Source: Caecitellus pseudoparvulus (taxonomy: Eukaryota; Protista; Bigyra: Bicosoecida). From it: a stretch of 64,000 nt of DNA. Both the position numbers and the translations under genes were made by a program. The notes beneath the pieces are model-generated. The model made no database searches. It saw only the letters and a list, made by a program, of their open reading frames with translations, and was not told the origin of the DNA. Within the stretch, counting starts at the first letter, position 1. Every line of letters begins with the position of its first letter. Below, one piece after another: positions 1 through 64,000 of the stretch. The stretch is from positions 62,001 to 126,000 of the forward strand of contig CBFFRQ010000089.1 in assembly GCA_965644315.1 (NCBI GenBank), read 5' to 3'.

Positions 1-1166
1 GCACTCCGACAACGCTTGCGGCGGGTCCGTACGCTGCGGCGAGCATCCAGGCGGCGACAGCGTGCAAGGGGTGCGATAAGATCATCGAGTGGCCCGTTCT
101 TTCATGCAATCCAACGTAAAAAATGTGCTTTCGAGGTACAAACACAAGCTGATGCTGGTGGGTCCTTTCAGCTTCTTCACGTGCTTGGAGCCAGCCCTTG
201 TCGTCCTTGCGCCAGCCTGCGGGCCAGGCAGCCACCGGGAGCGAAGCAGGACCCACGTGCGCAGACTCTTCAGATCGCCAGGCCACACTACAACCTTCAT
301 CTGTGGTATCATGCGGGACCCATCCTGCGCTGGAGCTGTCTTGGTACAGCTCCCCGTCCAACTTGCCCGATCCTCCAGACCAGTGGACCACAGCGTCGAT
401 GCCTTGCAGTGCGCTCGTACCAGAGGCCCCTCCACCCATTTTCGACAGGGCCAGGGATGCCCAGCATGTTGTTAGTTCAGCTGCAACGTGAGCAGCTTGT
501 GGCGCCCATCGCTTCGCCATGTGAGTTGGCAAGCCGCTCAAGCAGCCTGGCAGCACCACTATGGCATCCAAGCTCAGCCCTGTCACCATCAAACCTTTGA
601 TAGAAAGTTCCATGTTTGACGCCCTGCCGTATTTAGTTCGTGGATCCAGTGCCAGCAGCAAGTTTGGAGGCTGCCGACCGTCAGAGCAAAATGCGTGGCG
701 CAATGCTGGCTCTGAGAGGTTCACACGCTTGACATCCTCGAACACAGGCGAGGGGGATGGCAGAGGGGTCGATGAGTGGGAGGCAGCAGAGGTGCTTGGG
801 GCGATTGATGATGAAGCTGATGCTCCGAATGAGGGGGAAGCGTTTGGGGTCGGCACCTCGCGTCGATTGCGGCCTGGACTGCTCCCGTCTGCCGCTCCTG
901 CACCATCGCCCCCGAGTGCAGTGGAGTTGTGCTCGGAGTCATCTGATCGCAAGGAGGAAGTTGAGCTCCCTTTACCTGCTTGGCTCGGAATCCCAAGGGC
1001 CAGATCTGCAGAAAGCAAGGTTGCGTTGTGCAGCGTTTCGTGGAAGTGCCGACACCAGACCTGCTCTCTCACAAGCAACCACCGACACTAGCAGCAAGGC
1101 GACGGGAGAAAATCGATGGCATGTAGATAGTTCTTCTTCCTGGCGATCGCTAGCACTGCCTGCCAT
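1..1166 (-). CDS. O-fucosyltransferase-like glycosyltransferase, left copy (5' part; continues beyond the window edge)
   Basis: Reverse-complement copy of 9289-10454. ATG at 1166 (MAGSASDRQEEE...), and the frame stays open to position 1. Confidence 0.75.
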
Positions 1167-1855
1167 GGTACTTGATCAGCTGCCGAGCGCGCCTTTGGGA
1201 GTGGAAGTGTGGCCTTGACGCCAACTCGCTCCTGCATCCAGTGGCATGCTGTAAACACTTAGGGCGATCAGCTCTCACTTGTGTCTGAGCGTTTCGTGGA
1301 GATGTGGTTTATTTTGTGTTGCGGAAGTCTCTCAATGCTGCTGGCGTGCTTGAGCATTGCCATTCTTTCTCTCTCCTGCACCAGCCACAATGCTGCTTTT
1401 GTCACAGCTTACGGAGGCCACACCAGGCCCTGGCGTTCGCCTCACACCAGGGGGCTCAGGGGTGTCCGGAAAGCTATTTCCGCACCTTTTTGCTGAGATG
1501 CCGGACACCCCAACCTGAGGGGGGGTGCCCCCTGTGGACCCCCCCTCCCTCGTCGCCCGTGTCCAAGGCGCTGGGAGACGCTCATCCTCCATCTGCCTGC
1601 CAGCGCTGGTTCCCGAGCAGGGCCAAGTGCCACTTTGCCGTCAGTACACCAGACCACATGAACGATTTAGTTGTGGGGCTTGATATTTACGCCCCTAGGC
1701 TCCTGAACACAACCAGACTCGTTTGCAACGGAGGTGCTGTCAGCCGGGGTTTCGGTCACGTTTCACTTTCGCTGCATGATGGCAGAGGGCGCGGCAGAGT
1801 CTGAGAAGGCTGTGACTGTCACTAAGCTCCCTCAAATTCTTAATTTCTCACATAG

Positions 1856-2900
1856 GTGCAAGGCCCTGCCCACTATGGCTGTCTCTTGCGAGTGCTTTGC
1901 AGTCAGGACGCATGCCGTCACTTCTGCGAGACGAAGACCGTGAACCAGGGGGAGGCTGCAGTTCAGAACTGGAAGGCTGTGTGCCAAGATCCGCGTATTG
2001 GCGACTTCCCCCTGCTTGCAATTCTTGGGCTGAAGGATTGGAAGGCAAAAGGGAACAGTCTCGGGGATTTCCAGCGGTCAGATTCGCGGACTGGGAAACC
2101 AATCCAGTGGTCCCAGACTCTGAAGTGCTTTGTTGAAGCATGAAAGGAAACGCTAATCAGAAAGCCCTTTCCGGCCAAGCATCGCATGACCAAGCGAGAA
2201 GTCCTTGCACTGGCTAAGACGTCAACTTCTTAGAAGCCCATGAAAGCTCAGCCTGGCAGTGAGGCGCACATTGCCCTGCGAGGCGATGCACGGAACCTCG
2301 TACATGAGGCACAGGTGCTTCTGCAGACAGCACCTGTGTCGGCAAAGGCGATCGCATGTGACAGCAAGTCTTGCTCACGAGTGGTTCGAAAGCTTCTGGT
2401 GCAGAGCTTCACTTCGATTGGGCTGTCGCCGGAACAGATCGCGAAGGTCACGACCCTTGAGAACCACCAGCTGATGGCCTGATGGGGCTCAGAAGCCTCT
2501 TCAAACACGACGCACTGCCACATTCGACGAGCAGCTGGCCACATTGCTGCTGATTTGCGCATGAATCTGGCAGAGGGGCCTTGTGGGTGACTGGCGTGAC
2601 TTCGATACGCTCTGCGGGAGTCAAAGAATGCTTGCATCCGGTGCGGTCTGCAGCGACAGCACAAACCTAGCCGCATTCTGCAAGCATGTGGAGGCATGTA
2701 GGAGGGGGAAACGAGCTCTTCAGCCCCTCCTTTCTCATGTCGCGCGGGCAGTGTACCCAACGCCGGTCACAAGTGCAGGCGCTGAGCGTTTCTTCTCCGT
2801 GCTGACCGACTAGTGTGCCAGTGGTAAGAGGGCCAGGACACACACAACTGTTTGGCAGCGAACTGTTGTTGCTTTCCAATCAACAGTATGTTGCTCAGCG
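1856..2900 (+). pseudogene. hAT transposase C-terminal remnant
   Basis: PLLSHVARAVYPTPVTSAGAERFFS (~2725-2800) matches the hAT dimerisation consensus P-L-x-x-A-x-x-x-P-x-[TS]-S-A-x-x-E-R-x-F-S. It is followed in another frame by ELLLLSN. Upstream segments are broken by stops (2141, ~2231, 2480) and frameshifts. Confidence 0.8.
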
Positions 2901-3770
2901 CAGCAAGGACTGGCTGACCCCCTCCTTCAAAGTGAGCAGCTCTTCAGTCCGCCCTGGGCGCCAGGAGCAGGGCCAGGCACTCGGCAAGAGCCCGAATGGG
3001 CTACTTGCGCCTGGTTGTTGGTGGCACGAAGAGGGTTCGTGCAGGAGGAGCGCCTCCAAGGGGTGCCAAGAAGGCGCCGAGGTCTGGTGGAGGGAAGCAG
3101 GGATCACTTCTTGGGGTAAGGGGATGCTGACCAGGTGCTGAAGTGAGTTTGCCAATGCAATATCGAGTTTGGGTGTAATTTTCTTTGCGGGCTTTGCTTT
3201 CAGGCCTGAGTCACTGCTTGCGGAGTCAAGTTTCAATGATGGTCCAAGCGGGTGGATGCCTGAGCTCATTGAAGGCACCGCTCCTGCGTGATTTTACCCC
3301 CCTTTTGCGAAATTTGGGGAAGGTTCCACAGCAAAGTGTGTCTGCATTCTTTTTCCACCCCTCATTGCTTCCGCGCCTTGAACAGGATTGAGTGCGCAGA
3401 GCTCTGGCCATCCAGGCAAGCGACACCAGACAGACCGCAGATCACCAAGCCAACCGAAACAGTGACTTGCAGGCAATATCGTGCACTTTTGGCACTATTT
3501 GGGCTTGGTACCGTGTTGAGTAGGACAAGGTTGCCTGTCCAAATGGAAAACCGCAGCAGTATCTATTCAAGTTGTCGAAGAGACCATACAGTTGCTCTCG
3601 TGCTCTGCCCAGGACCCGGTACCCCTCGTGAAGCAACTTCACAAGCACACAGATTCACAGAGGATGACACAAGAAGACATGTTCTACCCATAAATGCTGC
3701 TATGGTCCACAGGTTATCATCTATTGAGGTCTTTGAGCGGGGGGTACGGGGACTGGCCGAAGGCCAGTTC

Positions 3771-3790
3771 CCGGACACCCGGGTGTCCGG
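3771..3790. repeat. Perfect 20-bp palindrome CCGGACACCCGGGTGTCCGG in the hAT subterminal region (twin at 6664-6683)
   Basis: Read directly. It is made of two head-to-head copies of the TIR core and is a likely transposase-binding subterminal repeat. Confidence 0.85.
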
Positions 3791-4132
3791 CTGAGGGGGG
3801 CTTCGGCCTGTTGCCTGACACGCGGAGGGGGCGGAGCCGGACACCTTTGAGGGGCATGCTCCACACATTCTTGCGCACCAGGCGGCACCCACCTGCAGAT
3901 GCTTTCCTATTCGCTTCTCCGAACTTCGTCTTGCTCTTGCTTTGAGGTGCCCGACCAACTCGGCAGCCCGTGCTCCACAGCGACGCTGCTCGTCACCAGC
4001 ACGTCGCAACAACCGGCATGGGAGAACCCAGCAGCAAGTCGAGACACCGCCAGTGCTTTGGCTGGGATCGATCTCATTTGTAAGTGCACGCTAGGAAAGC
4101 TTGCTCTGCGCTCTTCCTTGCGATTCATTGCC

Positions 4133-5110
4133 ATGCTCCACAGTGCAATCACCCTCGTCTTGGCTATTTCCGCTGCCTTCTTGCTGTTGCTGTTGGTACA
4201 GAGTCGATCGCAGCTTCAAGCCGAGCAAGCCGGCAGGCATTCTGGATACAAAGGGGCGGGTTTCCCTTCTGAAGTGCAAGCTGGGGAAAAGGCGACTGCC
4301 TCAGCACCTAGCGTTCGGGGCGCAACTGCGCCAACTCCAACTCAGGCTCCGCAAGCACGCAAGCGTAACCAGTGCGATTGGCTGAAGGCAGCGGTCGATG
4401 CTCCCACTGAACAGGATGTGAATGTCTTTCAAAAACACTCACACACTCAGAGTGGCGAAGACAAGCTTGTCGTGGAGCACTACCCAACTGTGGCGCTGCG
4501 CAAGGGTGGCACCATCTTGGAGTCTGGCGCATTCGATGGCAAGCGATTCAGCACTTCCTGGGCGTTTGAGCGCACCCTGCAGTGGAATGCCATCCACATT
4601 GAGGCAAACCCTCGTACCTTTAAAAGTCTTGAGGTAAACCGCCCACCCAGTGAACGGGTCATCAACCTGAACATCGCACTCTGTGACAAGCCTCGAGAGG
4701 TGCACTACGTAGACCATGTTGACCCATTCCCTGCAGCTGGCATCTGGGAGTTCTTGAGCATGCGCATGCGCCGGACGTACTACCCTGACATTCCTATTTT
4801 TGCTGAGAAGCCTGAGGGAGCAAAGACCACAATCGTTACCCCCCTGCAGTGTCTGCCGCTGGACCGTGCGTTGCCGCCAGATCGCCATAACATTCACATT
4901 TGGGTGCTGGACGTGGAAGGAGCGGAGGTGGAGGTGCTTCAGGCCACGGACTTTTCGAAGCTCAGTTTTGGAGTCATCATTAAGGAGACTGTGGATGACT
5001 ACATTCGTGAGCAGCAAGCAACGGAGATACTGAAACGCAACGGCTACGTGCGGGTGAACGAAGTCGAACGCTCCACCTGGTATGTGAATGAGTGCCTGCT
5101 GGACGTTTAG
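4133..5110 (+). CDS. FkbM-family (Methyltransf_21, Star-like) SAM-dependent methyltransferase, type II membrane protein, 325 aa
   Basis: N-terminal anchor MLHSAITLVLAISAAFLLLLLV. Motifs TQSGED, LESGAFDGKRFSTSWAFERTLQWNAIHIEANP and VLDVEGAEVEVL. Intronless. Confidence 0.88.
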   Translation: MLHSAITLVLAISAAFLLLLLVQSRSQLQAEQAGRHSGYKGAGFPSEVQAGEKATASAPSVRGATAPTPTQAPQARKRNQCDWLKAAVDAPTEQDVNVFQKHSHTQSGEDKLVVEHYPTVALRKGGTILESGAFDGKRFSTSWAFERTLQWNAIHIEANPRTFKSLEVNRPPSERVINLNIALCDKPREVHYVDHVDPFPAAGIWEFLSMRMRRTYYPDIPIFAEKPEGAKTTIVTPLQCLPLDRALPPDRHNIHIWVLDVEGAEVEVLQATDFSKLSFGVIIKETVDDYIREQQATEILKRNGYVRVNEVERSTWYVNECLLDV

Positions 5111-6604
5111 TGCGCATTAAGCTCCCCAATGCATGCGACTGTGACCACCTGTGCTGTGAACCCACCATCATGAGATTTCTGAGGGGGGCGACATGCCTTT
5201 GGGGGGTTGTCCTCGAACAGGTATAGGTGGTTGGGGTGGGGCAAACACCCTCTTGGGGGTACACTGGCGAAAAGGTAGCTGGCTGTGCATTGCTGGGGGG
5301 GGGGGGGCTGCGGCACCTTCTAGCTCGCGCTGGCCTGCCATACTCCAGCAGGCAGCGTTGTGCACTGCAATGCATGCCCCCGCGTCCACCACACCCGGCT
5401 CCGCGCACTCAAGCATCTGGCCATGCATCTGCGCCGCTGGCCGCCTCTGCCATCAAGAGCCACTCGTGCAGCCCAGCACTGTGACGAGCTTCCCTTGGTC
5501 AGTCAGGGCGGTACACAATGTCTCCTGCAGCATCGCGTCTCAGATGGCCTGTGCAGGTGGGGGGAGGATGCTCGCGTGGCTCTACACCCTGACACCTGCA
5601 GCGACGGTGCAGCCGCTTTCTGCACAAGTCACCAGCGCAGCAGCCTCGTGCACTCACCATGGCAAGCTCGCGTCACAGTGGGGCTTGGCTCTCATGACCA
5701 GGCCGCCAGGTCCTCCATTCCTGTGAAAGGGGGGGGGGCAGTGGCATGGGTGATGTTGTGGGAATGCCAGACACCGGCTGCATCGCCAGGCATGGTGAGG
5801 AGCGCGAGCGGGCCACGCACCATTCAGGCCGTCCCAGTACAGTATGCGGCAGTCAGGCAGGTACTTGGATCATCCCAGCGAGCACTGTGAATGTCTGACC
5901 GCGTGGCGTACGTGTTTTGCGGGCGAGGGTGCCGCGACTGCGCAAAGGGGCGGCGACGGAGGCAGGCGGCACCAAAGACCAGAGCAGGCAGTCCCACCCA
6001 CCCCCAAAGGAAACTGCCGCGCTTCTAGTAGGCACCGATAAACATCATATCAATGGTCTCATTTCTGTGGCGCTGGAGCTGGCACGGGTGTGGGGCGGTG
6101 CCTTGCAATGTGCCTCAGCGTGGGCACGAAACGCCACGCGGAGCGGGGTGCTACCCCTGTCCCAAGGCACCGCTCAAAGCATCCATGGAGCGCAGTCTAC
6201 GATGCAGCAAGGTCGATTTCCTGAAAAAGGCGTGCTCTGCCAGGGGGGAGCTCGGGTGCGGGGTTCCTGCACGTAGTGGAGCATTGGTGTGACTCGGCTG
6301 GCGACGCCAACACTGCGAGCGGCTTGGCAGGCCCATGCACGGGCCTGCAGCCTGGATTGGCACCTGCAGGCTGCGGCCATTACACTCCTTCGCGCCGTCA
6401 TGTGTCTCACTGCGCAGGAGCGGGCGCCAAGGGGGTGAGGTGTTCCCTGCCGTTGCAGGCGAAACGTCTGTCACGCAGACTGTGTGCCGCTCACGTCTGG
6501 TCACTCGTGCAGGAACCTGCAGGCCATGGCTCCAACACTGTGCAAGTTTACACTGCGAGGACAAAACGACACGCTCTGCTCAGATTTGATTAAGGCGGGC
6601 ACCT

Positions 6605-8998
6605 CAAAGGTGTCCGGCTCCGCCCCCTCCGCGTGTCAGGCAACAGGCCGAAGCCCCCCTCAGCCGGACACCCGGGTGTCCGGGAACTGGCCTTCGGCCA
6701 GTCCCCGTACCCCCCCCTCAAAGACCTCAATAGATGATAACCTGTGGTCCATAGCAGCATTTTATGGGTAGAACATGTCTTCTTGTGTCATCCTCTGTGA
6801 ATCTGTGTGCTTGTGAAGTTGCTTTACGTGGGGTACCGGGTCCTGGGCAGAGCACGAGAGCAACTGAATGGTCTCTTCGACAACTTGAATAGATACTGCT
6901 GCGGTTTTCCACTTGGACAGGCAACCTTGTCCTACTCAACACGGGGCCAAGCCCAAATAGTGCCAAAAGTGCACGATATTGCCTGCAAGTCACTGTTTCG
7001 GTTGGCTTGGTGATCTGCGGTCTGTCTGGTGTCGCTTGCCTGGATGGCCAGAGCTCTGCGCACTCAATCCTGTTCAAGGCGCGGAAGCAATGAGGGGTGG
7101 AAAAAGAATGCAGACACACTTTGCTGTGGAACCTTCCCCAAATTTCGCAAAAGGGGGGTAAAATCACGCAGGAGCGGTGCCTTCAATGAGCTCAGGCATC
7201 CACCCGCTTGGACCATCATTGAAACTTGACTCCGCAAGCAGTGACTCAGGCCTGAAAGCAAAGCCCGCAAAGAAAATTACACCCAAACTCGATATTGCAT
7301 TGGCAAACTCACTTCAGCACCTGGTCAGCATCCCCTTACCCCAAGAAGTGATCCCTGCTTCCCTCCACCAGACCTCGGCGCCTTCTTGGCACCCCTTGGA
7401 GGCGCTCCTCCTGCACGAACCCTCTTCGTGCCACCAACAACCAGGCGCAAGTAGCCCATTCGGGCTCTTGCCGAGTGCCTGGCCCTGCTCCTGGCGCCCA
7501 GGGCGGACTGAAGAGCTGCTCACTTTGAAGGAGGGGGTCAGCCAGTCCTTGCTGCGCTGAGCAACATACTGTTGATTGGAAAGCAACAACAGTTCGCTGC
7601 CAAACAGTTGTGTGTGTCCTGGCCCTCTTACCACTGGCACACTAGTCGGTCAGCACGGAGAAGAAACGCTCAGCGCCTGCACTTGTGACCGGCGTTGGGT
7701 ACACTGCCCGCGCGACATGAGAAAGGAGGGGCTGAAGAGCTCGTTTCCCCCTCCTACATGCCTCCACATGCTTGCAGAATGCGGCTAGGTTTGTGCTGTC
7801 GCTGCAGACCGCACCGGATGCAAGCATTCTTTGACTCCCGCAGAGCGTATCGAAGTCACGCCAGTCACCCACAAGGCCCCTCTGCCAGATTCATGCGCAA
7901 ATCAGCAGCAATGTGGCCAGCTGCTCGTCGAATGTGGCAGTGCGTCGTGTTTGAAGAGGCTTCTGAGCCCCATCAGGCCATCAGCTGGTGGTTCTCAAGG
8001 GTCGTGACCTTCGCGATCTGTTCCGGCGACAGCCCAATCGAAGTGAAGCTCTGCACCAGAAGCTTTCGAACCACTCGTGAGCAAGACTTGCTGTCACATG
8101 CGATCGCCTTTGCCGACACAGGTGCTGTCTGCAGAAGCACCTGTGCCTCATGTACGAGGTTCCGTGCATCGCCTCGCAGGGCAATGTGCGCCTCACTGCC
8201 AGGCTGAGCTTTCATGGGCTTCTAAGAAGTTGACGTCTTAGCCAGTGCAAGGACTTCTCGCTTGGTCATGCGATGCTTGGCCGGAAAGGGCTTTCTGATT
8301 AGCGTTTCCTTTCATGCTTCAACAAAGCACTTCAGAGTCTGGGACCACTGGATTGGTTTCCCAGTCCGCGAATCTGACCGCTGGAAATCCCCGAGACTGT
8401 TCCCTTTTGCCTTCCAATCCTTCAGCCCAAGAATTGCAAGCAGGGGGAAGTCGCCAATACGCGGATCTTGGCACACAGCCTTCCAGTTCTGAACTGCAGC
8501 CTCCCCCTGGTTCACGGTCTTCGTCTCGCAGAAGTGACGGCATGCGTCCTGACTGCAAAGCACTCGCAAGAGACAGCCATAGTGGGCAGGGCCTTGCACC
8601 TATGTGAGAAATTAAGAATTTGAGGGAGCTTAGTGACAGTCACAGCCTTCTCAGACTCTGCCGCGCCCTCTGCCATCATGCAGCGAAAGTGAAACGTGAC
8701 CGAAACCCCGGCTGACAGCACCTCCGTTGCAAACGAGTCTGGTTGTGTTCAGGAGCCTAGGGGCGTAAATATCAAGCCCCACAACTAAATCGTTCATGTG
8801 GTCTGGTGTACTGACGGCAAAGTGGCACTTGGCCCTGCTCGGGAACCAGCGCTGGCAGGCAGATGGAGGATGAGCGTCTCCCAGCGCCTTGGACACGGGC
8901 GACGAGGGAGGGGGGGTCCACAGGGGGCACCCCCCCTCAGGTTGGGGTGTCCGGCATCTCAGCAAAAAGGTGCGGAAATAGCTTTCCGGACACCCCTG
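6605..8998 (-). mobile_element. hAT element, copy 2 (inverted)
   Basis: CAAAGGTGTCCGG at 6605 and CCGGACACCCCTG ending at 8998. Flanks in element orientation are AGGGGGCT and AGGTGCCC, which do not form a TSD. Confidence 0.85.
7555..8599 (-). pseudogene. hAT transposase remnant (copy 2)
   Basis: Identical translation to 1856-2900 (ORFs 7642-7872, 7973-8215, 8312-8599). Confidence 0.8.
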
Positions 8999-9288
8999 AG
9001 CCCCCTGGTGTGAGGCGAACGCCAGGGCCTGGTGTGGCCTCCGTAAGCTGTGACAAAAGCAGCATTGTGGCTGGTGCAGGAGAGAGAAAGAATGGCAATG
9101 CTCAAGCACGCCAGCAGCATTGAGAGACTTCCGCAACACAAAATAAACCACATCTCCACGAAACGCTCAGACACAAGTGAGAGCTGATCGCCCTAAGTGT
9201 TTACAGCATGCCACTGGATGCAGGAGCGAGTTGGCGTCAAGGCCACACTTCCACTCCCAAAGGCGCGCTCGGCAGCTGATCAAGTACC

Positions 9289-11164
9289 ATGGCAGGCAGT
9301 GCTAGCGATCGCCAGGAAGAAGAACTATCTACATGCCATCGATTTTCTCCCGTCGCCTTGCTGCTAGTGTCGGTGGTTGCTTGTGAGAGAGCAGGTCTGG
9401 TGTCGGCACTTCCACGAAACGCTGCACAACGCAACCTTGCTTTCTGCAGATCTGGCCCTTGGGATTCCGAGCCAAGCAGGTAAAGGGAGCTCAACTTCCT
9501 CCTTGCGATCAGATGACTCCGAGCACAACTCCACTGCACTCGGGGGCGATGGTGCAGGAGCGGCAGACGGGAGCAGTCCAGGCCGCAATCGACGCGAGGT
9601 GCCGACCCCAAACGCTTCCCCCTCATTCGGAGCATCAGCTTCATCATCAATCGCCCCAAGCACCTCTGCTGCCTCCCACTCATCGACCCCTCTGCCATCC
9701 CCCTCGCCTGTGTTCGAGGATGTCAAGCGTGTGAACCTCTCAGAGCCAGCATTGCGCCACGCATTTTGCTCTGACGGTCGGCAGCCTCCAAACTTGCTGC
9801 TGGCACTGGATCCACGAACTAAATACGGCAGGGCGTCAAACATGGAACTTTCTATCAAAGGTTTGATGGTGACAGGGCTGAGCTTGGATGCCATAGTGGT
9901 GCTGCCAGGCTGCTTGAGCGGCTTGCCAACTCACATGGCGAAGCGATGGGCGCCACAAGCTGCTCACGTTGCAGCTGAACTAACAACATGCTGGGCATCC
10001 CTGGCCCTGTCGAAAATGGGTGGAGGGGCCTCTGGTACGAGCGCACTGCAAGGCATCGACGCTGTGGTCCACTGGTCTGGAGGATCGGGCAAGTTGGACG
10101 GGGAGCTGTACCAAGACAGCTCCAGCGCAGGATGGGTCCCGCATGATACCACAGATGAAGGTTGTAGTGTGGCCTGGCGATCTGAAGAGTCTGCGCACGT
10201 GGGTCCTGCTTCGCTCCCGGTGGCTGCCTGGCCCGCAGGCTGGCGCAAGGACGACAAGGGCTGGCTCCAAGCACGTGAAGAAGCTGAAAGGACCCACCAG
10301 CATCAGCTTGTGTTTGTACCTCGAAAGCACATTTTTTACGTTGGATTGCATGAAAGAACGGGCCACTCGATGATCTTATCGCACCCCTTGCACGCTGTCG
10401 CCGCCTGGATGCTCGCCGCAGCGTACGGACCCGCCGCAAGCGTTGTCGGAGTGCACGTCAGACGGGGTGATTGGGCAGCTACTTGTGCGAAACAAGACCA
10501 TTGTTTCATCAGCGACGAGCAGTATGTGGCGGGCGCCGCAGATGCCTTGGCCCGCTTCGACATGCACAACATCTACATCGCCAGCAATGACCCCAAGCCC
10601 ATCCTGGCCCTCCTGCACAAGGAAGTGCCGCTGCCGCCCTTCGCACCCGCACTGTCGCCCACCGATGCAGCAGCGGGCACACCAGGCCGTCCCATGGCCG
10701 TGCTCCCTGTGCTGGCTGGTCAGTCCCGCTCGGCTCGTGCACGGAGTGCTGCTGCTCCCGCCAACGCCACGACATCCCCCGCGCCCTCCAGCCTGCTTGG
10801 CCTGCAGGTGCACCGCATCCTCACGCTGGACGACCTCATGACCACGCTGACCCAGATGTGCAAGGGGGCGGGCACTCCGCCCGACACCTTGCCGCCGTTC
10901 GTGCGGGTGCAGGACCCCGCTCAGGAGCACGTGCACGACTACATGCTGCCTGATACGTGCGCAGTGTGGCACTCGTGGGCGCCAGGGGGCAAGGCCACGG
11001 GCAGAATGCTGGGCTGGTTGGACAAGGCGGTGCTCACCCTGACGTCGTGTGTCAGGGTAACGCCGTACAGCACGTTCTCTGGCAATGTGCTTGACATGCG
11101 CCGGGCTCAGTTCGGGCCTTTGCTGTGTGACCACATTGTCGAAGACATCCTCCTCCCCTCCTAG
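9289..11164 (+). CDS. O-fucosyltransferase-like GT-B glycosyltransferase (POFUT/FUT8/NodZ-like), type II membrane protein
   Basis: Predicted intron 9383-9449 (GTGAGA...TTTCTGCAG) joins MAGS...VALLLVSVVA to YLALGIP, completing a TM anchor. Motifs GRASNM...IVVLP, VGVHVRRGDW, IYIASND and LDKAVL...YSTFSGNVLDMR. Confidence 0.8.
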
Positions 11165-12164
11165 AAGGAAATGCATTGTCGCCTCTTGCTTTCACCACAC
11201 TCACCTCACACTTGCTCCTGAAAGAGAAGCGCACGCTTGCTCAGCGCAGATATCTTGCACAAAGCATGGTAAGTCACCATGTGAAATGAGCATGTTCCAT
11301 CGAGAACGTGTTAGTTCAGTGAAAGTTGTCGTGAATCAGGGGTTCGGCGCTTGTTGGGCGAGTTGGGTTCGGGTTCGGGCTTCTCGTGGTGGTGGGCAGG
11401 CGTCGCAGTGACTCCGCGCACACCGCGCCACCCGGCGACCCAAACGACCCGCTGCGCGTTACGACACCGGAAGTTTCACAATGCCATCTTAGAATGCACT
11501 ATCAACCCAATGCACGCTTTCATCACTCACTTTCTTGCTCCTCCTCCGGTCCGGCATGGCCCAGGAGCGAGGTAGGCCGGCATGGTCCGGGCGGCAGGCT
11601 GCGCGCGTTCCACACCTGCGCTCTCAAGTTGAGCTTCTACGATATGATTAAACGCGACCCCACAGTATCGGATGCACGTTTTCATGACTTGCGTCCATCC
11701 GGGAGGTGCAGCGACCACCTCGTGGGGCCAGTAGACACTTTTGCCATCCAAGGCACTCCCAGAATTCGGGAGCAACATTTGCCGCATAGGCCCGGCAAAA
11801 GCCTCCAGTTCTTCAGCAGCTGAGAACTGACTTTGAAACAATGTAAAGACGTATCTTTGACACAAGCACTGATGGTAATTGCATTTCATTTCAGTCATGC
11901 TCCCTTCCAGCGGTTGAAGGTTCATTGTGTAAAATGCAACAGAATTCGTTTAAGTCACCAGCCCTGCACCAGGCAAATCTGGTCTACGAGTGGAAACTTG
12001 CTCTGATTTCGTTCAACCAAGCAGCTCTCGATTTGTTGTTGTATCGAACTTGGAGGCAGGTGCCAGTCTCGACTTCCCGGATCCCTGCCATGGATGGCAA
12101 CACACTGGCAGTGGGCAAAACATACTCGCGCCACCCCCAGTATTCTCGCTGACAGGGCACAATT

Positions 12165-15100
12165 TTGGTGTCCCGTGGAGGATATTTGCAGACATGGATT
12201 GATTGTTTGGGCTGCCAGAAGCCCAACAGGCGGGTTTTTGGCATGGCTCAGCCCAGTTTGGCGGCGTCGCCCACGCCCCTTCCAGCGCAGTCTCCGCCAC
12301 AGGATTCGGAACCAGAGCCGTTCGTGATTAAAGTTTCATCCTCTGATGCCTCTCACTGCGTGCGATGTGCGGCCGGAGGCAGGAGCAGGCTGAAGGGCTG
12401 CGAGTCTCGCGAGGGCTGCCCCACATTGATGTGGGGCAGTCATCACGTCCAGGACGCAGCACCACTGTTCGCGAACAGGGCGTCACTGGCGAAGGAAGGC
12501 TCCAATAGCTTCTCCAAGCATCGATATGGACAGGCGCGGGCCATGAAGCTGGGGGCAGGTGCGTGTCATATTGCATAGCCAGCACATTGAGCCTCCCCGC
12601 GGCGCAGAATCGGCCGCCCCGCACCATGTAGTGGTGGAAATGTCTGATGCTCCGCCAGAAGTCGTGATTGCCGATCTATATGCGTGTCAAAGCGCCTTGC
12701 TCGCCACGCCACAGCGCCATGGCAGTGGTGCTGCCTCCACGCAGGCACTGGCTCTGGCTCTGGAGGCGTTGGCAGCCCAGCCATGGATCCCCCGAGCCCC
12801 AGCTCCGAGTGGACGCTGTCTCCGCGGGCCATCGCAGACATGGCTGAACAACTCTGCGGTCGAAGCCTGTCAGATGGCCACAGCACCACCTGGTTCACCC
12901 AAGCCTTCGACAGCGCCCGAGACATGGTGCGGGCCGGTGCAGCTACAGCTAGCCGGCTGCTGCTGGACGCCGCCCCTGTCGGCGACGAGTTCATCCAGCA
13001 GTACACCAAGGACGACGTGGCTCCTGATTGCCTCCTTCAGGCCCCCTCGGACATGATCTTGCCTCCTAGCGCGGCTGCCTTGGCTGGCTCGGTGGGTTCA
13101 GTGCTGGGCATGCTCATGGCGTCTCCTGCGCAGCCTGTGACTCTGTGACTGCCTGGGGTGACCGTCATGGCCGCCTGTGCAGCGCTGAGCCTGGCTAGGC
13201 TGCGGCCTCAGCATGGATGAGGGGTGCTGATGGCCTTCCCTGACAACTCTGCTGAGCTGGGCGTCGCGTCGGCGCTGCGAGATGGGGAAGGCTCCATGGG
13301 CGCCGCAATGAAAGGGGAAGCGACTGAGAAACAAGGCAACATGCTGCACAGGTACGTTGAGCCGTGCGAGAACATGGAGGGCAAGGCAAGCACCCTGGCA
13401 GGCACGACACACGCCGTCACAAGAAACTCCTGGGCTGTGCAGCCTGCTGCGAACGCTGCCCTGGCAGGCTCACTGTACGGGCACTGCATCCCCACCCGCA
13501 AGCAGCCCGTCACCCTGGTCGTCCAGCCAGTGGGCCTCGCTGCCACCCACCCGGCCTGTGGCGAGCAGTCATCCTTCCTACCTCGCCCTTCTGGTCCCTG
13601 CCCCAGCAGGACTGTGCCGCGGAGCCCAGACGGCCACAGCCTGCCAGCCAGTGAAGCATGCTAAGCAGTGGCAGCCGCAAGACGGTTGCACCTCGAAGTC
13701 GCAGTGACCGCACAAGCTGGCAGGGCGGCCCAGGTGGGTGACCGACCCATCCCCGCAGAGGTCCAAGCGGACCTGGACCAAATGGAAGCGGACCTGAAGG
13801 GAAGCATGGCGCACCCCTCCATGCGCACCGAACTCACAGTTCTATCCGCGGCCAGCAAGGGCTGGACTGATGTGTGGCAGCAGCTGCCATGGGGCACCTG
13901 TCCCAAGGCAGGCAGCTGCCACGGCACATGCACGTGCATGACCAATGGCGCCCACCGCGCGAGGCAGTGTCTGTTCACCAGCTTCAGGGGAGTTCAGCCT
14001 GTAGAAAAGGTGTTGTTGCTACGCAGAAGCCACCAATTTGCTGACACGATTGGGTGGCAATCCTTTATGGAGGGTCAAGCACCAGCTGTACCCAAACTTG
14101 CTGCCAGATGGATCGACCCCCCAGGGATGAAGGACCGCAGACCGGTCCTCTCCATACCATGCAAAATCGCCAGCACAATTCTCGTGGACAAAGCTGCTGC
14201 TACGAGCCTGTGGGAGAACTACGTCGACCATCGCCGCGAAGGCATGGTCAAGGTGCAAAAAGCCTTCTGGCGAGACCTCATGCGGCCCGTTGAACACAAG
14301 GCGGACTCCTGGAAAGAGACGCTGTTCAGAAAGCACGCCTCTCTCGGTGAATGCCCTGAAGTGCAACAGGCACTGGCCCAAGCCGTGCGCGGAGCCAGGA
14401 AGCACGTCTTAGGCAAGGTATGATCCAGCACATGTGTCATGGTCCTACGGGGCGCCATCCTGCACATCTACCATGCCGCTGTCAAGCCGCATGTGGAGGG
14501 GTACCTGCAGGCCCTCTCACGCTTCGCTGGCACCGCCAGCGTGGAGTGGACCTTTGCATCTTCGACCCGGGTGCACGTCGCGGGCCCAAAGCCCCTGCCC
14601 AGGGCCCCAGCTGCACCAGAGAGCCCACAGCACAAGCCGGGCGAGGAAGAGCCTGGAGATGAGCCGGATGCGGAAGAAAACAGCGACAGCGACAGCGACG
14701 AGGGCTCAGAGGATGGAGCCTGTGCGGGCAGCGAAGGCCAGGCCACGCGCGGGCCACAGGCAAGACCCGGTGGCGAGTAGCTCCCAGCACTGCCACAGTG
14801 GTGGGCCGGTACGGCTTCACCCTGCAGCCCCTCATGTTCACGGGCTACGAGAGCGCGGCAAACTTGGCCCAGGTCCTGGACTCCGTGCTGCACAGGCTGA
14901 AGGGACACCTGCGGGAGCGCGGCCCGGCAGCGTCCCACCCCAGCGTCATCACAGTGGCCAACCTCAAGGCCAGGCAATCATCGACGTGCACTTCCTGCTG
15001 CTGCGGAAAGGTGTGGTGCGGTCGGCAGTGGACCCGTGACACTTTGCCAGTCGCGTGGCCAGGGCCACTCCCAAGCAAGCCATGCACAAGGGGGGCCCAC

Positions 15101-16381
15101 TCATGATCAAGCTGTGGTTTGACACAGTGGAGTGGACCCGGACGCCTGCATTGGGCGTGGTGTCTCCCAATTGCTCCTTCCAGGGGATGCTGTTGCTCGC
15201 CAACGAGCCGCCTTGGACTTGGCTGAGCCAGCCGATATCCAGGCCTTCATCGACTGCGCCCGCCGCATCTTGCAACGCAAGTCCCTGTCAGACTCCCAAA
15301 AGACACAAGTCCAAGAATTCCTCACAGCCTATGGGTGGGCCCTGTATGGGCCAGGGCGTGCAGTTGGGGCTGCCGCAAAGCTTCGCGAGCACGCCCCCCT
15401 CGCTCTGGCTGCTGCATGTGCCACTTCAGCTTGCATGCTGCTCCGTCGGTGCCAAGGAGATCACTTCACGCCAACTCAAGCTGGGCTGCACCCGAGCGGG
15501 GTGCCCATCCTTCCCCTTCACATTGGGCCCTGCACTCACAAGCAGGCCTCGGCGGCACTGGAGCGGGCTGTAAGCCTGTTTCGCCAGGTGTGGGCGTCTC
15601 AGTCGCGGGGTGGCGCAGGCACTGCCGTGCGAGGCCGCACCACACGCGGCATCCTGGACCCCAAGTCCTCCTTCCCCGCCACTCGCGCTCGGGTCAAGGC
15701 GTCATTGCAGAACGACGTGGGGCTCCAAGGCTTGCTGGATGGGCGTGACGCGGTGCACGGCGCCACCACCACCGGGGCAATGAGAGCCTGCACTCAGGCA
15801 TGCGGCACATGGTGTCAGCGGGCACATCCACTCGCCTGGATGTTGCCGAAATGAACCTCACGCTGTACTGGCTGGAGAAGAACAAGGCCACTGCTGCCAA
15901 GCTGCTGTCCAAGTGTGCGAGCGATAAATGCCGACAAGAAGAGACACGCAGCAAGTCTCAAGACGTTGCAGACACTCTGAAGTTTTGCTCTGTACTGACT
16001 GGTGATGTAGGTGGCTTTGCTCGAGGTACCATGACAGCAGCCTTGCAGAGCTGCCCGGATGCATCGGCCCCTCCCACGTTTGATGAAGCCAGGGCCTCCG
16101 GCCTGCCCCTGTGCAACAAGGCCACCTCGTCTGTCACGCCAGAGGTTGAAGAAGATATTCGCCGACTGCTCAGGGAGGAGAGGAAGACGCAAGAGGCCAA
16201 GACTGCCAAGTACAGCCCCAACACAGCAGCGTCCCGCATCGCCTCAGCCGCTCACGCCACTGTCGGCCAGGTCGAGCGAGTGGCCAGCTTGATGCAGCAA
16301 GAAGAGCAGTTGGCCCAGCGGGAGAAGCGACCAAAGCTATGGAGTATCAGCCCGTCGAGTGCCAAGCGGGCTCGGCGGTGA
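12165..16381 (+). pseudogene. Decayed large DDE transposase-like gene of the C/D-x-x-H class (Mutator/IS256/ISL3-related; DUF6729-like N-terminal region)
   Basis: One frame runs from 12684 to 14780 with only isolated stops, then frameshifts. Ordered motifs: CP..C..G (~13900), SVEWTF (14538), VVGRYG...ESAANL...PSVITVAN (14798-14965), VDP*HFASRV (15028) and TTG-NESLHSGMR (15779). No termini found. Confidence 0.6.
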
Positions 16382-16769
16382 GGACTGGAGCAGGGCCAAC
16401 TACTCTCCGGCCGGATGAAGGGAGTTTTCATCCGCACACTTGCTTGCCTGCCTGAACGCAGCCGAAGGAGAGGGGCTGTGCTCGCCCCACCAAGTCTTCC
16501 CCATTGCCTTCTCTGCCGGCCCATGGACACTTGTGTGTCATCAGTCTCCCTTGAATGTTGTGCTGCTTGTACCAGACAGTGCGGATGTCCACGGGGGACA
16601 CGCTGCCATTCTCCCCAACAGACAGGCAGACCGATCCACGCCAACTGAGGTCCGAGCTCAAAATCCACAAACACTGCAGCTACGAGCACACCCCTATTCA
16701 GGGTGGTCTCCCTTCTCCAAATGCGCCCTCCGTTCCTTGGGTAGGACTTTGCATTCTTGCGCTGGGAAG

Positions 16770-19700
16770 ATGCGCTGCCCCAACGCTATAAAGCGTCGCG
16801 GCGACTGCACTGCCAAGTGTCGGCTATGTCTGCTGCAGCCTTGCCTGCAGCGAACGTACAAGATAACCCACCTTGTTGGCTTACCACTTGTGGCATTACT
16901 GCTTTGTACAGTGGGATATGTCGGTTTCTTCTCGCTCCACTCGTCAGCCATTCAAGAAGAAGTCTGGCGTGGCGAGGCTGTTCCCAACGCGTTTCGAGCT
17001 CAGAGGGTGGCCTCTGCCCTGCCCTGGGAGCAGGGCAGAGGGGGTCAAGTAAGTCTCATCACGCACAGTGGCAAGCGTTCAGGCGTGGATGCAGCTGAGC
17101 ATGCTGCTTCCGTGTCTGGCTGGCTGAAGGCCCTTGTTGTGCCATCCAGTGTCTCGGAAGTGGTGGTGGTAGTGGACGACTCTTGGGATGCATCGGCGCT
17201 GCCAAGACATTCACACCAAGGAATACCCATAGTGACCCAATTGACCACAAGTTCAGAGCCTTTCCCACTGCGAACACTTCGGGAAGCTGCTCGGCAGCGC
17301 ACTGATGTAGTGCTGCTCGTTGATCCCTTTGCACCAGCTTCAGCTCAGGCGATGGGCAGCCTCGCGCACTTCAGCGAAGAGAACCTGTCAAGTATCGTCG
17401 GCCCGATCACTATCAGCGAAGGCAGAGCCTCGTCCCCCAACTTGAATTTCGGTTTTGTGGCTCTGAGCCCGGCAACAGCCGGCATTCTGGCACTTGAGGC
17501 TTCAGCGCACCCTCGCGCGTGCCCACACCAACTGGCCACACAAGCTGGCGTTCCCCAAAAAGTTGTATCGCTGCCCGGGTCTGAGCAGAGCTTGCTCGTA
17601 GCGTTCTCTTCGTCGCCAAGTACAGTGCTGACTGGGAACGTGAAGACAGACTGGGTGCCTCAGGGTCCAGTCCCTGCGAAGTCCCCTGCCAGCTGTCCCC
17701 CCATGCAGGAGGCAGGATCGACTTTCGGTGCCCATTCAACTGCTAGTGCAATGAGCCCCCTGCCAACTGTGCTGAGTGCACCATCCAAACATCTTCGCGT
17801 GTTCGTCTATGACATGCCTGCGGAGTTTGGCTCGAACCTCCTTGCTGCTGCACAGCACAGGAGCGGAAAAACCAACAAGTGCTCCTCTTCGTTCTATGCG
17901 AGCGAACAGCGAGTCCACGAGTACCTCATGGCCTCCCACTGGCGCGTGCAGGACCCAGCGCTAGCTGACTTGTTCTATGTTCCCGTTTATGTTGCTTGCG
18001 CTGTGAAGTCGGGGCTTCGAGTTCAGCTTCAGCAGGAAGGCACGTCAAAGCCTGGCTTTGCACCAGACTTTAGAGCACTTCAATCCCTGATGCATGCTGC
18101 GTTGGCACACATTCGGCGCGAGTACCCCTTCTGGGACATGTCTGGCGGCCGGGACCACGTGTGGACCTTCACTCAAGGTGCTGGAGCAGCGGTGTTCGGC
18201 GAAGAGTTGTGGGACGAAGTGCAGCACAGCATCTTCTTGACGACGAATGGGCAGCTGTCCGAGAAGCACTTCAGGTTCGGACATGACATTGTAATTCCAT
18301 CCTTCATGGGCAGGAAGCCAGGCATTCTGGCCCATGACCCGCTTTCGTCGCCGCCGTCGCGGGACACAGCTGTGTACTGGGGTGGCTCACTCATGGAGGA
18401 TCGGCGGTACTCGAGAGGGATGCGGCATGCTCTTGTCGACGCGTTCAATGCGGGTGAGCTGGCTGGTGACGTGCTTGTGGAAGTGTCGGCAGGCGCGTGG
18501 CGAGATACCTTCACCGCCCAGCTCTCCAGTCGATTCTGCTTGGCGCTCGAAGGCTGGTGGGCATGGACTCCCCGACCATTTGAGTCTGTGCTTCAGGGCT
18601 GCGTGCCTGCGCTGGTTTCAAATGACATCGTTCTGCCATTTCAGCGGTTTCTGCCATGGGACACCTTTTCCCTCAAGTTGAGCCCCACCCGGGGAATAAA
18701 AGCAATCGTGAGCCTTCTGCGGGCCATTCAAGGTGCTGAGCTGAGATCTCTCCAAGCAGGGGTCCTGCGTCACTGGCGAGCCTTCCACTGGACAGCACCT
18801 TACGGACAGGCTGGAGCATACCTTGGGGCAGAGCTGCTGAATCGAGTGCAGCAACTCAAGAGTGAGCGGATGCTCGCTACGAGCCAGACTTGGCTACCCT
18901 TGCAGCTGTCGGCAGAGTGGGGCGTGCCTGTTGGGGTGCCTGCAGTTTCTGCGGGTTTGATTGGCTTGGATAGCTCGACTCAGTACATCCTGCAGCGAAC
19001 CATGACATGCGCCGCACTGAAAGCAGCACAGCGACAGCGTTGTGACCTCTCCGGGCGTACCCATTGCTTCAAGGAAGAGCTATCGCCATTGATTTGGCAG
19101 GCTTGCCCAGATCTTGACTTCGGCTTCAGCTCGCTGCGAGAAGCCATTCGCCTGGGGGGCGACGTTCGCTCTGGTGCAGCTTCACAGCCAGTCGTTCGGA
19201 CCATCCAGTCGTCTACAGGCGATGCAGTGTTTGTCATCACCCCACATCTGCATGTGGGCCACGCGGTGACTCCCAGAGCGGGTGAAGAGCCGTCCAGTGG
19301 TGATCTTTGCCTTGCAACGCAGCTCAGCGTGGACAGGCTTCAAAACCTGCTTGATTTGGTGGAGAAGTGGAACGGCCCCGTCTCCGCCGCAGTCCTTCTG
19401 CAAGGGAGCAGCTGGTCACATCAGCGCATCTTGGAGGTGATCCGGCGACGCCCCAGAGCTGCAAAGTGGCTGTCACTGCATGTAGTGGTGCAGCTGGGAG
19501 CTGGTGTCGATTCGCACAGAGTTTACCCTGTGAACATGCTTCGGTCCATTGCACAGCAACTGGCATCCGAGCACATGGTGCTTGTGCTTGATGCTGATGT
19601 TGTGCCGTCAGCAGACATGGCAGGTGTTGCGGCAGCCCTTGCGGCAGCCCAAACCGCGTTCGCGGACGAGCTGCCGGATGGTTCTGCTGCATGCCGCCCC

Positions 19701-21325
19701 GGCAAGGATGTCAACTCGGATGGCTTCAACGCAGGTCCCCACAATCCGTTGGCTGACACGCAGTCCTGCGCTGGCTTGAGGGCATTTGTGCTGCCGTCCT
19801 TCGAGGGGCTGAAGAACAGCCAGAGTGCGACGAGCGTGACCACACGTGAAGCACTTCGAAGCAAGGTCATGGACGGCACCATGAGCCCGATGCATGCGTA
19901 CTACCCTCGAGCGTATTTCCCGGTGGACTATGGGCGCTGGGTCGAAAGCACCGATGACTCAGTGTACACTGTCCCGTACTCTCCTCACTTCGAGCCTTAT
20001 GTCATCGTTCCCCGGTACGCCCCACTCCCAAACGCGAGCTTCATCCAGCGGGGGCTGAACAAAGCGCAGTGGGCATATCACTTGCATGCTGCTGGGTACA
20101 GCTTCACCGTGCTGCAAGGCGTGTTTTGTGTGGATGTGCCAACCGGCTTCACTGGGCAGCGACCGCGAATGGTGGGCGTGTTTGACTTGTGGGAACGTAT
20201 GTCCCAGGATTTCCATGAACACTTCGGAGTTGTCCGCTACAACCACAAGAACGTGAATGCTGTGGGGCCCTTCCTGCGCCAAGTAGCCTCCAGTCTCCCG
20301 TGGGCTGACAAGGCGGATGCGTTCATTGTGAAGCGAGGGGGGGCAAGGGTTTCTAAGGCGACTGGCGGCGGCGCCAGTGCTGATTTGGAGCGCTTGCATG
20401 GACAGCGAGTGCTTTCAGTCTATTTAAGGGTCTGTGCCCCTGATCACGAACTTGTTGCCCTCGTAGAGCACTACTGCGGGATTCCGCTTGTCAACGACGT
20501 GACAGTAAGCTCGCGTTGCGGCCAAGTGCCGCGTTGGGCGGCTGACGTGTGCCCGGCAGGGAGTGTCATGCTCGTCACGAGTGGACGCTCCAGCAAGGAC
20601 CCTGTGACGCTGAGCCAAATGCCAGCCCCTGCGTACGTGCTGCTCGTCTTTGCCTTCACGCTTACATTGTCAATGTTTTACCCACCTTCTCTTTCTCTTT
20701 CTTACAGAACTGATTGCGTCCTTCACGTTGAGGACAATGTCAAGCTCTCTGTGCAGGATATCGCGGCTCTTCATTCTGCTTGGATTCAGAACCCCAACGT
20801 GCATGTGGGCCTCAACCCTCTTTTCATTCAAGTACCATCCGTATCGGAAGATGAGTCGCAGTGGAGTGCTCACAAAGTCGACCCACTTCAGCTTGGAATC
20901 GCTTACAATTCCATGCAGCTCAACGCTTCACTTCTGCATGCAGATTGGTTGCAGCTCTTTTCCAGGTTGGACAGCGAAGTAAGGAGCGCCGGCTTGCAGC
21001 ATGTGCGCAACCCGTTGCCAGTACACGACTGCGTTTTGTCTCGCAGATCACAATTCCTAGGCATGGCTCGCCGACGTGTGAGCAAGTGTTCATTTCGTTC
21101 GTCGTCGCGCGATACAGCCAAACTCCCCCGCTCGTCGTCATCCGACAAGGACATGTTGGGAAAGGTGAGCTACGTGGCGCAGAGTTGGCTGCTGTGAACA
21201 GCTCTGCTGGCCTGCTGGATTTGATGGGTGCACTTAAAGAGTGCGGCCATGCGGCGCTGAAGCATTTCCTGGGGAACCCGTTGTTGCGAAGTACGGCGCG
21301 TGTTTTCAATGAAGTTCCATTCTAA
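16770..21325 (+). CDS. Multidomain glycosyltransferase: TM anchor + GT2-like GT-A + GT47 (exostosin) + GT49 (LARGE/B4GAT1-like) + GT64 (EXT C-terminal)
   Basis: TM LVGLPLVALLLCTVGYVGFF. GT2-like EVVVVVDDSW...TDVVLLVDP...IVGP (17157-17403). GT47 LRVFVYDMP, DPALADLFYVPVY, PFWDMSGGRDHVW, SRFCL...FESVLQGCVP. GT49 LATQLSVDRL, YPVNMLRSIA, VLDADVVP, FEPYV, GLNKAQW. GT64 TDCVLHVEDN, CEQVFISFVVA...PP, C...FLGNPLL after removing introns 20633-20707 and 21003-21046. Confidence 0.88.
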
Positions 21326-21928
21326 CGAGTCTATGGACTTCGCAAGCGTGCTTCAGAATGCAAGGCCACCCTGCCACTCGAAGCATTGGAAGGCCTGGTG
21401 CCAAGGAGCGCAGCTCCCGCTGTAGGCGTGGACCAGTCAGGTCGTCACCCACCGCAGACCTGCGTAGAACACTGACTCTGACGACACCGTTGATTGCTCA
21501 CGCCAAAGGGCTCGCGAAGTAAACAAAGAGGCCAATGTGTCAGCCCAGCTCCAGCCATCGTGGACGTACGACTTGCTTGATGAAGAGGAAGACTGTGTGG
21601 AGGCCACAACACCAATGGGTCGAACACGTACTCACTTGCTTTCCAAGAATGTGGCTAGTCTTCGTTGTATTTGACCGACAAAGTGCTGGGTAACCTGCTT
21701 GTCTGACCAAATCTTGAACTAGCGGTCACCTTGCGCACACTTGTGTGGTAATTGGTCAGAGATAGTGATACCTGGCTCAGTCAACGTGACCTACACGCCT
21801 GCAGTCAAGCTGAGCTCAAGCACCGCGTTTCTCTCCCCGGGTTTTCGTGAGTTTCAACTAGTCCTTCTGCTGCTTTTGGAGGCACCCTCTTTTGCTGTGG
21901 GACACCGGGTGCCGTCGAGTGCATTGAG

Positions 21929-24316
21929 CTACACACCAAACAGTTGCCGCACTTGAAAGGTGTGCCAGCCCGAGGTTGGAGCAACTTTGGGTGGCGCATC
22001 ACGAGAGTACGGGTAGCGGCTTAGCACCTGATCTGTCGGCAGCTTTTGCCACTCCCACTCTGTTCGCATGGCCATTGCAGTTTCTGACAATGTGCTGTCC
22101 ATGTCAGCAAGCAGAGTTTCGCACCCGGCTGCCAGAGCCATGTCCGTCTGCAGCCGCAGCAGCGGTGAGCAAGCAAAGTCCGTGCCGCGACCACCTGTCG
22201 CATGCATGCAAGTCGAGAACGGATCATTGCCGCCCATGCTAGGGACTATGTCACCGAGTGACAGCAGCGAGCCGGGTAGGCGGCAGGTCGCATTCGGCGA
22301 CAAGCCGGACTCAGGTGGCCCTGCACACTGTGGTAAACGCTGCCAGGCTGCCAAAAGGGAAGGCATTGGTGTCATGACATAGATGGGGAGCCCTGCAGAG
22401 AACCGCACAAAGTGGTTCAGGAGCACGAGGGCAGAAGGCTCTCCTTCTGGCCACTTCGCGTGCTTCAGCCAACGTGCATAGAGCACGTTGCTCAAAGGTG
22501 AGCGGAGCAGAGAGTCAACCTCCGCATCTGACAGGATTTGCTTGCTCCAGTGACCATCTTGCACCCTCATCTGCGCGCTAATGCATCGCTCACTTGCGGC
22601 TGCTGACCGATTCTCATCCCTCCCTCCACCACCCATTGCTGCTGCACGACGCGCGAGCAGTTGCCCCACGCTCAGTGGCACAGCTGCAAGGAGCGGACTG
22701 AGAGAAAACACGCCAAGTGCTTGTGAAGGCCGGAGGTTCTGGCACCGGTGCTTTCCGTACTGGTCATCGCACCAGTCATATGGGAAAGAATACAGCACGC
22801 TCCGGCTGGCGTTCAAGGATCTCTCAACGCAGATTCCGTCAGGAGCTGGTCTGCAAGAATCGTCCACGGTAGCGTTGCAGTGCTGCAGTGGCTTCAGCCC
22901 ACTCCCCAGCAGCATTGGTCTTGCATACCTTTTGGCGGCAGCGATCTCTGCAATTCGATGCGAGCCTGCCCCGACAGAGAGCTCCTTGAAACCCGGTGTC
23001 TCCAGGAAAATTGCATCCAAGCCGCATTCTTTACCAGCCACAGGCATATGCTGCAGGCCCAGGGATTTGGCATTCAAAGGAGCATGAAACACGGACAACA
23101 CTCCCGCCCCAAACACGTCTTTTTGTGGGAGGGGCTTCGGCGAATGTTTGCGACCACGGTCAGAGTGGTGAGGAAGTAAAGGTTGAAAGGACAGGCGCAC
23201 ATCATACCATCCTGATCCTCGACGCCACAGCTGAAACAAGGTCGACAGAGCCTGCATCTGTGTCTTGAGCTGATTGTTTGGCCCGAAAAGGCCTGCTGCA
23301 GCTAGCAGTCTGCGTTGAGGGCGTGGCGCTGCTCGAAGGCCTTCAAGTACCCCGCTCACTTCAAGCAGTGCAGCAATGCGCTGCCCCCAGCGCTCCAATG
23401 CAGCCTGTGCGCTGCCACCTGCCGGCTGCCGTGCATGGCGCTCCGCCGCTGGCTTCAGTACGTGGGTCCGGCAGCCGTAGCTTGGGGCGAACCTCCCATA
23501 TGGCCAAGGAGAGCTCGCCGGCACCAGCTCCGCTGTGCTCCCAGGCGCAACCCAACAAGACAATGCCTGCAGCGGTGTTACACCTGTCCACGGCCACCCA
23601 CCAACCGCCTGCCCTGCCAGGTACGCTGGCAGCCACTGCCATGACGGCGCACTTCGTGTGGCCCACAGCAGCACCCGTGCCAGCCACACGCCCTCCACGC
23701 AGGCATGGCGGGAGGCCCACTGAGACCCCTGCACATCTTCACACTCGCTGAACTGCGAGCTCCCATCTCTTGCGGGGGCCTGGTACACAGTCACTCTGCT
23801 GGTGCATCGGTCTATTTCCGCAACCTCATCTGCACTCAATGACGTCCCAGCGCCCAGCACCAGGGCCAAGCTAACTCGAGTATCAGCAGCCCCACTACTG
23901 CACCATGCACTGGGCCACTTTGTGCCACTGGACGGCAGCACATGGAGCAGGACCAGTCCACCCTCCATGGCTTGTGAAGCGTTATGGTGCCACGCCGCAG
24001 GCACCAGGCCTTGTGCCAGAGACGCCCACGCAGCTGGCAGGGACGGCAAGGCAGCATGGAGAGTCGCTGTATTATTCGCATGATTACCTTTAAGCTCAGA
24101 TGACCCTCGAAGGCCATTTCCACCGAGCTCCACTTGCAGAATGTTTCCAGTGACGAACAATCCATTCACGAAAGCCAGGTGAAGGAAAACTGCACAGGCG
24201 GCCAGAAGCCAGCACCAAAAGTAGCGGATAGAAGTGCTCCGTTTGACGCTTTCAAGACTAGCGGAGCTGCTTGCGTTGGGCGAAAGCGCTGATGGTGCCT
24301 GTGGCGCCTCTGGCAT
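21929..24316 (-). CDS. Second O-fucosyltransferase-like GT-B glycosyltransferase, type II membrane protein (~795 aa)
   Basis: TM YFWCWLLAACAVFLHLAFV. Motifs GPNNQL, ISAQMRVQD, PIYVMT and TDMALAAGCETLLADMDSTLS. First ATG at 24316. Confidence 0.65.
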   Translation of the reverse strand: MPEAPQAPSALSPNASSSASLESVKRSTSIRYFWCWLLAACAVFLHLAFVNGLFVTGNILQVELGGNGLRGSSELKGNHANNTATLHAALPSLPAAWASLAQGLVPAAWHHNASQAMEGGLVLLHVLPSSGTKWPSAWCSSGAADTRVSLALVLGAGTSLSADEVAEIDRCTSRVTVYQAPARDGSSQFSECEDVQGSQWASRHACVEGVWLARVLLWATRSAPSWQWLPAYLAGQAVGGWPWTGVTPLQALSCWVAPGSTAELVPASSPWPYGRFAPSYGCRTHVLKPAAERHARQPAGGSAQAALERWGQRIAALLEVSGVLEGLRAAPRPQRRLLAAAGLFGPNNQLKTQMQALSTLFQLWRRGSGWYDVRLSFQPLLPHHSDRGRKHSPKPLPQKDVFGAGVLSVFHAPLNAKSLGLQHMPVAGKECGLDAIFLETPGFKELSVGAGSHRIAEIAAAKRYARPMLLGSGLKPLQHCNATVDDSCRPAPDGICVERSLNASRSVLYSFPYDWCDDQYGKHRCQNLRPSQALGVFSLSPLLAAVPLSVGQLLARRAAAMGGGGRDENRSAAASERCISAQMRVQDGHWSKQILSDAEVDSLLRSPLSNVLYARWLKHAKWPEGEPSALVLLNHFVRFSAGLPIYVMTPMPSLLAAWQRLPQCAGPPESGLSPNATCRLPGSLLSLGDIVPSMGGNDPFSTCMHATGGRGTDFACSPLLRLQTDMALAAGCETLLADMDSTLSETAMAMRTEWEWQKLPTDQVLSRYPYSRDAPPKVAPTSGWHTFQVRQLFGV

Positions 24317-24458
24317 CCCACCTCCAAATGCGAAGCCGGCAACTTCCCCGCCCAATTGAAGAAAACTGCCAACGACTTAGACGAACAGGGTCTGTTGTAG
24401 AGATCACAACGCCCAAATGCAAGATAATGAATGACATGTGTGTACATTGGTAGGATGT

Positions 24459-24536
24459 CAGGGGTGTCCGGCAGCAAGCAGCCGAAGGCCCCCTTCAACC
24501 GGACACCCAAGGATCGGGGAACTGGCCATTGGCCAG
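24459..24536 (+). mobile_element. Solo terminal fragment of the same hAT family
   Basis: CAGGGGTGTCCGG followed by GCCGAAGGCCCCCTTCAACCGGACACCC...GGGAACTGGCCATTGGCCAG, which aligns with the subterminal sequence at ~6647-6701. No partner end seen. Confidence 0.7.
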
Positions 24537-24719
24537 GCCAAATGGGCCAAAAAATTCCTAACATGGCCCTGGTTTTGCGCTAATAGCTGCTGGGGGATGT
24601 TGTGAGAGTACAGGGGTGGTGGGCGAGCCACATACTGCTACCCGCCACATACAAAGAATGCACAGCCATGCAGGGAGACGCGAGCGCCGCACTCAGTGCA
24701 CACGATGTGACAGCTCCAC

Positions 24720-27700
24720 CTAGCTTGTCGCCTGGCCTGTCGCGCCCAGCCTGCCGCTTCGCACAGTGCTGCGTTTCAGGGGGCTAGGCGTATGGCTTGT
24801 CGCGGGGGGGGACGGTCCTCCTTCACTCTGCAGTTCTACCCCACCCACTGCCTCATGCGCCATTGGCGAGGGCGTTTCAGGCAGTTGCTTGGCATGGCCG
24901 TCCACTTCACCTCCCGCTGCGGCCTGGTCTGCTCCTGTGCTTCCACCCCCTGCCACTCGTGGCAGGCCCACGTGCAGCATGGTCACTGCTGAGGCAGCAG
25001 CGGAAGAAACGCGCCGCAGGGCATCTCGCGCCCCAAGCAGAAGCCTGTTGAGCTCGTGGAGGAAGTTCTGCACTCGGGGGTGTCCGGCAGCAACCTGGTC
25101 TGAGGTCGCATGTGCACCTTGCGCGCCGCCTTTGACCAACGCCCCCGCATGCACCTGGCCTGAGGAGGGATGCTCCCGAGCAAACTCTAACAGGGACACC
25201 CACACATGGCCTTTCACTTCGTGATATCGCTCTGCTGCTGCTGCAATCGCTGCACTGCGGGAGGTGGCTGTGTGCGTGGCGAGGGTGGAGGCTGGTCGGC
25301 GCTCGGCGGCGTCTTCTCCGGCGTAGGCAGCGAGGGTGGCCCAGGGCACGATCTGAGATCGCAGTTTGCCACTGTGACTTTCTTCCACCGCATCATCTGG
25401 GTGTCGTTCACCGCCCTCTGCATCAGCATCTGCCTCCGGCCACAGCTGCTTGGCAAGTGGTGTGGTTCTGGCTGTTTGCCCGGCGCTACGGCTCTCTTGG
25501 GCCGGAGGCGCTCCCTGTGCTGCCACCTGATCAAATGCGTGCGAGTGTGCCGCATATGCGGCTTGGGGGCTGCCGGGTGCACATGGTGCTTTCGGCGTTT
25601 GAGTTGTTGCAGCACCAGGCACAGGGCACGAGCTGCTGGCGGCATCACGGAGCCCACTCCTCCCCGGTGACGCGCCCTGCTCTGCCCCGGGAGCTGGGGG
25701 ACTAGAATCCGCCTTCCTCGCACCTTCAACCCCAATAGTTGGACTGCACAGGCCACTTGAAGTCGACACAGGCCCCCTCAAGCCGTACGCGCGGAGGGAC
25801 TGGGAGGGGATGGGACTGACTGGCGCCAGAGCAGAGCCACAGCCCGTGGGCGGCAGACCAGTTCCCACCCCCGTCGCACTGCCAAGTGATGATGGGGGTG
25901 CGAGGATACCCTGTGGGAAGCTCAATGCGGCGGCGGCGGCGTGTGTGAGGGGGATGCGGAAATGCCGCGCGGCAGTCATGGCCAGGCTTAGTGCAGAGTC
26001 CAGGCGCTTCACTTCGCGCAGCACGCCACTGACACGGTTAGCCGTGGCAGCGAGCAACTCTTCTCTGAACTTCCGCATGGTGTCTTGGGCATTGCGCTGC
26101 CATCCCAGCAGACTCGCCACTTTCTTGTCAGCCATGCCGAGTTGCCCTTCTGCTGCATGCCGCGCCGCGGTGGCATCGGCCAGGGCGTCTGCCAGGCTGC
26201 GATTCCGGGCTTTGGCATCTGCCAGGGCACCCTCCAGTGTGCCCACACTGCCCGCGAGTCGCGCCACTTCGCCCTCTAAGCGAGTAACCTCTGCCTCGTG
26301 CCCTTCATTTTCCGCACGCAGGCGGGTCACCTCCGCTGCCTGGCGCCCCAATTCTCGCCGCCCCCGGTCCAGATCGGAGGACAGCTCCTGCACCCTGGCA
26401 GAGGCGTCTTGCAGCGCGGCACGTGTGCCTTCGTGGCTCTGTTGCTCCTGCTGCAGCAGGCCCTTCCACCGCCGCTCCACACGTTGCGCCTGAGGCTCTG
26501 TCGCCACCTCCCCCGTCAAGCGCTTCAGCTGTTCCTGCAACAGGGCCACTGCCTGCGTCTGCGCCTGCACTTGGGAAGAGAGCAGTTTCACCCGGTCATT
26601 CGACGCGTCCCGTTCTGCCTCTGCCTCGGAGCGTGCGACCTGCTCCGCCTCCAGCAGCGCCGTCGCCGAAGCATGCTGTGTCGTGAGCGCTTCCAGGCGG
26701 CGTGCCCGCTCCCCTGCAGCGGCCTTGGCGGCTGCCAGTGCCGCAGTGAGGGAGGACACTTCCCCACTCAGCGCATCCACGCTCTGCTGCAGTGCGCGAG
26801 TGCGTTCCGCCTCCCGCTCCGCCGCCCTCTCCTTCCACCCCTGCAGTTCCGCCACTTGCTGCCGCGACCGCCGCAGATAAGCGCGCACTGCCTGCAGAGT
26901 GTGCTCTGCTCGGCTCTGCGCCTCTGCCGCTCGTTGCACAGCCGATGTCGCCTCTTGCACCTGCCCAGCGGTGCTCACGCGCACGCTGTCGGTTTCTTTC
27001 CTCGCCGCGCGGGCCGCCTCTTGCGCAGCGATCATGCGCTCCCGCAGGGCCAGCATTTGGTCACGTGTCTGTGCCAGGGTGGACTGCAGGCTCTGCACCC
27101 GCTGCCGAAGAGCAGTGACGTACAAGTCACCGCCGCCGCCACCGCCGCCGCCGATTGGGTTCGGGAGTGGAGACAGGGGGGTGGCCGCAGCAGCGAAGGA
27201 GGGGGAGGTGGGTGCGAGTGCCCCGCCTGGGCCCGCACTGAGGGGGCCTCCGCCGCCCCCACTGGTGTCCACACGGAGCCCCATCTGGGCCAAGATTGCG
27301 TCAGCAGCCTGGGCTGTGTCACCGTCGGTTGCGTGTGTGCTGGCGCCCACGGCGGATTCCACGCAGGCCACGCGCGCATGGGAGTCAGTCACTTCTTCAG
27401 AAGCCCCGGGCGCAGCGCCCTCTGCAGGGCGTGCACGCTCCACCCCCCCCTCTGGCTGCCTGTCGTGAACAGCGTGCTGGCCCTCCACGCGCTCGACGTC
27501 ACTGCCCACAACACCACCCCTACCCCCAGCTGGTGCCACTTGCCTGCCACCCGACACAGCTGAGCTTGGAGCCCCCGCAGCAGCCTGCGCTTGACTTTGC
27601 ACGAGGGCTTGCTGCGTCAATGCCAGGCGTTGGGCAGTGGCTTGAGCCCGCCGCGCCAAGGCCAGTCGAGCGGCAGCCTCTGCCTCTGCAGCGTTACGCT

Positions 27701-29123
27701 GGGTGGTCAGCTCGCGCTCCATGCCGAGCTGCGTGTGCTGCAAGGCGGCGAGCTGTTCACGCAAGGCGGCAATGTCAGCGTGTGCCTGCCTCAACTCCCC
27801 ATCACGCTGCGCCAGGCTGACTCGGCAGCTCTGCAGTGCATCGGCCTCCGCCTGGGCTTGTCGCTGCCACGCCTCGGCAGTGCTGGTGGCTTCGGCCAAC
27901 TCTCCCCGGCAGGCGGCGAGGCTGCTCAGCGCCTCGCCATGCCGCCCCTGCGCCCCGCCCAGCCTCTGTCGCAGCTCGTCGGCGGCCGCCTCGGCTGCAG
28001 CGGTGCGAAGGCGGTGCAAGTGCAATGACGTCTCCACTGCAGCCAGCACCGTGTCCCACCTGTGCCGGTCCGCGTTGAACTGCGCTACCAGTGTCCGGCG
28101 GCTTTGCGTGGCGCCCAGAGGAGAGTGACTCGTCGCTGAGTCGCTGTCAGCCGTAGGCGAGTCACTGGGTGCAGGCACTGACCCACTGTGGCCAAGCGCC
28201 GTCGGCGTCGGGGCTGCACCCAGGTCGGGCACAGACGACAGCGCGGGTCCCTCCTCGCCGCCCCCCAAGCCCCCCGCCTGTGCCAATGCTGCCGTGCCAG
28301 GCATAACAACCGCACTGCCGGGTTCGGCGTGATGTGCCAGTGATGCGGCGAGCAGGTCCACCAGCTTGGCTGTCGACAGCGCCTCAGCGTCGCTGGCAAA
28401 TGCCAGCACGCCCCCGTTGGAGTCCGGGGCGGGCAGGGGCTTGTGAGGGCGCGGAGAGGGCTTTGTTCCGTGCTTTGCGTCATCTGGGGTGCGCGAAGAA
28501 CCGGAGCCACGCCCGTGTTGTGCGGAAGAGTCAGGACCACCTGAACGTCCCATGCCCCTGCTTCCTGCTGCGTTGAGGCCGGTGACTCCAACTGCACTGC
28601 GCCGATTCAGACGGGCTTTGTGAAGAGGTGACGTCTGTTGACTGTCATGCGCATGCTTTGACTGGCTCGGCGCGCTGCGCTGTTGCAGAGGCACTGGACG
28701 GGGTGTGGTGGGTGGGTCTCGTTGCGCCCCCTGGACCGGGCGGCTGTGCTGCTGCGTGCGCAGCCAAGGAGCAGTTGCACCCCACGCTACTTGCAAACGG
28801 GCAGGTGTGATGAATGCCTGCGTCGTGGACTGGCCGGGGGATGACTGCCGATGGCGTGGGCGGCGGGGCCGTGTCGCCGGCGCTGAGGCTGGTCGCTGTG
28901 CGACACGCAGGGCAGGCTTGCCTTCTGGCGGTGCTGGCCTGCACGGCACTGACGGGCGTGAAGAGGCCAGCGCCGTAATACGCCGCGCTGCCTCTTCTAG
29001 CTGGGCAGGCAGCGTGCCGTACACTGCTGCGGTGGTGGCGTGGTGAAGGGCGCCGGGCTGGTGAGCAGGGGCTGGCTTGGCCCGACAGCGGCTTCGGCGC
29101 CTGCTGTCGAGTGCGCCCTGCAT
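24720..29123 (-). CDS. Large coiled-coil protein with low-complexity termini (~1465 aa), function unknown
   Basis: Long ORF with two extended A/E/Q/R/L heptad-rich blocks. First ATG at 29123. No catalytic motif recognised. Confidence 0.7.
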   Translation of the reverse strand: MQGALDSRRRSRCRAKPAPAHQPGALHHATTAAVYGTLPAQLEEAARRITALASSRPSVPCRPAPPEGKPALRVAQRPASAPATRPRRPRHRQSSPGQSTTQAFITPARLQVAWGATAPWLRTQQHSRPVQGAQRDPPTTPRPVPLQQRSAPSQSKHAHDSQQTSPLHKARLNRRSAVGVTGLNAAGSRGMGRSGGPDSSAQHGRGSGSSRTPDDAKHGTKPSPRPHKPLPAPDSNGGVLAFASDAEALSTAKLVDLLAASLAHHAEPGSAVVMPGTAALAQAGGLGGGEEGPALSSVPDLGAAPTPTALGHSGSVPAPSDSPTADSDSATSHSPLGATQSRRTLVAQFNADRHRWDTVLAAVETSLHLHRLRTAAAEAAADELRQRLGGAQGRHGEALSSLAACRGELAEATSTAEAWQRQAQAEADALQSCRVSLAQRDGELRQAHADIAALREQLAALQHTQLGMERELTTQRNAAEAEAAARLALARRAQATAQRLALTQQALVQSQAQAAAGAPSSAVSGGRQVAPAGGRGGVVGSDVERVEGQHAVHDRQPEGGVERARPAEGAAPGASEEVTDSHARVACVESAVGASTHATDGDTAQAADAILAQMGLRVDTSGGGGGPLSAGPGGALAPTSPSFAAAATPLSPLPNPIGGGGGGGGDLYVTALRQRVQSLQSTLAQTRDQMLALRERMIAAQEAARAARKETDSVRVSTAGQVQEATSAVQRAAEAQSRAEHTLQAVRAYLRRSRQQVAELQGWKERAAEREAERTRALQQSVDALSGEVSSLTAALAAAKAAAGERARRLEALTTQHASATALLEAEQVARSEAEAERDASNDRVKLLSSQVQAQTQAVALLQEQLKRLTGEVATEPQAQRVERRWKGLLQQEQQSHEGTRAALQDASARVQELSSDLDRGRRELGRQAAEVTRLRAENEGHEAEVTRLEGEVARLAGSVGTLEGALADAKARNRSLADALADATAARHAAEGQLGMADKKVASLLGWQRNAQDTMRKFREELLAATANRVSGVLREVKRLDSALSLAMTAARHFRIPLTHAAAAALSFPQGILAPPSSLGSATGVGTGLPPTGCGSALAPVSPIPSQSLRAYGLRGPVSTSSGLCSPTIGVEGARKADSSPPAPGAEQGASPGRSGLRDAASSSCPVPGAATTQTPKAPCAPGSPQAAYAAHSHAFDQVAAQGAPPAQESRSAGQTARTTPLAKQLWPEADADAEGGERHPDDAVEESHSGKLRSQIVPWATLAAYAGEDAAERRPASTLATHTATSRSAAIAAAAERYHEVKGHVWVSLLEFAREHPSSGQVHAGALVKGGAQGAHATSDQVAAGHPRVQNFLHELNRLLLGARDALRRVSSAAASAVTMLHVGLPRVAGGGSTGADQAAAGGEVDGHAKQLPETPSPMAHEAVGGVELQSEGGPSPPATSHTPSPLKRSTVRSGRLGATGQATS

Positions 29124-29492
29124 GCCGCTGAGGAGACAGACCACCGCGTAGAAGCCTTAAGGTGGCTTAGTGCGTCGGCGTATCTCGCTCTCAAACAGCG
29201 CCGTGGGCGCAGAGCTGGACGTGCATGAAATTTGTCGCTCAGCCAACACATGCACACACAGCCGGTCTCAATGCGCAACCCGTTCACATTCACCCGGATA
29301 GCCAAATTGCGATAGAATCACACAGCCCTCACCCTCCCATCTTGTTTCCACTTTGCCACAACGCCTGAGCACCAGCCTTGGGTCGCTGGAGGTTACAACG
29401 AAGCGCAGCGTTTCAGACGCGTTTCCACGCAACGCTGCGTTTTTCGCCCGCGCAGCTCGACGCCGCGCAGCCCGTCCACCCCCCTTTCCAAA

Positions 29493-32400
29493 ATGCCGTC
29501 ATCCCGTGCCAAGCGGGAAGTGTGGCGACAGTTGCGTGTGCGGGGGGGGGCTCAGGTATGTTGACGTCCCGCCACCCTTCTTGCTCGCCAGCCATTCACC
29601 TGCGCCAGTCGCTGCGCAGATCGCGGAGGAGGCGTTTCTAGCGCGGGGCCTGGACCGTGCCGACTGGCGCAAGCGCAAGTACATCCGGCCGTCCAGTGAT
29701 GAGGCTCACGACAACTACGAGAGCTCCCTCTTCGACGAAGGGCAGGTGCGAGGTTGGCGGTCGCAGCGACACATCCCTCGCTCGCCTCAGCGCCACCTCC
29801 CACACACGCCCCGCCACCTGTACCCCACAGGCGTCCTACTGCCGAGTCTCTCTGAACGACCTGTCTGCGCTGGGCATCGGTGCGTTGCCTGCCTGCTCCC
29901 CTGCAGCACTGGCCGTCCCCGCTGCTTGAGTCACCGCCGCCGACCTACGCCCTGCTCCACAGGCATGGCGCTGTACTTCCGCCTCCTGCTGTACCTGGTG
30001 GGCTTCTTCACCCTGGCGTCCCTCGCAGCCCTGCCCGCGATTCTGCTCAACGCGGGCGGGCAGCGCTTCACAGACGAGGACGTAGACGGGTTGGGCCTGG
30101 CCCGCCTGACGCTGGGCAACCTCGGGCCACCCCCTGCCACGGCACTTGACTTCAACTCCACCGCCGACGCAGACGCCTTCACCGTGTCCCTGCCCTTCTT
30201 CGGCACGCAGTACACGTTGGCAGAGGCAGCGGACGTGCTGACCTACGCCGACCTCGCGTATTCCCTGCTCTTCATCGCTTTCTGCGTGTGGTGGGTGCGG
30301 AAATTGGAGGCCACCGAGCGCAGCGTGGACGATGAAAACGTCACAGCCGCAGACTACGCGGTGTTCGTGCGGGGCCTGCCAAAAGACGCCACTGTGGCAG
30401 ATGTGCGCGCACATTTTGACCGCCTGTACAACCTGCGCAAGCTGGACTGGACGTACAACGCGGGCTGCTGCTGCTGCTGCCTGAGCAAGACCACGCAGAG
30501 GCGGCAATTCCACGGCCCCCGCGCCGCAGCCCGCCTGGAGAAGCAGTACGCAGAGGCCATGCGAGCACTGGGCCGGCGGCGCGATGGGCCGGGCTGTCTG
30601 TGCTGTCCCGGGCAGCGGGGCCGCGTGGCACCCTCGGGCCGGCCCCTGCCCCGCAGCCGCGTGGATTGGCGCGACTGGTTCGTGTCGCCCGTCCTCAACG
30701 CCACCAACACCAACAACCCCGCGTACCTCAAGTCGTGGGTGGCAGAGGTCACCCTGGCGTACCCCAACGGCGGCCTCATCCGCCGCTACCGGGCCCTGCA
30801 GGCCATGCGCACCCGCCTGCTCCACGCGCGTGCAGTGATCAAGGTGTACACCGACCCGCGAGGGTGGCAGCCCTCCCAGGCTGGCTGCTGCGGCGTGGAG
30901 GTGGAGACAGACTGCTCCTGCTCCACAGGGTGCGGCCGTTGCTGCATCGTGCGCAGTGGCTCCCTGGCCTCCCGCCTGGCGGCCGCCGAAGCGCACCTGA
31001 AACGCATCGAGGAGCGCCTGCGCAGCCTCGACCTGCGCCACGCTGCCCAGCTGTCCAGTGACGTCACCGGCGCCTTTGTCATCTTCAACAACGAAGAGAG
31101 CTACCGCCGCTGCCTGTACGACTACCAGCACAGCGACGCCTGGTACAACGACCTGTGCGGGCTGGGCTGCAACCGGTGCTGCCAGCCGCCGCCGCTGCGT
31201 TTCAAGGAGAAACGCCCCCTCGTCGTCACCCCCGCCTCGGAGCCCAGCGACGTCATTTGGGAGAACTTGCAGACACCGCAGTGGGAACGGGCGCTGCGGG
31301 TGACCTGCACGAACACGGCCATGCTGTTGTTCCTGGTGGCCTCTTTCGTCGCCATCGTGCTGAGCCAGCGACAGCAGGAAGCCTTCAGCAACACCCTGCC
31401 CACGGTGGCAGTGTGCCAGGCCGACGCACCCGCCATCGCCTTCCGGGGCCGCGGGAGCATTCCCGACCCCCTGCCATCTCTGCAGAGGACGCCTGGGCTG
31501 GATGCTGCCTGCTCTGCCGCCATGAACGTGTCGGGGCAGGACTTCGTGCACTTGTGGTACACTGACACGCCGGCACCGGCGCCAGGGGCAGACTTGCAGG
31601 ACACCACGCTGGACAGCCAGGGCAACGCGGAGGAGAGCGTGGCGAACCTGTGCCGTGGGCCCTGTGTTCCGCGCAGCGTCACAGACAACACGCCGTGTGT
31701 GGCGCCGCCCAAGAGCGGGCAGCCCGGCCCCACCACCACCTTCCCCGTGCGCAACTTGATCGGGTGTTTCTGCCAGCAGACGCTGCAAGCAGCCATCGCA
31801 GCAGACGGCATTTTTTCAGGGGCAGCGTCGACGCTGGAGAACCACCCCGAGTGCGAACAGTTGGCCAGTAGTTTCGTGCTGGCGCAGACGCTGCTGGTGA
31901 TTTCTGCGGGCGGCATCGTCATCATCAACACGGGCCTGCACGGCTTCTTGGCCATGGTGACTCGCCTGGAACACCATGACTCCGTCTCCCACCTGAAGAA
32001 CGCCACCGCCATCAAGTTGTTCTTCGCCCTGTTCCTGAACACCGGCCTCCTCGTGCTGCTGGTGCACGCCCGTGTGCAGGGTGCTCGGGAAGCTCTCCCC
32101 GGCGTGCCGCTGTTCACAGGCACCTTCACCTCCTTCACCAGCGCCTGGTACGCGTCAGCTGGGGTGTCAGTGGCCCTCACCATGCTCATCAACATCGCCG
32201 CTCCTCACGCCCTGCCCCTGGCCAAGTACCTCTGCTTGTACCCCTGTCGACGCCGGTGTTGCACTGGGCACGCACTGGTGCAGAGTGAGTTGAATGAGCT
32301 GTACGCGGCGCCAGAGTTCGAGATTGAATCCCGCGTGCCGCACGTCATGAACACCGTGGTCGTGACACTCCTGTACTGCAGCGGCATCCCCATCCTCCTC

Positions 32401-33654
32401 CCCTTCGCCGCCCTCGCCCTCCTCGTCACCTTCGCCATCGACAAGCTGCTCCTGCTGCGGTTCTACGCACGGCCACCCCTCCTGGACGCCGCCATGGCCC
32501 GCCTGGCCGCCAACATCATGCCCTTTGCCATCCTCGTGCACTGTGGTTTCGCCGTTTGGTTCTATGGAGATGAAGAGGCGGTGGCCTCCACGCCAGTCTT
32601 GCTGGGCGACCCAGGCGGCGTCGGCGCCGAGCAACGGTACCAGGACCTGGTCGCACGTGCCAGCAGCTGGGACGCCATCGGCTTCGCGCCGCGGGTGTCT
32701 CGCCAGAACACGTTTCCCATGTTCTTCCTGTTCCTGCTCCTGGCCATCGGTCTCGTGCTGCGTTTCACAGCTGGGCGCCTGGTGCTGGCCATCCTGGGCC
32801 GTGCGGTGTTCCTGCTTTCAGGGGGCCGCCTCTGCTCCGGCCGCGACGAGGTGCACGAGAACTTCAACCCGCCCTTCACTGCGGAATTCGAGCGGAAAAT
32901 CCCCGTCGGTGTCAAGACCGCCCTGAGCCCCGAGGACCAGGAGCTGGGCTGGCGCATCGTGGACGACCACATGCGGGCAGTGGGCGCACAGGCCCAGGTG
33001 AAGGTGTGGGGGCAGTCTGGCTCCCAGTTCGGCAAAGTGCACTACAAGGGCGACTTCATGCTGACGTGGGAGGTGGTGGCGGAGTACGGCATCGCCTCCT
33101 ACGACATGGCTGCCAACCCGCGGTACGCCCAGGCAGTGCTGGCGCTGGAGCGCGGCGCAGCGCACGCCGCCACCACCGTCGCGCGGGCCGCTGTCGCGCA
33201 GCTGCGTTCCTCTGCAGCCAAAGTCGGCACGGCTGCCTCAGCCATCTCCGCCATGGCAGCTGCAGCGGAAGAGGGCAAGGCCCGCAGGGGGGAGGTGGGC
33301 GGCAGCAGCGCCTCTCCACAGCGCCTCGTGGGGGCACACCCTCGCTCCCTGCGTCCCTCTGGCGCGTCAGCCTCCCTGGTGCACTCTGGCTCGCAGTCGG
33401 CAAGGGGGGGTGCGCGAGGGGGGGGCGCACCCCCCTCGCGCTCCACCCGCCCCGGCGTGTCACCTGGACGAGTGGGGCCACTGCCCCCCCTGCAGGGCAG
33501 TCCCGCCCCCCCTCCTGCGCAGAGCCCCCCCTGGTCCGGCCGCAGCAGCTTTGGCACGGGGCTCCCCCGCCCAGGCAGCTTCACGGCGCCCCGCCGGACG
33601 GGGGCGGCATCCTTGCAGAACACGCCTGGCCTGACCCAGGCCGACGACGCCTGA
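29493..33654 (+). CDS. CSC1/OSCA/TMEM63-family calcium-permeable mechanosensitive channel
   Basis: Predicted introns 29538-29619, 29746-29830 and ~29880-29962 give ...LSALGIGMALYFR. Motifs TAADYAVFVRGLP, GAFVIFN, PASEPSDVIWENL and DKLLLLRFYARPP, plus many TM helices. Confidence 0.85.
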
Positions 33655-33966
33655 ACACAGGCAGCCTGGCCAGCCCACCACCCAATGCAGTGCTGTGACT
33701 GGACTGCGTGCCCTACCCGTCTCTGCCTCAACCCAGTATGAGAGGTGTGGGTACTCGGCAGGCGGCTGGCAAGGGCAAGGACTGCACAGCCGCCCCCCCA
33801 CGGCGCAGCTCCAGCAGGCGGGGCAATTTGCGAGCAGGAATGCATATCGCAGGCCCAGCCGGCGTGTGCTTGTGTGTGGCTTGCCCAGCCGACGGCGAGT
33901 GCCGCCACGCTTCGCTGCAGGCCCAGCTGCGACGAGGCAGTGCACGCTGCCCCAAGCCACCCCGCC

Positions 33967-35567
33967 ATGGCACAGGGCACACAGCCGGCGCCATGGAAGG
34001 GCAGCGACACGTTGCAGTCGCCCATAGTGCCAGGCAATGACTCCGACTCGGACTCCACCTCTGCACCTGCGGTGTTGCGCTGGCACGCCGTCATGCGCAA
34101 GGTGTTGCTGCGGGGCATGGCAGCGTCTCTGCTGCTCGGTAGGCCCTTCCTGGAGTGCCTCGCCTTCATGTACCCGAGTGCCTTTGACGCTGGCAATGCC
34201 ATTCGTCATCGACAAAGCACGCTGGCCTTCATGGCGCAGCACATGGTGCGCAGCACGCTCAGTGTGCCGTTTCCCGTCGCCGCGACACTCCGCTGGTCTC
34301 CCTACGCTCCTGCTCCCAGGGCAAAGCGCACATTTCCTTGGAGAATACCATGAAGGCAGTGCAGAAACAAATGAAGCTGCCACCCTGGGCCGTCCTTCTG
34401 GACCCCAAGCAGGCTGCCGCTGCGGCAACAGGCCTCAACGCCCTGGGCGACGTGACGCCCGACACGCTGCTGCCTCCACTGCCCCTGCCTGCAGCTCAGT
34501 ACGCCTCCACCAACGCAGCCGCCCTGCCCGCCCGCAAGCGCCCCGTGTGGAGGTGGCACCTGCAAGTGTGTGTGGATGGCGCTTGGCGTGCCCTGCTCAG
34601 CGACAAAGATCTGCACGTGGCCCTGGCAAGGCACTTGCTGGGCGGGAGGGGGGGCGGCGGTGCTCCTCTGCAGCTGCGCGTGGCAGTGGGCTGTGCCACA
34701 CGCATGGAGCCGCTGGAGCAGGCAGTGGGTGGGCCCATCCTCACCACCCTGGAGCATGGGGAGGACCCCGCCACCTCCCCTGACGGCAGTGACACGGCGG
34801 TGAAACTCACCACCGTCGCGCTGCCAGACACAGCGCAGGCGGAAGGCGCACACTTCACCCGCCGCCGCAGCACACCCCTCACCCTGCCCGCCATGGGCCT
34901 GCTGTCCAGAACACCTGGCAACGACAAAGGCGGCAGCATCTTCGGCGCGCCCCCCGCCAAGGCTCGTGCAGCCCGCAAACGCGCCACCCTGGCGGAGTTG
35001 AGGACGCTGGAGCGCCAGCAACGCCGCGCACGCGCAGAGGACGCCGCACGAAGGAAGAAAGAGTATGCTGCTCAGCACGCGCGTGTGGCAGCTGTGCTGC
35101 ATGAAGACTCACGCCAGCTGCTGACCACGCCCAAACCTGGCGCAGCACAGCAGCAACAACAGCGAGGAGGGGCGGCGACTGGCCCCAGTACGAGGCTGGC
35201 GGCACTGGAGGGTGCTGGGCGCCGACCTCGCAGGGAGTTGCTGGTGTCTTCCTCTGCTGTGACGGTGCAGGCGCCGGCACAGGCCATGCCCAGCTCAGGC
35301 ACGTTTGGCGGAGCAACGGGTGGCCTCGCCACCTCCACATCTGGCCCGGCATTGCCCCACCCCCATGCACACAAACCCCTGCCACGAGTGGACTCTGCCT
35401 CGGCAAGGGGGCCTCACACTGGAAACCGGCGCAGCAAGTGGGCGGGTGCACTGCGTGGCGCAAGCGGCCCTCGCAGCGGCGGGTCGCTGGCCAAACGAAG
35501 AGCGCTGCCGGGACTGTCCGTGTCTGTGGTCAAGCCCCACATAGCTTTTCGTGATGATAAGTTGTAA
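33967..35567 (+). CDS. Hypothetical protein (two exons)
   Basis: ATG at 33967. Intron 34246-34319 (GTGCGC...CTCCCAG) joins in frame to ORF 34338-35567. No family motif recognised. Confidence 0.55.
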
Positions 35568-36097
35568 TGCACGCTCCTCTGAAGGCGCTGTTGCCATGAC
35601 CTCGCAGGGCGTTCAGCCTGGCTGAAATGCACACACTCGTTCTTGAGCACAGGGCAGCGCTCAATCCAGAAGCAGGATTGCAGTGCCGGCACGCTCTTGC
35701 ATTCGTGCTTCCGTCGCCAAGGCACATGGTTAGTTCACACTGGTACTTTACTGCGGAAGAAGGGCCGCGCGCGTGTCTGGCCAATGAGCCGACAGGGCAA
35801 TGTCTGGAGGAGAGTGACTCACACAACAAGCGGGCAATCGATGAAGCTGCATTGTGGGAAGCAACGCAACCCTCGCGCCAGAAAACTACGGACTGCCGCG
35901 TGACGCGCAGGGCCCTGCCCGAAGGCGGGCCGAACGCGGGACCACACGAGGCGTACTCGGCCTACTATTGCGACTCGATTAACACACACGAGGAAACACA
36001 GGGTTGGGGGGGGGGGGTGTCGAGCCCTGCCCTGGATGGCCTGCGAACAGACCAAGCGGGCGGAAGCTCAACGGGTGGCGGGACGGCTGTCCAGCCT

Positions 36098-39000
36098 CTA
36101 AGCCTGTGCAGGCTCAGCAGTGGTTGCTGCAGGGGCAGCAGGGGCCGCGGCACCCTGGTTCACGGGGGTGGCGGGCACGGCCTCCGGCTCCTTGCGCTTG
36201 GAGCAGACACCAGCGCGGTACACCATGAAGGCGCCGATGGCGACGACCAGCACAGCGATGATGGCGATGCCGGCGCCCAGGGCACCGCTGTTGTCCTCAG
36301 CCTCGGGCTCGGGCTGAGACGCCTGCGCAGCGGGCACAGGGCTGCCGGAAGGCGTGGGGCTCACGCTGGGCATGACCGCAGAAGCAGTGGCCGAGCGAGC
36401 AGCGTCGAAGATGAAGGTGTCAGGGCTGCTCTCGCCGCTGGCCGTGGCGGAGTAGGAGAAGGCGTTGTCGGAGATGGAGGTGAGGGCGCCAGGGTTGGAG
36501 CCGACATCGCGGCCGGCAGACACGTCTCGGCTGCTCAGGGCGAACCAAGTGCCGTCCACCCACTTGAAGATGTCAGTGACGGTGGCGTCTCCTGATGTGC
36601 CAGAGCTCTCCACGAAGATGGACCCGCCTGCTGCGATGATGGAGGCAGCCCGCACAGTGGCGGTGGTGGGTGCGGAGGAAGGCTTGGGGATCATGGCCAC
36701 CTCGGTCGCCTCGCCAGTGGCCTGCACGCGCCACAGCGCATCCTTGCTGGGGTCAGACTCCGAGCGCCACGCGAAGTACACGTCGTCGCCCAGGGTCGTC
36801 ATGAAGCGTGGGCTGCGCACACTCTGCAGGGCACGGCCAGACAGGGCACGGCGAGCCAAGCCCAGGGTGATGACGGTGCCGGTGGTGGGGCCAGTGGCGT
36901 CGGGCGTGAACAGGCGCACAGAGACAACGCCAGCGGCGTCAGAGCCAGACAGGATGAGGGAGTCCTTCGCAGCGGCCATGGACTCGATGACGATGGCGGT
37001 GGCAGACGTCGTGTCGATGGCGGAGACCACGGCGCCCATGCCAGTGTACACGTGCTCCTGGTCGTCTGCACCCGTCGCGACGAAGTACGCACCAGAGGCG
37101 GTCTTGGTGTACAGCCGTGCGTTGTGCAGGTCGCCCACCTTGCTCCAGGTGTTCGGGGCAGAGGCGTCCACGCTCACACGGTAGATGGCGGAGCGAGACG
37201 AGCCCTGCACGTTGGCGCTGACAATCAAGGCGCTGCCGGTTATGGCCAGGATCTTGGGGTTGCTGCCTGCTGCGCCAGGGGAAATGTCGCTGGCCAGCCA
37301 CACACGGTCGGCGTTGGTGTAGCAGAAGACCTCCTTGCCGTGCTGTGTGGAAGCAGCCACGAAGCACACAGCGTCCTGTGCAGGCACACGCCTCAGCTGG
37401 GAGGGGGAGGAAGACAGGGTGCCGTCAGCCAGCTCAGCGGCCAGGCTCACAGCAGCAGGGAAGTCCTGGCGGTACAGCTCGTTGCCAGTGGAGATGGAGG
37501 TGGCGCTGAACAGGAGTGTGGGGGGCGTGGAGCCAGTCTCGCTGCCCAGTGGCACCACTGCGCCCAGCTGAGTCAGGCCGCGGCCGACGCGCTGCACGAC
37601 ACCTGGCACAGGCGTCGTGGAGGGCGTCGCAGCAGCACTGGGAGACACAGATGCAGTGGGCACCGCGCCAGGGGAGCGCGATGGCACTGCGGTGCGGGTG
37701 GGGGTGGCAGAGGGCGTCACGGCAGAGGTGGAGGATGGCGTGGGCACGGCTGTGCGGCTGGGCGTCACAGCTGCAGTGACGGAAGGAGAGGCGCTGGAGG
37801 AAGGCGTGGCTGTGACACTGGGTGTCGCCGTCACAGTGGGCTCAGCCACGTCAGACACGGCGATGGTGTAGGTGGTGGTCCAGCTCTTGCCCATCTGCCC
37901 CTCAGCTGCGTTGGGCAGCACGAGAGGGTCGGCATCCGCCACAACCACGTCGAAGGTGTAGCTGGAGACGGCCTCGAAGTCGATGCCAGCCGCCGTGTCA
38001 ATGTCCCAGGCCTTGGGGCCAGTGGACACCAGGGTGAAGGGGACATCGCCCTGGATGGCAGCAGTGTACTGGGCAGTGTGCCCTGTGAAGTCATCCTCAT
38101 CCGACCAGACAATGGTGCCGACAGTGCGGCCCACGTCCAGCTCCTGCTGGTACCCGACATCCTCAGCCACACTGAAGGTGGTGCCAGTGGTCAGCATGCC
38201 GCCCTCGTTCACGTTCAGTACCTGCACCTTGACGGTGAAGGTGGCAGTCACGACGGTGGGCTCGCGCTCATCCGCCAGCTCGATGGTGATGGTGCTCTCG
38301 GCATCCTGGCCAGCCTCGTAGTCGGCGTCAAAGGCGTTGGACAGAGCCCAACCAGCCTCATGCCGCACCAGGATCCAGTCATCTCCAGAGTCGCTGAACG
38401 TGTTGGGCGTCTGGGCAGTGATGCGCAGCAGACCAGTCTCGTTGCGGTCCACGTCAAACGTCGGCAGCATGCCGAACCACTCCCCAGCAGCGACGCCCTC
38501 GGCAAAGGCGAAGGACACAGGTGCGCCAGGCTGGGTGCTAGGGCGAGAGGGGTACTCGTTGCGGTCCACGATGTGCACAACCACGTCCACGGCACGCTCG
38601 GAAGGCGGCACGCTGTTGTCCGCGATGACGATGGGGAAGGAGTACGTGTCCTTGGTCTCGGCATCCAGAGGAGCCAGCGTGGTCATGATCCAGCGGTTGC
38701 CAGAGTTTGACACGCGGAAGGTGGAGGCGCCCTCGCCCAGCACGGTCACGCCTGTGACCACGCCGCCGTCCACATCCACGAGGGACAGGAAGGCCACGCG
38801 GGACACCAGCGGCACGTTCTCATTCACGAACAGCTCCGGCGTAGACACCAGGAACGGCGCCATGGAACCCATGGTCACTGACACAGACAACTGCGTGTTG
38901 GTGTTGCCAGCAGCATCCACCGCGGTGAAGTGCAGAGTGTAGGATGGCGCCATGCCGGCCAGCAGGTCCAGCGTCAGCTCCTTGTTCTCCAGGCTCCACT

Positions 39001-42000
39001 GCCCTGCAGACACCTTGGTGATGCCGAACAGCGCGTGCACGTCATCAGCTGCAGGTGTGCTGCCAGTGAGGGTCAGAGTCATGCTGTCCAGGTCCACACC
39101 CGCCACATCGTCGGGGTCAGATACGTACAGGAAGGCCGCCGCAGGGCCCAGCTTGCCACCGCCCAGGTTGCTCTCAGGCACAGTGAAGGACGTGGTAGTG
39201 GCTGCGGCGAAGATCGGCTCCTCAGGCACATCCGAAAGGGCGACAGACACCTCCACCATGCGCAGAGCGCCCTCCACCATCGGGTCGTCCAGGCCGGCAA
39301 CAGTGTCGGCGGAGTCGTCGATGATGATGTGGAAGGTCAAGTCGGGAGAGGCCTGGTCAGCCTCAAAGTCGAAGGGAGCGCCCAACTGCACCAGCTTGTA
39401 CGCGTTGGGGGAAGATGTCCCCTGCACGCCCCACCGTGCGTTGTCCGTGGTGATGGCGCTGGCTGGCAGATCGCCCTCGGGGTTGTTCACGGTGAACGTC
39501 TCCGACACAGCGGTGCCAGAGGGTGAGTTCTCGTTTAAGGTGAAGGCAGAGGGGAGAACTGTGACAGGTGCCTCGTTGTAGTCGTCCACCATGATGGTGA
39601 TGGTGAAGGTCGTGTCCGCGCCAGCCTTGTTCACAACCAGCTCATACGCGAACTGGGGGCTGCCCTCGAAGTCCAGACCCTCGCCACCCGTGAACACGGC
39701 TGTGATGGTGCCGGGGGCAGCAGCCTCCGTCGTCAGCACAATGCCGCTCCCGATGTTGCCCGAGCCCGCGGCGGCGGCGATGGAGAGGGACTCCAGGTCA
39801 GGGTCAGTGATGACAACGCTGGCCGTGGTGGTGGCGCTGCCCTCCCGCAGGTGGATGGTGGAGGTGTCCACACTCATGGCCTCCAACACATCCACAAGGA
39901 CCACCTCACCAGAGAAAGACCGACCAGTGCCGTCGTTCACGATGATGTTGAAGTCAAGGTTGGCATCTGTCGCGTCAGCCTCGAAGTCCAGCGGGTCCAC
40001 CACCAGCTCAACGTTCCACAGGGACTCTGTGCCCGACACCGAGTCGAAGGAGATCTCGAACCAGCTCGTGCCCACCAGATGCACGTCAGTGCTGGAGATG
40101 GCGCCCTCAGGGTCGTCAATGCTGACTTGGCCCACAACGTTGACAGAGTTCTCCTCCACCTCCAACTGGCCGCTGGTGCCTGTGCCGACCAGCGTCACGA
40201 CGGGCACCTCGTTGAAGTCAGTCAGCGTCACTGTCAGGGGGAACGTGGCATCGCCAGCGGAGTCGCCGGACACGACCAAGTCAGCGGTGAAAGTGGGGTC
40301 AGTCTCAAAGTCGCCCTCCTCCACCGTCACCGTCACTGTCAGCAGGCCGGGCCTGCCCTTGGCGCCAGCTGCGAAACTCTCGCTGTGTGCCAGCATCACG
40401 GTGCCAGCGGGGGTGCCAGTCACGGACAAGGACGCCACAGACAGCATGTCAGCCTCATCAATGTCTGCAATGACCACGTCAAAGGTCGCATCGGCCGTCT
40501 CAGCGGTGGACTCCTGCACGGTGAAGGCGGAGGCCACAGCCACCGGGGCCTCGTTCGTGTTCTGCACAGACACAGTGAAGGTGTGCTCCACAGGCTCAAA
40601 CATGTCCTCAGCATCGCCAGACCACACGTCCATGCCTGTGACGGTCATGGTCAGCTCGCCCGAGGCAGGCATCATGGCATCCTCGAAGTCCAGGGACTTG
40701 CCGCCGGCCGGGTTGTACACGATGGCGACGTAGTTGTCAGGCTCCGCGGCAACGAGGCCAGGGGCCAGGGTGAACAGGTCCTGGAAGTACGCCGGCTCCA
40801 CAGTCAGAGTCAGGCTGTCGGCGATGTCTGCCACATCCCCGTCCTGGTCGAAGAAGGCAACCACAGCAGGCGTAATTGGACCAGGCGTACTTGTGCCGGG
40901 TACGGCGATGGGGGTGCCGGCGTTGGGATGCTCAGAGATCTCAGCGGTGGCACCAGAGCCAACGATAACAGGCTCGTCGTTGCCGTCCATGATCTTCACG
41001 GCGATGGTCTGCGTGACGGTGTTGTCCCCATCAGTGGCAGACACATCCACCAGCATAGTGGCCGGGCCACCAGCACGCTCAAAGTCGGCTTGAGACAGCC
41101 CGCCAGCCGGGGTGTCGATGAGGCGCAGCTCATGGCCGTCAAAGTCAAAGGCGGGGTTCGAGGTGGACAGCGTGATGCCAGAGGCATCCGTGTCCACATC
41201 TGTGATCTGCACAACGCCCAGAGGGATGGGGCCTGGCACACTGTCAGGCTCGGTGATCTGCGCCCAAGTACCGCGGATGCCGTCCACCATGTCCATGGCT
41301 GCGAACTCGCTCCACTGAATCTCATGTGGTGCAGTGAACACAGGCGCCTCGGGCACATTGTCAATGGTGATGGTGATGGTCACCGTGCGGGAGTGCGCAA
41401 AGGTGCCAGCGGCCTTCAGCTCCTTGATGCGAGCGGCAAAGGTGTACTCGTTTGGCTGGTCATCCTCCGCGTCGAACGTGGTCAGCGTCAGCACGACGAA
41501 GTTGTCCGCGCCGTTCAGGTCGGGCGTGATGGTGAACAGGTTCGACGCGGGACCAATGATCTCCACACTCTCCACGACGTCGTTGTCGTCGTCTGCGAAG
41601 AACAGGGGGCCCACGACGGAGTTGATGGGGGAGTTCTCGTCCACGGACAGGGTGGCCGAGTTCACCACTGCGCCGCCAGGGCCGTCCAGCATGAAGGGCG
41701 CCTTCTGCAGGTCCGTCACCTCCACACGGTAGGAGATGGTGACGTCCGCCTCGCTGGCTGCGTTGCCGTCGGAGGTGGTCACGACAAGGTCAAACGTGTG
41801 AGGCATCTCGTCCTCGTGGTTCAACAGGGGGCCGTCGGCGTCGTTGGTGGATATGGTCACGGTGTGCGGCGTGCTGTCAGTGTTCAGGTCCACCACGAAG
41901 AAGGACTGGTCTGCGCCAGGGCCGCCCAGAGGGCTCTCCCCACTGAGCACTGCAGCCGTGATGCGGTGGTCTGCAGGCAAGAAATCGGCGTTGTCACCGT

Positions 42001-45000
42001 CGTTCAAGTCGTCGTCAGTCAGGGTGAACACGACCTTGGACACGGACTCCTCACGGACATCGGCCATCTTGGGGGAGCTGGGCAGGTAGCTCGTCTTCAC
42101 AGTGGGCACCTCCTCACGGTTGGTCACGGTGAGGGCGCAGGCTTGGGTGGACACGGCAGAGTCCTGCCCTGTCTCACCAGTGCCGCTGAACGTGACCGTG
42201 CAATCCAGGGGAGCGGGGCTGTCCCCCAAGCTGGCCAAGTCCAGCTCGTGAGTCTTGATCACCCAGGCACCAGACTCGTACATTACCTGCAGGTAAGAGT
42301 CGTCTGCCACAGTGGCTGTCACGCCTGCAGCAGGGGAAGCATCCCCTTCAGGGTCAGTGACAGTGATGGCAGTGACCACCTGGGCGGTGTACATGCCAGT
42401 CATCAGGTCCTTCGCGTCCTCCAGCAGGGTGGGCGTAGCAATCGCAACAGCGGCAGCAGTGGCCACCTCGTTCACTGGCGTCACGTTGATGGTGACGTCG
42501 AACGTCGCAGCGCTGTTCTCGAAGCCTGTGCCAGTCTGCGCGACGGTCACAGACACAGTCTGGGTTTCAGACAGAGTCCCTGGGGCATCAATGTCCACGG
42601 CAGCATCAGGCGTGATGACCAGGTCCAGGTCCGTGCCAGAGTCCTGAGCCAAGGTGAAGGTCAGGCCCATGTAAGTCGCACCGCCACCATCCACCACGAT
42701 GGTGTAATCGCTGGCGTCAAATCCGCTCAAGTCGTTGTCAACCATGGCGATGGTTTCCGGGGTTGTGCTCAGCTCGGTGAAGGAGACCGTCGTGTCCGCG
42801 CCCTCGGCCAGCTCGGGGTGGTAAGTCTTGAGCTCTGCAACAATGTCAATGTTGGTCAGGGCGTCTGAATCCAAGTTGTTGTTCACAACGATACTGGTGA
42901 TGGTGTAGGTTGTTGCATCCGTGAAAGTGGCCTGAGAGGAAGCCACCAGCTCAAACTGAGTGGTAGAGCCCTCCACAGCCCGCACGAAGAAGGCCGGGGG
43001 GCCGTCGTCAGTGTCAGCAGAAGACGTAACGGTGAAGTCCGCTGCAGTGGGGAGGGTGGCGTCAGCATCTTCATCGCTGAACTCCACGATCAACCCTGTG
43101 GCGCGCACAGGCAGGCCGATCTCGAACGAGTACGTTGGGCCACCGGGGGCCACTTGCAGCACAGGCTTCTCGTTCACATCTGTGATGTCCACAGAGACGG
43201 TAAGGACGGAAGTGAGGGCGGGTGTGCCAGAATCCACCACACGCAGGTCCACTGTGAACTGGCCGTTGCCGGCTTCGTGGTCGAAGATGGGATTGTCCGA
43301 GGCACCAAAGTAGGTCACCGTGAGAACTTTGTCACTTGTGTGAGCATTGCTAACGTCCACGCTCAAGTCGCTGGCGTCCAGGCCAGGCAGGCTGGTGGAG
43401 ACGACGGTGGCGGAGACGATGTCCCGCCCCAGGTGGTGTGCCTTGCCAAGCGTGACGGTGCCCATAGATGCGCCGGAGCCAGCCCCGGTGCCATCTGCAG
43501 TCTCGGAGATCTCAAGGTCAACGCCAGTGACGGTGTGCCGCACCTCGTTGGCGTCAGCGATGTTCACAGTGATGGGCACAACGCGGGAAGCGGGAGGACC
43601 TTCATCCTGGAAGTCCGTGATGCGGATGTTGACTAGAATGCTGTTGGAGCCCGCGCTGTTCGCCTCGGGCGTCTCGAAGTCGAACGCCTTCTTGTTGTGG
43701 ATGCGCCACTGGGTGCCGGAGAACACCACCTCGAACTCCGCCGCCTGGTCGCCCAGCACAGTCACGCTGGCCACTTTGTCCCCAGCATCCTCGTCGAAGA
43801 ACTCCAGCGTGCCGAAGGGCGTATCGCGGGGCGTGTTCTCCACAAGCGTGAAGTTGTTCGTGAACTCAGGCTCGGCACCTGGCACGAGGTTCACGTCCTT
43901 CAACTCGGGGGCGTCGTTCTGGTCCTGCACGTACAGAATGGTGCTGAAGGCACGGGCAGACACGACCATGTTGGGGTCTTCCGGATCGCAAGTCTCGGGT
44001 GCGGTGCGCTCGGGGCCGCCGCAATCGTACATGACGATGCACATGGGTGTGGAACGGTACGCCACGCCATCCACACGCAGGAGGGGCTCCGAATCGCCTG
44101 GAAGCTCCAAGTGCTCAGGGTGGGAGGTGGACGAGGAGAGGTATGGCCTCCGAAGATTGCTGTTCAACACATCATCAAGATCGGGAATCGTCGCACAGGA
44201 ATCGATAAGAGATACGATGTGTAATGTCTCGTCTTCCAAAACAGAAGTGTAGGGATCAAAACGCCCAGCCTGTGCACGGCGACGGCGTCTTCCACCGCCC
44301 TGTGCGACAGGGTTGTACAGCTCCTCAGTGGTAGTATCAGCTTTCAAGTCGAGGTCTGTTGAGGTTTCCAGGTTCGACGGATCGCCTTGGAGGCTGTCCT
44401 GCCTGTCCTCGAGGTTGAAGTTGGCGCCCTCCGCCACGCGAATGCCCCACACGCCAGGCGCAATCTCATACGGCTCCACCTGGGCGCCCAGGGAGAACAC
44501 ACGCACCTTCGTGATGGGGTCGTCGCGAGCAAGACGGTCTTCGTCTGCGGTGTCCAGGCGGGCGATGGGGGTGCCGGCGGCAGCGTTCTCAGGCACGACA
44601 AACGAGCGGAAACGCAGCAGTCCGAGACCAACTGGTAGGTCGTTGCGATCCTCCAAGAAAAAATTGACATTCTCAAGGTCCACAGAGGAGGAGTCCGGGA
44701 AGCCCACCTTGATAATGACCTGAGTACTGCGGTTGTTTGATGATGGGAACCCAACATTGTCGTCCTTGAACGCGAGCTCCTCTAAGTTGAAAGCGCTGCA
44801 CTCGACATCGTAAATAACTTCTGTGCCCTCCATGGTGAACTTAGGGGGCTTCCGATCAAAGGCTAGCACAGTTGACAGCTCAACGCCAGTGTCCTCGTCG
44901 ATACGAGGCTCAAGCGAAAAGAATCCAGTGCCATCCGACACCATCGAGGAAGGGACGTAGTCCTCATCCACAATCTTGAGCAGAAAAGTGTCAGCTTCAG

Positions 45001-48000
45001 TGACAGGCTCAGCTGTGATTGATCCATTCCTGTGCTCTTTGCACTTGAAATTCTTGGAGTCAATCGATTCAAGGTGGGTCTCATCGACGTCTTCGACTGT
45101 CAGGGTAAGTGACTCTACCTTGCCATAATAGTTCTCGATTCTTACGGCAGCTACAAATGTGAAACTGATGCTGTTGCTGTACGTCCACTGCGTAGGGTCA
45201 AATTGGTGTCTCACAATGCCCTCGAAGTTGTATCCTTCCGCTTCGAACGTAGCGTTGCGGCTAAAAGAGTAGTCCTGTGTCGCGTCAAGAAGGCCGACAT
45301 CAAAGTAGCCTTGATCGTACACTGAAGGCAGTTGAACCGGGGTGATGGAGGTTTCAGTCACTGTTGCAGACTCTACCGGATCCACGTCAACGATCCCGTC
45401 AAGGATTTGGTCACCTTCCACGTCGTCGCACGTGAGGACAACTTCAATTGCAGTCCGGACAGGGTCTGTGGACGTGGCTTGGCTGTTTACCTCGAAAATT
45501 GTTGCAGTGGAAGCGCCCGCAGCTGCCGAACACAAAGTGGCCGACTCCGGGACGTTCCCAAGCTTGGGAGTGAAGCTGTTGGACGAGGCAACGACATCCT
45601 GACCATTGTTGGCCAGGACGACAAGGCGCAGGTCAAAGGCAGACATTCCTTCAGGATCGTAGTTTGAAAAGGCCACACCGGCTTCTTCCATGAGCTCCTC
45701 CAAGTTAAACGTGCTGATTTGAGCTGTAGCAACAACATCGTCACCGTCTCTGTTCCAACTGCTTGCAGGAAGGGAGAACGAAATGTGCTGGGGGACTGAG
45801 ACCTCGACAGTAGCTGACCCGTCACGTGGAGTCACGTCTTTCAGCTCTTCCGTAACGGTAGCAGTCGCTCCAGTTGGCACGGTTGCGTGATCTGCTGAAT
45901 CTCGGTTGGCGAACTGGAGCTCAGTAACGAAGTCAAACGCAAACTCATCCGTTGCGATTGAAATAGTGACGATATCCTCATCACTCTCAGAGTTCTCATC
46001 CACAGTGTTCAGGACAGTGAAAGAAAAATCGTCTTCGTCAGGCAGCTCCTGCACGTTCTTCAGCGTCAGCGGTTTTTCAATAGACTGTGTGTTGTCGCAC
46101 TCGATAATGACTGAAACCTCATGAGACTCGCTGGAAGGTCCAGTGTACTCGAGAGACGACTGTGCTGCGTAGGCTTCGAAGTCAAAAATCCCACTTAGGG
46201 TATACTCAACGCCAACAACAGATCCCAAAAGATACACTGGGCTGGATTGCAGCAGAACACTGCTGACGCTGTTGGGCAAGTCTCCCTCGTCGTCAAGCGT
46301 GACAAAGCACGTGGGGAACGTGGCAGGCACACCCTCCAGCACATCAGGATCACTCACTGTGACGGACAGAATGGTCCCAGCGCTGTCGCCCTCAGTGATC
46401 TCCAAAGTGCTCGCCTCAGTCCAAGTTACACTCCCGGCATCCTCAGGCACGTCAGCGACATTTAAATCGAGAGTGCCAGTCTGGGAGTCCAGGTCCGATG
46501 TCAGAGTCAGCGTCAGAGGGGCCGAATCAGGGTACGTCACATCCCCAGCCGCGTCGTACAGAGTGGGGTAATCCAGTGTGTCGGCGGGAATCGTCACAGT
46601 GACAGAGAGTTCGCCCTGCGTCGCACTGTTCGAGGAGCCGGCGCTCTTGGTCGTGGCCCACGTGTTGGGTGTAAAGTGGGGACCGCTGAGGGAGAAGTTG
46701 CCGTAGAATTCTGCGCCAGGCATGATATCTGCCCCCACCACTGTGAAGGTGGCCGTGCCCCCCGCGTTCTCGTCAATGCTCACGTCAGACCCGGTGATGG
46801 TAAGGGAGACGCCTGTCGTGTCAACAGGCACCGTCACGGTGGCAGTGTCCACGTCTGTGTCAAGGGTCAAACTGAAGTCCCAGTCCAGGCTGCCATCCGT
46901 ACCATCATAACTGGCTGAGTCGGCGTCGAACAATGTTCGCATGCTGGGGACGCCGGGAACTTGCACCGTCACCGTGGACTTGCCGGTGCTGCCATCAACA
47001 TCTACGATGTCAGCTGAGGTGGCAGTCACAGTCTGAGTGTCGCTTGGCACTGTCCCTGCAACTGCGAAGCCTGGCGTGCAGCCAGGGAAAAGGTCAGGGC
47101 CAACCACGTCAATGGTAAAGGAAACAGCGGTGGTGCTGTCCTCATCCACAGCAGCTGGCGTGGGGGGCGTTCCGAAGGCGGGCTCGTCCCCAGTCTCCAA
47201 GTTGCTGATGTCCAGCGTCACAGACTGCACGCCGCTGTCACCAGACTCGAAGGACAAGTCCAGAGACCACGTGCCATCACAGTCCAAAGGACCGTCGCTT
47301 ACGCCTTCGTTGGCCTTGTCGAACACAGCCCGCGCCACAAGGTCAGTGTCTGCAATGGTCAGAGTGTACGTGGCCTTGCCCAGCTCCACAGTCATGCCGG
47401 CGCCATCCTCAATGGTGGTCAGGCCAAGAAGGTCGCTGGCAGGGCCAGCCCACTCCAGGTCGGGCACGGTGGTGCCGTCACCCGCGACAATATCGCCGTC
47501 GGTGATCTCGAACGTCAGCGTGTACTCGGTCTTCTCGTCCAAGGACAGTGGTGATGTCTCCGCGGCGCCATCCAGTTGCGTGAACTCCACGGTTGTCGGC
47601 TCGTTCACATTCTGGATAGTGATGGTGAAGGCAGAGGAATTCACTGCCACGCCGTCCAGCAACGCCTCAGCCACAGTCACGGTGGGCGTGGTCTCGAAGT
47701 TCACAGCGCCCACCAAGTACACGCGCCCAGTGGTCTTGCCCACAATGACGCTCGAGTGGGCGGCAATGGACCAGGGGCCGTTGCTGACCATGAGCTCATC
47801 CAGGTCATTCGCTTTCAGCTGCCCTGCCAGCACGACGCGGTCCCCACTGTCCAGCTCGGGCACGGGATCAGTGGCGCCTTCCGTGTCAAACTCGAAACCA
47901 AACGGGGGGTTGTCTTGGCCAGTGCGCGCTTGAGGCAGCAAGTACATCACGAGAGTCTCTTCCAAGCTCCCCCCGGCGTCTTTCCCGCGAACGTCAGCGG

Positions 48001-49147
48001 TCCTGGGCACGAGAGTGTTCGTCGTAATGCTTGGCTCAAATGGGGAACCGCCTGAAATGGTGAACTCCTCGAACTCAAAGCCACTGATGGAGGTGGCGCC
48101 AGAGCCTAAAATGTTCAGCGTGCGGGACATGGTGGCGGGTGACGCAGGGTCATCGGTGGCCCGCGCTTCGAACGACCCAATCGCCTCGTTGAAGGGGTAT
48201 CCGTCGAGGCCAAAGTCGTCACCCAGACCGACAAACTCGACAGAGAACTCAATCGCCTCGCCGCCTATGGTCAGGTCCAAAGTGAGCGTTTCCCCGGCGC
48301 TGCAGTCTGGGGAGGGAATGGAAGTCACCAGCAAGTGTTCGCCGATGCCGTCAGCTGCCGCCACGTTCGTGACGCTGAGGACAGGGTTGTTTGAGGGAGT
48401 GCACTCGCTCGTTGCGCCGACTGTTGGAGTGGTGGGTGTGATGATGTCGGCGCCGTCCAGGTTGCTCCAGACGTACAGATCAAGCAGAGTGGTGCTGCCC
48501 ACGTACACGCCCTCGCCTGTGCCAGACCCTGTGGCGTCGAAGTTGGCGTAGGCGGTGGCAGACTGGTCTGCGCCGATGAAGGTGGTGCCGTCAGCCTTGG
48601 TGAAGAGCAGGGGCAGGTGGCACTCCTTGATGGCCGGATTGTGAGTATGGGAACCCGAGCCACAAGTGACGTCCTCGTTGCACACAGGCATGTGTGTGGT
48701 AGCGCAGTCGTCGGAGGCGTAGGTCACGGTTCCACCAGAATCGCTGCCGCTGAAGCAGGCGTCAGCGCCACCCTCCACAATGCCTTGCATGGCAGTGCCG
48801 TCCAGCTCAGAAAGCAAGAGGGTCACGAGCTCTTGGGACATGGGCTCGCCGTCGTGGGTGACGAACTCGTTGTCGGCCGCCACCCACTTGCCGATGTGCA
48901 AGCTGTTGGTTGTGTGCTCAGAGGCAACTGCCACCACTTCAGCTGTGGTGGAGGGAGCCCACACGGAAAAGCATGATGCAGCAACACTCGTACCAGCTGT
49001 CACAGACCCAAGGGAGGTGCATGACAGCTTGTCAGTGCCCCACTGCGCCAGGGAGCCGGTGGTGCAGCTTGGAGCTGCCACCACGCCTTGGCCGGCCAGC
49101 AGCAAGCCTGCTGCGGCAACGAGGAGGACGCTTTGAATGGTCCGCAT
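36098..49147 (-). CDS. Giant cadherin-repeat single-pass surface protein (~4349 aa)
   Basis: Signal peptide MRTIQSVLLVAAAGLLLAGQGVVA. Roughly 25 repeats with cadherin Ca2+-binding motifs (DxND/NExP, [LF]DFE/LDAE, DxD). S/T/P stalk at ~37600-37850, propeller-like region at ~36400-37600, TM GALGAGIAIIAVLVVAIGAFMVY and a short tail. Confidence 0.9.
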   Translation of the reverse strand: MRTIQSVLLVAAAGLLLAGQGVVAAPSCTTGSLAQWGTDKLSCTSLGSVTAGTSVAASCFSVWAPSTTAEVVAVASEHTTNSLHIGKWVAADNEFVTHDGEPMSQELVTLLLSELDGTAMQGIVEGGADACFSGSDSGGTVTYASDDCATTHMPVCNEDVTCGSGSHTHNPAIKECHLPLLFTKADGTTFIGADQSATAYANFDATGSGTGEGVYVGSTTLLDLYVWSNLDGADIITPTTPTVGATSECTPSNNPVLSVTNVAAADGIGEHLLVTSIPSPDCSAGETLTLDLTIGGEAIEFSVEFVGLGDDFGLDGYPFNEAIGSFEARATDDPASPATMSRTLNILGSGATSISGFEFEEFTISGGSPFEPSITTNTLVPRTADVRGKDAGGSLEETLVMYLLPQARTGQDNPPFGFEFDTEGATDPVPELDSGDRVVLAGQLKANDLDELMVSNGPWSIAAHSSVIVGKTTGRVYLVGAVNFETTPTVTVAEALLDGVAVNSSAFTITIQNVNEPTTVEFTQLDGAAETSPLSLDEKTEYTLTFEITDGDIVAGDGTTVPDLEWAGPASDLLGLTTIEDGAGMTVELGKATYTLTIADTDLVARAVFDKANEGVSDGPLDCDGTWSLDLSFESGDSGVQSVTLDISNLETGDEPAFGTPPTPAAVDEDSTTAVSFTIDVVGPDLFPGCTPGFAVAGTVPSDTQTVTATSADIVDVDGSTGKSTVTVQVPGVPSMRTLFDADSASYDGTDGSLDWDFSLTLDTDVDTATVTVPVDTTGVSLTITGSDVSIDENAGGTATFTVVGADIMPGAEFYGNFSLSGPHFTPNTWATTKSAGSSNSATQGELSVTVTIPADTLDYPTLYDAAGDVTYPDSAPLTLTLTSDLDSQTGTLDLNVADVPEDAGSVTWTEASTLEITEGDSAGTILSVTVSDPDVLEGVPATFPTCFVTLDDEGDLPNSVSSVLLQSSPVYLLGSVVGVEYTLSGIFDFEAYAAQSSLEYTGPSSESHEVSVIIECDNTQSIEKPLTLKNVQELPDEDDFSFTVLNTVDENSESDEDIVTISIATDEFAFDFVTELQFANRDSADHATVPTGATATVTEELKDVTPRDGSATVEVSVPQHISFSLPASSWNRDGDDVVATAQISTFNLEELMEEAGVAFSNYDPEGMSAFDLRLVVLANNGQDVVASSNSFTPKLGNVPESATLCSAAAGASTATIFEVNSQATSTDPVRTAIEVVLTCDDVEGDQILDGIVDVDPVESATVTETSITPVQLPSVYDQGYFDVGLLDATQDYSFSRNATFEAEGYNFEGIVRHQFDPTQWTYSNSISFTFVAAVRIENYYGKVESLTLTVEDVDETHLESIDSKNFKCKEHRNGSITAEPVTEADTFLLKIVDEDYVPSSMVSDGTGFFSLEPRIDEDTGVELSTVLAFDRKPPKFTMEGTEVIYDVECSAFNLEELAFKDDNVGFPSSNNRSTQVIIKVGFPDSSSVDLENVNFFLEDRNDLPVGLGLLRFRSFVVPENAAAGTPIARLDTADEDRLARDDPITKVRVFSLGAQVEPYEIAPGVWGIRVAEGANFNLEDRQDSLQGDPSNLETSTDLDLKADTTTEELYNPVAQGGGRRRRRAQAGRFDPYTSVLEDETLHIVSLIDSCATIPDLDDVLNSNLRRPYLSSSTSHPEHLELPGDSEPLLRVDGVAYRSTPMCIVMYDCGGPERTAPETCDPEDPNMVVSARAFSTILYVQDQNDAPELKDVNLVPGAEPEFTNNFTLVENTPRDTPFGTLEFFDEDAGDKVASVTVLGDQAAEFEVVFSGTQWRIHNKKAFDFETPEANSAGSNSILVNIRITDFQDEGPPASRVVPITVNIADANEVRHTVTGVDLEISETADGTGAGSGASMGTVTLGKAHHLGRDIVSATVVSTSLPGLDASDLSVDVSNAHTSDKVLTVTYFGASDNPIFDHEAGNGQFTVDLRVVDSGTPALTSVLTVSVDITDVNEKPVLQVAPGGPTYSFEIGLPVRATGLIVEFSDEDADATLPTAADFTVTSSADTDDGPPAFFVRAVEGSTTQFELVASSQATFTDATTYTITSIVVNNNLDSDALTNIDIVAELKTYHPELAEGADTTVSFTELSTTPETIAMVDNDLSGFDASDYTIVVDGGGATYMGLTFTLAQDSGTDLDLVITPDAAVDIDAPGTLSETQTVSVTVAQTGTGFENSAATFDVTINVTPVNEVATAAAVAIATPTLLEDAKDLMTGMYTAQVVTAITVTDPEGDASPAAGVTATVADDSYLQVMYESGAWVIKTHELDLASLGDSPAPLDCTVTFSGTGETGQDSAVSTQACALTVTNREEVPTVKTSYLPSSPKMADVREESVSKVVFTLTDDDLNDGDNADFLPADHRITAAVLSGESPLGGPGADQSFFVVDLNTDSTPHTVTISTNDADGPLLNHEDEMPHTFDLVVTTSDGNAASEADVTISYRVEVTDLQKAPFMLDGPGGAVVNSATLSVDENSPINSVVGPLFFADDDNDVVESVEIIGPASNLFTITPDLNGADNFVVLTLTTFDAEDDQPNEYTFAARIKELKAAGTFAHSRTVTITITIDNVPEAPVFTAPHEIQWSEFAAMDMVDGIRGTWAQITEPDSVPGPIPLGVVQITDVDTDASGITLSTSNPAFDFDGHELRLIDTPAGGLSQADFERAGGPATMLVDVSATDGDNTVTQTIAVKIMDGNDEPVIVGSGATAEISEHPNAGTPIAVPGTSTPGPITPAVVAFFDQDGDVADIADSLTLTVEPAYFQDLFTLAPGLVAAEPDNYVAIVYNPAGGKSLDFEDAMMPASGELTMTVTGMDVWSGDAEDMFEPVEHTFTVSVQNTNEAPVAVASAFTVQESTAETADATFDVVIADIDEADMLSVASLSVTGTPAGTVMLAHSESFAAGAKGRPGLLTVTVTVEEGDFETDPTFTADLVVSGDSAGDATFPLTVTLTDFNEVPVVTLVGTGTSGQLEVEENSVNVVGQVSIDDPEGAISSTDVHLVGTSWFEISFDSVSGTESLWNVELVVDPLDFEADATDANLDFNIIVNDGTGRSFSGEVVLVDVLEAMSVDTSTIHLREGSATTTASVVITDPDLESLSIAAAAGSGNIGSGIVLTTEAAAPGTITAVFTGGEGLDFEGSPQFAYELVVNKAGADTTFTITIMVDDYNEAPVTVLPSAFTLNENSPSGTAVSETFTVNNPEGDLPASAITTDNARWGVQGTSSPNAYKLVQLGAPFDFEADQASPDLTFHIIIDDSADTVAGLDDPMVEGALRMVEVSVALSDVPEEPIFAAATTTSFTVPESNLGGGKLGPAAAFLYVSDPDDVAGVDLDSMTLTLTGSTPAADDVHALFGITKVSAGQWSLENKELTLDLLAGMAPSYTLHFTAVDAAGNTNTQLSVSVTMGSMAPFLVSTPELFVNENVPLVSRVAFLSLVDVDGGVVTGVTVLGEGASTFRVSNSGNRWIMTTLAPLDAETKDTYSFPIVIADNSVPPSERAVDVVVHIVDRNEYPSRPSTQPGAPVSFAFAEGVAAGEWFGMLPTFDVDRNETGLLRITAQTPNTFSDSGDDWILVRHEAGWALSNAFDADYEAGQDAESTITIELADEREPTVVTATFTVKVQVLNVNEGGMLTTGTTFSVAEDVGYQQELDVGRTVGTIVWSDEDDFTGHTAQYTAAIQGDVPFTLVSTGPKAWDIDTAAGIDFEAVSSYTFDVVVADADPLVLPNAAEGQMGKSWTTTYTIAVSDVAEPTVTATPSVTATPSSSASPSVTAAVTPSRTAVPTPSSTSAVTPSATPTRTAVPSRSPGAVPTASVSPSAAATPSTTPVPGVVQRVGRGLTQLGAVVPLGSETGSTPPTLLFSATSISTGNELYRQDFPAAVSLAAELADGTLSSSPSQLRRVPAQDAVCFVAASTQHGKEVFCYTNADRVWLASDISPGAAGSNPKILAITGSALIVSANVQGSSRSAIYRVSVDASAPNTWSKVGDLHNARLYTKTASGAYFVATGADDQEHVYTGMGAVVSAIDTTSATAIVIESMAAAKDSLILSGSDAAGVVSVRLFTPDATGPTTGTVITLGLARRALSGRALQSVRSPRFMTTLGDDVYFAWRSESDPSKDALWRVQATGEATEVAMIPKPSSAPTTATVRAASIIAAGGSIFVESSGTSGDATVTDIFKWVDGTWFALSSRDVSAGRDVGSNPGALTSISDNAFSYSATASGESSPDTFIFDAARSATASAVMPSVSPTPSGSPVPAAQASQPEPEAEDNSGALGAGIAIIAVLVVAIGAFMVYRAGVCSKRKEPEAVPATPVNQGAAAPAAPAATTAEPAQA

Positions 49148-50576
49148 CTGGAAACAGAAGAGGAAGAACGAGGTGTGCCCGGCGTCAGTGGGCTTGGCTT
49201 GGAGTAAGAGTGGGATGTGTGCGGAACGGGCGGCGCGCGGAGAACAAGCAGGCTCACACCGACGCGGGACACACACTAAGAGGTGAAGAGCAAGTTTAGG
49301 CAGCATTACAGACACGTTGGTGCTGTTCTCACTGTCAAAACACAATGAGCAGCGCATACGTGCAAGGCACAGTGACGTATGTATGGGGCTGAAAGTGGCG
49401 ACATCAGTAGCGGTCGAGGCTGAAGAACGCGCTCCCGAGACTCCAAGCCCTCAACAAGCAGCATCAATCGCACACAGAGCAACATGCATGTAACAAGATC
49501 AACGTGTGCGGACGGAGGCGAGCGGAACGCACCTTGGCACTGAGCAATCACCCCAGTGATGTGATGCAGTGCACTGTCGGCTCGAGCCGATAGTGCAAGA
49601 GCACGGTGCGCGCCGTGCTGGTGTCCCTGGCGAATCAGGGACAGAAGGTGTACTGGGGAGTTCATTTTGGGTGCGGACGGACTTTGAACGAATGAGAGGA
49701 CCCCCCCTATCGCGCCGCCGGAGGGGGCAAAGGAGGGTCGAGCGTGGACGCCCACACCACCTCGAAACTAGCGCACCCTTCCCCACGCCTGCGCGCATTG
49801 CTCCGCGGGGCTCCGTGGGGAAAAGGCACGCCTACGTGAGCAACGTGGTCAAAGTTTTCAGCTCCTTGCATGGCCTGCTCTGCAAGCCTCGTGGAAAACA
49901 CGCACGGCTCGCCTGAGGGGCGCGGAATCGGGAGCCGCACAGGGCTTCTTCTTTCTCCTACCAGAGCGCACCGAGCTCTAGGCTGAGGAGAAAAGAAAGC
50001 AGCTCATGGACTACGAACAAGCATTTCTCTCATCAGCCTGCCGGCTGACCCGCTCCAGATCCTGTTGAGCCTGCACGGAGCAGCGGGCCTTCCGTCGGTG
50101 AAACTGGACGAGGAAACGGCAGCGACACAAAGCAAACTGGACAAACGCTGTACTGAAGACTGAGGAAGGCGAGCTGCCGACAACTTCAGGCTGTAAATCC
50201 AACCTACATAGGGTCGAAAGACGGTCTCCACCTTCCATTTTCCAGCCCGCAATCTCCAGCGAAGCGCCGGAGTGCCTACCGTCGCCTTCGCTCAGGACAG
50301 AGCGTTTCCTGCGAGGTGCACTACTCCGGCAGGCGAATCCCCCTCCCAACGTGCCCCAGCACCCATCCCGCATGCCCACGACGAAAGCGGTGCACATTCC
50401 AGGAGTGACCAGCACACCGTGGGGACCCGTGACCGGTCCCTGTCGTCTGTCTATCTCGCGAAACGACAATCAGATCAGCGGCAGCAAGCACGCGAGGCAC
50501 CACCTACCCCACTTCATCCTGACGCGTGAACACCAGGGCAGTCAAAGAAGTACATTTTCCCACGCTCCGTCCCACA

Positions 50577-52478
50577 CTACCTCCCCATGCTCGGCCCAGA
50601 GACGTAGCTCCCCTTCCCCGTCCCTGCCAACCCTGCTCCTGCGTTGAAACAGGGCAGGTCGGGCGGGGGCTCCTCACGCAGCAACAGGGCGTTGGCTGCG
50701 ACACCTGCATGGTTGGCGCTAGATAGGCCCACGACTTTGTGCGCGTTGCGGTGCAGCAGCTGCGCCGCCTTGCGCCTGCGTGCGTTATCGCCGCGTTTCA
50801 CCCGCACGTCCAGAAACGACGCATCCACCTCTGCCCCCCCCGCCAGCCCGGCTGCACCCAGCGTGAAAGCGCCTGCCCTCCCCAGTGCGCCTTCCTGTGT
50901 GCCCCATCGAGACATGCCAGCTTTGCCATGCTGATGCCGCTGTACGTGCTGGCCACAACCTCTCGGGTGGCTATGCGGCGCTCCAACTGCTGCCACACGA
51001 GCTGCTGCTGCCGCCGCCGCCCGCCGGCCCCCCGCCCCGTGACGTGCCACATCGTCTGCCCTACCTTCACCCCGCCTCCACACCTGCGATTCCGTCAAGG
51101 CTGCTGTGCCGCCCTTGCTCACTGCACAGTCCACTCCTGTCAGCGCTGTGGAGGCGGCAGCTGGGCCCATCGCCGCCGCCACACGTGCGCTGCCCACTGT
51201 GCTGCTCAGAGCAGTGGCTGGCAGGATAGCAGCTGTGTACCGTGGGGCCAGGGCAAATCTGCTGCCGGGGGGAGCTGGCGCTGTGAGGTGTGAGGTGGCA
51301 GCTCGCGCCGCGGCGATGGCTGGGTACATGGTTTGCAAAGCCGTGATGCGTTGCAGCCGGGCACGGCGCACTGCAGCCTGGAAGGCGTGGAAGTCAACTG
51401 AGTCACCTGCCACGCGTTGCAGGGGCGCCAACAGACGTGTCACCTGACCTGGGTCGATGCGAGGCATTTCTGGCACGATGTCCCGCAGTGCACGCAGTGA
51501 CTCCTCCTTCTCCCCTGCGTTGAGGGCGCCGATGCGTTGCGGCGGCAGCACCACGCTGAGGGCGTCCCACGCCTCTACCTCATCCAGCAGACACCGCAGT
51601 TCAAATGCCCCCAGCGGGCGCTGGCCTGCGGGACCCCCCTTCAACCCCCCTGTCACGGGGTCAAGCGGCCCGTACTCCGCCACCACGAACAGACGAGCAG
51701 CCGAGCGAGGGTGCTGCACGTGCGGCGGAAAGACGAAATCCATCAGCTGGCCCTCTGACACGCTGCTGCTGCCGCCCTGCGCGACACGTGTCGTGCGCAG
51801 CTCAGCGGCAGCAGCGGCAGAGCGGGCGAACTGCTCCAGCACGGCGCGGGTGCGTTGCAGGCCCTGCTGCGTTACGGGTGCCCAGGCGCAGGTGACATCA
51901 CCTGCATGCTCTCCTTCCGCCAGCCACCCCCGCAGCATCCCCCGCAGTGACTCCCCCCGCCCACTCGCACTGCTGCCCTTGCCACGGGGGCTGCCCTCAC
52001 CCGCCGCTGCCTGGACTGGGCCCAACACGCCCACCAGCACACCCAACGCAGAGACGCCTGCAGTCGAGGCCTTGGTGGATTTGGACGCCTTCTGCTGCGC
52101 AGGTGGGGCGGCAGCGGACGCCAGAGTCAACGCCAACGCGCCTCCGGCAGTGAGAGCATCCAACGCAGCCGGCGCGACACGGCGCAGGCCCACGGCAGAT
52201 GCGTCAGCTGTTCCAGGGCGCTTCTTCGACGCAGCACCCTTTCGAGGTGTTTCAGCTCCATCCTCTGCCTCTTGCACGCACATGGCCTTCAGCAGACGTC
52301 GGGCAGCGGCTCGGTTGCACGCGACGGGCTGGGAGTGCAAAATCCGCAAGCCAGCGTCCAGCAGCCACGCTTCGACGCGTTCGAGGTGCTGCGCGGCAGG
52401 TTCGCTCAGAACCAGAATAGCATCCCGCACTTGGTCGTCTGGCTCCGCTGCGGGGGCGTCGGCTGCCTTGCGAGGCAT
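50577..52478 (-). CDS. Hypothetical protein with a degenerate NDK-like N-terminal domain
   Basis: AILVLSEPAAQHLERVEAWLLDAGLRI resembles the NDK start (TLxxIKPD...I...GF.I), but no catalytic HGSD is present. ATG at 52478. In-frame introns are possible. Confidence 0.5.
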   Translation of the reverse strand: MPRKAADAPAAEPDDQVRDAILVLSEPAAQHLERVEAWLLDAGLRILHSQPVACNRAAARRLLKAMCVQEAEDGAETPRKGAASKKRPGTADASAVGLRRVAPAALDALTAGGALALTLASAAAPPAQQKASKSTKASTAGVSALGVLVGVLGPVQAAAGEGSPRGKGSSASGRGESLRGMLRGWLAEGEHAGDVTCAWAPVTQQGLQRTRAVLEQFARSAAAAAELRTTRVAQGGSSSVSEGQLMDFVFPPHVQHPRSAARLFVVAEYGPLDPVTGGLKGGPAGQRPLGAFELRCLLDEVEAWDALSVVLPPQRIGALNAGEKEESLRALRDIVPEMPRIDPGQVTRLLAPLQRVAGDSVDFHAFQAAVRRARLQRITALQTMYPAIAAARAATSHLTAPAPPGSRFALAPRYTAAILPATALSSTVGSARVAAAMGPAAASTALTGVDCAVSKGGTAALTESQVWRRGEGRADDVARHGAGGRRAAAAAAARVAAVGAPHSHPRGCGQHVQRHQHGKAGMSRWGTQEGALGRAGAFTLGAAGLAGGAEVDASFLDVRVKRGDNARRRKAAQLLHRNAHKVVGLSSANHAGVAANALLLREEPPPDLPCFNAGAGLAGTGKGSYVSGPSMGR

Positions 52479-52996
52479 GGGTGGTGGGTTTGCCGCGAGC
52501 AACCAAAAACGCAGTTTCTCCTGGCGTAGCGGCTGAGGATGGGGCTGGTCTGGAGGGCACACGCAAGTCCCTTGCCGCGCATCAAGCCGCTTTCTTTGTT
52601 CAACGTACCTGCCTGATGCGGTGTGGATTGAAAATTGAGCCATTGAAGTTGTGTATTGCAAGATATGCGGCGTGTACCGGCGAAGACTAACAGCGTATCC
52701 TCACCATATCTCTGCTCTATGGCACGAATGAGTTTGTGTCTTGTTAAATCCACGTATCACCGAAGCAGCATTGGCTTGCACTCACATGCACACTTGAGTC
52801 CTTGCCCCTCACCTCATGGGTCCTGATTCGCATCGCTTCACGCTTCCCAGACGGCCTCCACTTCTGGCGCGCCGCACGGCAGTCACGCCGCGGCCTCAAA
52901 ATCGCGCCGCACACACGACACCCCGTCCGCCACGCAGCACCCCTCTCGCCTCCTTCGCACGCCTGTTCCGAGCCATTGGCGACCTTGTCAGCAGGC

Positions 52997-54844
52997 ATGC
53001 TGGCTCGTGCAGCCCTCCTCGCTGCGGCGTGTGCCGTGGCTGTCGCTGGGCAGGCGCTCACCCCCGCCACCTGTGACGGCGCCACGCTCACCCTGCCCAG
53101 CGGCACCGACATCACCTTCACGCCCGATGCTGTTCCGACCCTGCGGGAGGTGTTCAGCGTCCGCTCCCTGGCCGAACTGAAGCGGGTGGTGGGGGGTGGC
53201 TTGCTGGCGCACCTGCCTCGGGCGTGGGCTGCAGTGCAGTTGGAAGGGCCGCGGGGCAGCACGCTGCGGGTGCGCTGGGGCAGCCTGCTGCATGCAGAGG
53301 ATGTGTGGGTGTCCTTGTTTCCCCGGCGGCGGCAGCTGCCCGCGCTGGCGCCGGCGGTGGCGCCCGGCGCAAGTGCCCAGAGGTTGGTTGTGACAGTGAC
53401 GGCGCCGCCAGGGGAGGGGGCTGTGGCGGTGCGCTGCACACAGGTGCCTGTGTCTTGGAAGTATGTGGGTTTGTTTGCAGGGGGCATGTTCATGTTCCTC
53501 TTCGCCGAGGGGCTCGCAGAGAACGCCCTCTTTTACTACAGCACAGGTGAGCGGCGTGGCGGCAAGCAATTTCCGCGCCACGCCGTGACACTTGCACGCC
53601 CGCTTCCTGCACAGGCACTGCGCTGGGTGCGCTGCTGTCCATCGTCCTCCTCGCGTACATGTTGTATCGGAACCGGAAGTCCCCCCTCGTGGCAGGCACG
53701 GTGGGCTTGTCTGCCTTCACCGCCGGCGCTGCTGCGTTGTTTGGCGAGGGCAGCCCCTCCGCCGCGCTGCTGCGCCTGCTGGCCCAGGAGAACGTGCAGC
53801 TGGTGGCGGGGGCTTGGTTGGGCCTGTCTTGTCTCCTCACCCTGGCACTGCTGTACTACTACGGCCCCCCCCAGGCTCCCCGCACTCAGACGTTGCTGCG
53901 CCTCAGCATTCGCCTGCTGGGGCTGGCGGTGGCGGCGTGTGGCTTCAGCACGCCGGCAGGGGCGTTGGCGGGGGCAGCTGTCTGCCTGCTGCTGTACACG
54001 CTACGTATGGTGGGTCTCTTTGTCTGGTTGGGGCTCTTCACCGTCCTGCGCCTGCTGGGCTGCGTCAACGCGTATTACGAGTACTGCACCTGCTGCCTGC
54101 CGCGGCACCGCTTCCGCAGCGTGGCGGAGGCTGATGCATTGACGGAACGCGTCACTCGGGAGAGCCTGCAGGCACTGCGGGCGGAGTTCGAGGCCAACTT
54201 CGGGTGCGTCACGTGGTGCGCGTCGCCCCCCCCCCCCCCGCACACCCCCTGACCCCCCCTCGCACCCCCTCTCTGCGCAGCAAGTGGGCAGGGCGCCTGA
54301 GTGACCAGGCGCTGGAGCGAGTGACGTCAGTGCTGCTGGCAGGCAAGCCCATGGTGGATCCGGCCGTGTTCCTGGAGGAGTCAACCATTGGTGCGTTGCA
54401 CGCCGACTGTCGTCACCGCAACTGGGCCGCAACACCCCCCCCCTCTCCGCCCCTGCAGATGTAGACGAGAACGGCTACTTGCTGCGCACAGACGAGATCC
54501 ACTCTGATGCGGAGATGATCGCGTCCATGCGCCGGCAAGAGGCGCTGCACGCAGCAGAGGACGCCGCCGCCGCCGCCGCTCGGCCGTATGCGGAGGGCTT
54601 CGACACGCCGACGAGTCAGTACAGCGTGGCGCGGTACCGCAGCATGTCTGCGTCACGGCAGAGTGTGTTTTCGTCGGGGGGCCGGGCGCGCAGTGGTGGG
54701 CGGGGGCGGGCAGGCGTCCTGCCGCGGCCACGGGGGGGTGCCGATATCGTGCCACCCCCCCCGCCGTCTTTCTCTGGCAGCGCCACGCCAGAGGGGGGGC
54801 CAGACCACTACGGGCAGGGGTTGCTGGGGCTGTCGCCACAGTGA
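52997..54844 (+). CDS. NEMP/TMEM194-like nuclear envelope integral membrane protein (multi-exon)
   Basis: Signal peptide, then LFAGGMFMFLFAEGLAENALFYYSTG|ALGALLSIVLL, further TM helices and RFRSVAEADALTERVTRESLQALR...WAGRLSD, matching the NEMP layout. The 3' exon structure is approximate. Confidence 0.7.
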
Positions 54845-55050
54845 GCTCCCTGTAGCAATGTGCACATCCTGAAGAAAATGCAAAACAACACGCCTCACAC
54901 CACTGCTTCGGCGTGTGGGAGGCGCTTGGGCGTGGCACGGCCTGCGACGGCGTTGGCGTTTCGCTGCACACCCCTCCCGCGCGGGCGTGTGCCCGTCCGC
55001 GCGACCGGCGCAAACTTGGCACGGACTGACGACCCCCTGACACATACAGC

Positions 55051-58000
55051 ATGCCAGACTCCGCCGCCCGGCGAGGCGGCGGCGGCCCCCTGCGGCGGGG
55101 CGGCAGCGACCTCTCACGCCACAGCAGCCATCGCAGCGACCAGTCTGCGGCCAGCGGCGGCCAATCGGACGGCGGCGTGGAGCTGGGCGACCTGGCCAAG
55201 CAAGGCAAAAGCCACAGTTTGAAGGACATGGGCGCGTCTGTCGCCTCCACCAGCACAGGGCCAGGCTCCGCCGCAAGCGACGCGCCGTGCGTGGACAGCG
55301 TTTTCCGCAAGCCGCACAGGCCCGTCTCACGCGAGCCCCACGCCCCTTCCCCACAGGACGGCAACGCGGCCACCCCCCAAGCGCTCTGTGGCCCAGCGCC
55401 AAATTCAAATCCTGCGGCGCACGCGCGCTGACGTGGACGCCATGGCGGTGCTGGCGTTTCTCGGCGTGGCGCTCATGGTGCTGCAGCACGAAGTGGGCTG
55501 GGCCCTGAACACGCAGGTGGGCACACGGGGGCAGTTCTGCCCCCCCTCCACCGCCAACATCTTCCACCTGTCCGACGTGGAGGTGTTGGAGGTGCGCGCG
55601 GCGGCGGCAGCGGCGGCAGGCAACGACTCTTCCTCTGCGTTGGCGGGCGTCACGCTGTGTGACCCGCGCACCGCCGCCAGCATGTGGCCGCAGCGCAGGG
55701 GCGTGCAGGAGCTGGACGTCATTCGGGCAGGCATCACACTCACCACGCTGGGGGCGCTGGTCAGCCTGCTGCGTTTCTACAACGCACAGCTCGCCTTCGC
55801 CCGCACACGTGGCCTGGTGCCCTCCGCCACCACCCTGCCCACCTCCGACCTCTGGTGGGCGTTTCTCGCCGAGGCTGCGTTGTTGGCAGTGCACGTGTTC
55901 CCAGGTGTGAACCGTGTGGCCACTGCCGACGGCGGGCCAGTGCTGTACATCGTGCTGTGTCTGGCCATGTTCGGGCGCCTGTGGCTGGTGCTGCGCGTCG
56001 TGCGTTACCACTCCCGCCTCAACTCCTCCGACGGGCGTTTCATCGGGTCCTTGACCAGTGTCGAGTTCGACACGCCCTTCATCCTGAAAACCGTCCTGAA
56101 ACAGGCGCCTCTGCCCTTCATGCTGGTCAGTCTGGCCACGCTGCTGCTAGTGACTGCCTATGCGCTGGCCATGATTGAGAGCCTCACCTGCGCGTATTAC
56201 GCCGACCTCCAGTGCCAGCCCCTCAGCCTCCTGGACGCCTTGTGGCTGCTGGTCGTGACGGTGCTCACCGTCGGCTACGGCGACGTGGTGCCCTCCACCG
56301 ACGCCGGCCGCCTCGTCGCCATCCTCGGCGGCCTCACCGGCACCCTCATCACCGCCGTCACCATCGCCCTCACCACGGAGTACTTGCAAATGAGCCGCTC
56401 AGAGAGCAAGGTCGTCGCCTTCCTCAGCAAGCACGCCCTGCGCCAGCGCCTGCGCCACACCGCCGCCACGGTGCTGCAGGCGGCGTTTCGCGCCAGCAGG
56501 CTGCCTGATGCGTTACACGCCGCCAGCCACGTGGACGCAGATCCACGTGTGGCAGGCGCAGTGCTGGTGGCTGCGACGGCTTCCTGCGCTGGCGGTGGGC
56601 AGGCGCTGCCGTTGGCGCTGCGCCTGGAGTGTGTGCCGGGGGTGGAGGGGCTAGGGGGGTGTGACCCCCCCCACCACACCCCTCCCGCCATCGCCCCCCT
56701 GCCCAGCGCACCCCCCCCCAAGGGCACCAGCGCACGCGCCCCCCCTCCCCCCGGCACTCTCCTGCTCATGCAAGCACCAGTGCAAGTGCAGACGCTGCTG
56801 CAGCCTCTGGCGGCGTTGCTGGGAGGGGGCTCGGCACCCCCCCCCTCGTCCACCACCAAGGGGGGGGGTGCCTGGACCACCTCTGGGGCCCCTGCACCCC
56901 CCGCCCAGCTCACAGCGGAGCCGGACCCCGCCGCATGGGCGCAGGCGGCGGGGTCCGGCGTCGCAGCTGCCGCCGCCACCTCTGCTGCAGTGCTGGCCAG
57001 TTGGGTGGCTGGTTTGACGGCTGCTGCGTTGCCGTGGGAGGGGCGGCGTGACTCGTCCTCCCGCCGACCCCCTCCGCGTTTCCTGGTGCGGGGAACAGTG
57101 GTGCCCACACGGGGCCTCGGGTGTTCCGGCTGGTGCTGGGGTGTGTTCCGGTGCTGTGACGCCCCAGCTCGCGATGAGGCTGCCCTCGTCGCCGCAGCCA
57201 ACGCCGCGCTGACGCCGCACCTGGCGTCAGCCTTCACAGCCGCCATGGGGGGTGGGCCCACCCCCACCGCCTGTGCCCAGGGAGTCACCAGCGCCCTGGC
57301 CGCAGCGGCGCGCCTGCCTGCGGGTGCGGGTGACGTGGAGGAGCTGTGCGCAGCAGCGCCGTATGGGGGGGTGTTGGGGGGGGGTGGCGCCACCGTGCCC
57401 CCCGCCCTGCTCCTGCCCCTCCTGCGGTGCACCCCCTCAGCCGACGGCGCCCTGCTCCTGGCGCATCCGGGGGACGTCGCGGGGCCCAGTGTAGCGCAGC
57501 AGATCGGCGGCGCCGGTGTCCTGGCCCAGTTCAAAGCGGCCTGTGCCCATGCAGGGCTGCTGGCGGAGGGGGGGGGGGGCAGCCTGTCGCCCTCGGAGGC
57601 GCTGGGCACATCAAGTGCACATCACTTGCCTCCCCGGCGTGCCTCCAGCGGACAGAACGTGCTGGGGGGCGGCGGTGTGGCGCTGGCGTTTGACGCGGGG
57701 CTGGTGGGGGGGAGGGGCCAGCGGTGGCGGGGGGGGTCCGACCCCCCTCCATCCCCCCCCACGCCCCCGTCTCCCCCAGTCTGCTGTCCCCCCGAGGGGC
57801 GGAGGGGGACGCCAGCCCCTCCCCCCAGGGGGCCCTTCTTCGGCGCCTATCCTCCTCCCTGCGGTGGCTGACGTCAGGGGGGGGGAGCGACGAGGAGGAG
57901 GAGGAGGAGGGGGGTGGCGTGCCCCCCCCCCCCTCCTCCGCCGTGTCCCCCCTCCGCCGGGCCTCGGGCAAGGCCTCCTCCCGCTGGGGCCTGGCTGTGG

Positions 58001-59193
58001 CGGCGCCGTCATCTACCCCCACTGCGGCGGCAGGGGGGTCGGCACCCCCCCCTGCATCCGGCTCCGGCACCCCCCCTCCCGCACCCCTGGCAGCCCCCTC
58101 AGAGCACGTCGTGCTAGCCGTGGACCCCCGTGAAGTCACGGCCCGCCTGGGGTGCTGCTCGCGCCTGGGGCTCTGGTGCACGCTGCAGCGCCTGAAACGC
58201 ACCAGGGCAGCTGCCAGCGCTGACCTGTTCAGCACCCTGAACGCCTTTCGGCAGCTGCGACGTGCCGCCGCCTCGTTCGAGGGCAAGGACAGCGTCGACC
58301 GCCAGCTGACGTTGCTGGAGACGCTGGAGGTGAATGTGGAGGCCATCCAGGAGTCACTGGATGCGGTGGCGGCGTCAGTGGCCGCCAGGGGGGGCGGAGG
58401 GGGGGGCAACCCACCACCGCCGCCTCGTCGCCCGGGGCCACCCCCCCCCTCCGGCGGACCCGACGGGGGGGGTGGCCCCGGGCCCATGCCTGCTGTGCGG
58501 GACGTCACCGTCAGCACCGCCTCTGTGGGCGACTCCAAGTCGGGGCCGTTGCTGTCCCAGCGCACTCTCAGCGTGGACGATGGCCCTGCGCCGCTGAAGA
58601 GCACCCTGGCTCTGTTCGGGGGTCCTGCGGCGGGGGGGCGAGGTCACGCCCCCGCCCCCAGTGGCGGAGGGGGGCGTGGGCGCCGCTCCTCTGTCGCCGT
58701 CGCACTGCGACGAGCTCGCAGCAACCTGTTCGAGGGACTGACTGGCGCCGGCGAAGCAGAGGGCGGGGGCAGTGCTGAGGCGGATGTGGCCCTGCCCACT
58801 GCCCCCCCCTCCTCCGCAGGTGCAGGGGGTGAGGGGGGGGGTGACAGCACGCCTGCCTCACCCTCCCGCTTCCGGCGCCTGACCCGCGCAGCGCTGAGCT
58901 CCACCTCCGCTGCCACCATCATGACGGGAGGGGGGGGTGCCGGGTCGGTGGGGGGGGCCTCCCCACGTCGCCGCGACGCACCAGCAGCGCCACCCCGCCG
59001 AACCTCCGCCCCGGCGCCAGCGGAAGACCCAAGCATGGCGCGCCTGCTGGCCCTCGTAGGGGCACTGTCACACGACATGGCGGGGCTTTCGTCCAGCGTG
59101 GAGGGGGGCCTGGCCGCGGTGCGCCGTCGGCTTGACTCGCTGGAGGCTGACGTGGCGGACCTGCGCAACGCAGGCCGCACGCGAGAGGCTTGA
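55051..59193 (+). CDS. Small-conductance Ca2+-activated K+ channel-like (SK/KCNN family)
   Basis: Intron 55287-55356. S4 MFGRLWLVLRVVR, SK linker RFIGSLTSVEFDTPFILKTVL, filter TVLTVGYGDVVP, and CaM-binding-like LQMSRSESKVVAFL...AATVLQAAFR. Frame change near 57.7-57.9 kb within G/C homopolymers. Confidence 0.82.
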
Positions 59194-59299
59194 TCCCGGC
59201 ACAATGCAGCGACACGGTAGTGCACGCCCAGGGGCCATGGAAGTGCAGGGGTAAGGATACACTGGATAGCGCGAACTTCAGTGTGCGCCCGGTGCAGCC

Positions 59300-60346
59300 A
59301 TGCTCAGGCTCGCTTTGCGACGCCGTGAGGTGCGGAAACTGGTCCTGCCTCGCCTGCCGCCACGCGCTGCCCTGAGCACGGCAGCCATGACGGCACACGT
59401 GGCTGCCCGGGTGCTGAACGTGCCACTCAATGCCTCAGCGGCCCAGGTGAAGCAAGCCTTCATCGTCCTGGCGCACGAAACACACCCTGACAGAGGAGGC
59501 TCCGCAGCGGCCTTTGCCCGTGTGCGGGAAGCACACGACACGCTGCGCCAGCGCACCAGGCGGCCCGCTGCCAGCCACAATGACAAGGCGCCGCCCGACG
59601 AAGACGCCTTTTCCTTTGGCGAGTTGGGCCTGGCTGGCATGGTGCGTGCAGGGCGGCTGCAGGCGGCGCTGCAGTACTGGCAAGCACTGCTGGCGGGGGG
59701 CGGCGCAGTGGACCATGACACAGTCATTGGCGCAGTGGAACTGTACACTGCACTGCCGTCGGCGGGCGGCCTGCAGGCAGCGGCAGGGCATTTCAAGGAC
59801 CTGGCGTTGGAGGGGCGTTTCTCGGGGGGTGGGCGGCTCACCAGTGCTGCGCTGCTGACGCATGAACAGGGCGGCACAGGCGTGTCCACTGGCAGCGGCG
59901 GGGTGGCTGCCTCCGGCCCTGGTGGGCCCACCCCCCGCGTGCGCCGACCAGACGGCGTGCACACCCGTGGGCGTGCAGTGCCACCAGCCCGCAGGGAGCA
60001 TGCGGCGCACGTGGTGGAAGGTTGGGATGCTTGGGGGGGGGCACCCACGCCTGGGCCGGGCCTGGGGGCTGGGGCCAGCCAGAGCAGTGCAGAGGCAGGG
60101 GCCAGTGTGGAGCCAGTGCGGGGGCCTGGGCTGTGGGAGGGCGGCGACACGGCGTCAGGTGCCCGGGCAGCCTATGACGAGTTGCTGTGGGCGGCGGCGG
60201 AAGCCGAGGACATGGGCGTCGTGTTGAGCGCCATCGAAGACATGGCTGATTTGGGCATCAAACCTTCACTTGCGCTGTGCGAGGAGAAGCTGTTCACGTT
60301 CTTCCCCTCTCCGCAACGGGAGGGCGGCGGCGGGTCAACGCGGTAA
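59300..60346 (+). CDS. J-domain (DnaJ-type) protein, probably mitochondrion-targeted
   Basis: Arg/Leu-rich presequence, then VLNVPLNASAAQVKQAFIVLAHETHPDRGGSAAAFARVREAHDTL with the HPD motif. Confidence 0.8.
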   Translation: MLRLALRRREVRKLVLPRLPPRAALSTAAMTAHVAARVLNVPLNASAAQVKQAFIVLAHETHPDRGGSAAAFARVREAHDTLRQRTRRPAASHNDKAPPDEDAFSFGELGLAGMVRAGRLQAALQYWQALLAGGGAVDHDTVIGAVELYTALPSAGGLQAAAGHFKDLALEGRFSGGGRLTSAALLTHEQGGTGVSTGSGGVAASGPGGPTPRVRRPDGVHTRGRAVPPARREHAAHVVEGWDAWGGAPTPGPGLGAGASQSSAEAGASVEPVRGPGLWEGGDTASGARAAYDELLWAAAEAEDMGVVLSAIEDMADLGIKPSLALCEEKLFTFFPSPQREGGGGSTR

Positions 60347-60501
60347 CGCGGCGGCAGCGCAGTTCGCCACCTACACCAATTCAGCGCTGCACACGTAGCA
60401 CAGCGTGGCGCATGCCCCTGCTTCATGCGCACCAAGCTTTCCTTGCTGAGTGATTCCCCTCTCTAGCAGTCGTTGGGCCTGCTCGAAGCGCTGTGCAAGC
60501 C

Positions 60502-61352
60502 ATGGCGGCAGCGCAAGACACGCCCACCACTGGCTTGGCAGTCCTTCACCCAGTGCACGGTGCGTTACGCCACGAACGGGCGCAGGCCATGCTGAAGATG
60601 CGCCGCACCCACATGCTCGTATTGCCCCCCCACAGTGGAGGTGTGTCTTCGAGCCAGCAGCACGGCTGCGCCGGGTGCCGTCACCTCAGTCATCACCGGC
60701 CTGCTGGAAAGCAGCGACACGCCCATTCAAGCTGGTATGAGCCGGCACAGGGAGTGCACAGTGCTTTTATGCTGTGACAGACTCATGCTCTCCCACAGGC
60801 AAGCTTGACGTGAGCCAGGACGAGCAGCTGGCCCCGCACGTTGCGTGGGCGCATGTGGACTTGCCAGGTGAGCAGGGCGCCCGTTTGAGGACGCCACACA
60901 GTACAGAGTGCAGATCTAAGTCCCATCTGCCCTGCAGATGACGTGCCATCAAGTGGACTACCGACCTACCTCGCTGAATTCCACGTGCACGTGTTTCACC
61001 TGGACACAGTGAGTGTTTGGCATTCCTGGCGTTGGCGCTCGATTTCCGCAGCGGCACCTCGCCATGGCTTGCAGGAAGGCATGACGCACGAGGAGGCGGA
61101 CGGGGAGGACGCCGTATCGGCCTGTGCACAGTGGACTCTGCCCTCCTCCGACATGGTGGGGTTGTGGGACAGGTGTGTCGTCCTCGCTGCGTGGCGCCTG
61201 GCCGCGCAGTCAGACACGCTCCTCGCGCCGCCCGCCGCAGTCTTGTGCTGGAGCCTGGCATCAAGGCGCGCTTGCTTCACTCTGCCACCACTGGTCTGTT
61301 GTTCAGCTCTGCTGGCGTGGACACCTCCATCATCGCGTGGAACCGAGTGGTG

Positions 61353-61385
<33 letters not shown>

Positions 61386-62448
61386 ACCCTGTGCAAGGCC
61401 CTCGCCCAGAAGCTGGCGGTGCGCCTGAACCACCTCTTCCCCCTCGCCCAGCTGCTGGAGATCAACGCGCACTCCCTCTTCTCCAAGTGGTTTAGCGAGA
61501 GCGGCAAGCTGGTGCAGCGCCTCTTCCAGCACATCGACGAGTTGCTGGACGACCCGGACTCACTCGTCTTCGTGCTCATCGGTGCGGTGGCCTGGCCTTG
61601 TGCGACATTGCAGCCCCGCCACGCCCAGAACTGCCCCCCTGCGCCACCCCGCAGATGAAGTGGAGTCGCTCACTGCCGCCCGCAGCTCTGCGTCAGCGGG
61701 AGCAGAGCCCAGTGACGCGGTGCGGGTGGTGAACGCCTTGCTGACCCAGGTACGCACAGCCTCCCACCTGCACCCCAGCACTGTCCGCACGTGAACTCCT
61801 CTCCTCTCCGCCTTGCAGATTGACCGCCTTCGTTCCCGCCCCAACGTGCTGGTGCTCACCACCTCCAACGTCACACAGGCCATCGACGCCGCCTTCGTGG
61901 ACAGGGCCGACATCAAGCAGTACATCGGCTTGCCCGGGGCCTCCGCGCGGTACGCAGTCCTCGTGTCCTGTCTGCAAGAGCTCAGGCGCGTGGGGCTCTT
62001 GACCAGCACAGGGGCCGCGCCCCCCGCCTGGTCAGACCTGGCGCCAGCGTGGTGTGCGACGTGTGACGCGTTGCGCCCGGCCGACGCAGGCGGCGCGGGT
62101 GGGCCCACCACGGTGGAACACTTGGACGCGGCCGCACCACCTGCGTGGTTGCACCGCATGCGACAGGGGGACCTGGAGAGTTGCACCCGCTCCACAGGCC
62201 CAGCCGCAGGGCATGAGCCATGCTGGCTGTGGGTGGCTGCCGCCGCGTGGGCAGCGCACGGCTTGTCAGGCCGTGCGCTGCGGAAGCTCCCGTTTCAAGC
62301 ACACTCATTCCACGTTCAAGTGGCCGCAGCAGTGCCGGTGGAAGTCATGGCCGAGGCTGTCTTCCGTGCCGCACTGCACGAACAGGCTGCGCGGGAAGAC
62401 CTGACGCGGGACAGCAGCACAAAGCTGAAGGATGCCCTGGCCAAGTGA
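60502..62448 (+). CDS. PCH2: Pachytene checkpoint protein 2 / TRIP13 AAA+ ATPase (multi-exon)
   Basis: [51 protein letters not shown]|[21 protein letters not shown]|IDRL and [12 protein letters not shown]. Start codon approximate. Confidence 0.93.
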
Positions 62449-62473
62449 ATTGCACCCACCACCCGGGACGGAG

Positions 62474-63531
62474 TCACACCAGCACGCCATCATACACCAT
62501 GTCAACAAAGGAAGGGTACTCCAGCCTGCCGTCCGCCGTGTGGGGGAAGCGCTGGAACAACTCGCTGCACTCTGACAGGGTCAGCGGCACCCCGAGCTGC
62601 GCCAGCACCTTTCGACTGGAGGCAAGGTCCGTGGACCCTGTGCCCTCTTCATCAAAGTATCTGAACGCCCGCAGGAGTCTCTGAGGCTCCGTCTCCCGGG
62701 CATTGCGCTTTTGCTCGCACTTCTCTCGGATGATGCGGAGGAAGCGCTGCACGCGCTCCTCCGCTTTGGCATCGCCGTCCGCCTCAGGCACCTGCCACAC
62801 ACGCTGCAGCATGTCCACGAAAAATTCATCTGACGGCATGGTGCAGTGCAAGTCCGCGTAGTAGCTCAGGAAGTCGCTCTGCGCCACAGTGTCTGGCAGC
62901 CCGCATGCAAGGTGCGACGCGACGTCTTCGGCTGTCTTCTGCCCTGCTGCAACGTCTGGATACGCATGGGGATGGAATGCAGCCAGGACCTGGTCCCGGC
63001 TCAACGTGACAGAGCCGGGGTCAATGTCAGGGTTTGTAAACTCGTCATACAGGTGGCGCACGGCCAGGTGCTCCCACACCTTTAGCAGCATGCGCTCCCG
63101 TCTGGCGGGCAGCGGGGTTGTCAGCGCCGCCAACACCTCTGAGATGCACACGTGCCCCGTGCGGTCTGGGTCGTACACTCGCATCATGGCTGAAAGGTGG
63201 TGCTTGGTTAGGAAGACGCCTGCGAGCCACCGGGGTGAGACTGTGGCTTGCATGCGTGCTACAGCTCACCCAGCACACACGCACCCAAGTGAGTCAGCGC
63301 TTCATTCAGCTCCTCCTGGTCGAGAAGCCCACTGTCTGCGCATTAGGCCCTTGCATTGTGTGCTCGCTGTGCTGCGCTCTGGGCCTGCGCGGCAGACCCA
63401 CCTCCCACGTCAGCCTTGCCCAGCACTTCCTGCATGCGGCCCAGTCCCATGTAGCCTTTGACGAACAGATCCTGACGCACCGAGTCGAGGACGGCGCGAG
63501 TGACAGCCTGAGGTGAGAAAGCGTCTGCCAT
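62474..63531 (-). CDS. Calcyphosin-like EF-hand protein
   Basis: EF-hand loops YDPDRTGHVCISE and FDEEGTGSTD. Calcyphosin-like motifs RRERMLLKVW, YPDVAAGQKT and FLSYYADL...DEFFVDMLQRVW. First exon from ATG 63531. Confidence 0.78.
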
Positions 63532-64000
63532 GGCTCGGGGCTGCGGAAATCGAGCAAGTCAACCCGCCACGCGTGTGTTGCGGTTCGAGCTTGGCTCAGC
63601 CAGGAGGCTTCCGAATCCTTGCGCAAGCAATGTGGAAGACAGCCTTTGGTGTAAGTGCGCGGCTTGTTTGTTGAAGAGGGGAATAGCCAGCCACATCTCC
63701 TTGTGCGCCTAACGTTGAAGCATTGAACGGCAGCGAAGGGGCAGGGGGGGGGGGGGGGTTCCGCACCCCCCCCCTGACAAGTTCATGCTTCGACCGAGCA
63801 GTGGCGCTAGCGCCTCTCCGAGCGCCCAGCACCGCACCAGGTGCTCGCTGACATGACAACATCCACACCTTGCGAAACACTCCCCCACCCCATGTGCACC
63901 CTGCTAATGCCGCGGTCCGGAGAGGCCCAGGGGCCCTGTGAGAAGGCGAAGAATACACAGGGCGTGTCTGGGATTCTGAGGGGTGTTGGGGGGGGGGTGC

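What the first reader, a model, noticed from the sequence alone, without database searches (positions are those of the whole stretch)
1..24536. Candidate eukaryotic glycan-biosynthesis gene cluster remodelled by DNA transposons
Seen: every intact gene in the first 24.5 kb is a type II membrane glycan-modifying enzyme (O-FucT-like x2, FkbM methyltransferase, four-domain GT, second O-FucT-like), interleaved only with transposon relics. The block is intron-poor and lower in GC than the housekeeping block starting at ~24.7 kb. Known: GT47, GT49 and GT64 enzymes build GAG/matriglycan-type chains, and some Methyltransf_21 proteins methylate sugars. Inference: a co-located polymerase + fucosylation + O-methylation pathway for a surface polysaccharide, analogous to bacterial capsule loci and unusual in a eukaryote.
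Basis: partly seen in the sequence, partly recalled or inferred. Interest (0 to 1): 0.82.

Follow-up and report, generated by a model that had tools for sequence, protein, structure and literature searches.

The report
Subtelomeric glycosyltransferase island reshuffled by transposons
The first 24.5 kb of the window is the right-hand part of a real, about 37 kb cluster of Golgi-type sugar-modifying genes near a chromosome end of a marine protist. It looks like a fast-changing accessory locus, recently duplicated and rearranged, not a proven single biosynthetic pathway.

Summary
The clustering is real. Between C89:49.7 kb and 86.4 kb (window end about 24.4 kb), every non-repeat gene is a predicted type II membrane glycan enzyme. 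In order they are: a STELLO-like GT, an unknown-domain+GT64 protein, a POFUT-like "gene A", an FkbM methyltransferase, a GT47+GT49(+weak GT64) giant, and an orphan "gene D". GT47, GT64 and GT49 have only 5, 8 and 3 loci genome-wide, so chance is unlikely (expected number of such runs ≤0.011 even with 300 glycan genes).

- "O-FucT-like x2" is one gene in the two arms of a ~9.65 kb near-perfect palindrome. Most of its left arm lies before the window.
- Gene D has no detectable homologue (0 hits in 1.84 billion proteins), so its "O-FucT-like" label is unconfirmed.
- The fourth GT domain is only weakly supported.
- No sugar-nucleotide synthesis or transporter gene was found among the large ORFs scanned.

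The island lies ~44-80 kb from a (CCCTAA)n telomere, holds four repeat families, and has a fresh ~660 bp gene-conversion tract. In a 90-96% identical metagenome relative, only the GT–gene D pair is kept.

Best reading: a hypervariable surface-glycan locus like the prasinophyte "outlier chromosomes". Co-expression could not be tested, since no run holding the stretch is on record as RNA.

The parts
1..1166 (-). Left-arm copy of gene A (POFUT-like), cut by the window start. The complete copy is at C89:61294-63166.
   Evidence: 100% identical full-length match at C89:61294-63078(-) and at 71377-73161(+). Arm identity.
1447..3855 (.). TE1, left copy: a ~2.4 kb element with terminal inverted repeats. 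Its inner terminus is the inner end of the palindrome arm.
   Evidence: Many 75-86% copies genome-wide. Termini read. No Pfam transposase hit.
3899..5110 (+). FkbM-type (Methyltransf_21) methyltransferase gene in the palindrome spacer. The likely start is the ATG at 4133, which gives an N-terminal membrane anchor.
   Evidence: PF05050 32.7 bits against a 22.7 cut-off. Anchor at residues 1-26 from M79. Paralogues on C54 (64%) and C19 (46%).
5165..6560 (.). TE3 relic filling the rest of the spacer.
   Evidence: At least 9 copies at 76-80% identity elsewhere in the genome.
6599..16258 (.). Right arm of the palindrome: TE1' at 6599-9010, gene A, a TE4 fragment at 11200-11822, and most of TE2.
   Evidence: Contig word depth of arm pieces is about twice that of spacer pieces in two runs of the organism.
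9289..11164 (+). Gene A, right-arm copy: a POFUT-like fucosyltransferase-superfamily candidate. Inferred exon 1 is 9289-9382 (tail + anchor), the inferred intron is 9383-9449, and exon 2 runs to 11164.
   Evidence: GT11 hit at the HVRRGD motif, 20.3 bits. HVRRGDW and TPxSTFSG are invariant in 7 family members. Top Foldseek rows are POFUT2/POFUT1/FUT8/NodZ but at E~0.3. Exon 1 is conserved in the C42 paralogue.
12094..16398 (.). TE2: a 4.3 kb repeat family with decayed ORFs. The near-identity of the arms stops inside it at ~16255.
   Evidence: More than 20 copies at 85-87%. Outer ends aligned. No Pfam hit on its ORFs.
16770..21197 (+). Multi-domain glycosyltransferase (1475 aa): anchor, N-terminal domain of uncertain type, GT47, GT49, weak GT64-like C-terminus.
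   Evidence: 98% identical protein P0001 in a relative. dN/dS 0.12. N-domain leads.
21929..24316 (-). Gene D: an orphan type II membrane protein (795 aa), convergent with the big GT.
   Evidence: No hit anywhere. dN/dS 0.185 against the relative's copy, so it is a constrained coding gene. Language-model features point to FUT8/O-FucT/XG_FTase clusters at 0.91. The AF2 model is unusable, pLDDT 29.
23375..24035 (-). A ~660 bp tract inside gene D that is 95-100% (about 98%) identical to the unknown-domain+GT64 gene 32 kb to the left (C89:~53800-54460), with sharp edges. This is a recent gene conversion or segment swap.

Best explanation
Window 1-24.4 kb is the right-hand two thirds of a ~37 kb subtelomeric island (C89:49.7-86.4 kb) that holds six different genes for Golgi-type, type II membrane glycan-modifying enzymes.

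SHOWN:
- The genes are intact. The three that could be compared with a relative or paralogue (big GT, gene D, gene A) are under purifying selection.
- They belong to mostly unrelated families and are separated only by four transposon families.
- The island has been reshaped very recently in three ways. A 9.65 kb inverted duplication has its inner ends at the termini of a TIR transposon and its outer ends inside two older copies of a 4.3 kb transposon. A ~660 bp gene-conversion tract links the two genes outside the arms. And the gene content differs from that of a close relative.

INFERRED:
- The enzymes decorate secreted or cell-surface glycoconjugates in the Golgi.
- The multi-domain GT may build a repeating backbone, in the manner of EXT (GT47/GT64) and LARGE (GT49).
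- Gene A would add fucose from GDP-fucose, and the FkbM enzyme would O-methylate a sugar.
- The genes need not form one fixed pathway. The island is best seen as a hypervariable accessory locus where duplication, transposition and conversion shuffle glycan-modifying modules and so vary the surface glycan. This would be analogous to the GT- and methyltransferase-rich outlier chromosomes of prasinophyte algae.
For: - Families and anchors.
- Rarity of the families genome-wide: GT47 5 loci, GT64 8, GT49 3, gene A family 6 matches, FkbM 3.
- Scan statistic: expected number of such runs is 2e-5 to 0.011 for 100-300 glycan genes in 30.6 Mb.
- No GT among nine large ORFs scanned in the 35 kb to the right.
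- Telomere array at C89:≤2001-5740. Lower GC. Repeat families.
- Palindrome and its 2:1 depth. Conversion tract.
- The relative keeps only the GT + gene D pair and has a GT77-like gene instead of the palindrome.
- Synonymous divergence from the relative rises from 0.06 in the flanking gene to 0.19 in the big GT and 0.43 in gene D.
- Other GT groupings in the same genome: C18 with GT64 + GT61 + GT77-like in a row at GC 0.58, C54 with FkbM next to a GT77-like gene, and C43.
- Precedent: PMC5082852 and PMC13213038.
Against: - There are no expression data at all.
- No glycan chemistry is known.
- Gene D and the N-terminal domain of the big GT have no assigned fold.
- Gene A's fucosyltransferase assignment rests on motifs and sub-threshold hits.
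- The total number of glycan genes in the genome was not measured. At ~500 the run would be expected 0.2 times by chance.
- Only one relative scaffold was available, and it is a metagenome scaffold that could be chimeric.
- The organism is not identified.
Confidence: 0.58

Rival explanations
1. The genes form one co-regulated pathway (backbone polymerase + fucosyltransferases + O-methyltransferase) that makes a methylated, fucosylated surface polysaccharide, like a bacterial capsule locus.
For: Unrelated enzyme classes that could act in sequence sit side by side. FkbM next to a GT recurs at C54. A GT-linked sugar O-methyltransferase has been shown biochemically in chlorovirus A064R (PMC9614988).
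Against: The cluster is not conserved in a 90-96% identical relative. Gene A's conserved locus is elsewhere. One FkbM paralogue has no GT neighbour. No sugar-nucleotide synthesis or transporter gene was found among the large ORFs scanned in the island. Gene D is not shown to be a fucosyltransferase. The genes are in mixed orientations and separated by transposons.
Confidence: 0.18
2. The grouping has no functional meaning. Dispensable, duplication-prone genes simply accumulate in a recombination-active, transposon-rich subtelomere.
For: Subtelomeric position. Recent duplication, conversion and transposon load. Variable content between relatives.
Against: The genes tested are under purifying selection, dN/dS 0.12-0.19. 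At least five unrelated glycan families and no other kind of gene lie in the 37 kb, while the nearer-telomere 44 kb holds mostly non-glycan genes. Similar GT groupings occur at non-terminal places such as C18:155-165 kb.
Confidence: 0.15
3. The palindrome, and so part of the cluster, is an assembly artefact.
For: Near-perfect long inverted repeats can arise from chimeric long reads. The runs that hold it may be the source of the assembly.
Against: It has a 2.7 kb unique spacer. The arms end at transposon features, not at arbitrary points. Arm contigs have about twice the word depth of spacer contigs in two samples, and a contig crosses the right spacer/arm junction. Differences are graded towards the spacer.
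Confidence: 0.05
4. The island is a remnant of an integrated giant virus, which often carry GT and methyltransferase genes, have lower GC and lack introns.
For: Lower GC, few introns, GT + FkbM content.
Against: No relative of FkbM or of the gene A family in 2.9 million viral contigs. No viral hallmark domain among the flanking ORFs. GT47, GT49 and GT64 with N-terminal anchors are typical Golgi enzymes. Paralogues lie in ordinary chromosomal contexts.
Confidence: 0.03

Closest known systems
Small outlier chromosome of Mamiellales (O. tauri chromosome 19) and the outlier chromosomes of Pseudoscourfieldia marina
   Same: Lower GC than the rest of the genome, transposon-rich, enriched in glycosyltransferases and methyltransferases with many orphan genes. 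Content differs strongly between close strains, and rearrangements are attributed to transposons (PMC5082852, PMC13213038).
   Different: Here it is a ~37 kb subtelomeric segment of an ~895 kb contig, not a whole small chromosome. No light-harvesting protein gene was found in the host genome, so it is probably not a green alga. No sugar-nucleotide enzymes or transporters were found among the large ORFs scanned. A link to virus resistance is untested.
Animal EXT1/EXT2 (GT47+GT64) and LARGE1 (GT8+GT49) bifunctional polymerases
   Same: The big ORF carries GT47 and GT49 domains over Pfam cut-offs and matches LARGE1 and EXT2 chains by sequence. It has a type II anchor. Two or more transferase domains on one chain suggests a repeating-unit polymerase.
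   Different: GT47 and GT49 are combined in one chain. The GT64-like part is borderline. The N-terminal domain lacks the DXD motif at the aligned place. No activity data. A paralogue on C62 lacks the GT64-like end.
Protein O-fucosyltransferases POFUT1/POFUT2 (GT65/GT68) and the wider GT11/GT23 fucosyltransferase superfamily
   Same: Gene A has an HxRRGD-type motif and a C-terminal STFS-type motif. By my own knowledge these are hallmarks of this superfamily. Its best fold matches, although not significant, are all POFUT2, POFUT1, FUT8 and NodZ.
   Different: No Pfam model reaches its cut-off. No PDB sequence hit. The model has low confidence, pLDDT 39.5.
Bacterial capsule / O-antigen loci
   Same: Clustered GTs and modifying enzymes, lower GC, mobile elements, high variability between close relatives.
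   Different: No operon, no flippase/polymerase/export genes, no precursor genes. The genes are separately oriented eukaryotic Golgi-type enzymes.
Chlorovirus PBCV-1 A064R (two rhamnosyltransferase domains + a SAM methyltransferase domain)
   Same: Shows that a sugar O-methyltransferase can be physically coupled to GTs that build the same glycan (PMC9614988).
   Different: It is a fusion protein of a virus. Whether its methyltransferase domain is of the FkbM family was not checked here.

Membership tests
Pfam Methyltransf_21 (FkbM) - ORF 3899-5110 | Score over the curated Pfam cut-off | tested here: met
   32.7 bits against 22.7, profile positions 3-148 of 173
GT47 (Exostosin) - ORF 16440-21197 | Score over the curated Pfam cut-off across the whole domain | tested here: met
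   160.5 bits, profile 2-292 of 293. Weak EXT2 PDB hits.
GT49 (LARGE-type) - ORF 16440-21197 | Score over the curated Pfam cut-off, plus a match to LARGE1 | tested here: met
   116 bits. LARGE1 chains at E 6.5e-15.
GT64 - C-terminal part of ORF 16440-21197 | Score over the curated Pfam cut-off | tested here: inconclusive
   20.6 bits against 21.3 in hmmscan. 23.3 bits in the six-frame genome search. Only profile positions 75-161 are matched.
GT64-like/GT-A - N-terminal domain of the big GT (the 'fourth domain') | Detectable profile similarity and a DXD motif | tested here: inconclusive
   No Pfam hit at E≤1. Atlas features 0.90 to GT64 clusters, with only 148 shared features. hhalign gives a 43-column match, E 0.004, probability 8%, with DPF where GT64 has DDD.
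O-FucT / fucosyltransferase superfamily - gene A | Pfam PF10250 or GT11 over its cut-off | tested here: not met
   Only GT11 at 20.3 bits against 23.9. No PF10250 row even at E≤10.
O-FucT / fucosyltransferase superfamily - gene A | HxRRGD-type donor-binding motif and C-terminal STFS-type motif (my own knowledge of the superfamily) | tested here: met
   HVRRGDW and TPxSTFSG are invariant in all 7 family members
O-FucT / fucosyltransferase superfamily - gene A | GT-B fold like POFUT/FUT8 | tested here: inconclusive
   Model pLDDT 39.5. The best Foldseek rows are POFUT2/POFUT1/FUT8/NodZ but at E 0.3-1.4.
O-FucT-like - gene D | Any sequence, profile or fold similarity to fucosyltransferases | tested here: not met
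   No Pfam hit, no PDB hit, 0 hits in the word search and in phmmer against 1.84 billion representatives. hhalign against the gene A family gives probability 0.2. Model pLDDT 29. The only lead is atlas features at 0.91.
Biosynthetic gene cluster for one glycan (capsule-like) | Co-location of unrelated enzyme classes beyond chance | tested here: met
   Six distinct glycan genes in 36.6 kb. Expected number of such runs ≤0.011 for ≤300 glycan genes.
Biosynthetic gene cluster for one glycan (capsule-like) | Cluster conserved as a unit in relatives | tested here: not met
   Only the big GT + gene D pair is kept in scaffold L015. The other neighbours differ.
Biosynthetic gene cluster for one glycan (capsule-like) | Precursor synthesis, transport or export genes included | tested here: not met
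   None among the large ORFs scanned by Pfam between C89:48.8 and 86.4 kb. Short or multi-exon genes could have been missed.
Biosynthetic gene cluster for one glycan (capsule-like) | Co-expression | not testable with these tools
   No run holding the stretch is on record as RNA. Seawater metatranscriptome contigs touched only repeats.
Outlier-chromosome-like hypervariable glycan compartment | Lower GC, transposon-rich, GT/methyltransferase-rich, variable between relatives | tested here: met
   compared with PMC5082852 and PMC13213038
Outlier-chromosome-like hypervariable glycan compartment | Role in resistance to viruses or grazers | not testable with these tools
   Needs infection or selection experiments

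The most novel reading that the evidence does not exclude
A probably heterotrophic marine protist (no light-harvesting protein gene was found) keeps subtelomeric and internal 'glycan variation islands'. In them, transposon-bounded palindromes and in-frame gene conversion swap modules between Golgi glycosyltransferases, including lineage-restricted enzymes such as gene D. This would generate strain-specific surface glycans as a defence against viruses or predators. It would be an independent invention of what prasinophyte outlier chromosomes and bacterial O-antigen loci do.
Probability: 0.3. Interest if true: 0.65.

Novelty: new member of a known kind. Interest (0 to 1): 0.45.

Why it matters
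Gene clusters for glycans are routine in bacteria but rare and poorly understood in eukaryotes. This locus gives a compact, datable example of how such a cluster is built and reshuffled. It shows a transposon-bounded palindrome that doubles a fucosyltransferase-like gene around a methyltransferase gene. It shows a fresh conversion tract that swaps a domain between two enzymes. And synonymous divergence from a close relative is three to seven times higher than in the flanking gene.

If the island controls surface glycan variation, it would extend the 'viral immunity chromosome' idea beyond green algae. It would also point to testable enzymes: a GT47-GT49 polymerase candidate, and an orphan type II protein under purifying selection with no homologue found in 1.84 billion cluster representatives.

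Tried and rejected
- Gene D could not be assigned. Pfam at E≤10, PDB sequences, the word-index search (C-terminal region), phmmer against 1.84 billion representatives, and hhalign against the gene A family all found nothing. AlphaFold with 3 sequences gave pLDDT 29.
- Gene A folded poorly (pLDDT 39.5), so its fold search is only suggestive.
- Pfam on the ORFs of TE1 and TE2 gave no transposase domain, so 'hAT' and 'DDE' stay unverified.
- The unknown 505-aa neighbour in the relative is unrelated to gene D or to the neighbour of the C62 paralogue.
- Rfam and tRNA scans of 1-25000 found nothing.
- Viral-contig scans for FkbM and the gene A family found nothing.
- Organism identity stays open. 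Pseudoscourfieldia marina fits in size, intron poverty and telomere type, but its GC is 57% and it is photosynthetic, while this genome gave no light-harvesting protein hit. The Cafeteria assemblies are 34-36 Mb at 70% GC and do not match 30.6 Mb.
- The first read-laying run failed technically and was repeated once.
- The spliced model of gene A was only reasoned from the sequence. The exons were not joined or searched as a joined protein; searches used the single exon 2 by reference.
Full report
WHERE THE WINDOW LIES
The window is G000:C89:62001-126000, from a 30.6 Mb genome in 215 contigs. The fetched left end of contig C89 (from base 2001) is a perfect (ACCCTA)n array, a rotation of CCCTAA, running to base 5740. 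This is a telomere, so the region under study lies ~44-80 kb from a chromosome end. Related DNA occurs in marine metagenomes. No light-harvesting protein gene was found in the genome. The organism is therefore an unidentified, GC-rich and probably heterotrophic marine protist. Other notes of this scan call it a marine flagellate; I did not test that.

GENE INVENTORY IN THE WINDOW
- FkbM: ORF 3899-5110+ passes the Methyltransf_21 cut-off (32.7 against 22.7 bits). From its internal ATG at 4133 it starts with a 26-residue hydrophobic anchor.
- Big GT: ORF 16440-21197+ (protein from 16770, 1475 aa) has GT47 at 160.5 bits and GT49 at 116 bits. Its GT64 match is borderline: 20.6 bits against 21.3, and 23.3 bits in the genome search. 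It matches LARGE1 and, weakly, EXT2 chains.
- N-terminal domain of the big GT: the ~285 residues have no Pfam hit. The only support is a language-model lead to GT64 clusters (0.90) and a 43-column profile match where GT64's DDD is DPF. 'Four-domain' is therefore three supported domains plus one uncertain one.
- Gene A: ORF 9377-11164+ has only a sub-threshold GT11 hit at an HVRRGD motif. An alignment with its paralogues and two metagenome proteins shows HVRRGDW and TPxSTFSG invariant. By my own knowledge these are the donor-binding and C-terminal motifs of the POFUT/FUT8/GT11 superfamily.
- Gene A fold: a low-confidence model (pLDDT 39.5) has POFUT2, POFUT1, FUT8 and NodZ as its best matches, but none is significant.
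- Gene A start: an upstream exon (ATG at 9289, 31 codons with a hydrophobic stretch), a 67-nt GT..AG intron (9383-9449) and a compatible phase are inferred from the sequence. The same exon is conserved in the C42 paralogue.
- Gene D: the 795-aa protein (21929-24316-) has a clear N-terminal anchor but no similarity to anything. That covers Pfam at E≤10, PDB sequences, the word search of its C-terminal region, and phmmer over 1.84 billion representatives. A profile comparison with the gene A family is null and the AlphaFold model is unusable (pLDDT 29). Only language-model features point to FUT8/O-FucT/XG_FTase clusters (0.91).
- Gene D is nevertheless a real gene. Against the relative's copy its dN/dS is 0.185.

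THE PALINDROME
Window 1-3694 is the reverse complement of 6761-10454. The identity continues left of the window for another 5.8 kb.

Aligned in full, the arms run from C89:~56200 to ~65855 and from 68599 to 78258. They show two differences in the outer 9.2 kb and about ten in the inner 350 bp. The inner ends coincide with one terminus of a 2.4 kb element with terminal inverted repeats (TE1). TE1 has many 75-86% copies in the genome.

The outer near-identity stops at ~16255, inside a 4.3 kb repeat (TE2, more than 20 copies). Both TE2 copies run on for ~140 bp in diverged form. The duplication therefore used pre-existing inverted TE2 copies on one side and a TE1 terminus on the other.

The 2.7 kb spacer holds the FkbM gene and a third repeat (TE3, at least 9 copies). 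In Logan contigs of two samples of the organism, error-free arm pieces have about twice the word depth of spacer pieces (~155 against ~73, and ~80 against ~42). One contig crosses the right spacer/arm junction. This supports a real duplication, although those runs may be the assembly's own source.

THE ISLAND IS LARGER THAN THE WINDOW SHOWS
Just left of the left arm lies a 1063-aa ORF with a C-terminal GT64 domain (112 bits). Left of that is a STELLO-like GT (37.7 bits). Then come Sec62, MORN, LMBR1 and Omp85 genes. To the right of gene D come a coiled-coil protein, an OSCA-like channel, a 4450-aa cadherin-domain protein, an ion channel and a DnaJ protein, with no GT.

So between C89:49.7 and 86.4 kb all six distinct non-repeat genes are glycan enzymes. 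Residues ~93-315 of gene D are almost identical to the N-terminal part of the 1063-aa GT64 protein. At the DNA level this is a ~660 bp tract (window ~23375-24035) at 95-100% identity (about 98%) with abrupt edges. It is a fresh gene conversion or segment swap between two genes 32 kb apart.

IS THE CLUSTERING MORE THAN CHANCE?
Genome-wide there are 5 GT47 loci, 8 GT64 matches, 3 GT49 genes, 6 gene A matches (two of them the palindrome copies) and 3 FkbM genes. Under uniform placement, the expected number of places with six glycan genes in 36.6 kb is:
- 2e-5 for 100 glycan genes;
- 0.011 for 300;
- 0.2 for 500.

I could not count all glycan genes, so this is a bounded estimate and not a full test. 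Local duplication explains only the shared domain and the palindrome. The families themselves are mostly unrelated.

IS IT ONE PATHWAY?
A metagenome scaffold (L015), 90-96% identical in DNA, carries the big GT (98% identical over the GT47-GT49 region searched) followed by gene D, as here. Upstream, however, it has a GT77-like gene and an unknown 505-aa gene, and beyond those the coiled-coil gene that in our genome lies on the other side. Our genome has those two genes only as 77-80% paralogues on C13.

Other observations point the same way:
- Gene A's tandem paralogues on C42 sit among housekeeping genes, and that locus is syntenic in the relative.
- One FkbM paralogue lies directly beside a GT77-like gene (C54). 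Another lies between exportin and a histidine kinase.
- No sugar-nucleotide synthesis or transporter gene was found among the large ORFs scanned in the island.
- Expression could not be examined, because no run holding the stretch is on record as RNA.

Together this argues against a conserved, self-contained pathway cluster. It favours a variable island in which glycan-modifying genes are gained, lost and recombined.

Synonymous divergence from the relative supports this: 0.06 in the flanking coiled-coil gene, 0.19 in the big GT and 0.43 in gene D. Identity also falls stepwise along the alignment. Further GT groupings exist in the genome: C18:155-165 kb has GT64, GT61 and GT77-like genes in a row at GC 0.58, and C43 has GT64 and GT49 genes 10 kb apart.

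COMPARISON WITH WHAT IS KNOWN
The closest described phenomenon is the small outlier chromosome of Mamiellales. It has lower GC, transposons and an excess of glycosyltransferases and methyltransferases. It rearranges, and its genes are over-expressed in virus-resistant Ostreococcus tauri (PMC5082852). The divergent outlier chromosomes of Pseudoscourfieldia marina are a second example (PMC13213038).

The present case shares the compositional, repeat, gene-content and variability features. It differs in three ways. It is a subtelomeric segment rather than a whole chromosome. It lies in an apparently non-photosynthetic host. And no sugar-metabolism or transporter genes were found in it. At the enzyme level, the big GT combines EXT-type and LARGE-type modules. 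A sugar O-methyltransferase coupled to GTs has a biochemical precedent in chlorovirus A064R (PMC9614988).

VERDICT
The interpretation as a capsule-like pathway is not supported as stated. The best-supported reading is a transposon-remodelled, hypervariable glycan-enzyme island. That makes it a new member of a known kind, of moderate interest.

Noticed in passing
C89:2001-5740 (locus L011:1-3740): A perfect (ACCCTA)n array with 623 copies and 100% matches. It is a TTAGGG-type telomere at the fetched left end of the contig, which makes the island subtelomeric.
   Followed up: partly
window 36101-49450 (-): A single 4450-aa open frame with cadherin and bacterial-cadherin-like domains. This is a giant candidate surface adhesin 12 kb from the island.
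   Followed up: no
alignment A2 (gene A family: window 9737-11161, L012, L024, L025, P0004, P0005): The C-terminal halves of the C89 copy and both C42 tandem copies are nearly identical, while their N-terminal halves differ. This suggests gene conversion among dispersed paralogues.
   Followed up: no
window 16536-28575 against L015: Synonymous divergence from the metagenome relative rises from 0.06 (coiled-coil gene) to 0.19 (big GT) and 0.43 (gene D). The relative also has the coiled-coil gene on the opposite side of the GT pair.
   Followed up: partly
G000:C18:155365-164721 (L035, L036): Three consecutive minus-strand GT genes (a 1595-aa GT64 protein, a GT61 and a GT77-like) in a 20 kb stretch at GC 0.58. 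TE1 fragments lie nearby, and a gene A paralogue lies 25 kb away.
   Followed up: partly
G000:C54:285280-288934 (L028, L029): An FkbM paralogue (64% identical) lies directly upstream of a GT77-like (PF03407) gene. This is a second FkbM-GT adjacency.
   Followed up: partly
window 5281-5508 and 5402-5427: Six linked base differences appear at about half the word depth in both runs of the organism, and in a seawater metatranscriptome contig, inside TE3. This is either a second repeat copy or heterozygosity.
   Followed up: no
whole genome G000: No match to the chlorophyll a/b-binding (LHC) family anywhere, so the organism is probably not photosynthetic.
   Followed up: partly
G000:C13:1164-2924 (L027): A 587-aa open frame with a strikingly AT-rich, Lys/Ile/Tyr-rich translation at the very start of a contig of this GC-rich genome. 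It lies next to the GT77-like/505-like gene pair.
   Followed up: no

Follow-up and report, generated by a model that had tools for sequence, protein, structure and literature searches.

What might a protist assemble with one protein that joins GT47, GT49 and GT64-like glycosyltransferase modules? In Caecitellus pseudoparvulus such a gene occupies positions 16770-21325 on the + strand of the window, by which we mean the whole 64,000-nucleotide stretch of DNA that was analysed; it has three exons and a product of 1470 aa, laid out as TM - dead GT64-like - GT47 - linker - GT49 - dead GT64, the "dead" domains being predicted to be so (Table 1). An earlier note, made from the sequence alone, had read a single polypeptide with these modules here, and the single frame, the spliced RNA joints and the Pfam matches agree with it.

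A single expressed gene

From the ATG at 16770 a single frame spans GT47 and GT49 and extends into the GT64-like domain, and the stop codon (21323-21325) is reached once two GT-AG introns are removed. Exon 1 is an uninterrupted 1288 codons. Among RNA-derived contigs, those of run X1 contain both splice joints and those of run X4 the first. Intron 1 is stop-free and in frame, with a length of 66 nt in the orthologue and 76 nt in the paralogue, and intron 2, if left unspliced, shifts the frame; both intron positions are common to the paralogue. Database searches of the spliced model were run exon by exon, and the joined protein was used for alignment, dN/dS and trees. Two other ends of the gene were considered and ruled out. 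The stop at 21197 of the unspliced ORF, as called in a metagenome copy (P0001), conflicts with the RNA joints and with a GT64 model that runs on in exon 3. A TTG start at 16440 was rejected since a relative has indels upstream of 16770, so that the open frame there is non-coding, and since RNA contigs begin at 16730. Hydropathy gives one TM only, in keeping with the single anchor claimed in the earlier note.

Table 1. Features of the focal gene, in window positions
Feature	Position	Strand	Evidence
Exon 1: start codon, cytosolic tail, TM, dead GT64-like domain 1, GT47, linker, GT49, first third of domain 4	16770..20632	+	ORF, Pfam, RNA contigs
Type II membrane anchor, aa 35-53, behind basic Cys-rich tail	16872..16928	+	hydropathy
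Domain 1, aa ~92-295, probable heavily eroded GT64-like GT-A domain	17043..17654	+	Atlas, hhalign, shuffle test, dN/dS
GT47 (GT-B fold), aa 339-690	17784..18839	+	Pfam, alignment to EXT1
Cys-containing conserved stem of GT49 module, aa 691-835, poorly modelled	18840..19274	+	dN/dS, pLDDT
GT49 (LARGE/B4GAT1 glucuronyltransferase family), aa 836-1160	19275..20249	+	Pfam, LARGE1 match, Foldseek
Domain 4, aa ~1210-1470, three exons, probable pseudo-enzyme	20397..21322	+	Pfam, residue mapping, dN/dS
Intron 1, 75 nt	20633..20707	+	RNA joints in two runs (X1, X4)
Exon 2, carries EDN motif (20730-20738)	20708..20978	+	motif reading, RNA contigs
Intron 2, 68 nt	20979..21046	+	RNA joint (run X1); GT64 model resumes in other frame
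Exon 3: C-terminal part of domain 4 and stop codon	21047..21325	+	Pfam, RNA contigs

An assembly or annotation artefact might have fused separate genes here, as the locus adjoins a dispersed repeat and an inverted duplication, and as the RNA contigs are pieces within 16730-21270, with gaps, none of which covers the whole gene or all four domains. Against this stand the unbroken exon 1, its recurrence, at 95%, in a metagenome of independent origin (P0001), a paralogue with matching layout and introns, and RNA contigs that connect domain 1 with the beginning of GT47, and GT47 with GT49. An artefact is effectively refuted, and the gene is confirmed as genuine and expressed.

Two domains that look intact and two that probably are not

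The GT47 module matches Pfam PF03016 with E 6.5e-47 at aa 339-652 (160.7 bits vs a cut-off of 33.4). With residue roles taken from PMC9675754 and PMC9178029, we found the conserved Glu on helix C-alpha-4 and the preceding Arg: alignment to EXT1 places R602/E605 at EXT1 R346/E349, and by eye R552 is the equivalent of R280. In place of EXT1 R340 stands a Trp (W596), which plant IRX7-type enzymes have too. The module is 74% identical to that of the paralogue, with dN/dS 0.03. The earlier note had placed GT49 between two EXT halves, a view that is not supported, as the focal GT47 lies outside the EXT (GT47-G) clade: it matches EXT1 with E 0.011 over 87 aa only, as compared to 1.2e-30 for the genome's own EXT1-like GT47 (L032), and an AU test speaks against joining it to L032 (p 0.015, with a long-branch caveat). 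In trees it forms its own clade, which holds no characterised member. The best 150 matches listed include an IRX7-like protein from Lupinus (E 7e-24); the plant IRX7 match is not sister to the focal GT47, which branches outside the plant references, these being IRX7-like only. GT47 donors vary widely and include GlcA, Xyl, Gal and Araf.

The GT49 module matches Pfam PF13896 (E 2.3e-33; 116 bits vs a cut-off of 27), and its DxD is intact as DAD (D941/D943), just as the earlier note had read it. The His positions of LARGE1 read D1122 and T1125, one Mn-site His thus being Thr. LARGE1 is matched by sequence (E 6.5e-15) and is also the top Foldseek match; the model has a confident domain core with a GT-A fold. 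Identity to the paralogue is 60%, with dN/dS 0.07. The preceding stem is conserved (dN/dS 0.02), falls into no assigned family, is modelled with pLDDT below 50, and weakly matches the corresponding stem in a GT49 relative (P0007). The subfamily of the focal GT49 is separate, with members in ichthyosporeans, Pigoraptor and metagenome eukaryotes, none of them characterised. Residue comparison shows that GT47 and GT49 keep nucleotide-sugar- and metal-binding residues, and both look intact.

Domain 4 matches Pfam GT64 in two parts: model 75-161 lies in exons 1-2 (E 2.8e-4) and model 167-240 in exon 3 (E 0.021). On a GT64 profile built without domain 4 itself the domain scores 49 bits, the best shuffle reaching 5.8, and it is a full-length GT64 homologue without TYxR, WN, NRF, GFxxR or the C-terminal Arg. 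When its residues are mapped via the intact GT64 of a metagenome relative (L043) to EXTL2/EXTL3, DDD reads EDN (E1296-N1298, spliced numbering), as had been claimed, and CED reads CEQ, the Asp being gone; the set of UDP, Mn and acceptor residues described for GT64 (Tyr, Arg, Asn, DDD, CED, Arg; PMC9178029) is not found in domain 4. With the mapped residues lost, the earlier suspicion of an altered or inactive last domain holds, and domain 4 is probably an inactive pseudo-enzyme.

For domain 1 the earlier note had suggested a GT2-like domain. This is not supported: the focal protein has no Pfam GT2 match, and domain 1 does not register on a profile built from the GT2 domains of the host genome. 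On the GT64 profile it stands above all 300 shuffles (focal 4.9 bits, paralogue 18.1 bits; 0/300 as high for each). In the Atlas a GT64 cluster is the best match at 0.94 and a GT2-like cluster second at 0.93, and hhalign against GT64 gives a weak E of 0.0015 over 43 columns (probability 17%). A profile search against PDB sequences returned no match; the AlphaFold model is poor (pLDDT 47), and fold searches with it gave only generic nucleotide-binding folds. The DDD position reads DPF, and DPM in the paralogue. A second, more eroded GT64-like domain, predicted to be inactive, is thus favoured but weakly so. Among the matches listed, only the focal gene, the paralogue and near-identical copies have this extra N-terminal domain.

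In both GT64-like domains the catalytic residues are gone, in the focal protein and in the full-length paralogue, yet both are under purifying selection (dN/dS 0.14 for domain 1 and 0.12 for domain 4), while being only 35-37% identical to the paralogue's; in the GT64 tree dead domains group by long branches. The one-polypeptide assembly line of the earlier note, with as many as four steps, is therefore not supported: catalytic residues remain in only two domains, and a GT64 step, were there one, would depend on a second chain. We regard it as very improbable that three or four active domains in one chain build an EXT/LARGE hybrid glycosaminoglycan. The retention of four domains in two old paralogues under purifying selection, and an intact three-domain form elsewhere (L043/L045), would suit such a scenario, but all mapped UDP-, metal- and acceptor-binding residues of GT64 are lost, and differently in each paralogue (EDN in the focal protein, SQE in the other), and the focal GT47 is not EXT-type.

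Protist relatives and a possible division of labour

By clade and domain order the focal gene is one of a small family in protists, whose known distribution is a lower bound, as the best 150 matches were listed and intron-split genes show as fragments; word-index searches returned 3-4 proteins each. One metagenome eukaryote has GT47-GT49-GT64 with all motifs intact (L043/L045; GT64 E 5.6e-42 to EXTL2), and another has GT47-GT49, no GT64, in the same clade as the focal gene (L048/L049). Pigoraptor chileana has GT49 with a dead GT64 (P0019), and P0071/P0117 combine GT47, a dead GT64 and a GT64. These fusions share with the focal gene the GT47 clade (99/96), the GT49 clade (91-97) and the domain order. 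The GT47-GT49 fusions of MAST-4 and Rhodomonas are separate (AU p 1.8e-6), which shows on tree evidence that the two modules were fused at least two times independently. Given these separate fusions and the same-clade L049 without GT64, GT47 and GT49 look like the stable core. The earlier note did not recognise the architecture; likewise, in the papers searched, which covered few subscription journals, we found no description of GT47+GT49+GT64, of protist GT49 fusions or of protist pseudo-enzyme GT heterodimers.

Within the host genome a live GT49 with a dead GT64 occurs in the focal gene, the paralogue and L029, and a dead GT49 (no DxD) with an intact GT64 in L025 and L028. This reciprocal decay might mean that the focal protein is half of a heterocomplex like EXT1/EXT2, making a repeat of three sugars or, alternatively, a capped trisaccharide: the focal chain would supply GT47 (Xyl) and GT49 (GlcA onto Xyl), L025/L028 would add alpha-HexNAc onto GlcA, and the chains would pair via their GT64 domains. 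The order GT47-GT49-GT64 would fit the reaction order, L043/L045 have it with every motif intact, and L025 is collinear with the focal gene over GT49-GT64. There is precedent in that GT64 domains form the dimer interface of EXTL2, EXTL3 and EXT1-2 (PMC9178029), and in that EXT2 carries a pseudo-GlcA-T domain (PMC9675754). We nonetheless consider such a complex rather unlikely: L049 has the same core with GT64 absent, the intact GT64 proteins could pair instead with L032, and the mirrored placement of L025 and the focal gene is accounted for by a recent inverted duplication, their neighbourhood being different in a sister strain.

Judging by the relative with three intact domains, the original pathway may have included GT64 activity. 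One could go further and imagine an ancient protist three-step Golgi line (GT47, GT49, GT64) for a GAG-like Xyl/GlcA/alpha-HexNAc repeat, kept as an intact chain in some lineages and split here into half-dead paralogues that must pair, so repeating the EXT1/EXT2 solution independently; we think this unlikely.

A candidate co-polymerase and its known counterparts

Our tentative preference, held with a little less than even confidence, is that the focal protein is a Golgi type II two-activity co-polymerase, probably for Xyl and GlcA, with scaffold pseudo-domains. GT47 and GT49 would take turns on one acceptor; among the focal domains considered for this reading selection is strongest on these two (dN/dS 0.03 and 0.07). 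GT49 would transfer beta-GlcA to xylose, as do both characterised GT49 enzymes, LARGE1 and B4GAT1, from which alone the presumed UDP-GlcA donor and xylose acceptor are drawn. GT47 would put a neutral beta-linked sugar, most likely xylose, on uronic acid, as does plant XGD1; XGD1 and IRX10 are GT47 xylosyltransferases (PMC6646851). The product would be an alternating all-beta Xyl/GlcA chain on cell-surface glycoconjugates, an analogue of matriglycan. The earlier note had proposed a GAG-like heteropolymer, and a role in making an acidic heteropolymer is likely. The dead GT64 domains may act as a spacer, provide a dimer interface or bind the acceptor, and alpha-HexNAc priming or capping, if used, would be supplied by a separate chain with an intact GT64. 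The host genome has a gene of the UDP-glucose dehydrogenase family and one for UDP-xylose synthase, the latter matching human UXS1 with E 1e-113. Against this preference count the wide range of GT47 donors, the uncharacterised GT47 clade and GT49 subfamily, the Thr at one Mn-site His of LARGE1 and the intact three-domain relative; we found no glycan analysis of the organism in the literature.

Alternatively, the two domains could yield a one-off disaccharide or side chain and not a polymer. They might build a primer that stays short, a branch or a side chain, or they might use other donors, with GT47 as a Gal-, Ara- or GlcA-transferase and GT49 as a GlcNAc-transferase; either way no alternating polymer would be made. 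The GT47 family is multispecific, Dictyostelium GT49 families are annotated as putative beta3-GlcNAc transferases (PMC3188802), and the varied GT fusions of the host genome mean that fusion need not imply alternation. We find this improbable, in that exactly GT47 and GT49 were fused repeatedly and independently, and in that alternating polymers are the products of the bi-domain Golgi GT fusions described from animals (PMC9178029).

The proposed Xyl/GlcA co-polymerase resembles LARGE1/2 in being a type II Golgi protein with an intact DxD and with GT49 beside a second, probably xylosyl, transferase. It differs in that its partner domain is GT47 (inverting, GT-B) and not GT8 (retaining, GT-A), so that the xylose would be beta-linked, in its two additional dead GT64-like domains, and in its separate GT49 subfamily. 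An N-terminal GT8 was not found, there being no PF01501 match at E up to 1, and the LARGE1 match spans the GT49 part only. With the exostosins (EXT1/EXT2/EXTL3; GT47-G + GT64) it shares GT47 upstream of GT64, pseudo-domains that are kept, and reciprocal activity loss among paralogues of one genome, whereas its GT47 is outside the EXT clade without the R340 position, its GT64 is dead and a GT49 is inserted. The bi-domain exostosin (GT47-GT64) has been placed at the start of animals, and the bi-domain Golgi co-polymerases named in the same source are animal: EXT GT47-GT64, LARGE GT8-GT49 and the chondroitin synthases (PMC9178029). The GT47-GT64 linkage of the focal family looks convergent with that of the exostosins.

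A further parallel is offered by RXYLT1 and then B4GAT1, which build GlcA-beta1,4-Xyl (PMC9746966), that is, a beta-xylosyltransferase followed by a GT49 glucuronyltransferase; these are two separate animal proteins that act once on ribitol phosphate, and the focal protein has no RXYLT1_C match. Several GT47 relatives in the host genome weakly match Pfam RXYLT1_C. Plant IRX10/XYS1, IRX7 and XGD1 have a C-terminal motif in common with the focal GT47, in which Trp replaces EXT1 R340 and the Arg and Glu are conserved. They are single-domain enzymes, and the IRX7-like plant references in the trees are not its sister clade.

Protists thus combine GT47, GT49 and GT64 modules otherwise than animals do, keeping dead domains under selection, and the intact three-domain, two-domain and reciprocal half-dead forms bear on the evolution of multi-domain glycan polymerases and their pseudo-enzyme partners. 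If the chemistry proposed here is true, marine flagellates would be predicted to carry a new acidic polymer at their surface, which we speculate might matter for catching prey, for attachment or for virus binding. We also note many fusions of GT modules in the host genome, in a variety of orders, for instance GT64-GT2-GT2 and GT47-GT34.

Gene model and predicted catalytic state of the four domains

The gene encodes one expressed chain in which two domains carry intact active-site motifs and two lack them. It lies in a 30.6 Mb eukaryote assembly, of which the window covers G000:C89:62001-126000, and seawater samples are among the sequencing runs that contain it. An earlier note had placed it at 16770-21325, and rightly so: Pfam finds GT47 (E 6.5e-47) and GT49 (E 2.3e-33), the GT64 match is split between the main frame (model 75-161) and a frame ending at 21325 (model 167-240), which implies two introns, and both intron joints are seen in RNA. 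The same two positions are interrupted in the sister-strain orthologue (P0001/L021; 95% identical, from an independent metagenome; 66 and 68 nt) and in the full-length paralogue on contig C62 (76 and 62 nt), and the spliced product is 1470 aa long. Database searches were run per exon, and the joined spliced model was analysed in local scripts only. RNA contigs connect domain 1 with the start of GT47, and GT47 with GT49; coverage is in pieces, with no RNA contig found to hold the whole gene. We note that intron 1 keeps the reading frame and contains no stop in either strain (75 and 66 nt); if retained, it would give a hydrophobic stretch. This state may be chance, since the paralogue's 76 nt intron contains a stop.

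Features of the focal gene and its surroundings (window coordinates unless marked; dN/dS against the orthologue, identity to the C62 paralogue)
Feature	Position	Strand	dN/dS	Identity	Remark
Open frame	16440-21197				first ATG 16770
Intron 1	20633-20707	+			GT..AG joint in RNA-derived contigs
Intron 2	20979-21046	+			GT..AG joint in RNA-derived contigs
Single TM	aa 35-53
Domain 1			0.14	35%
GT47	aa 339-652		0.03	74%
Linker			0.02	48%
GT49			0.07	60%
Domain 4			0.12	37%
Inverted duplication arms	6599-16439; G000:C89:56014-65855
Dispersed repeat	13600-16440				arm end
FkbM-type methyltransferase and GT11-like genes	3899-5110 and 9377-11164
808 aa TM protein	21929-24355	-
EXT1-like GT47 gene L032	G000:C73:54894-55793

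In domain 4, homology to GT64 extends over the full length (49 bits on a GT64 profile vs 5.8 for the best shuffle). It reads EDN in place of DDD (SQE in the C62 paralogue), for which it had been suspected of inactivity, and the other motifs support the suspicion: mapped onto EXTL2/EXTL3 via an intact GT64 relative, it has also lost the Tyr that stacks on uracil, the Arg that contacts phosphate, the Asn residues, the GFxxR Arg, the CED Asp and the Arg near the C terminus. In domain 1 Pfam finds nothing; its best Atlas match is GT64 at 0.94 (hhalign E 0.0015). In both paralogues it scores above all of 300 shuffles on a GT64 profile and at background on a GT2 profile, which speaks against a former reading as GT2-like, and we weakly favour a second, more eroded GT64-like domain. 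Purifying selection on all five segments suggests that these predicted-dead domains are retained for a non-catalytic role.

GT49 keeps its DxD (D941/D943), which lines up with that of LARGE1 (PMC9746966). At the two positions where LARGE1 has His close to its metal site, this protein has Asp and Thr; the second His is not conserved in K4CP either (PMC9746966). In GT47, R602 and E605 are the aligned counterparts of EXT1 R346 and E349, which serve UDP binding and are required for activity (PMC9675754; PMC9178029), and a Trp stands at the EXT1 R340 position, like in plant IRX7-type sequences. AlphaFold, applied to aa 331-1287, gives a confident fold for GT47 and for the core of GT49, with LARGE1 and exostosins as best structural matches. 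The GT47 domain had been called EXT-type, a view we abandon: EXT1 matches it at E 0.011 vs 1.2e-30 for the host's own EXT1-like gene L032, and an AU test rejects grouping it with L032 (p 0.015), itself a long branch. The protein belongs to neither EXT nor LARGE, since defining features of each were tested for and are lacking. L032 is a true EXT1-like GT47 (E 1e-30 to EXT1) with DxD-type and GRR motifs and without GT64, and is a candidate partner for intact-GT64 proteins.

Relatives and origin of the fusions

Relatives were drawn from a full representative protein search and a metagenome scan. Sequence comparison places the gene in a small protist family; among the matches listed, the exact four-module layout occurs only in this organism and close strains, and the three-module core is common to other protists. 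L043/L045 (JGI metagenomes) encode 1200 aa TM-GT47-GT49-GT64 proteins with two predicted introns and all GT64 motifs intact, L048/L049 have the same GT47-GT49 and end without GT64 (the intron between their two exons was assigned by eye), Pigoraptor chileana has GT49 with a GT64 lacking DDD, and proteins P0071 and P0117 join a GT47 of the focal clade to one dead and one intact GT64. One GT47 clade (99/96) unites the focal gene, its C62 paralogue, L043 and P0071/P0117; in the GT49 trees, the domains of the focal gene and paralogue share a clade (91-97) with L043, L049, Pigoraptor and ichthyosporean GT49s that stand alone. The GT47-GT49 fusions of MAST-4 and Rhodomonas have a separate origin (AU p 1.8e-6). 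Within the host genome, L029 (C43) combines GT49 and a dead GT64 with intron sites as in the focal gene, and the opposite combination, a GT49 that lacks DxD with a GT64 that is intact, occurs in L025 (C89, ~25 kb upstream) and L028 (C43).

The earlier note did not recognise the architecture, and among the papers covered by our literature search we likewise found none on GT47-GT49 or GT47-GT49-GT64 fusions. Protein P0009 (Logan) fuses a chondroitin-synthase-type GT7 to GT47 and, like P0071/P0117, is undescribed.

Proposed product

GT47 and GT49 form the conserved core, co-occur without GT64 and were fused at least twice, from which we infer that they act one after the other. Both characterised GT49 enzymes transfer beta-GlcA to xylose (PMC9746966), and GT47 xylosyltransferases are known, one of which, XGD1, works on a uronic acid (PMC6646851). 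The host genome encodes a UDP-xylose synthase and a UDP-glucose dehydrogenase-family gene. By analogy, an alternating beta-Xyl/beta-GlcA chain resembling matriglycan would be the most likely product, a reading we hold tentatively; the working mode would be similar to that of animal bi-domain Golgi co-polymerases.

Alternatively, a heterocomplex with L025 or L028 might add alpha-HexNAc, giving a three-sugar repeat or a cap. The three-domain relative with everything intact and the GT64 dimer interface of exostosins (PMC9178029) speak for this main rival, but a relative without any GT64 exists, and we regard the heterocomplex as less likely than the alternating chain. A short primer, or other sugar donors, would be less probable still. 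The multi-step assembly line once proposed, with three or four active sites in one polypeptide, is very improbable, motifs being intact in two of the four domains. The architecture itself is solid and undescribed and gives a clear prediction that can be tested; all of the chemistry is what we infer.

Genomic surroundings and other genes

The gene starts 330 bp past the end of one arm of a 9.85 kb inverted duplication (99.5% identical), and it and L025 flank the pair of arms symmetrically, in divergent orientation. The dispersed repeat at the arm end (>25 copies, 85-88% identity, many near contig ends) is absent from the corresponding place in sister-strain contig L021. Since the upstream genes differ in the sister strain, the neighbourhood is no evidence for a conserved cluster.

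Many glycan-modifying genes lie around the focal gene. The 808 aa TM protein, without Pfam or Atlas match, and L025 have a ~240 aa lumenal module in common (94% identity), which points to probable recent module shuffling among Golgi enzymes. Three paralogues of 1470-1510 aa (L024 on C89, L026 on C18, L027 on C54), each with TM, intact GT64, GT2, F5/8C-like module and GT2, are by predicted domain content another multi-GT fusion family of the host genome. L033 (C69) is a GT47-GT34 fusion, and L030 (C56) holds two GT64-like genes in tandem. The 18S rRNA is short, at 1697 nt, and lies in a tandem array on C81 (L037:1500-3200).
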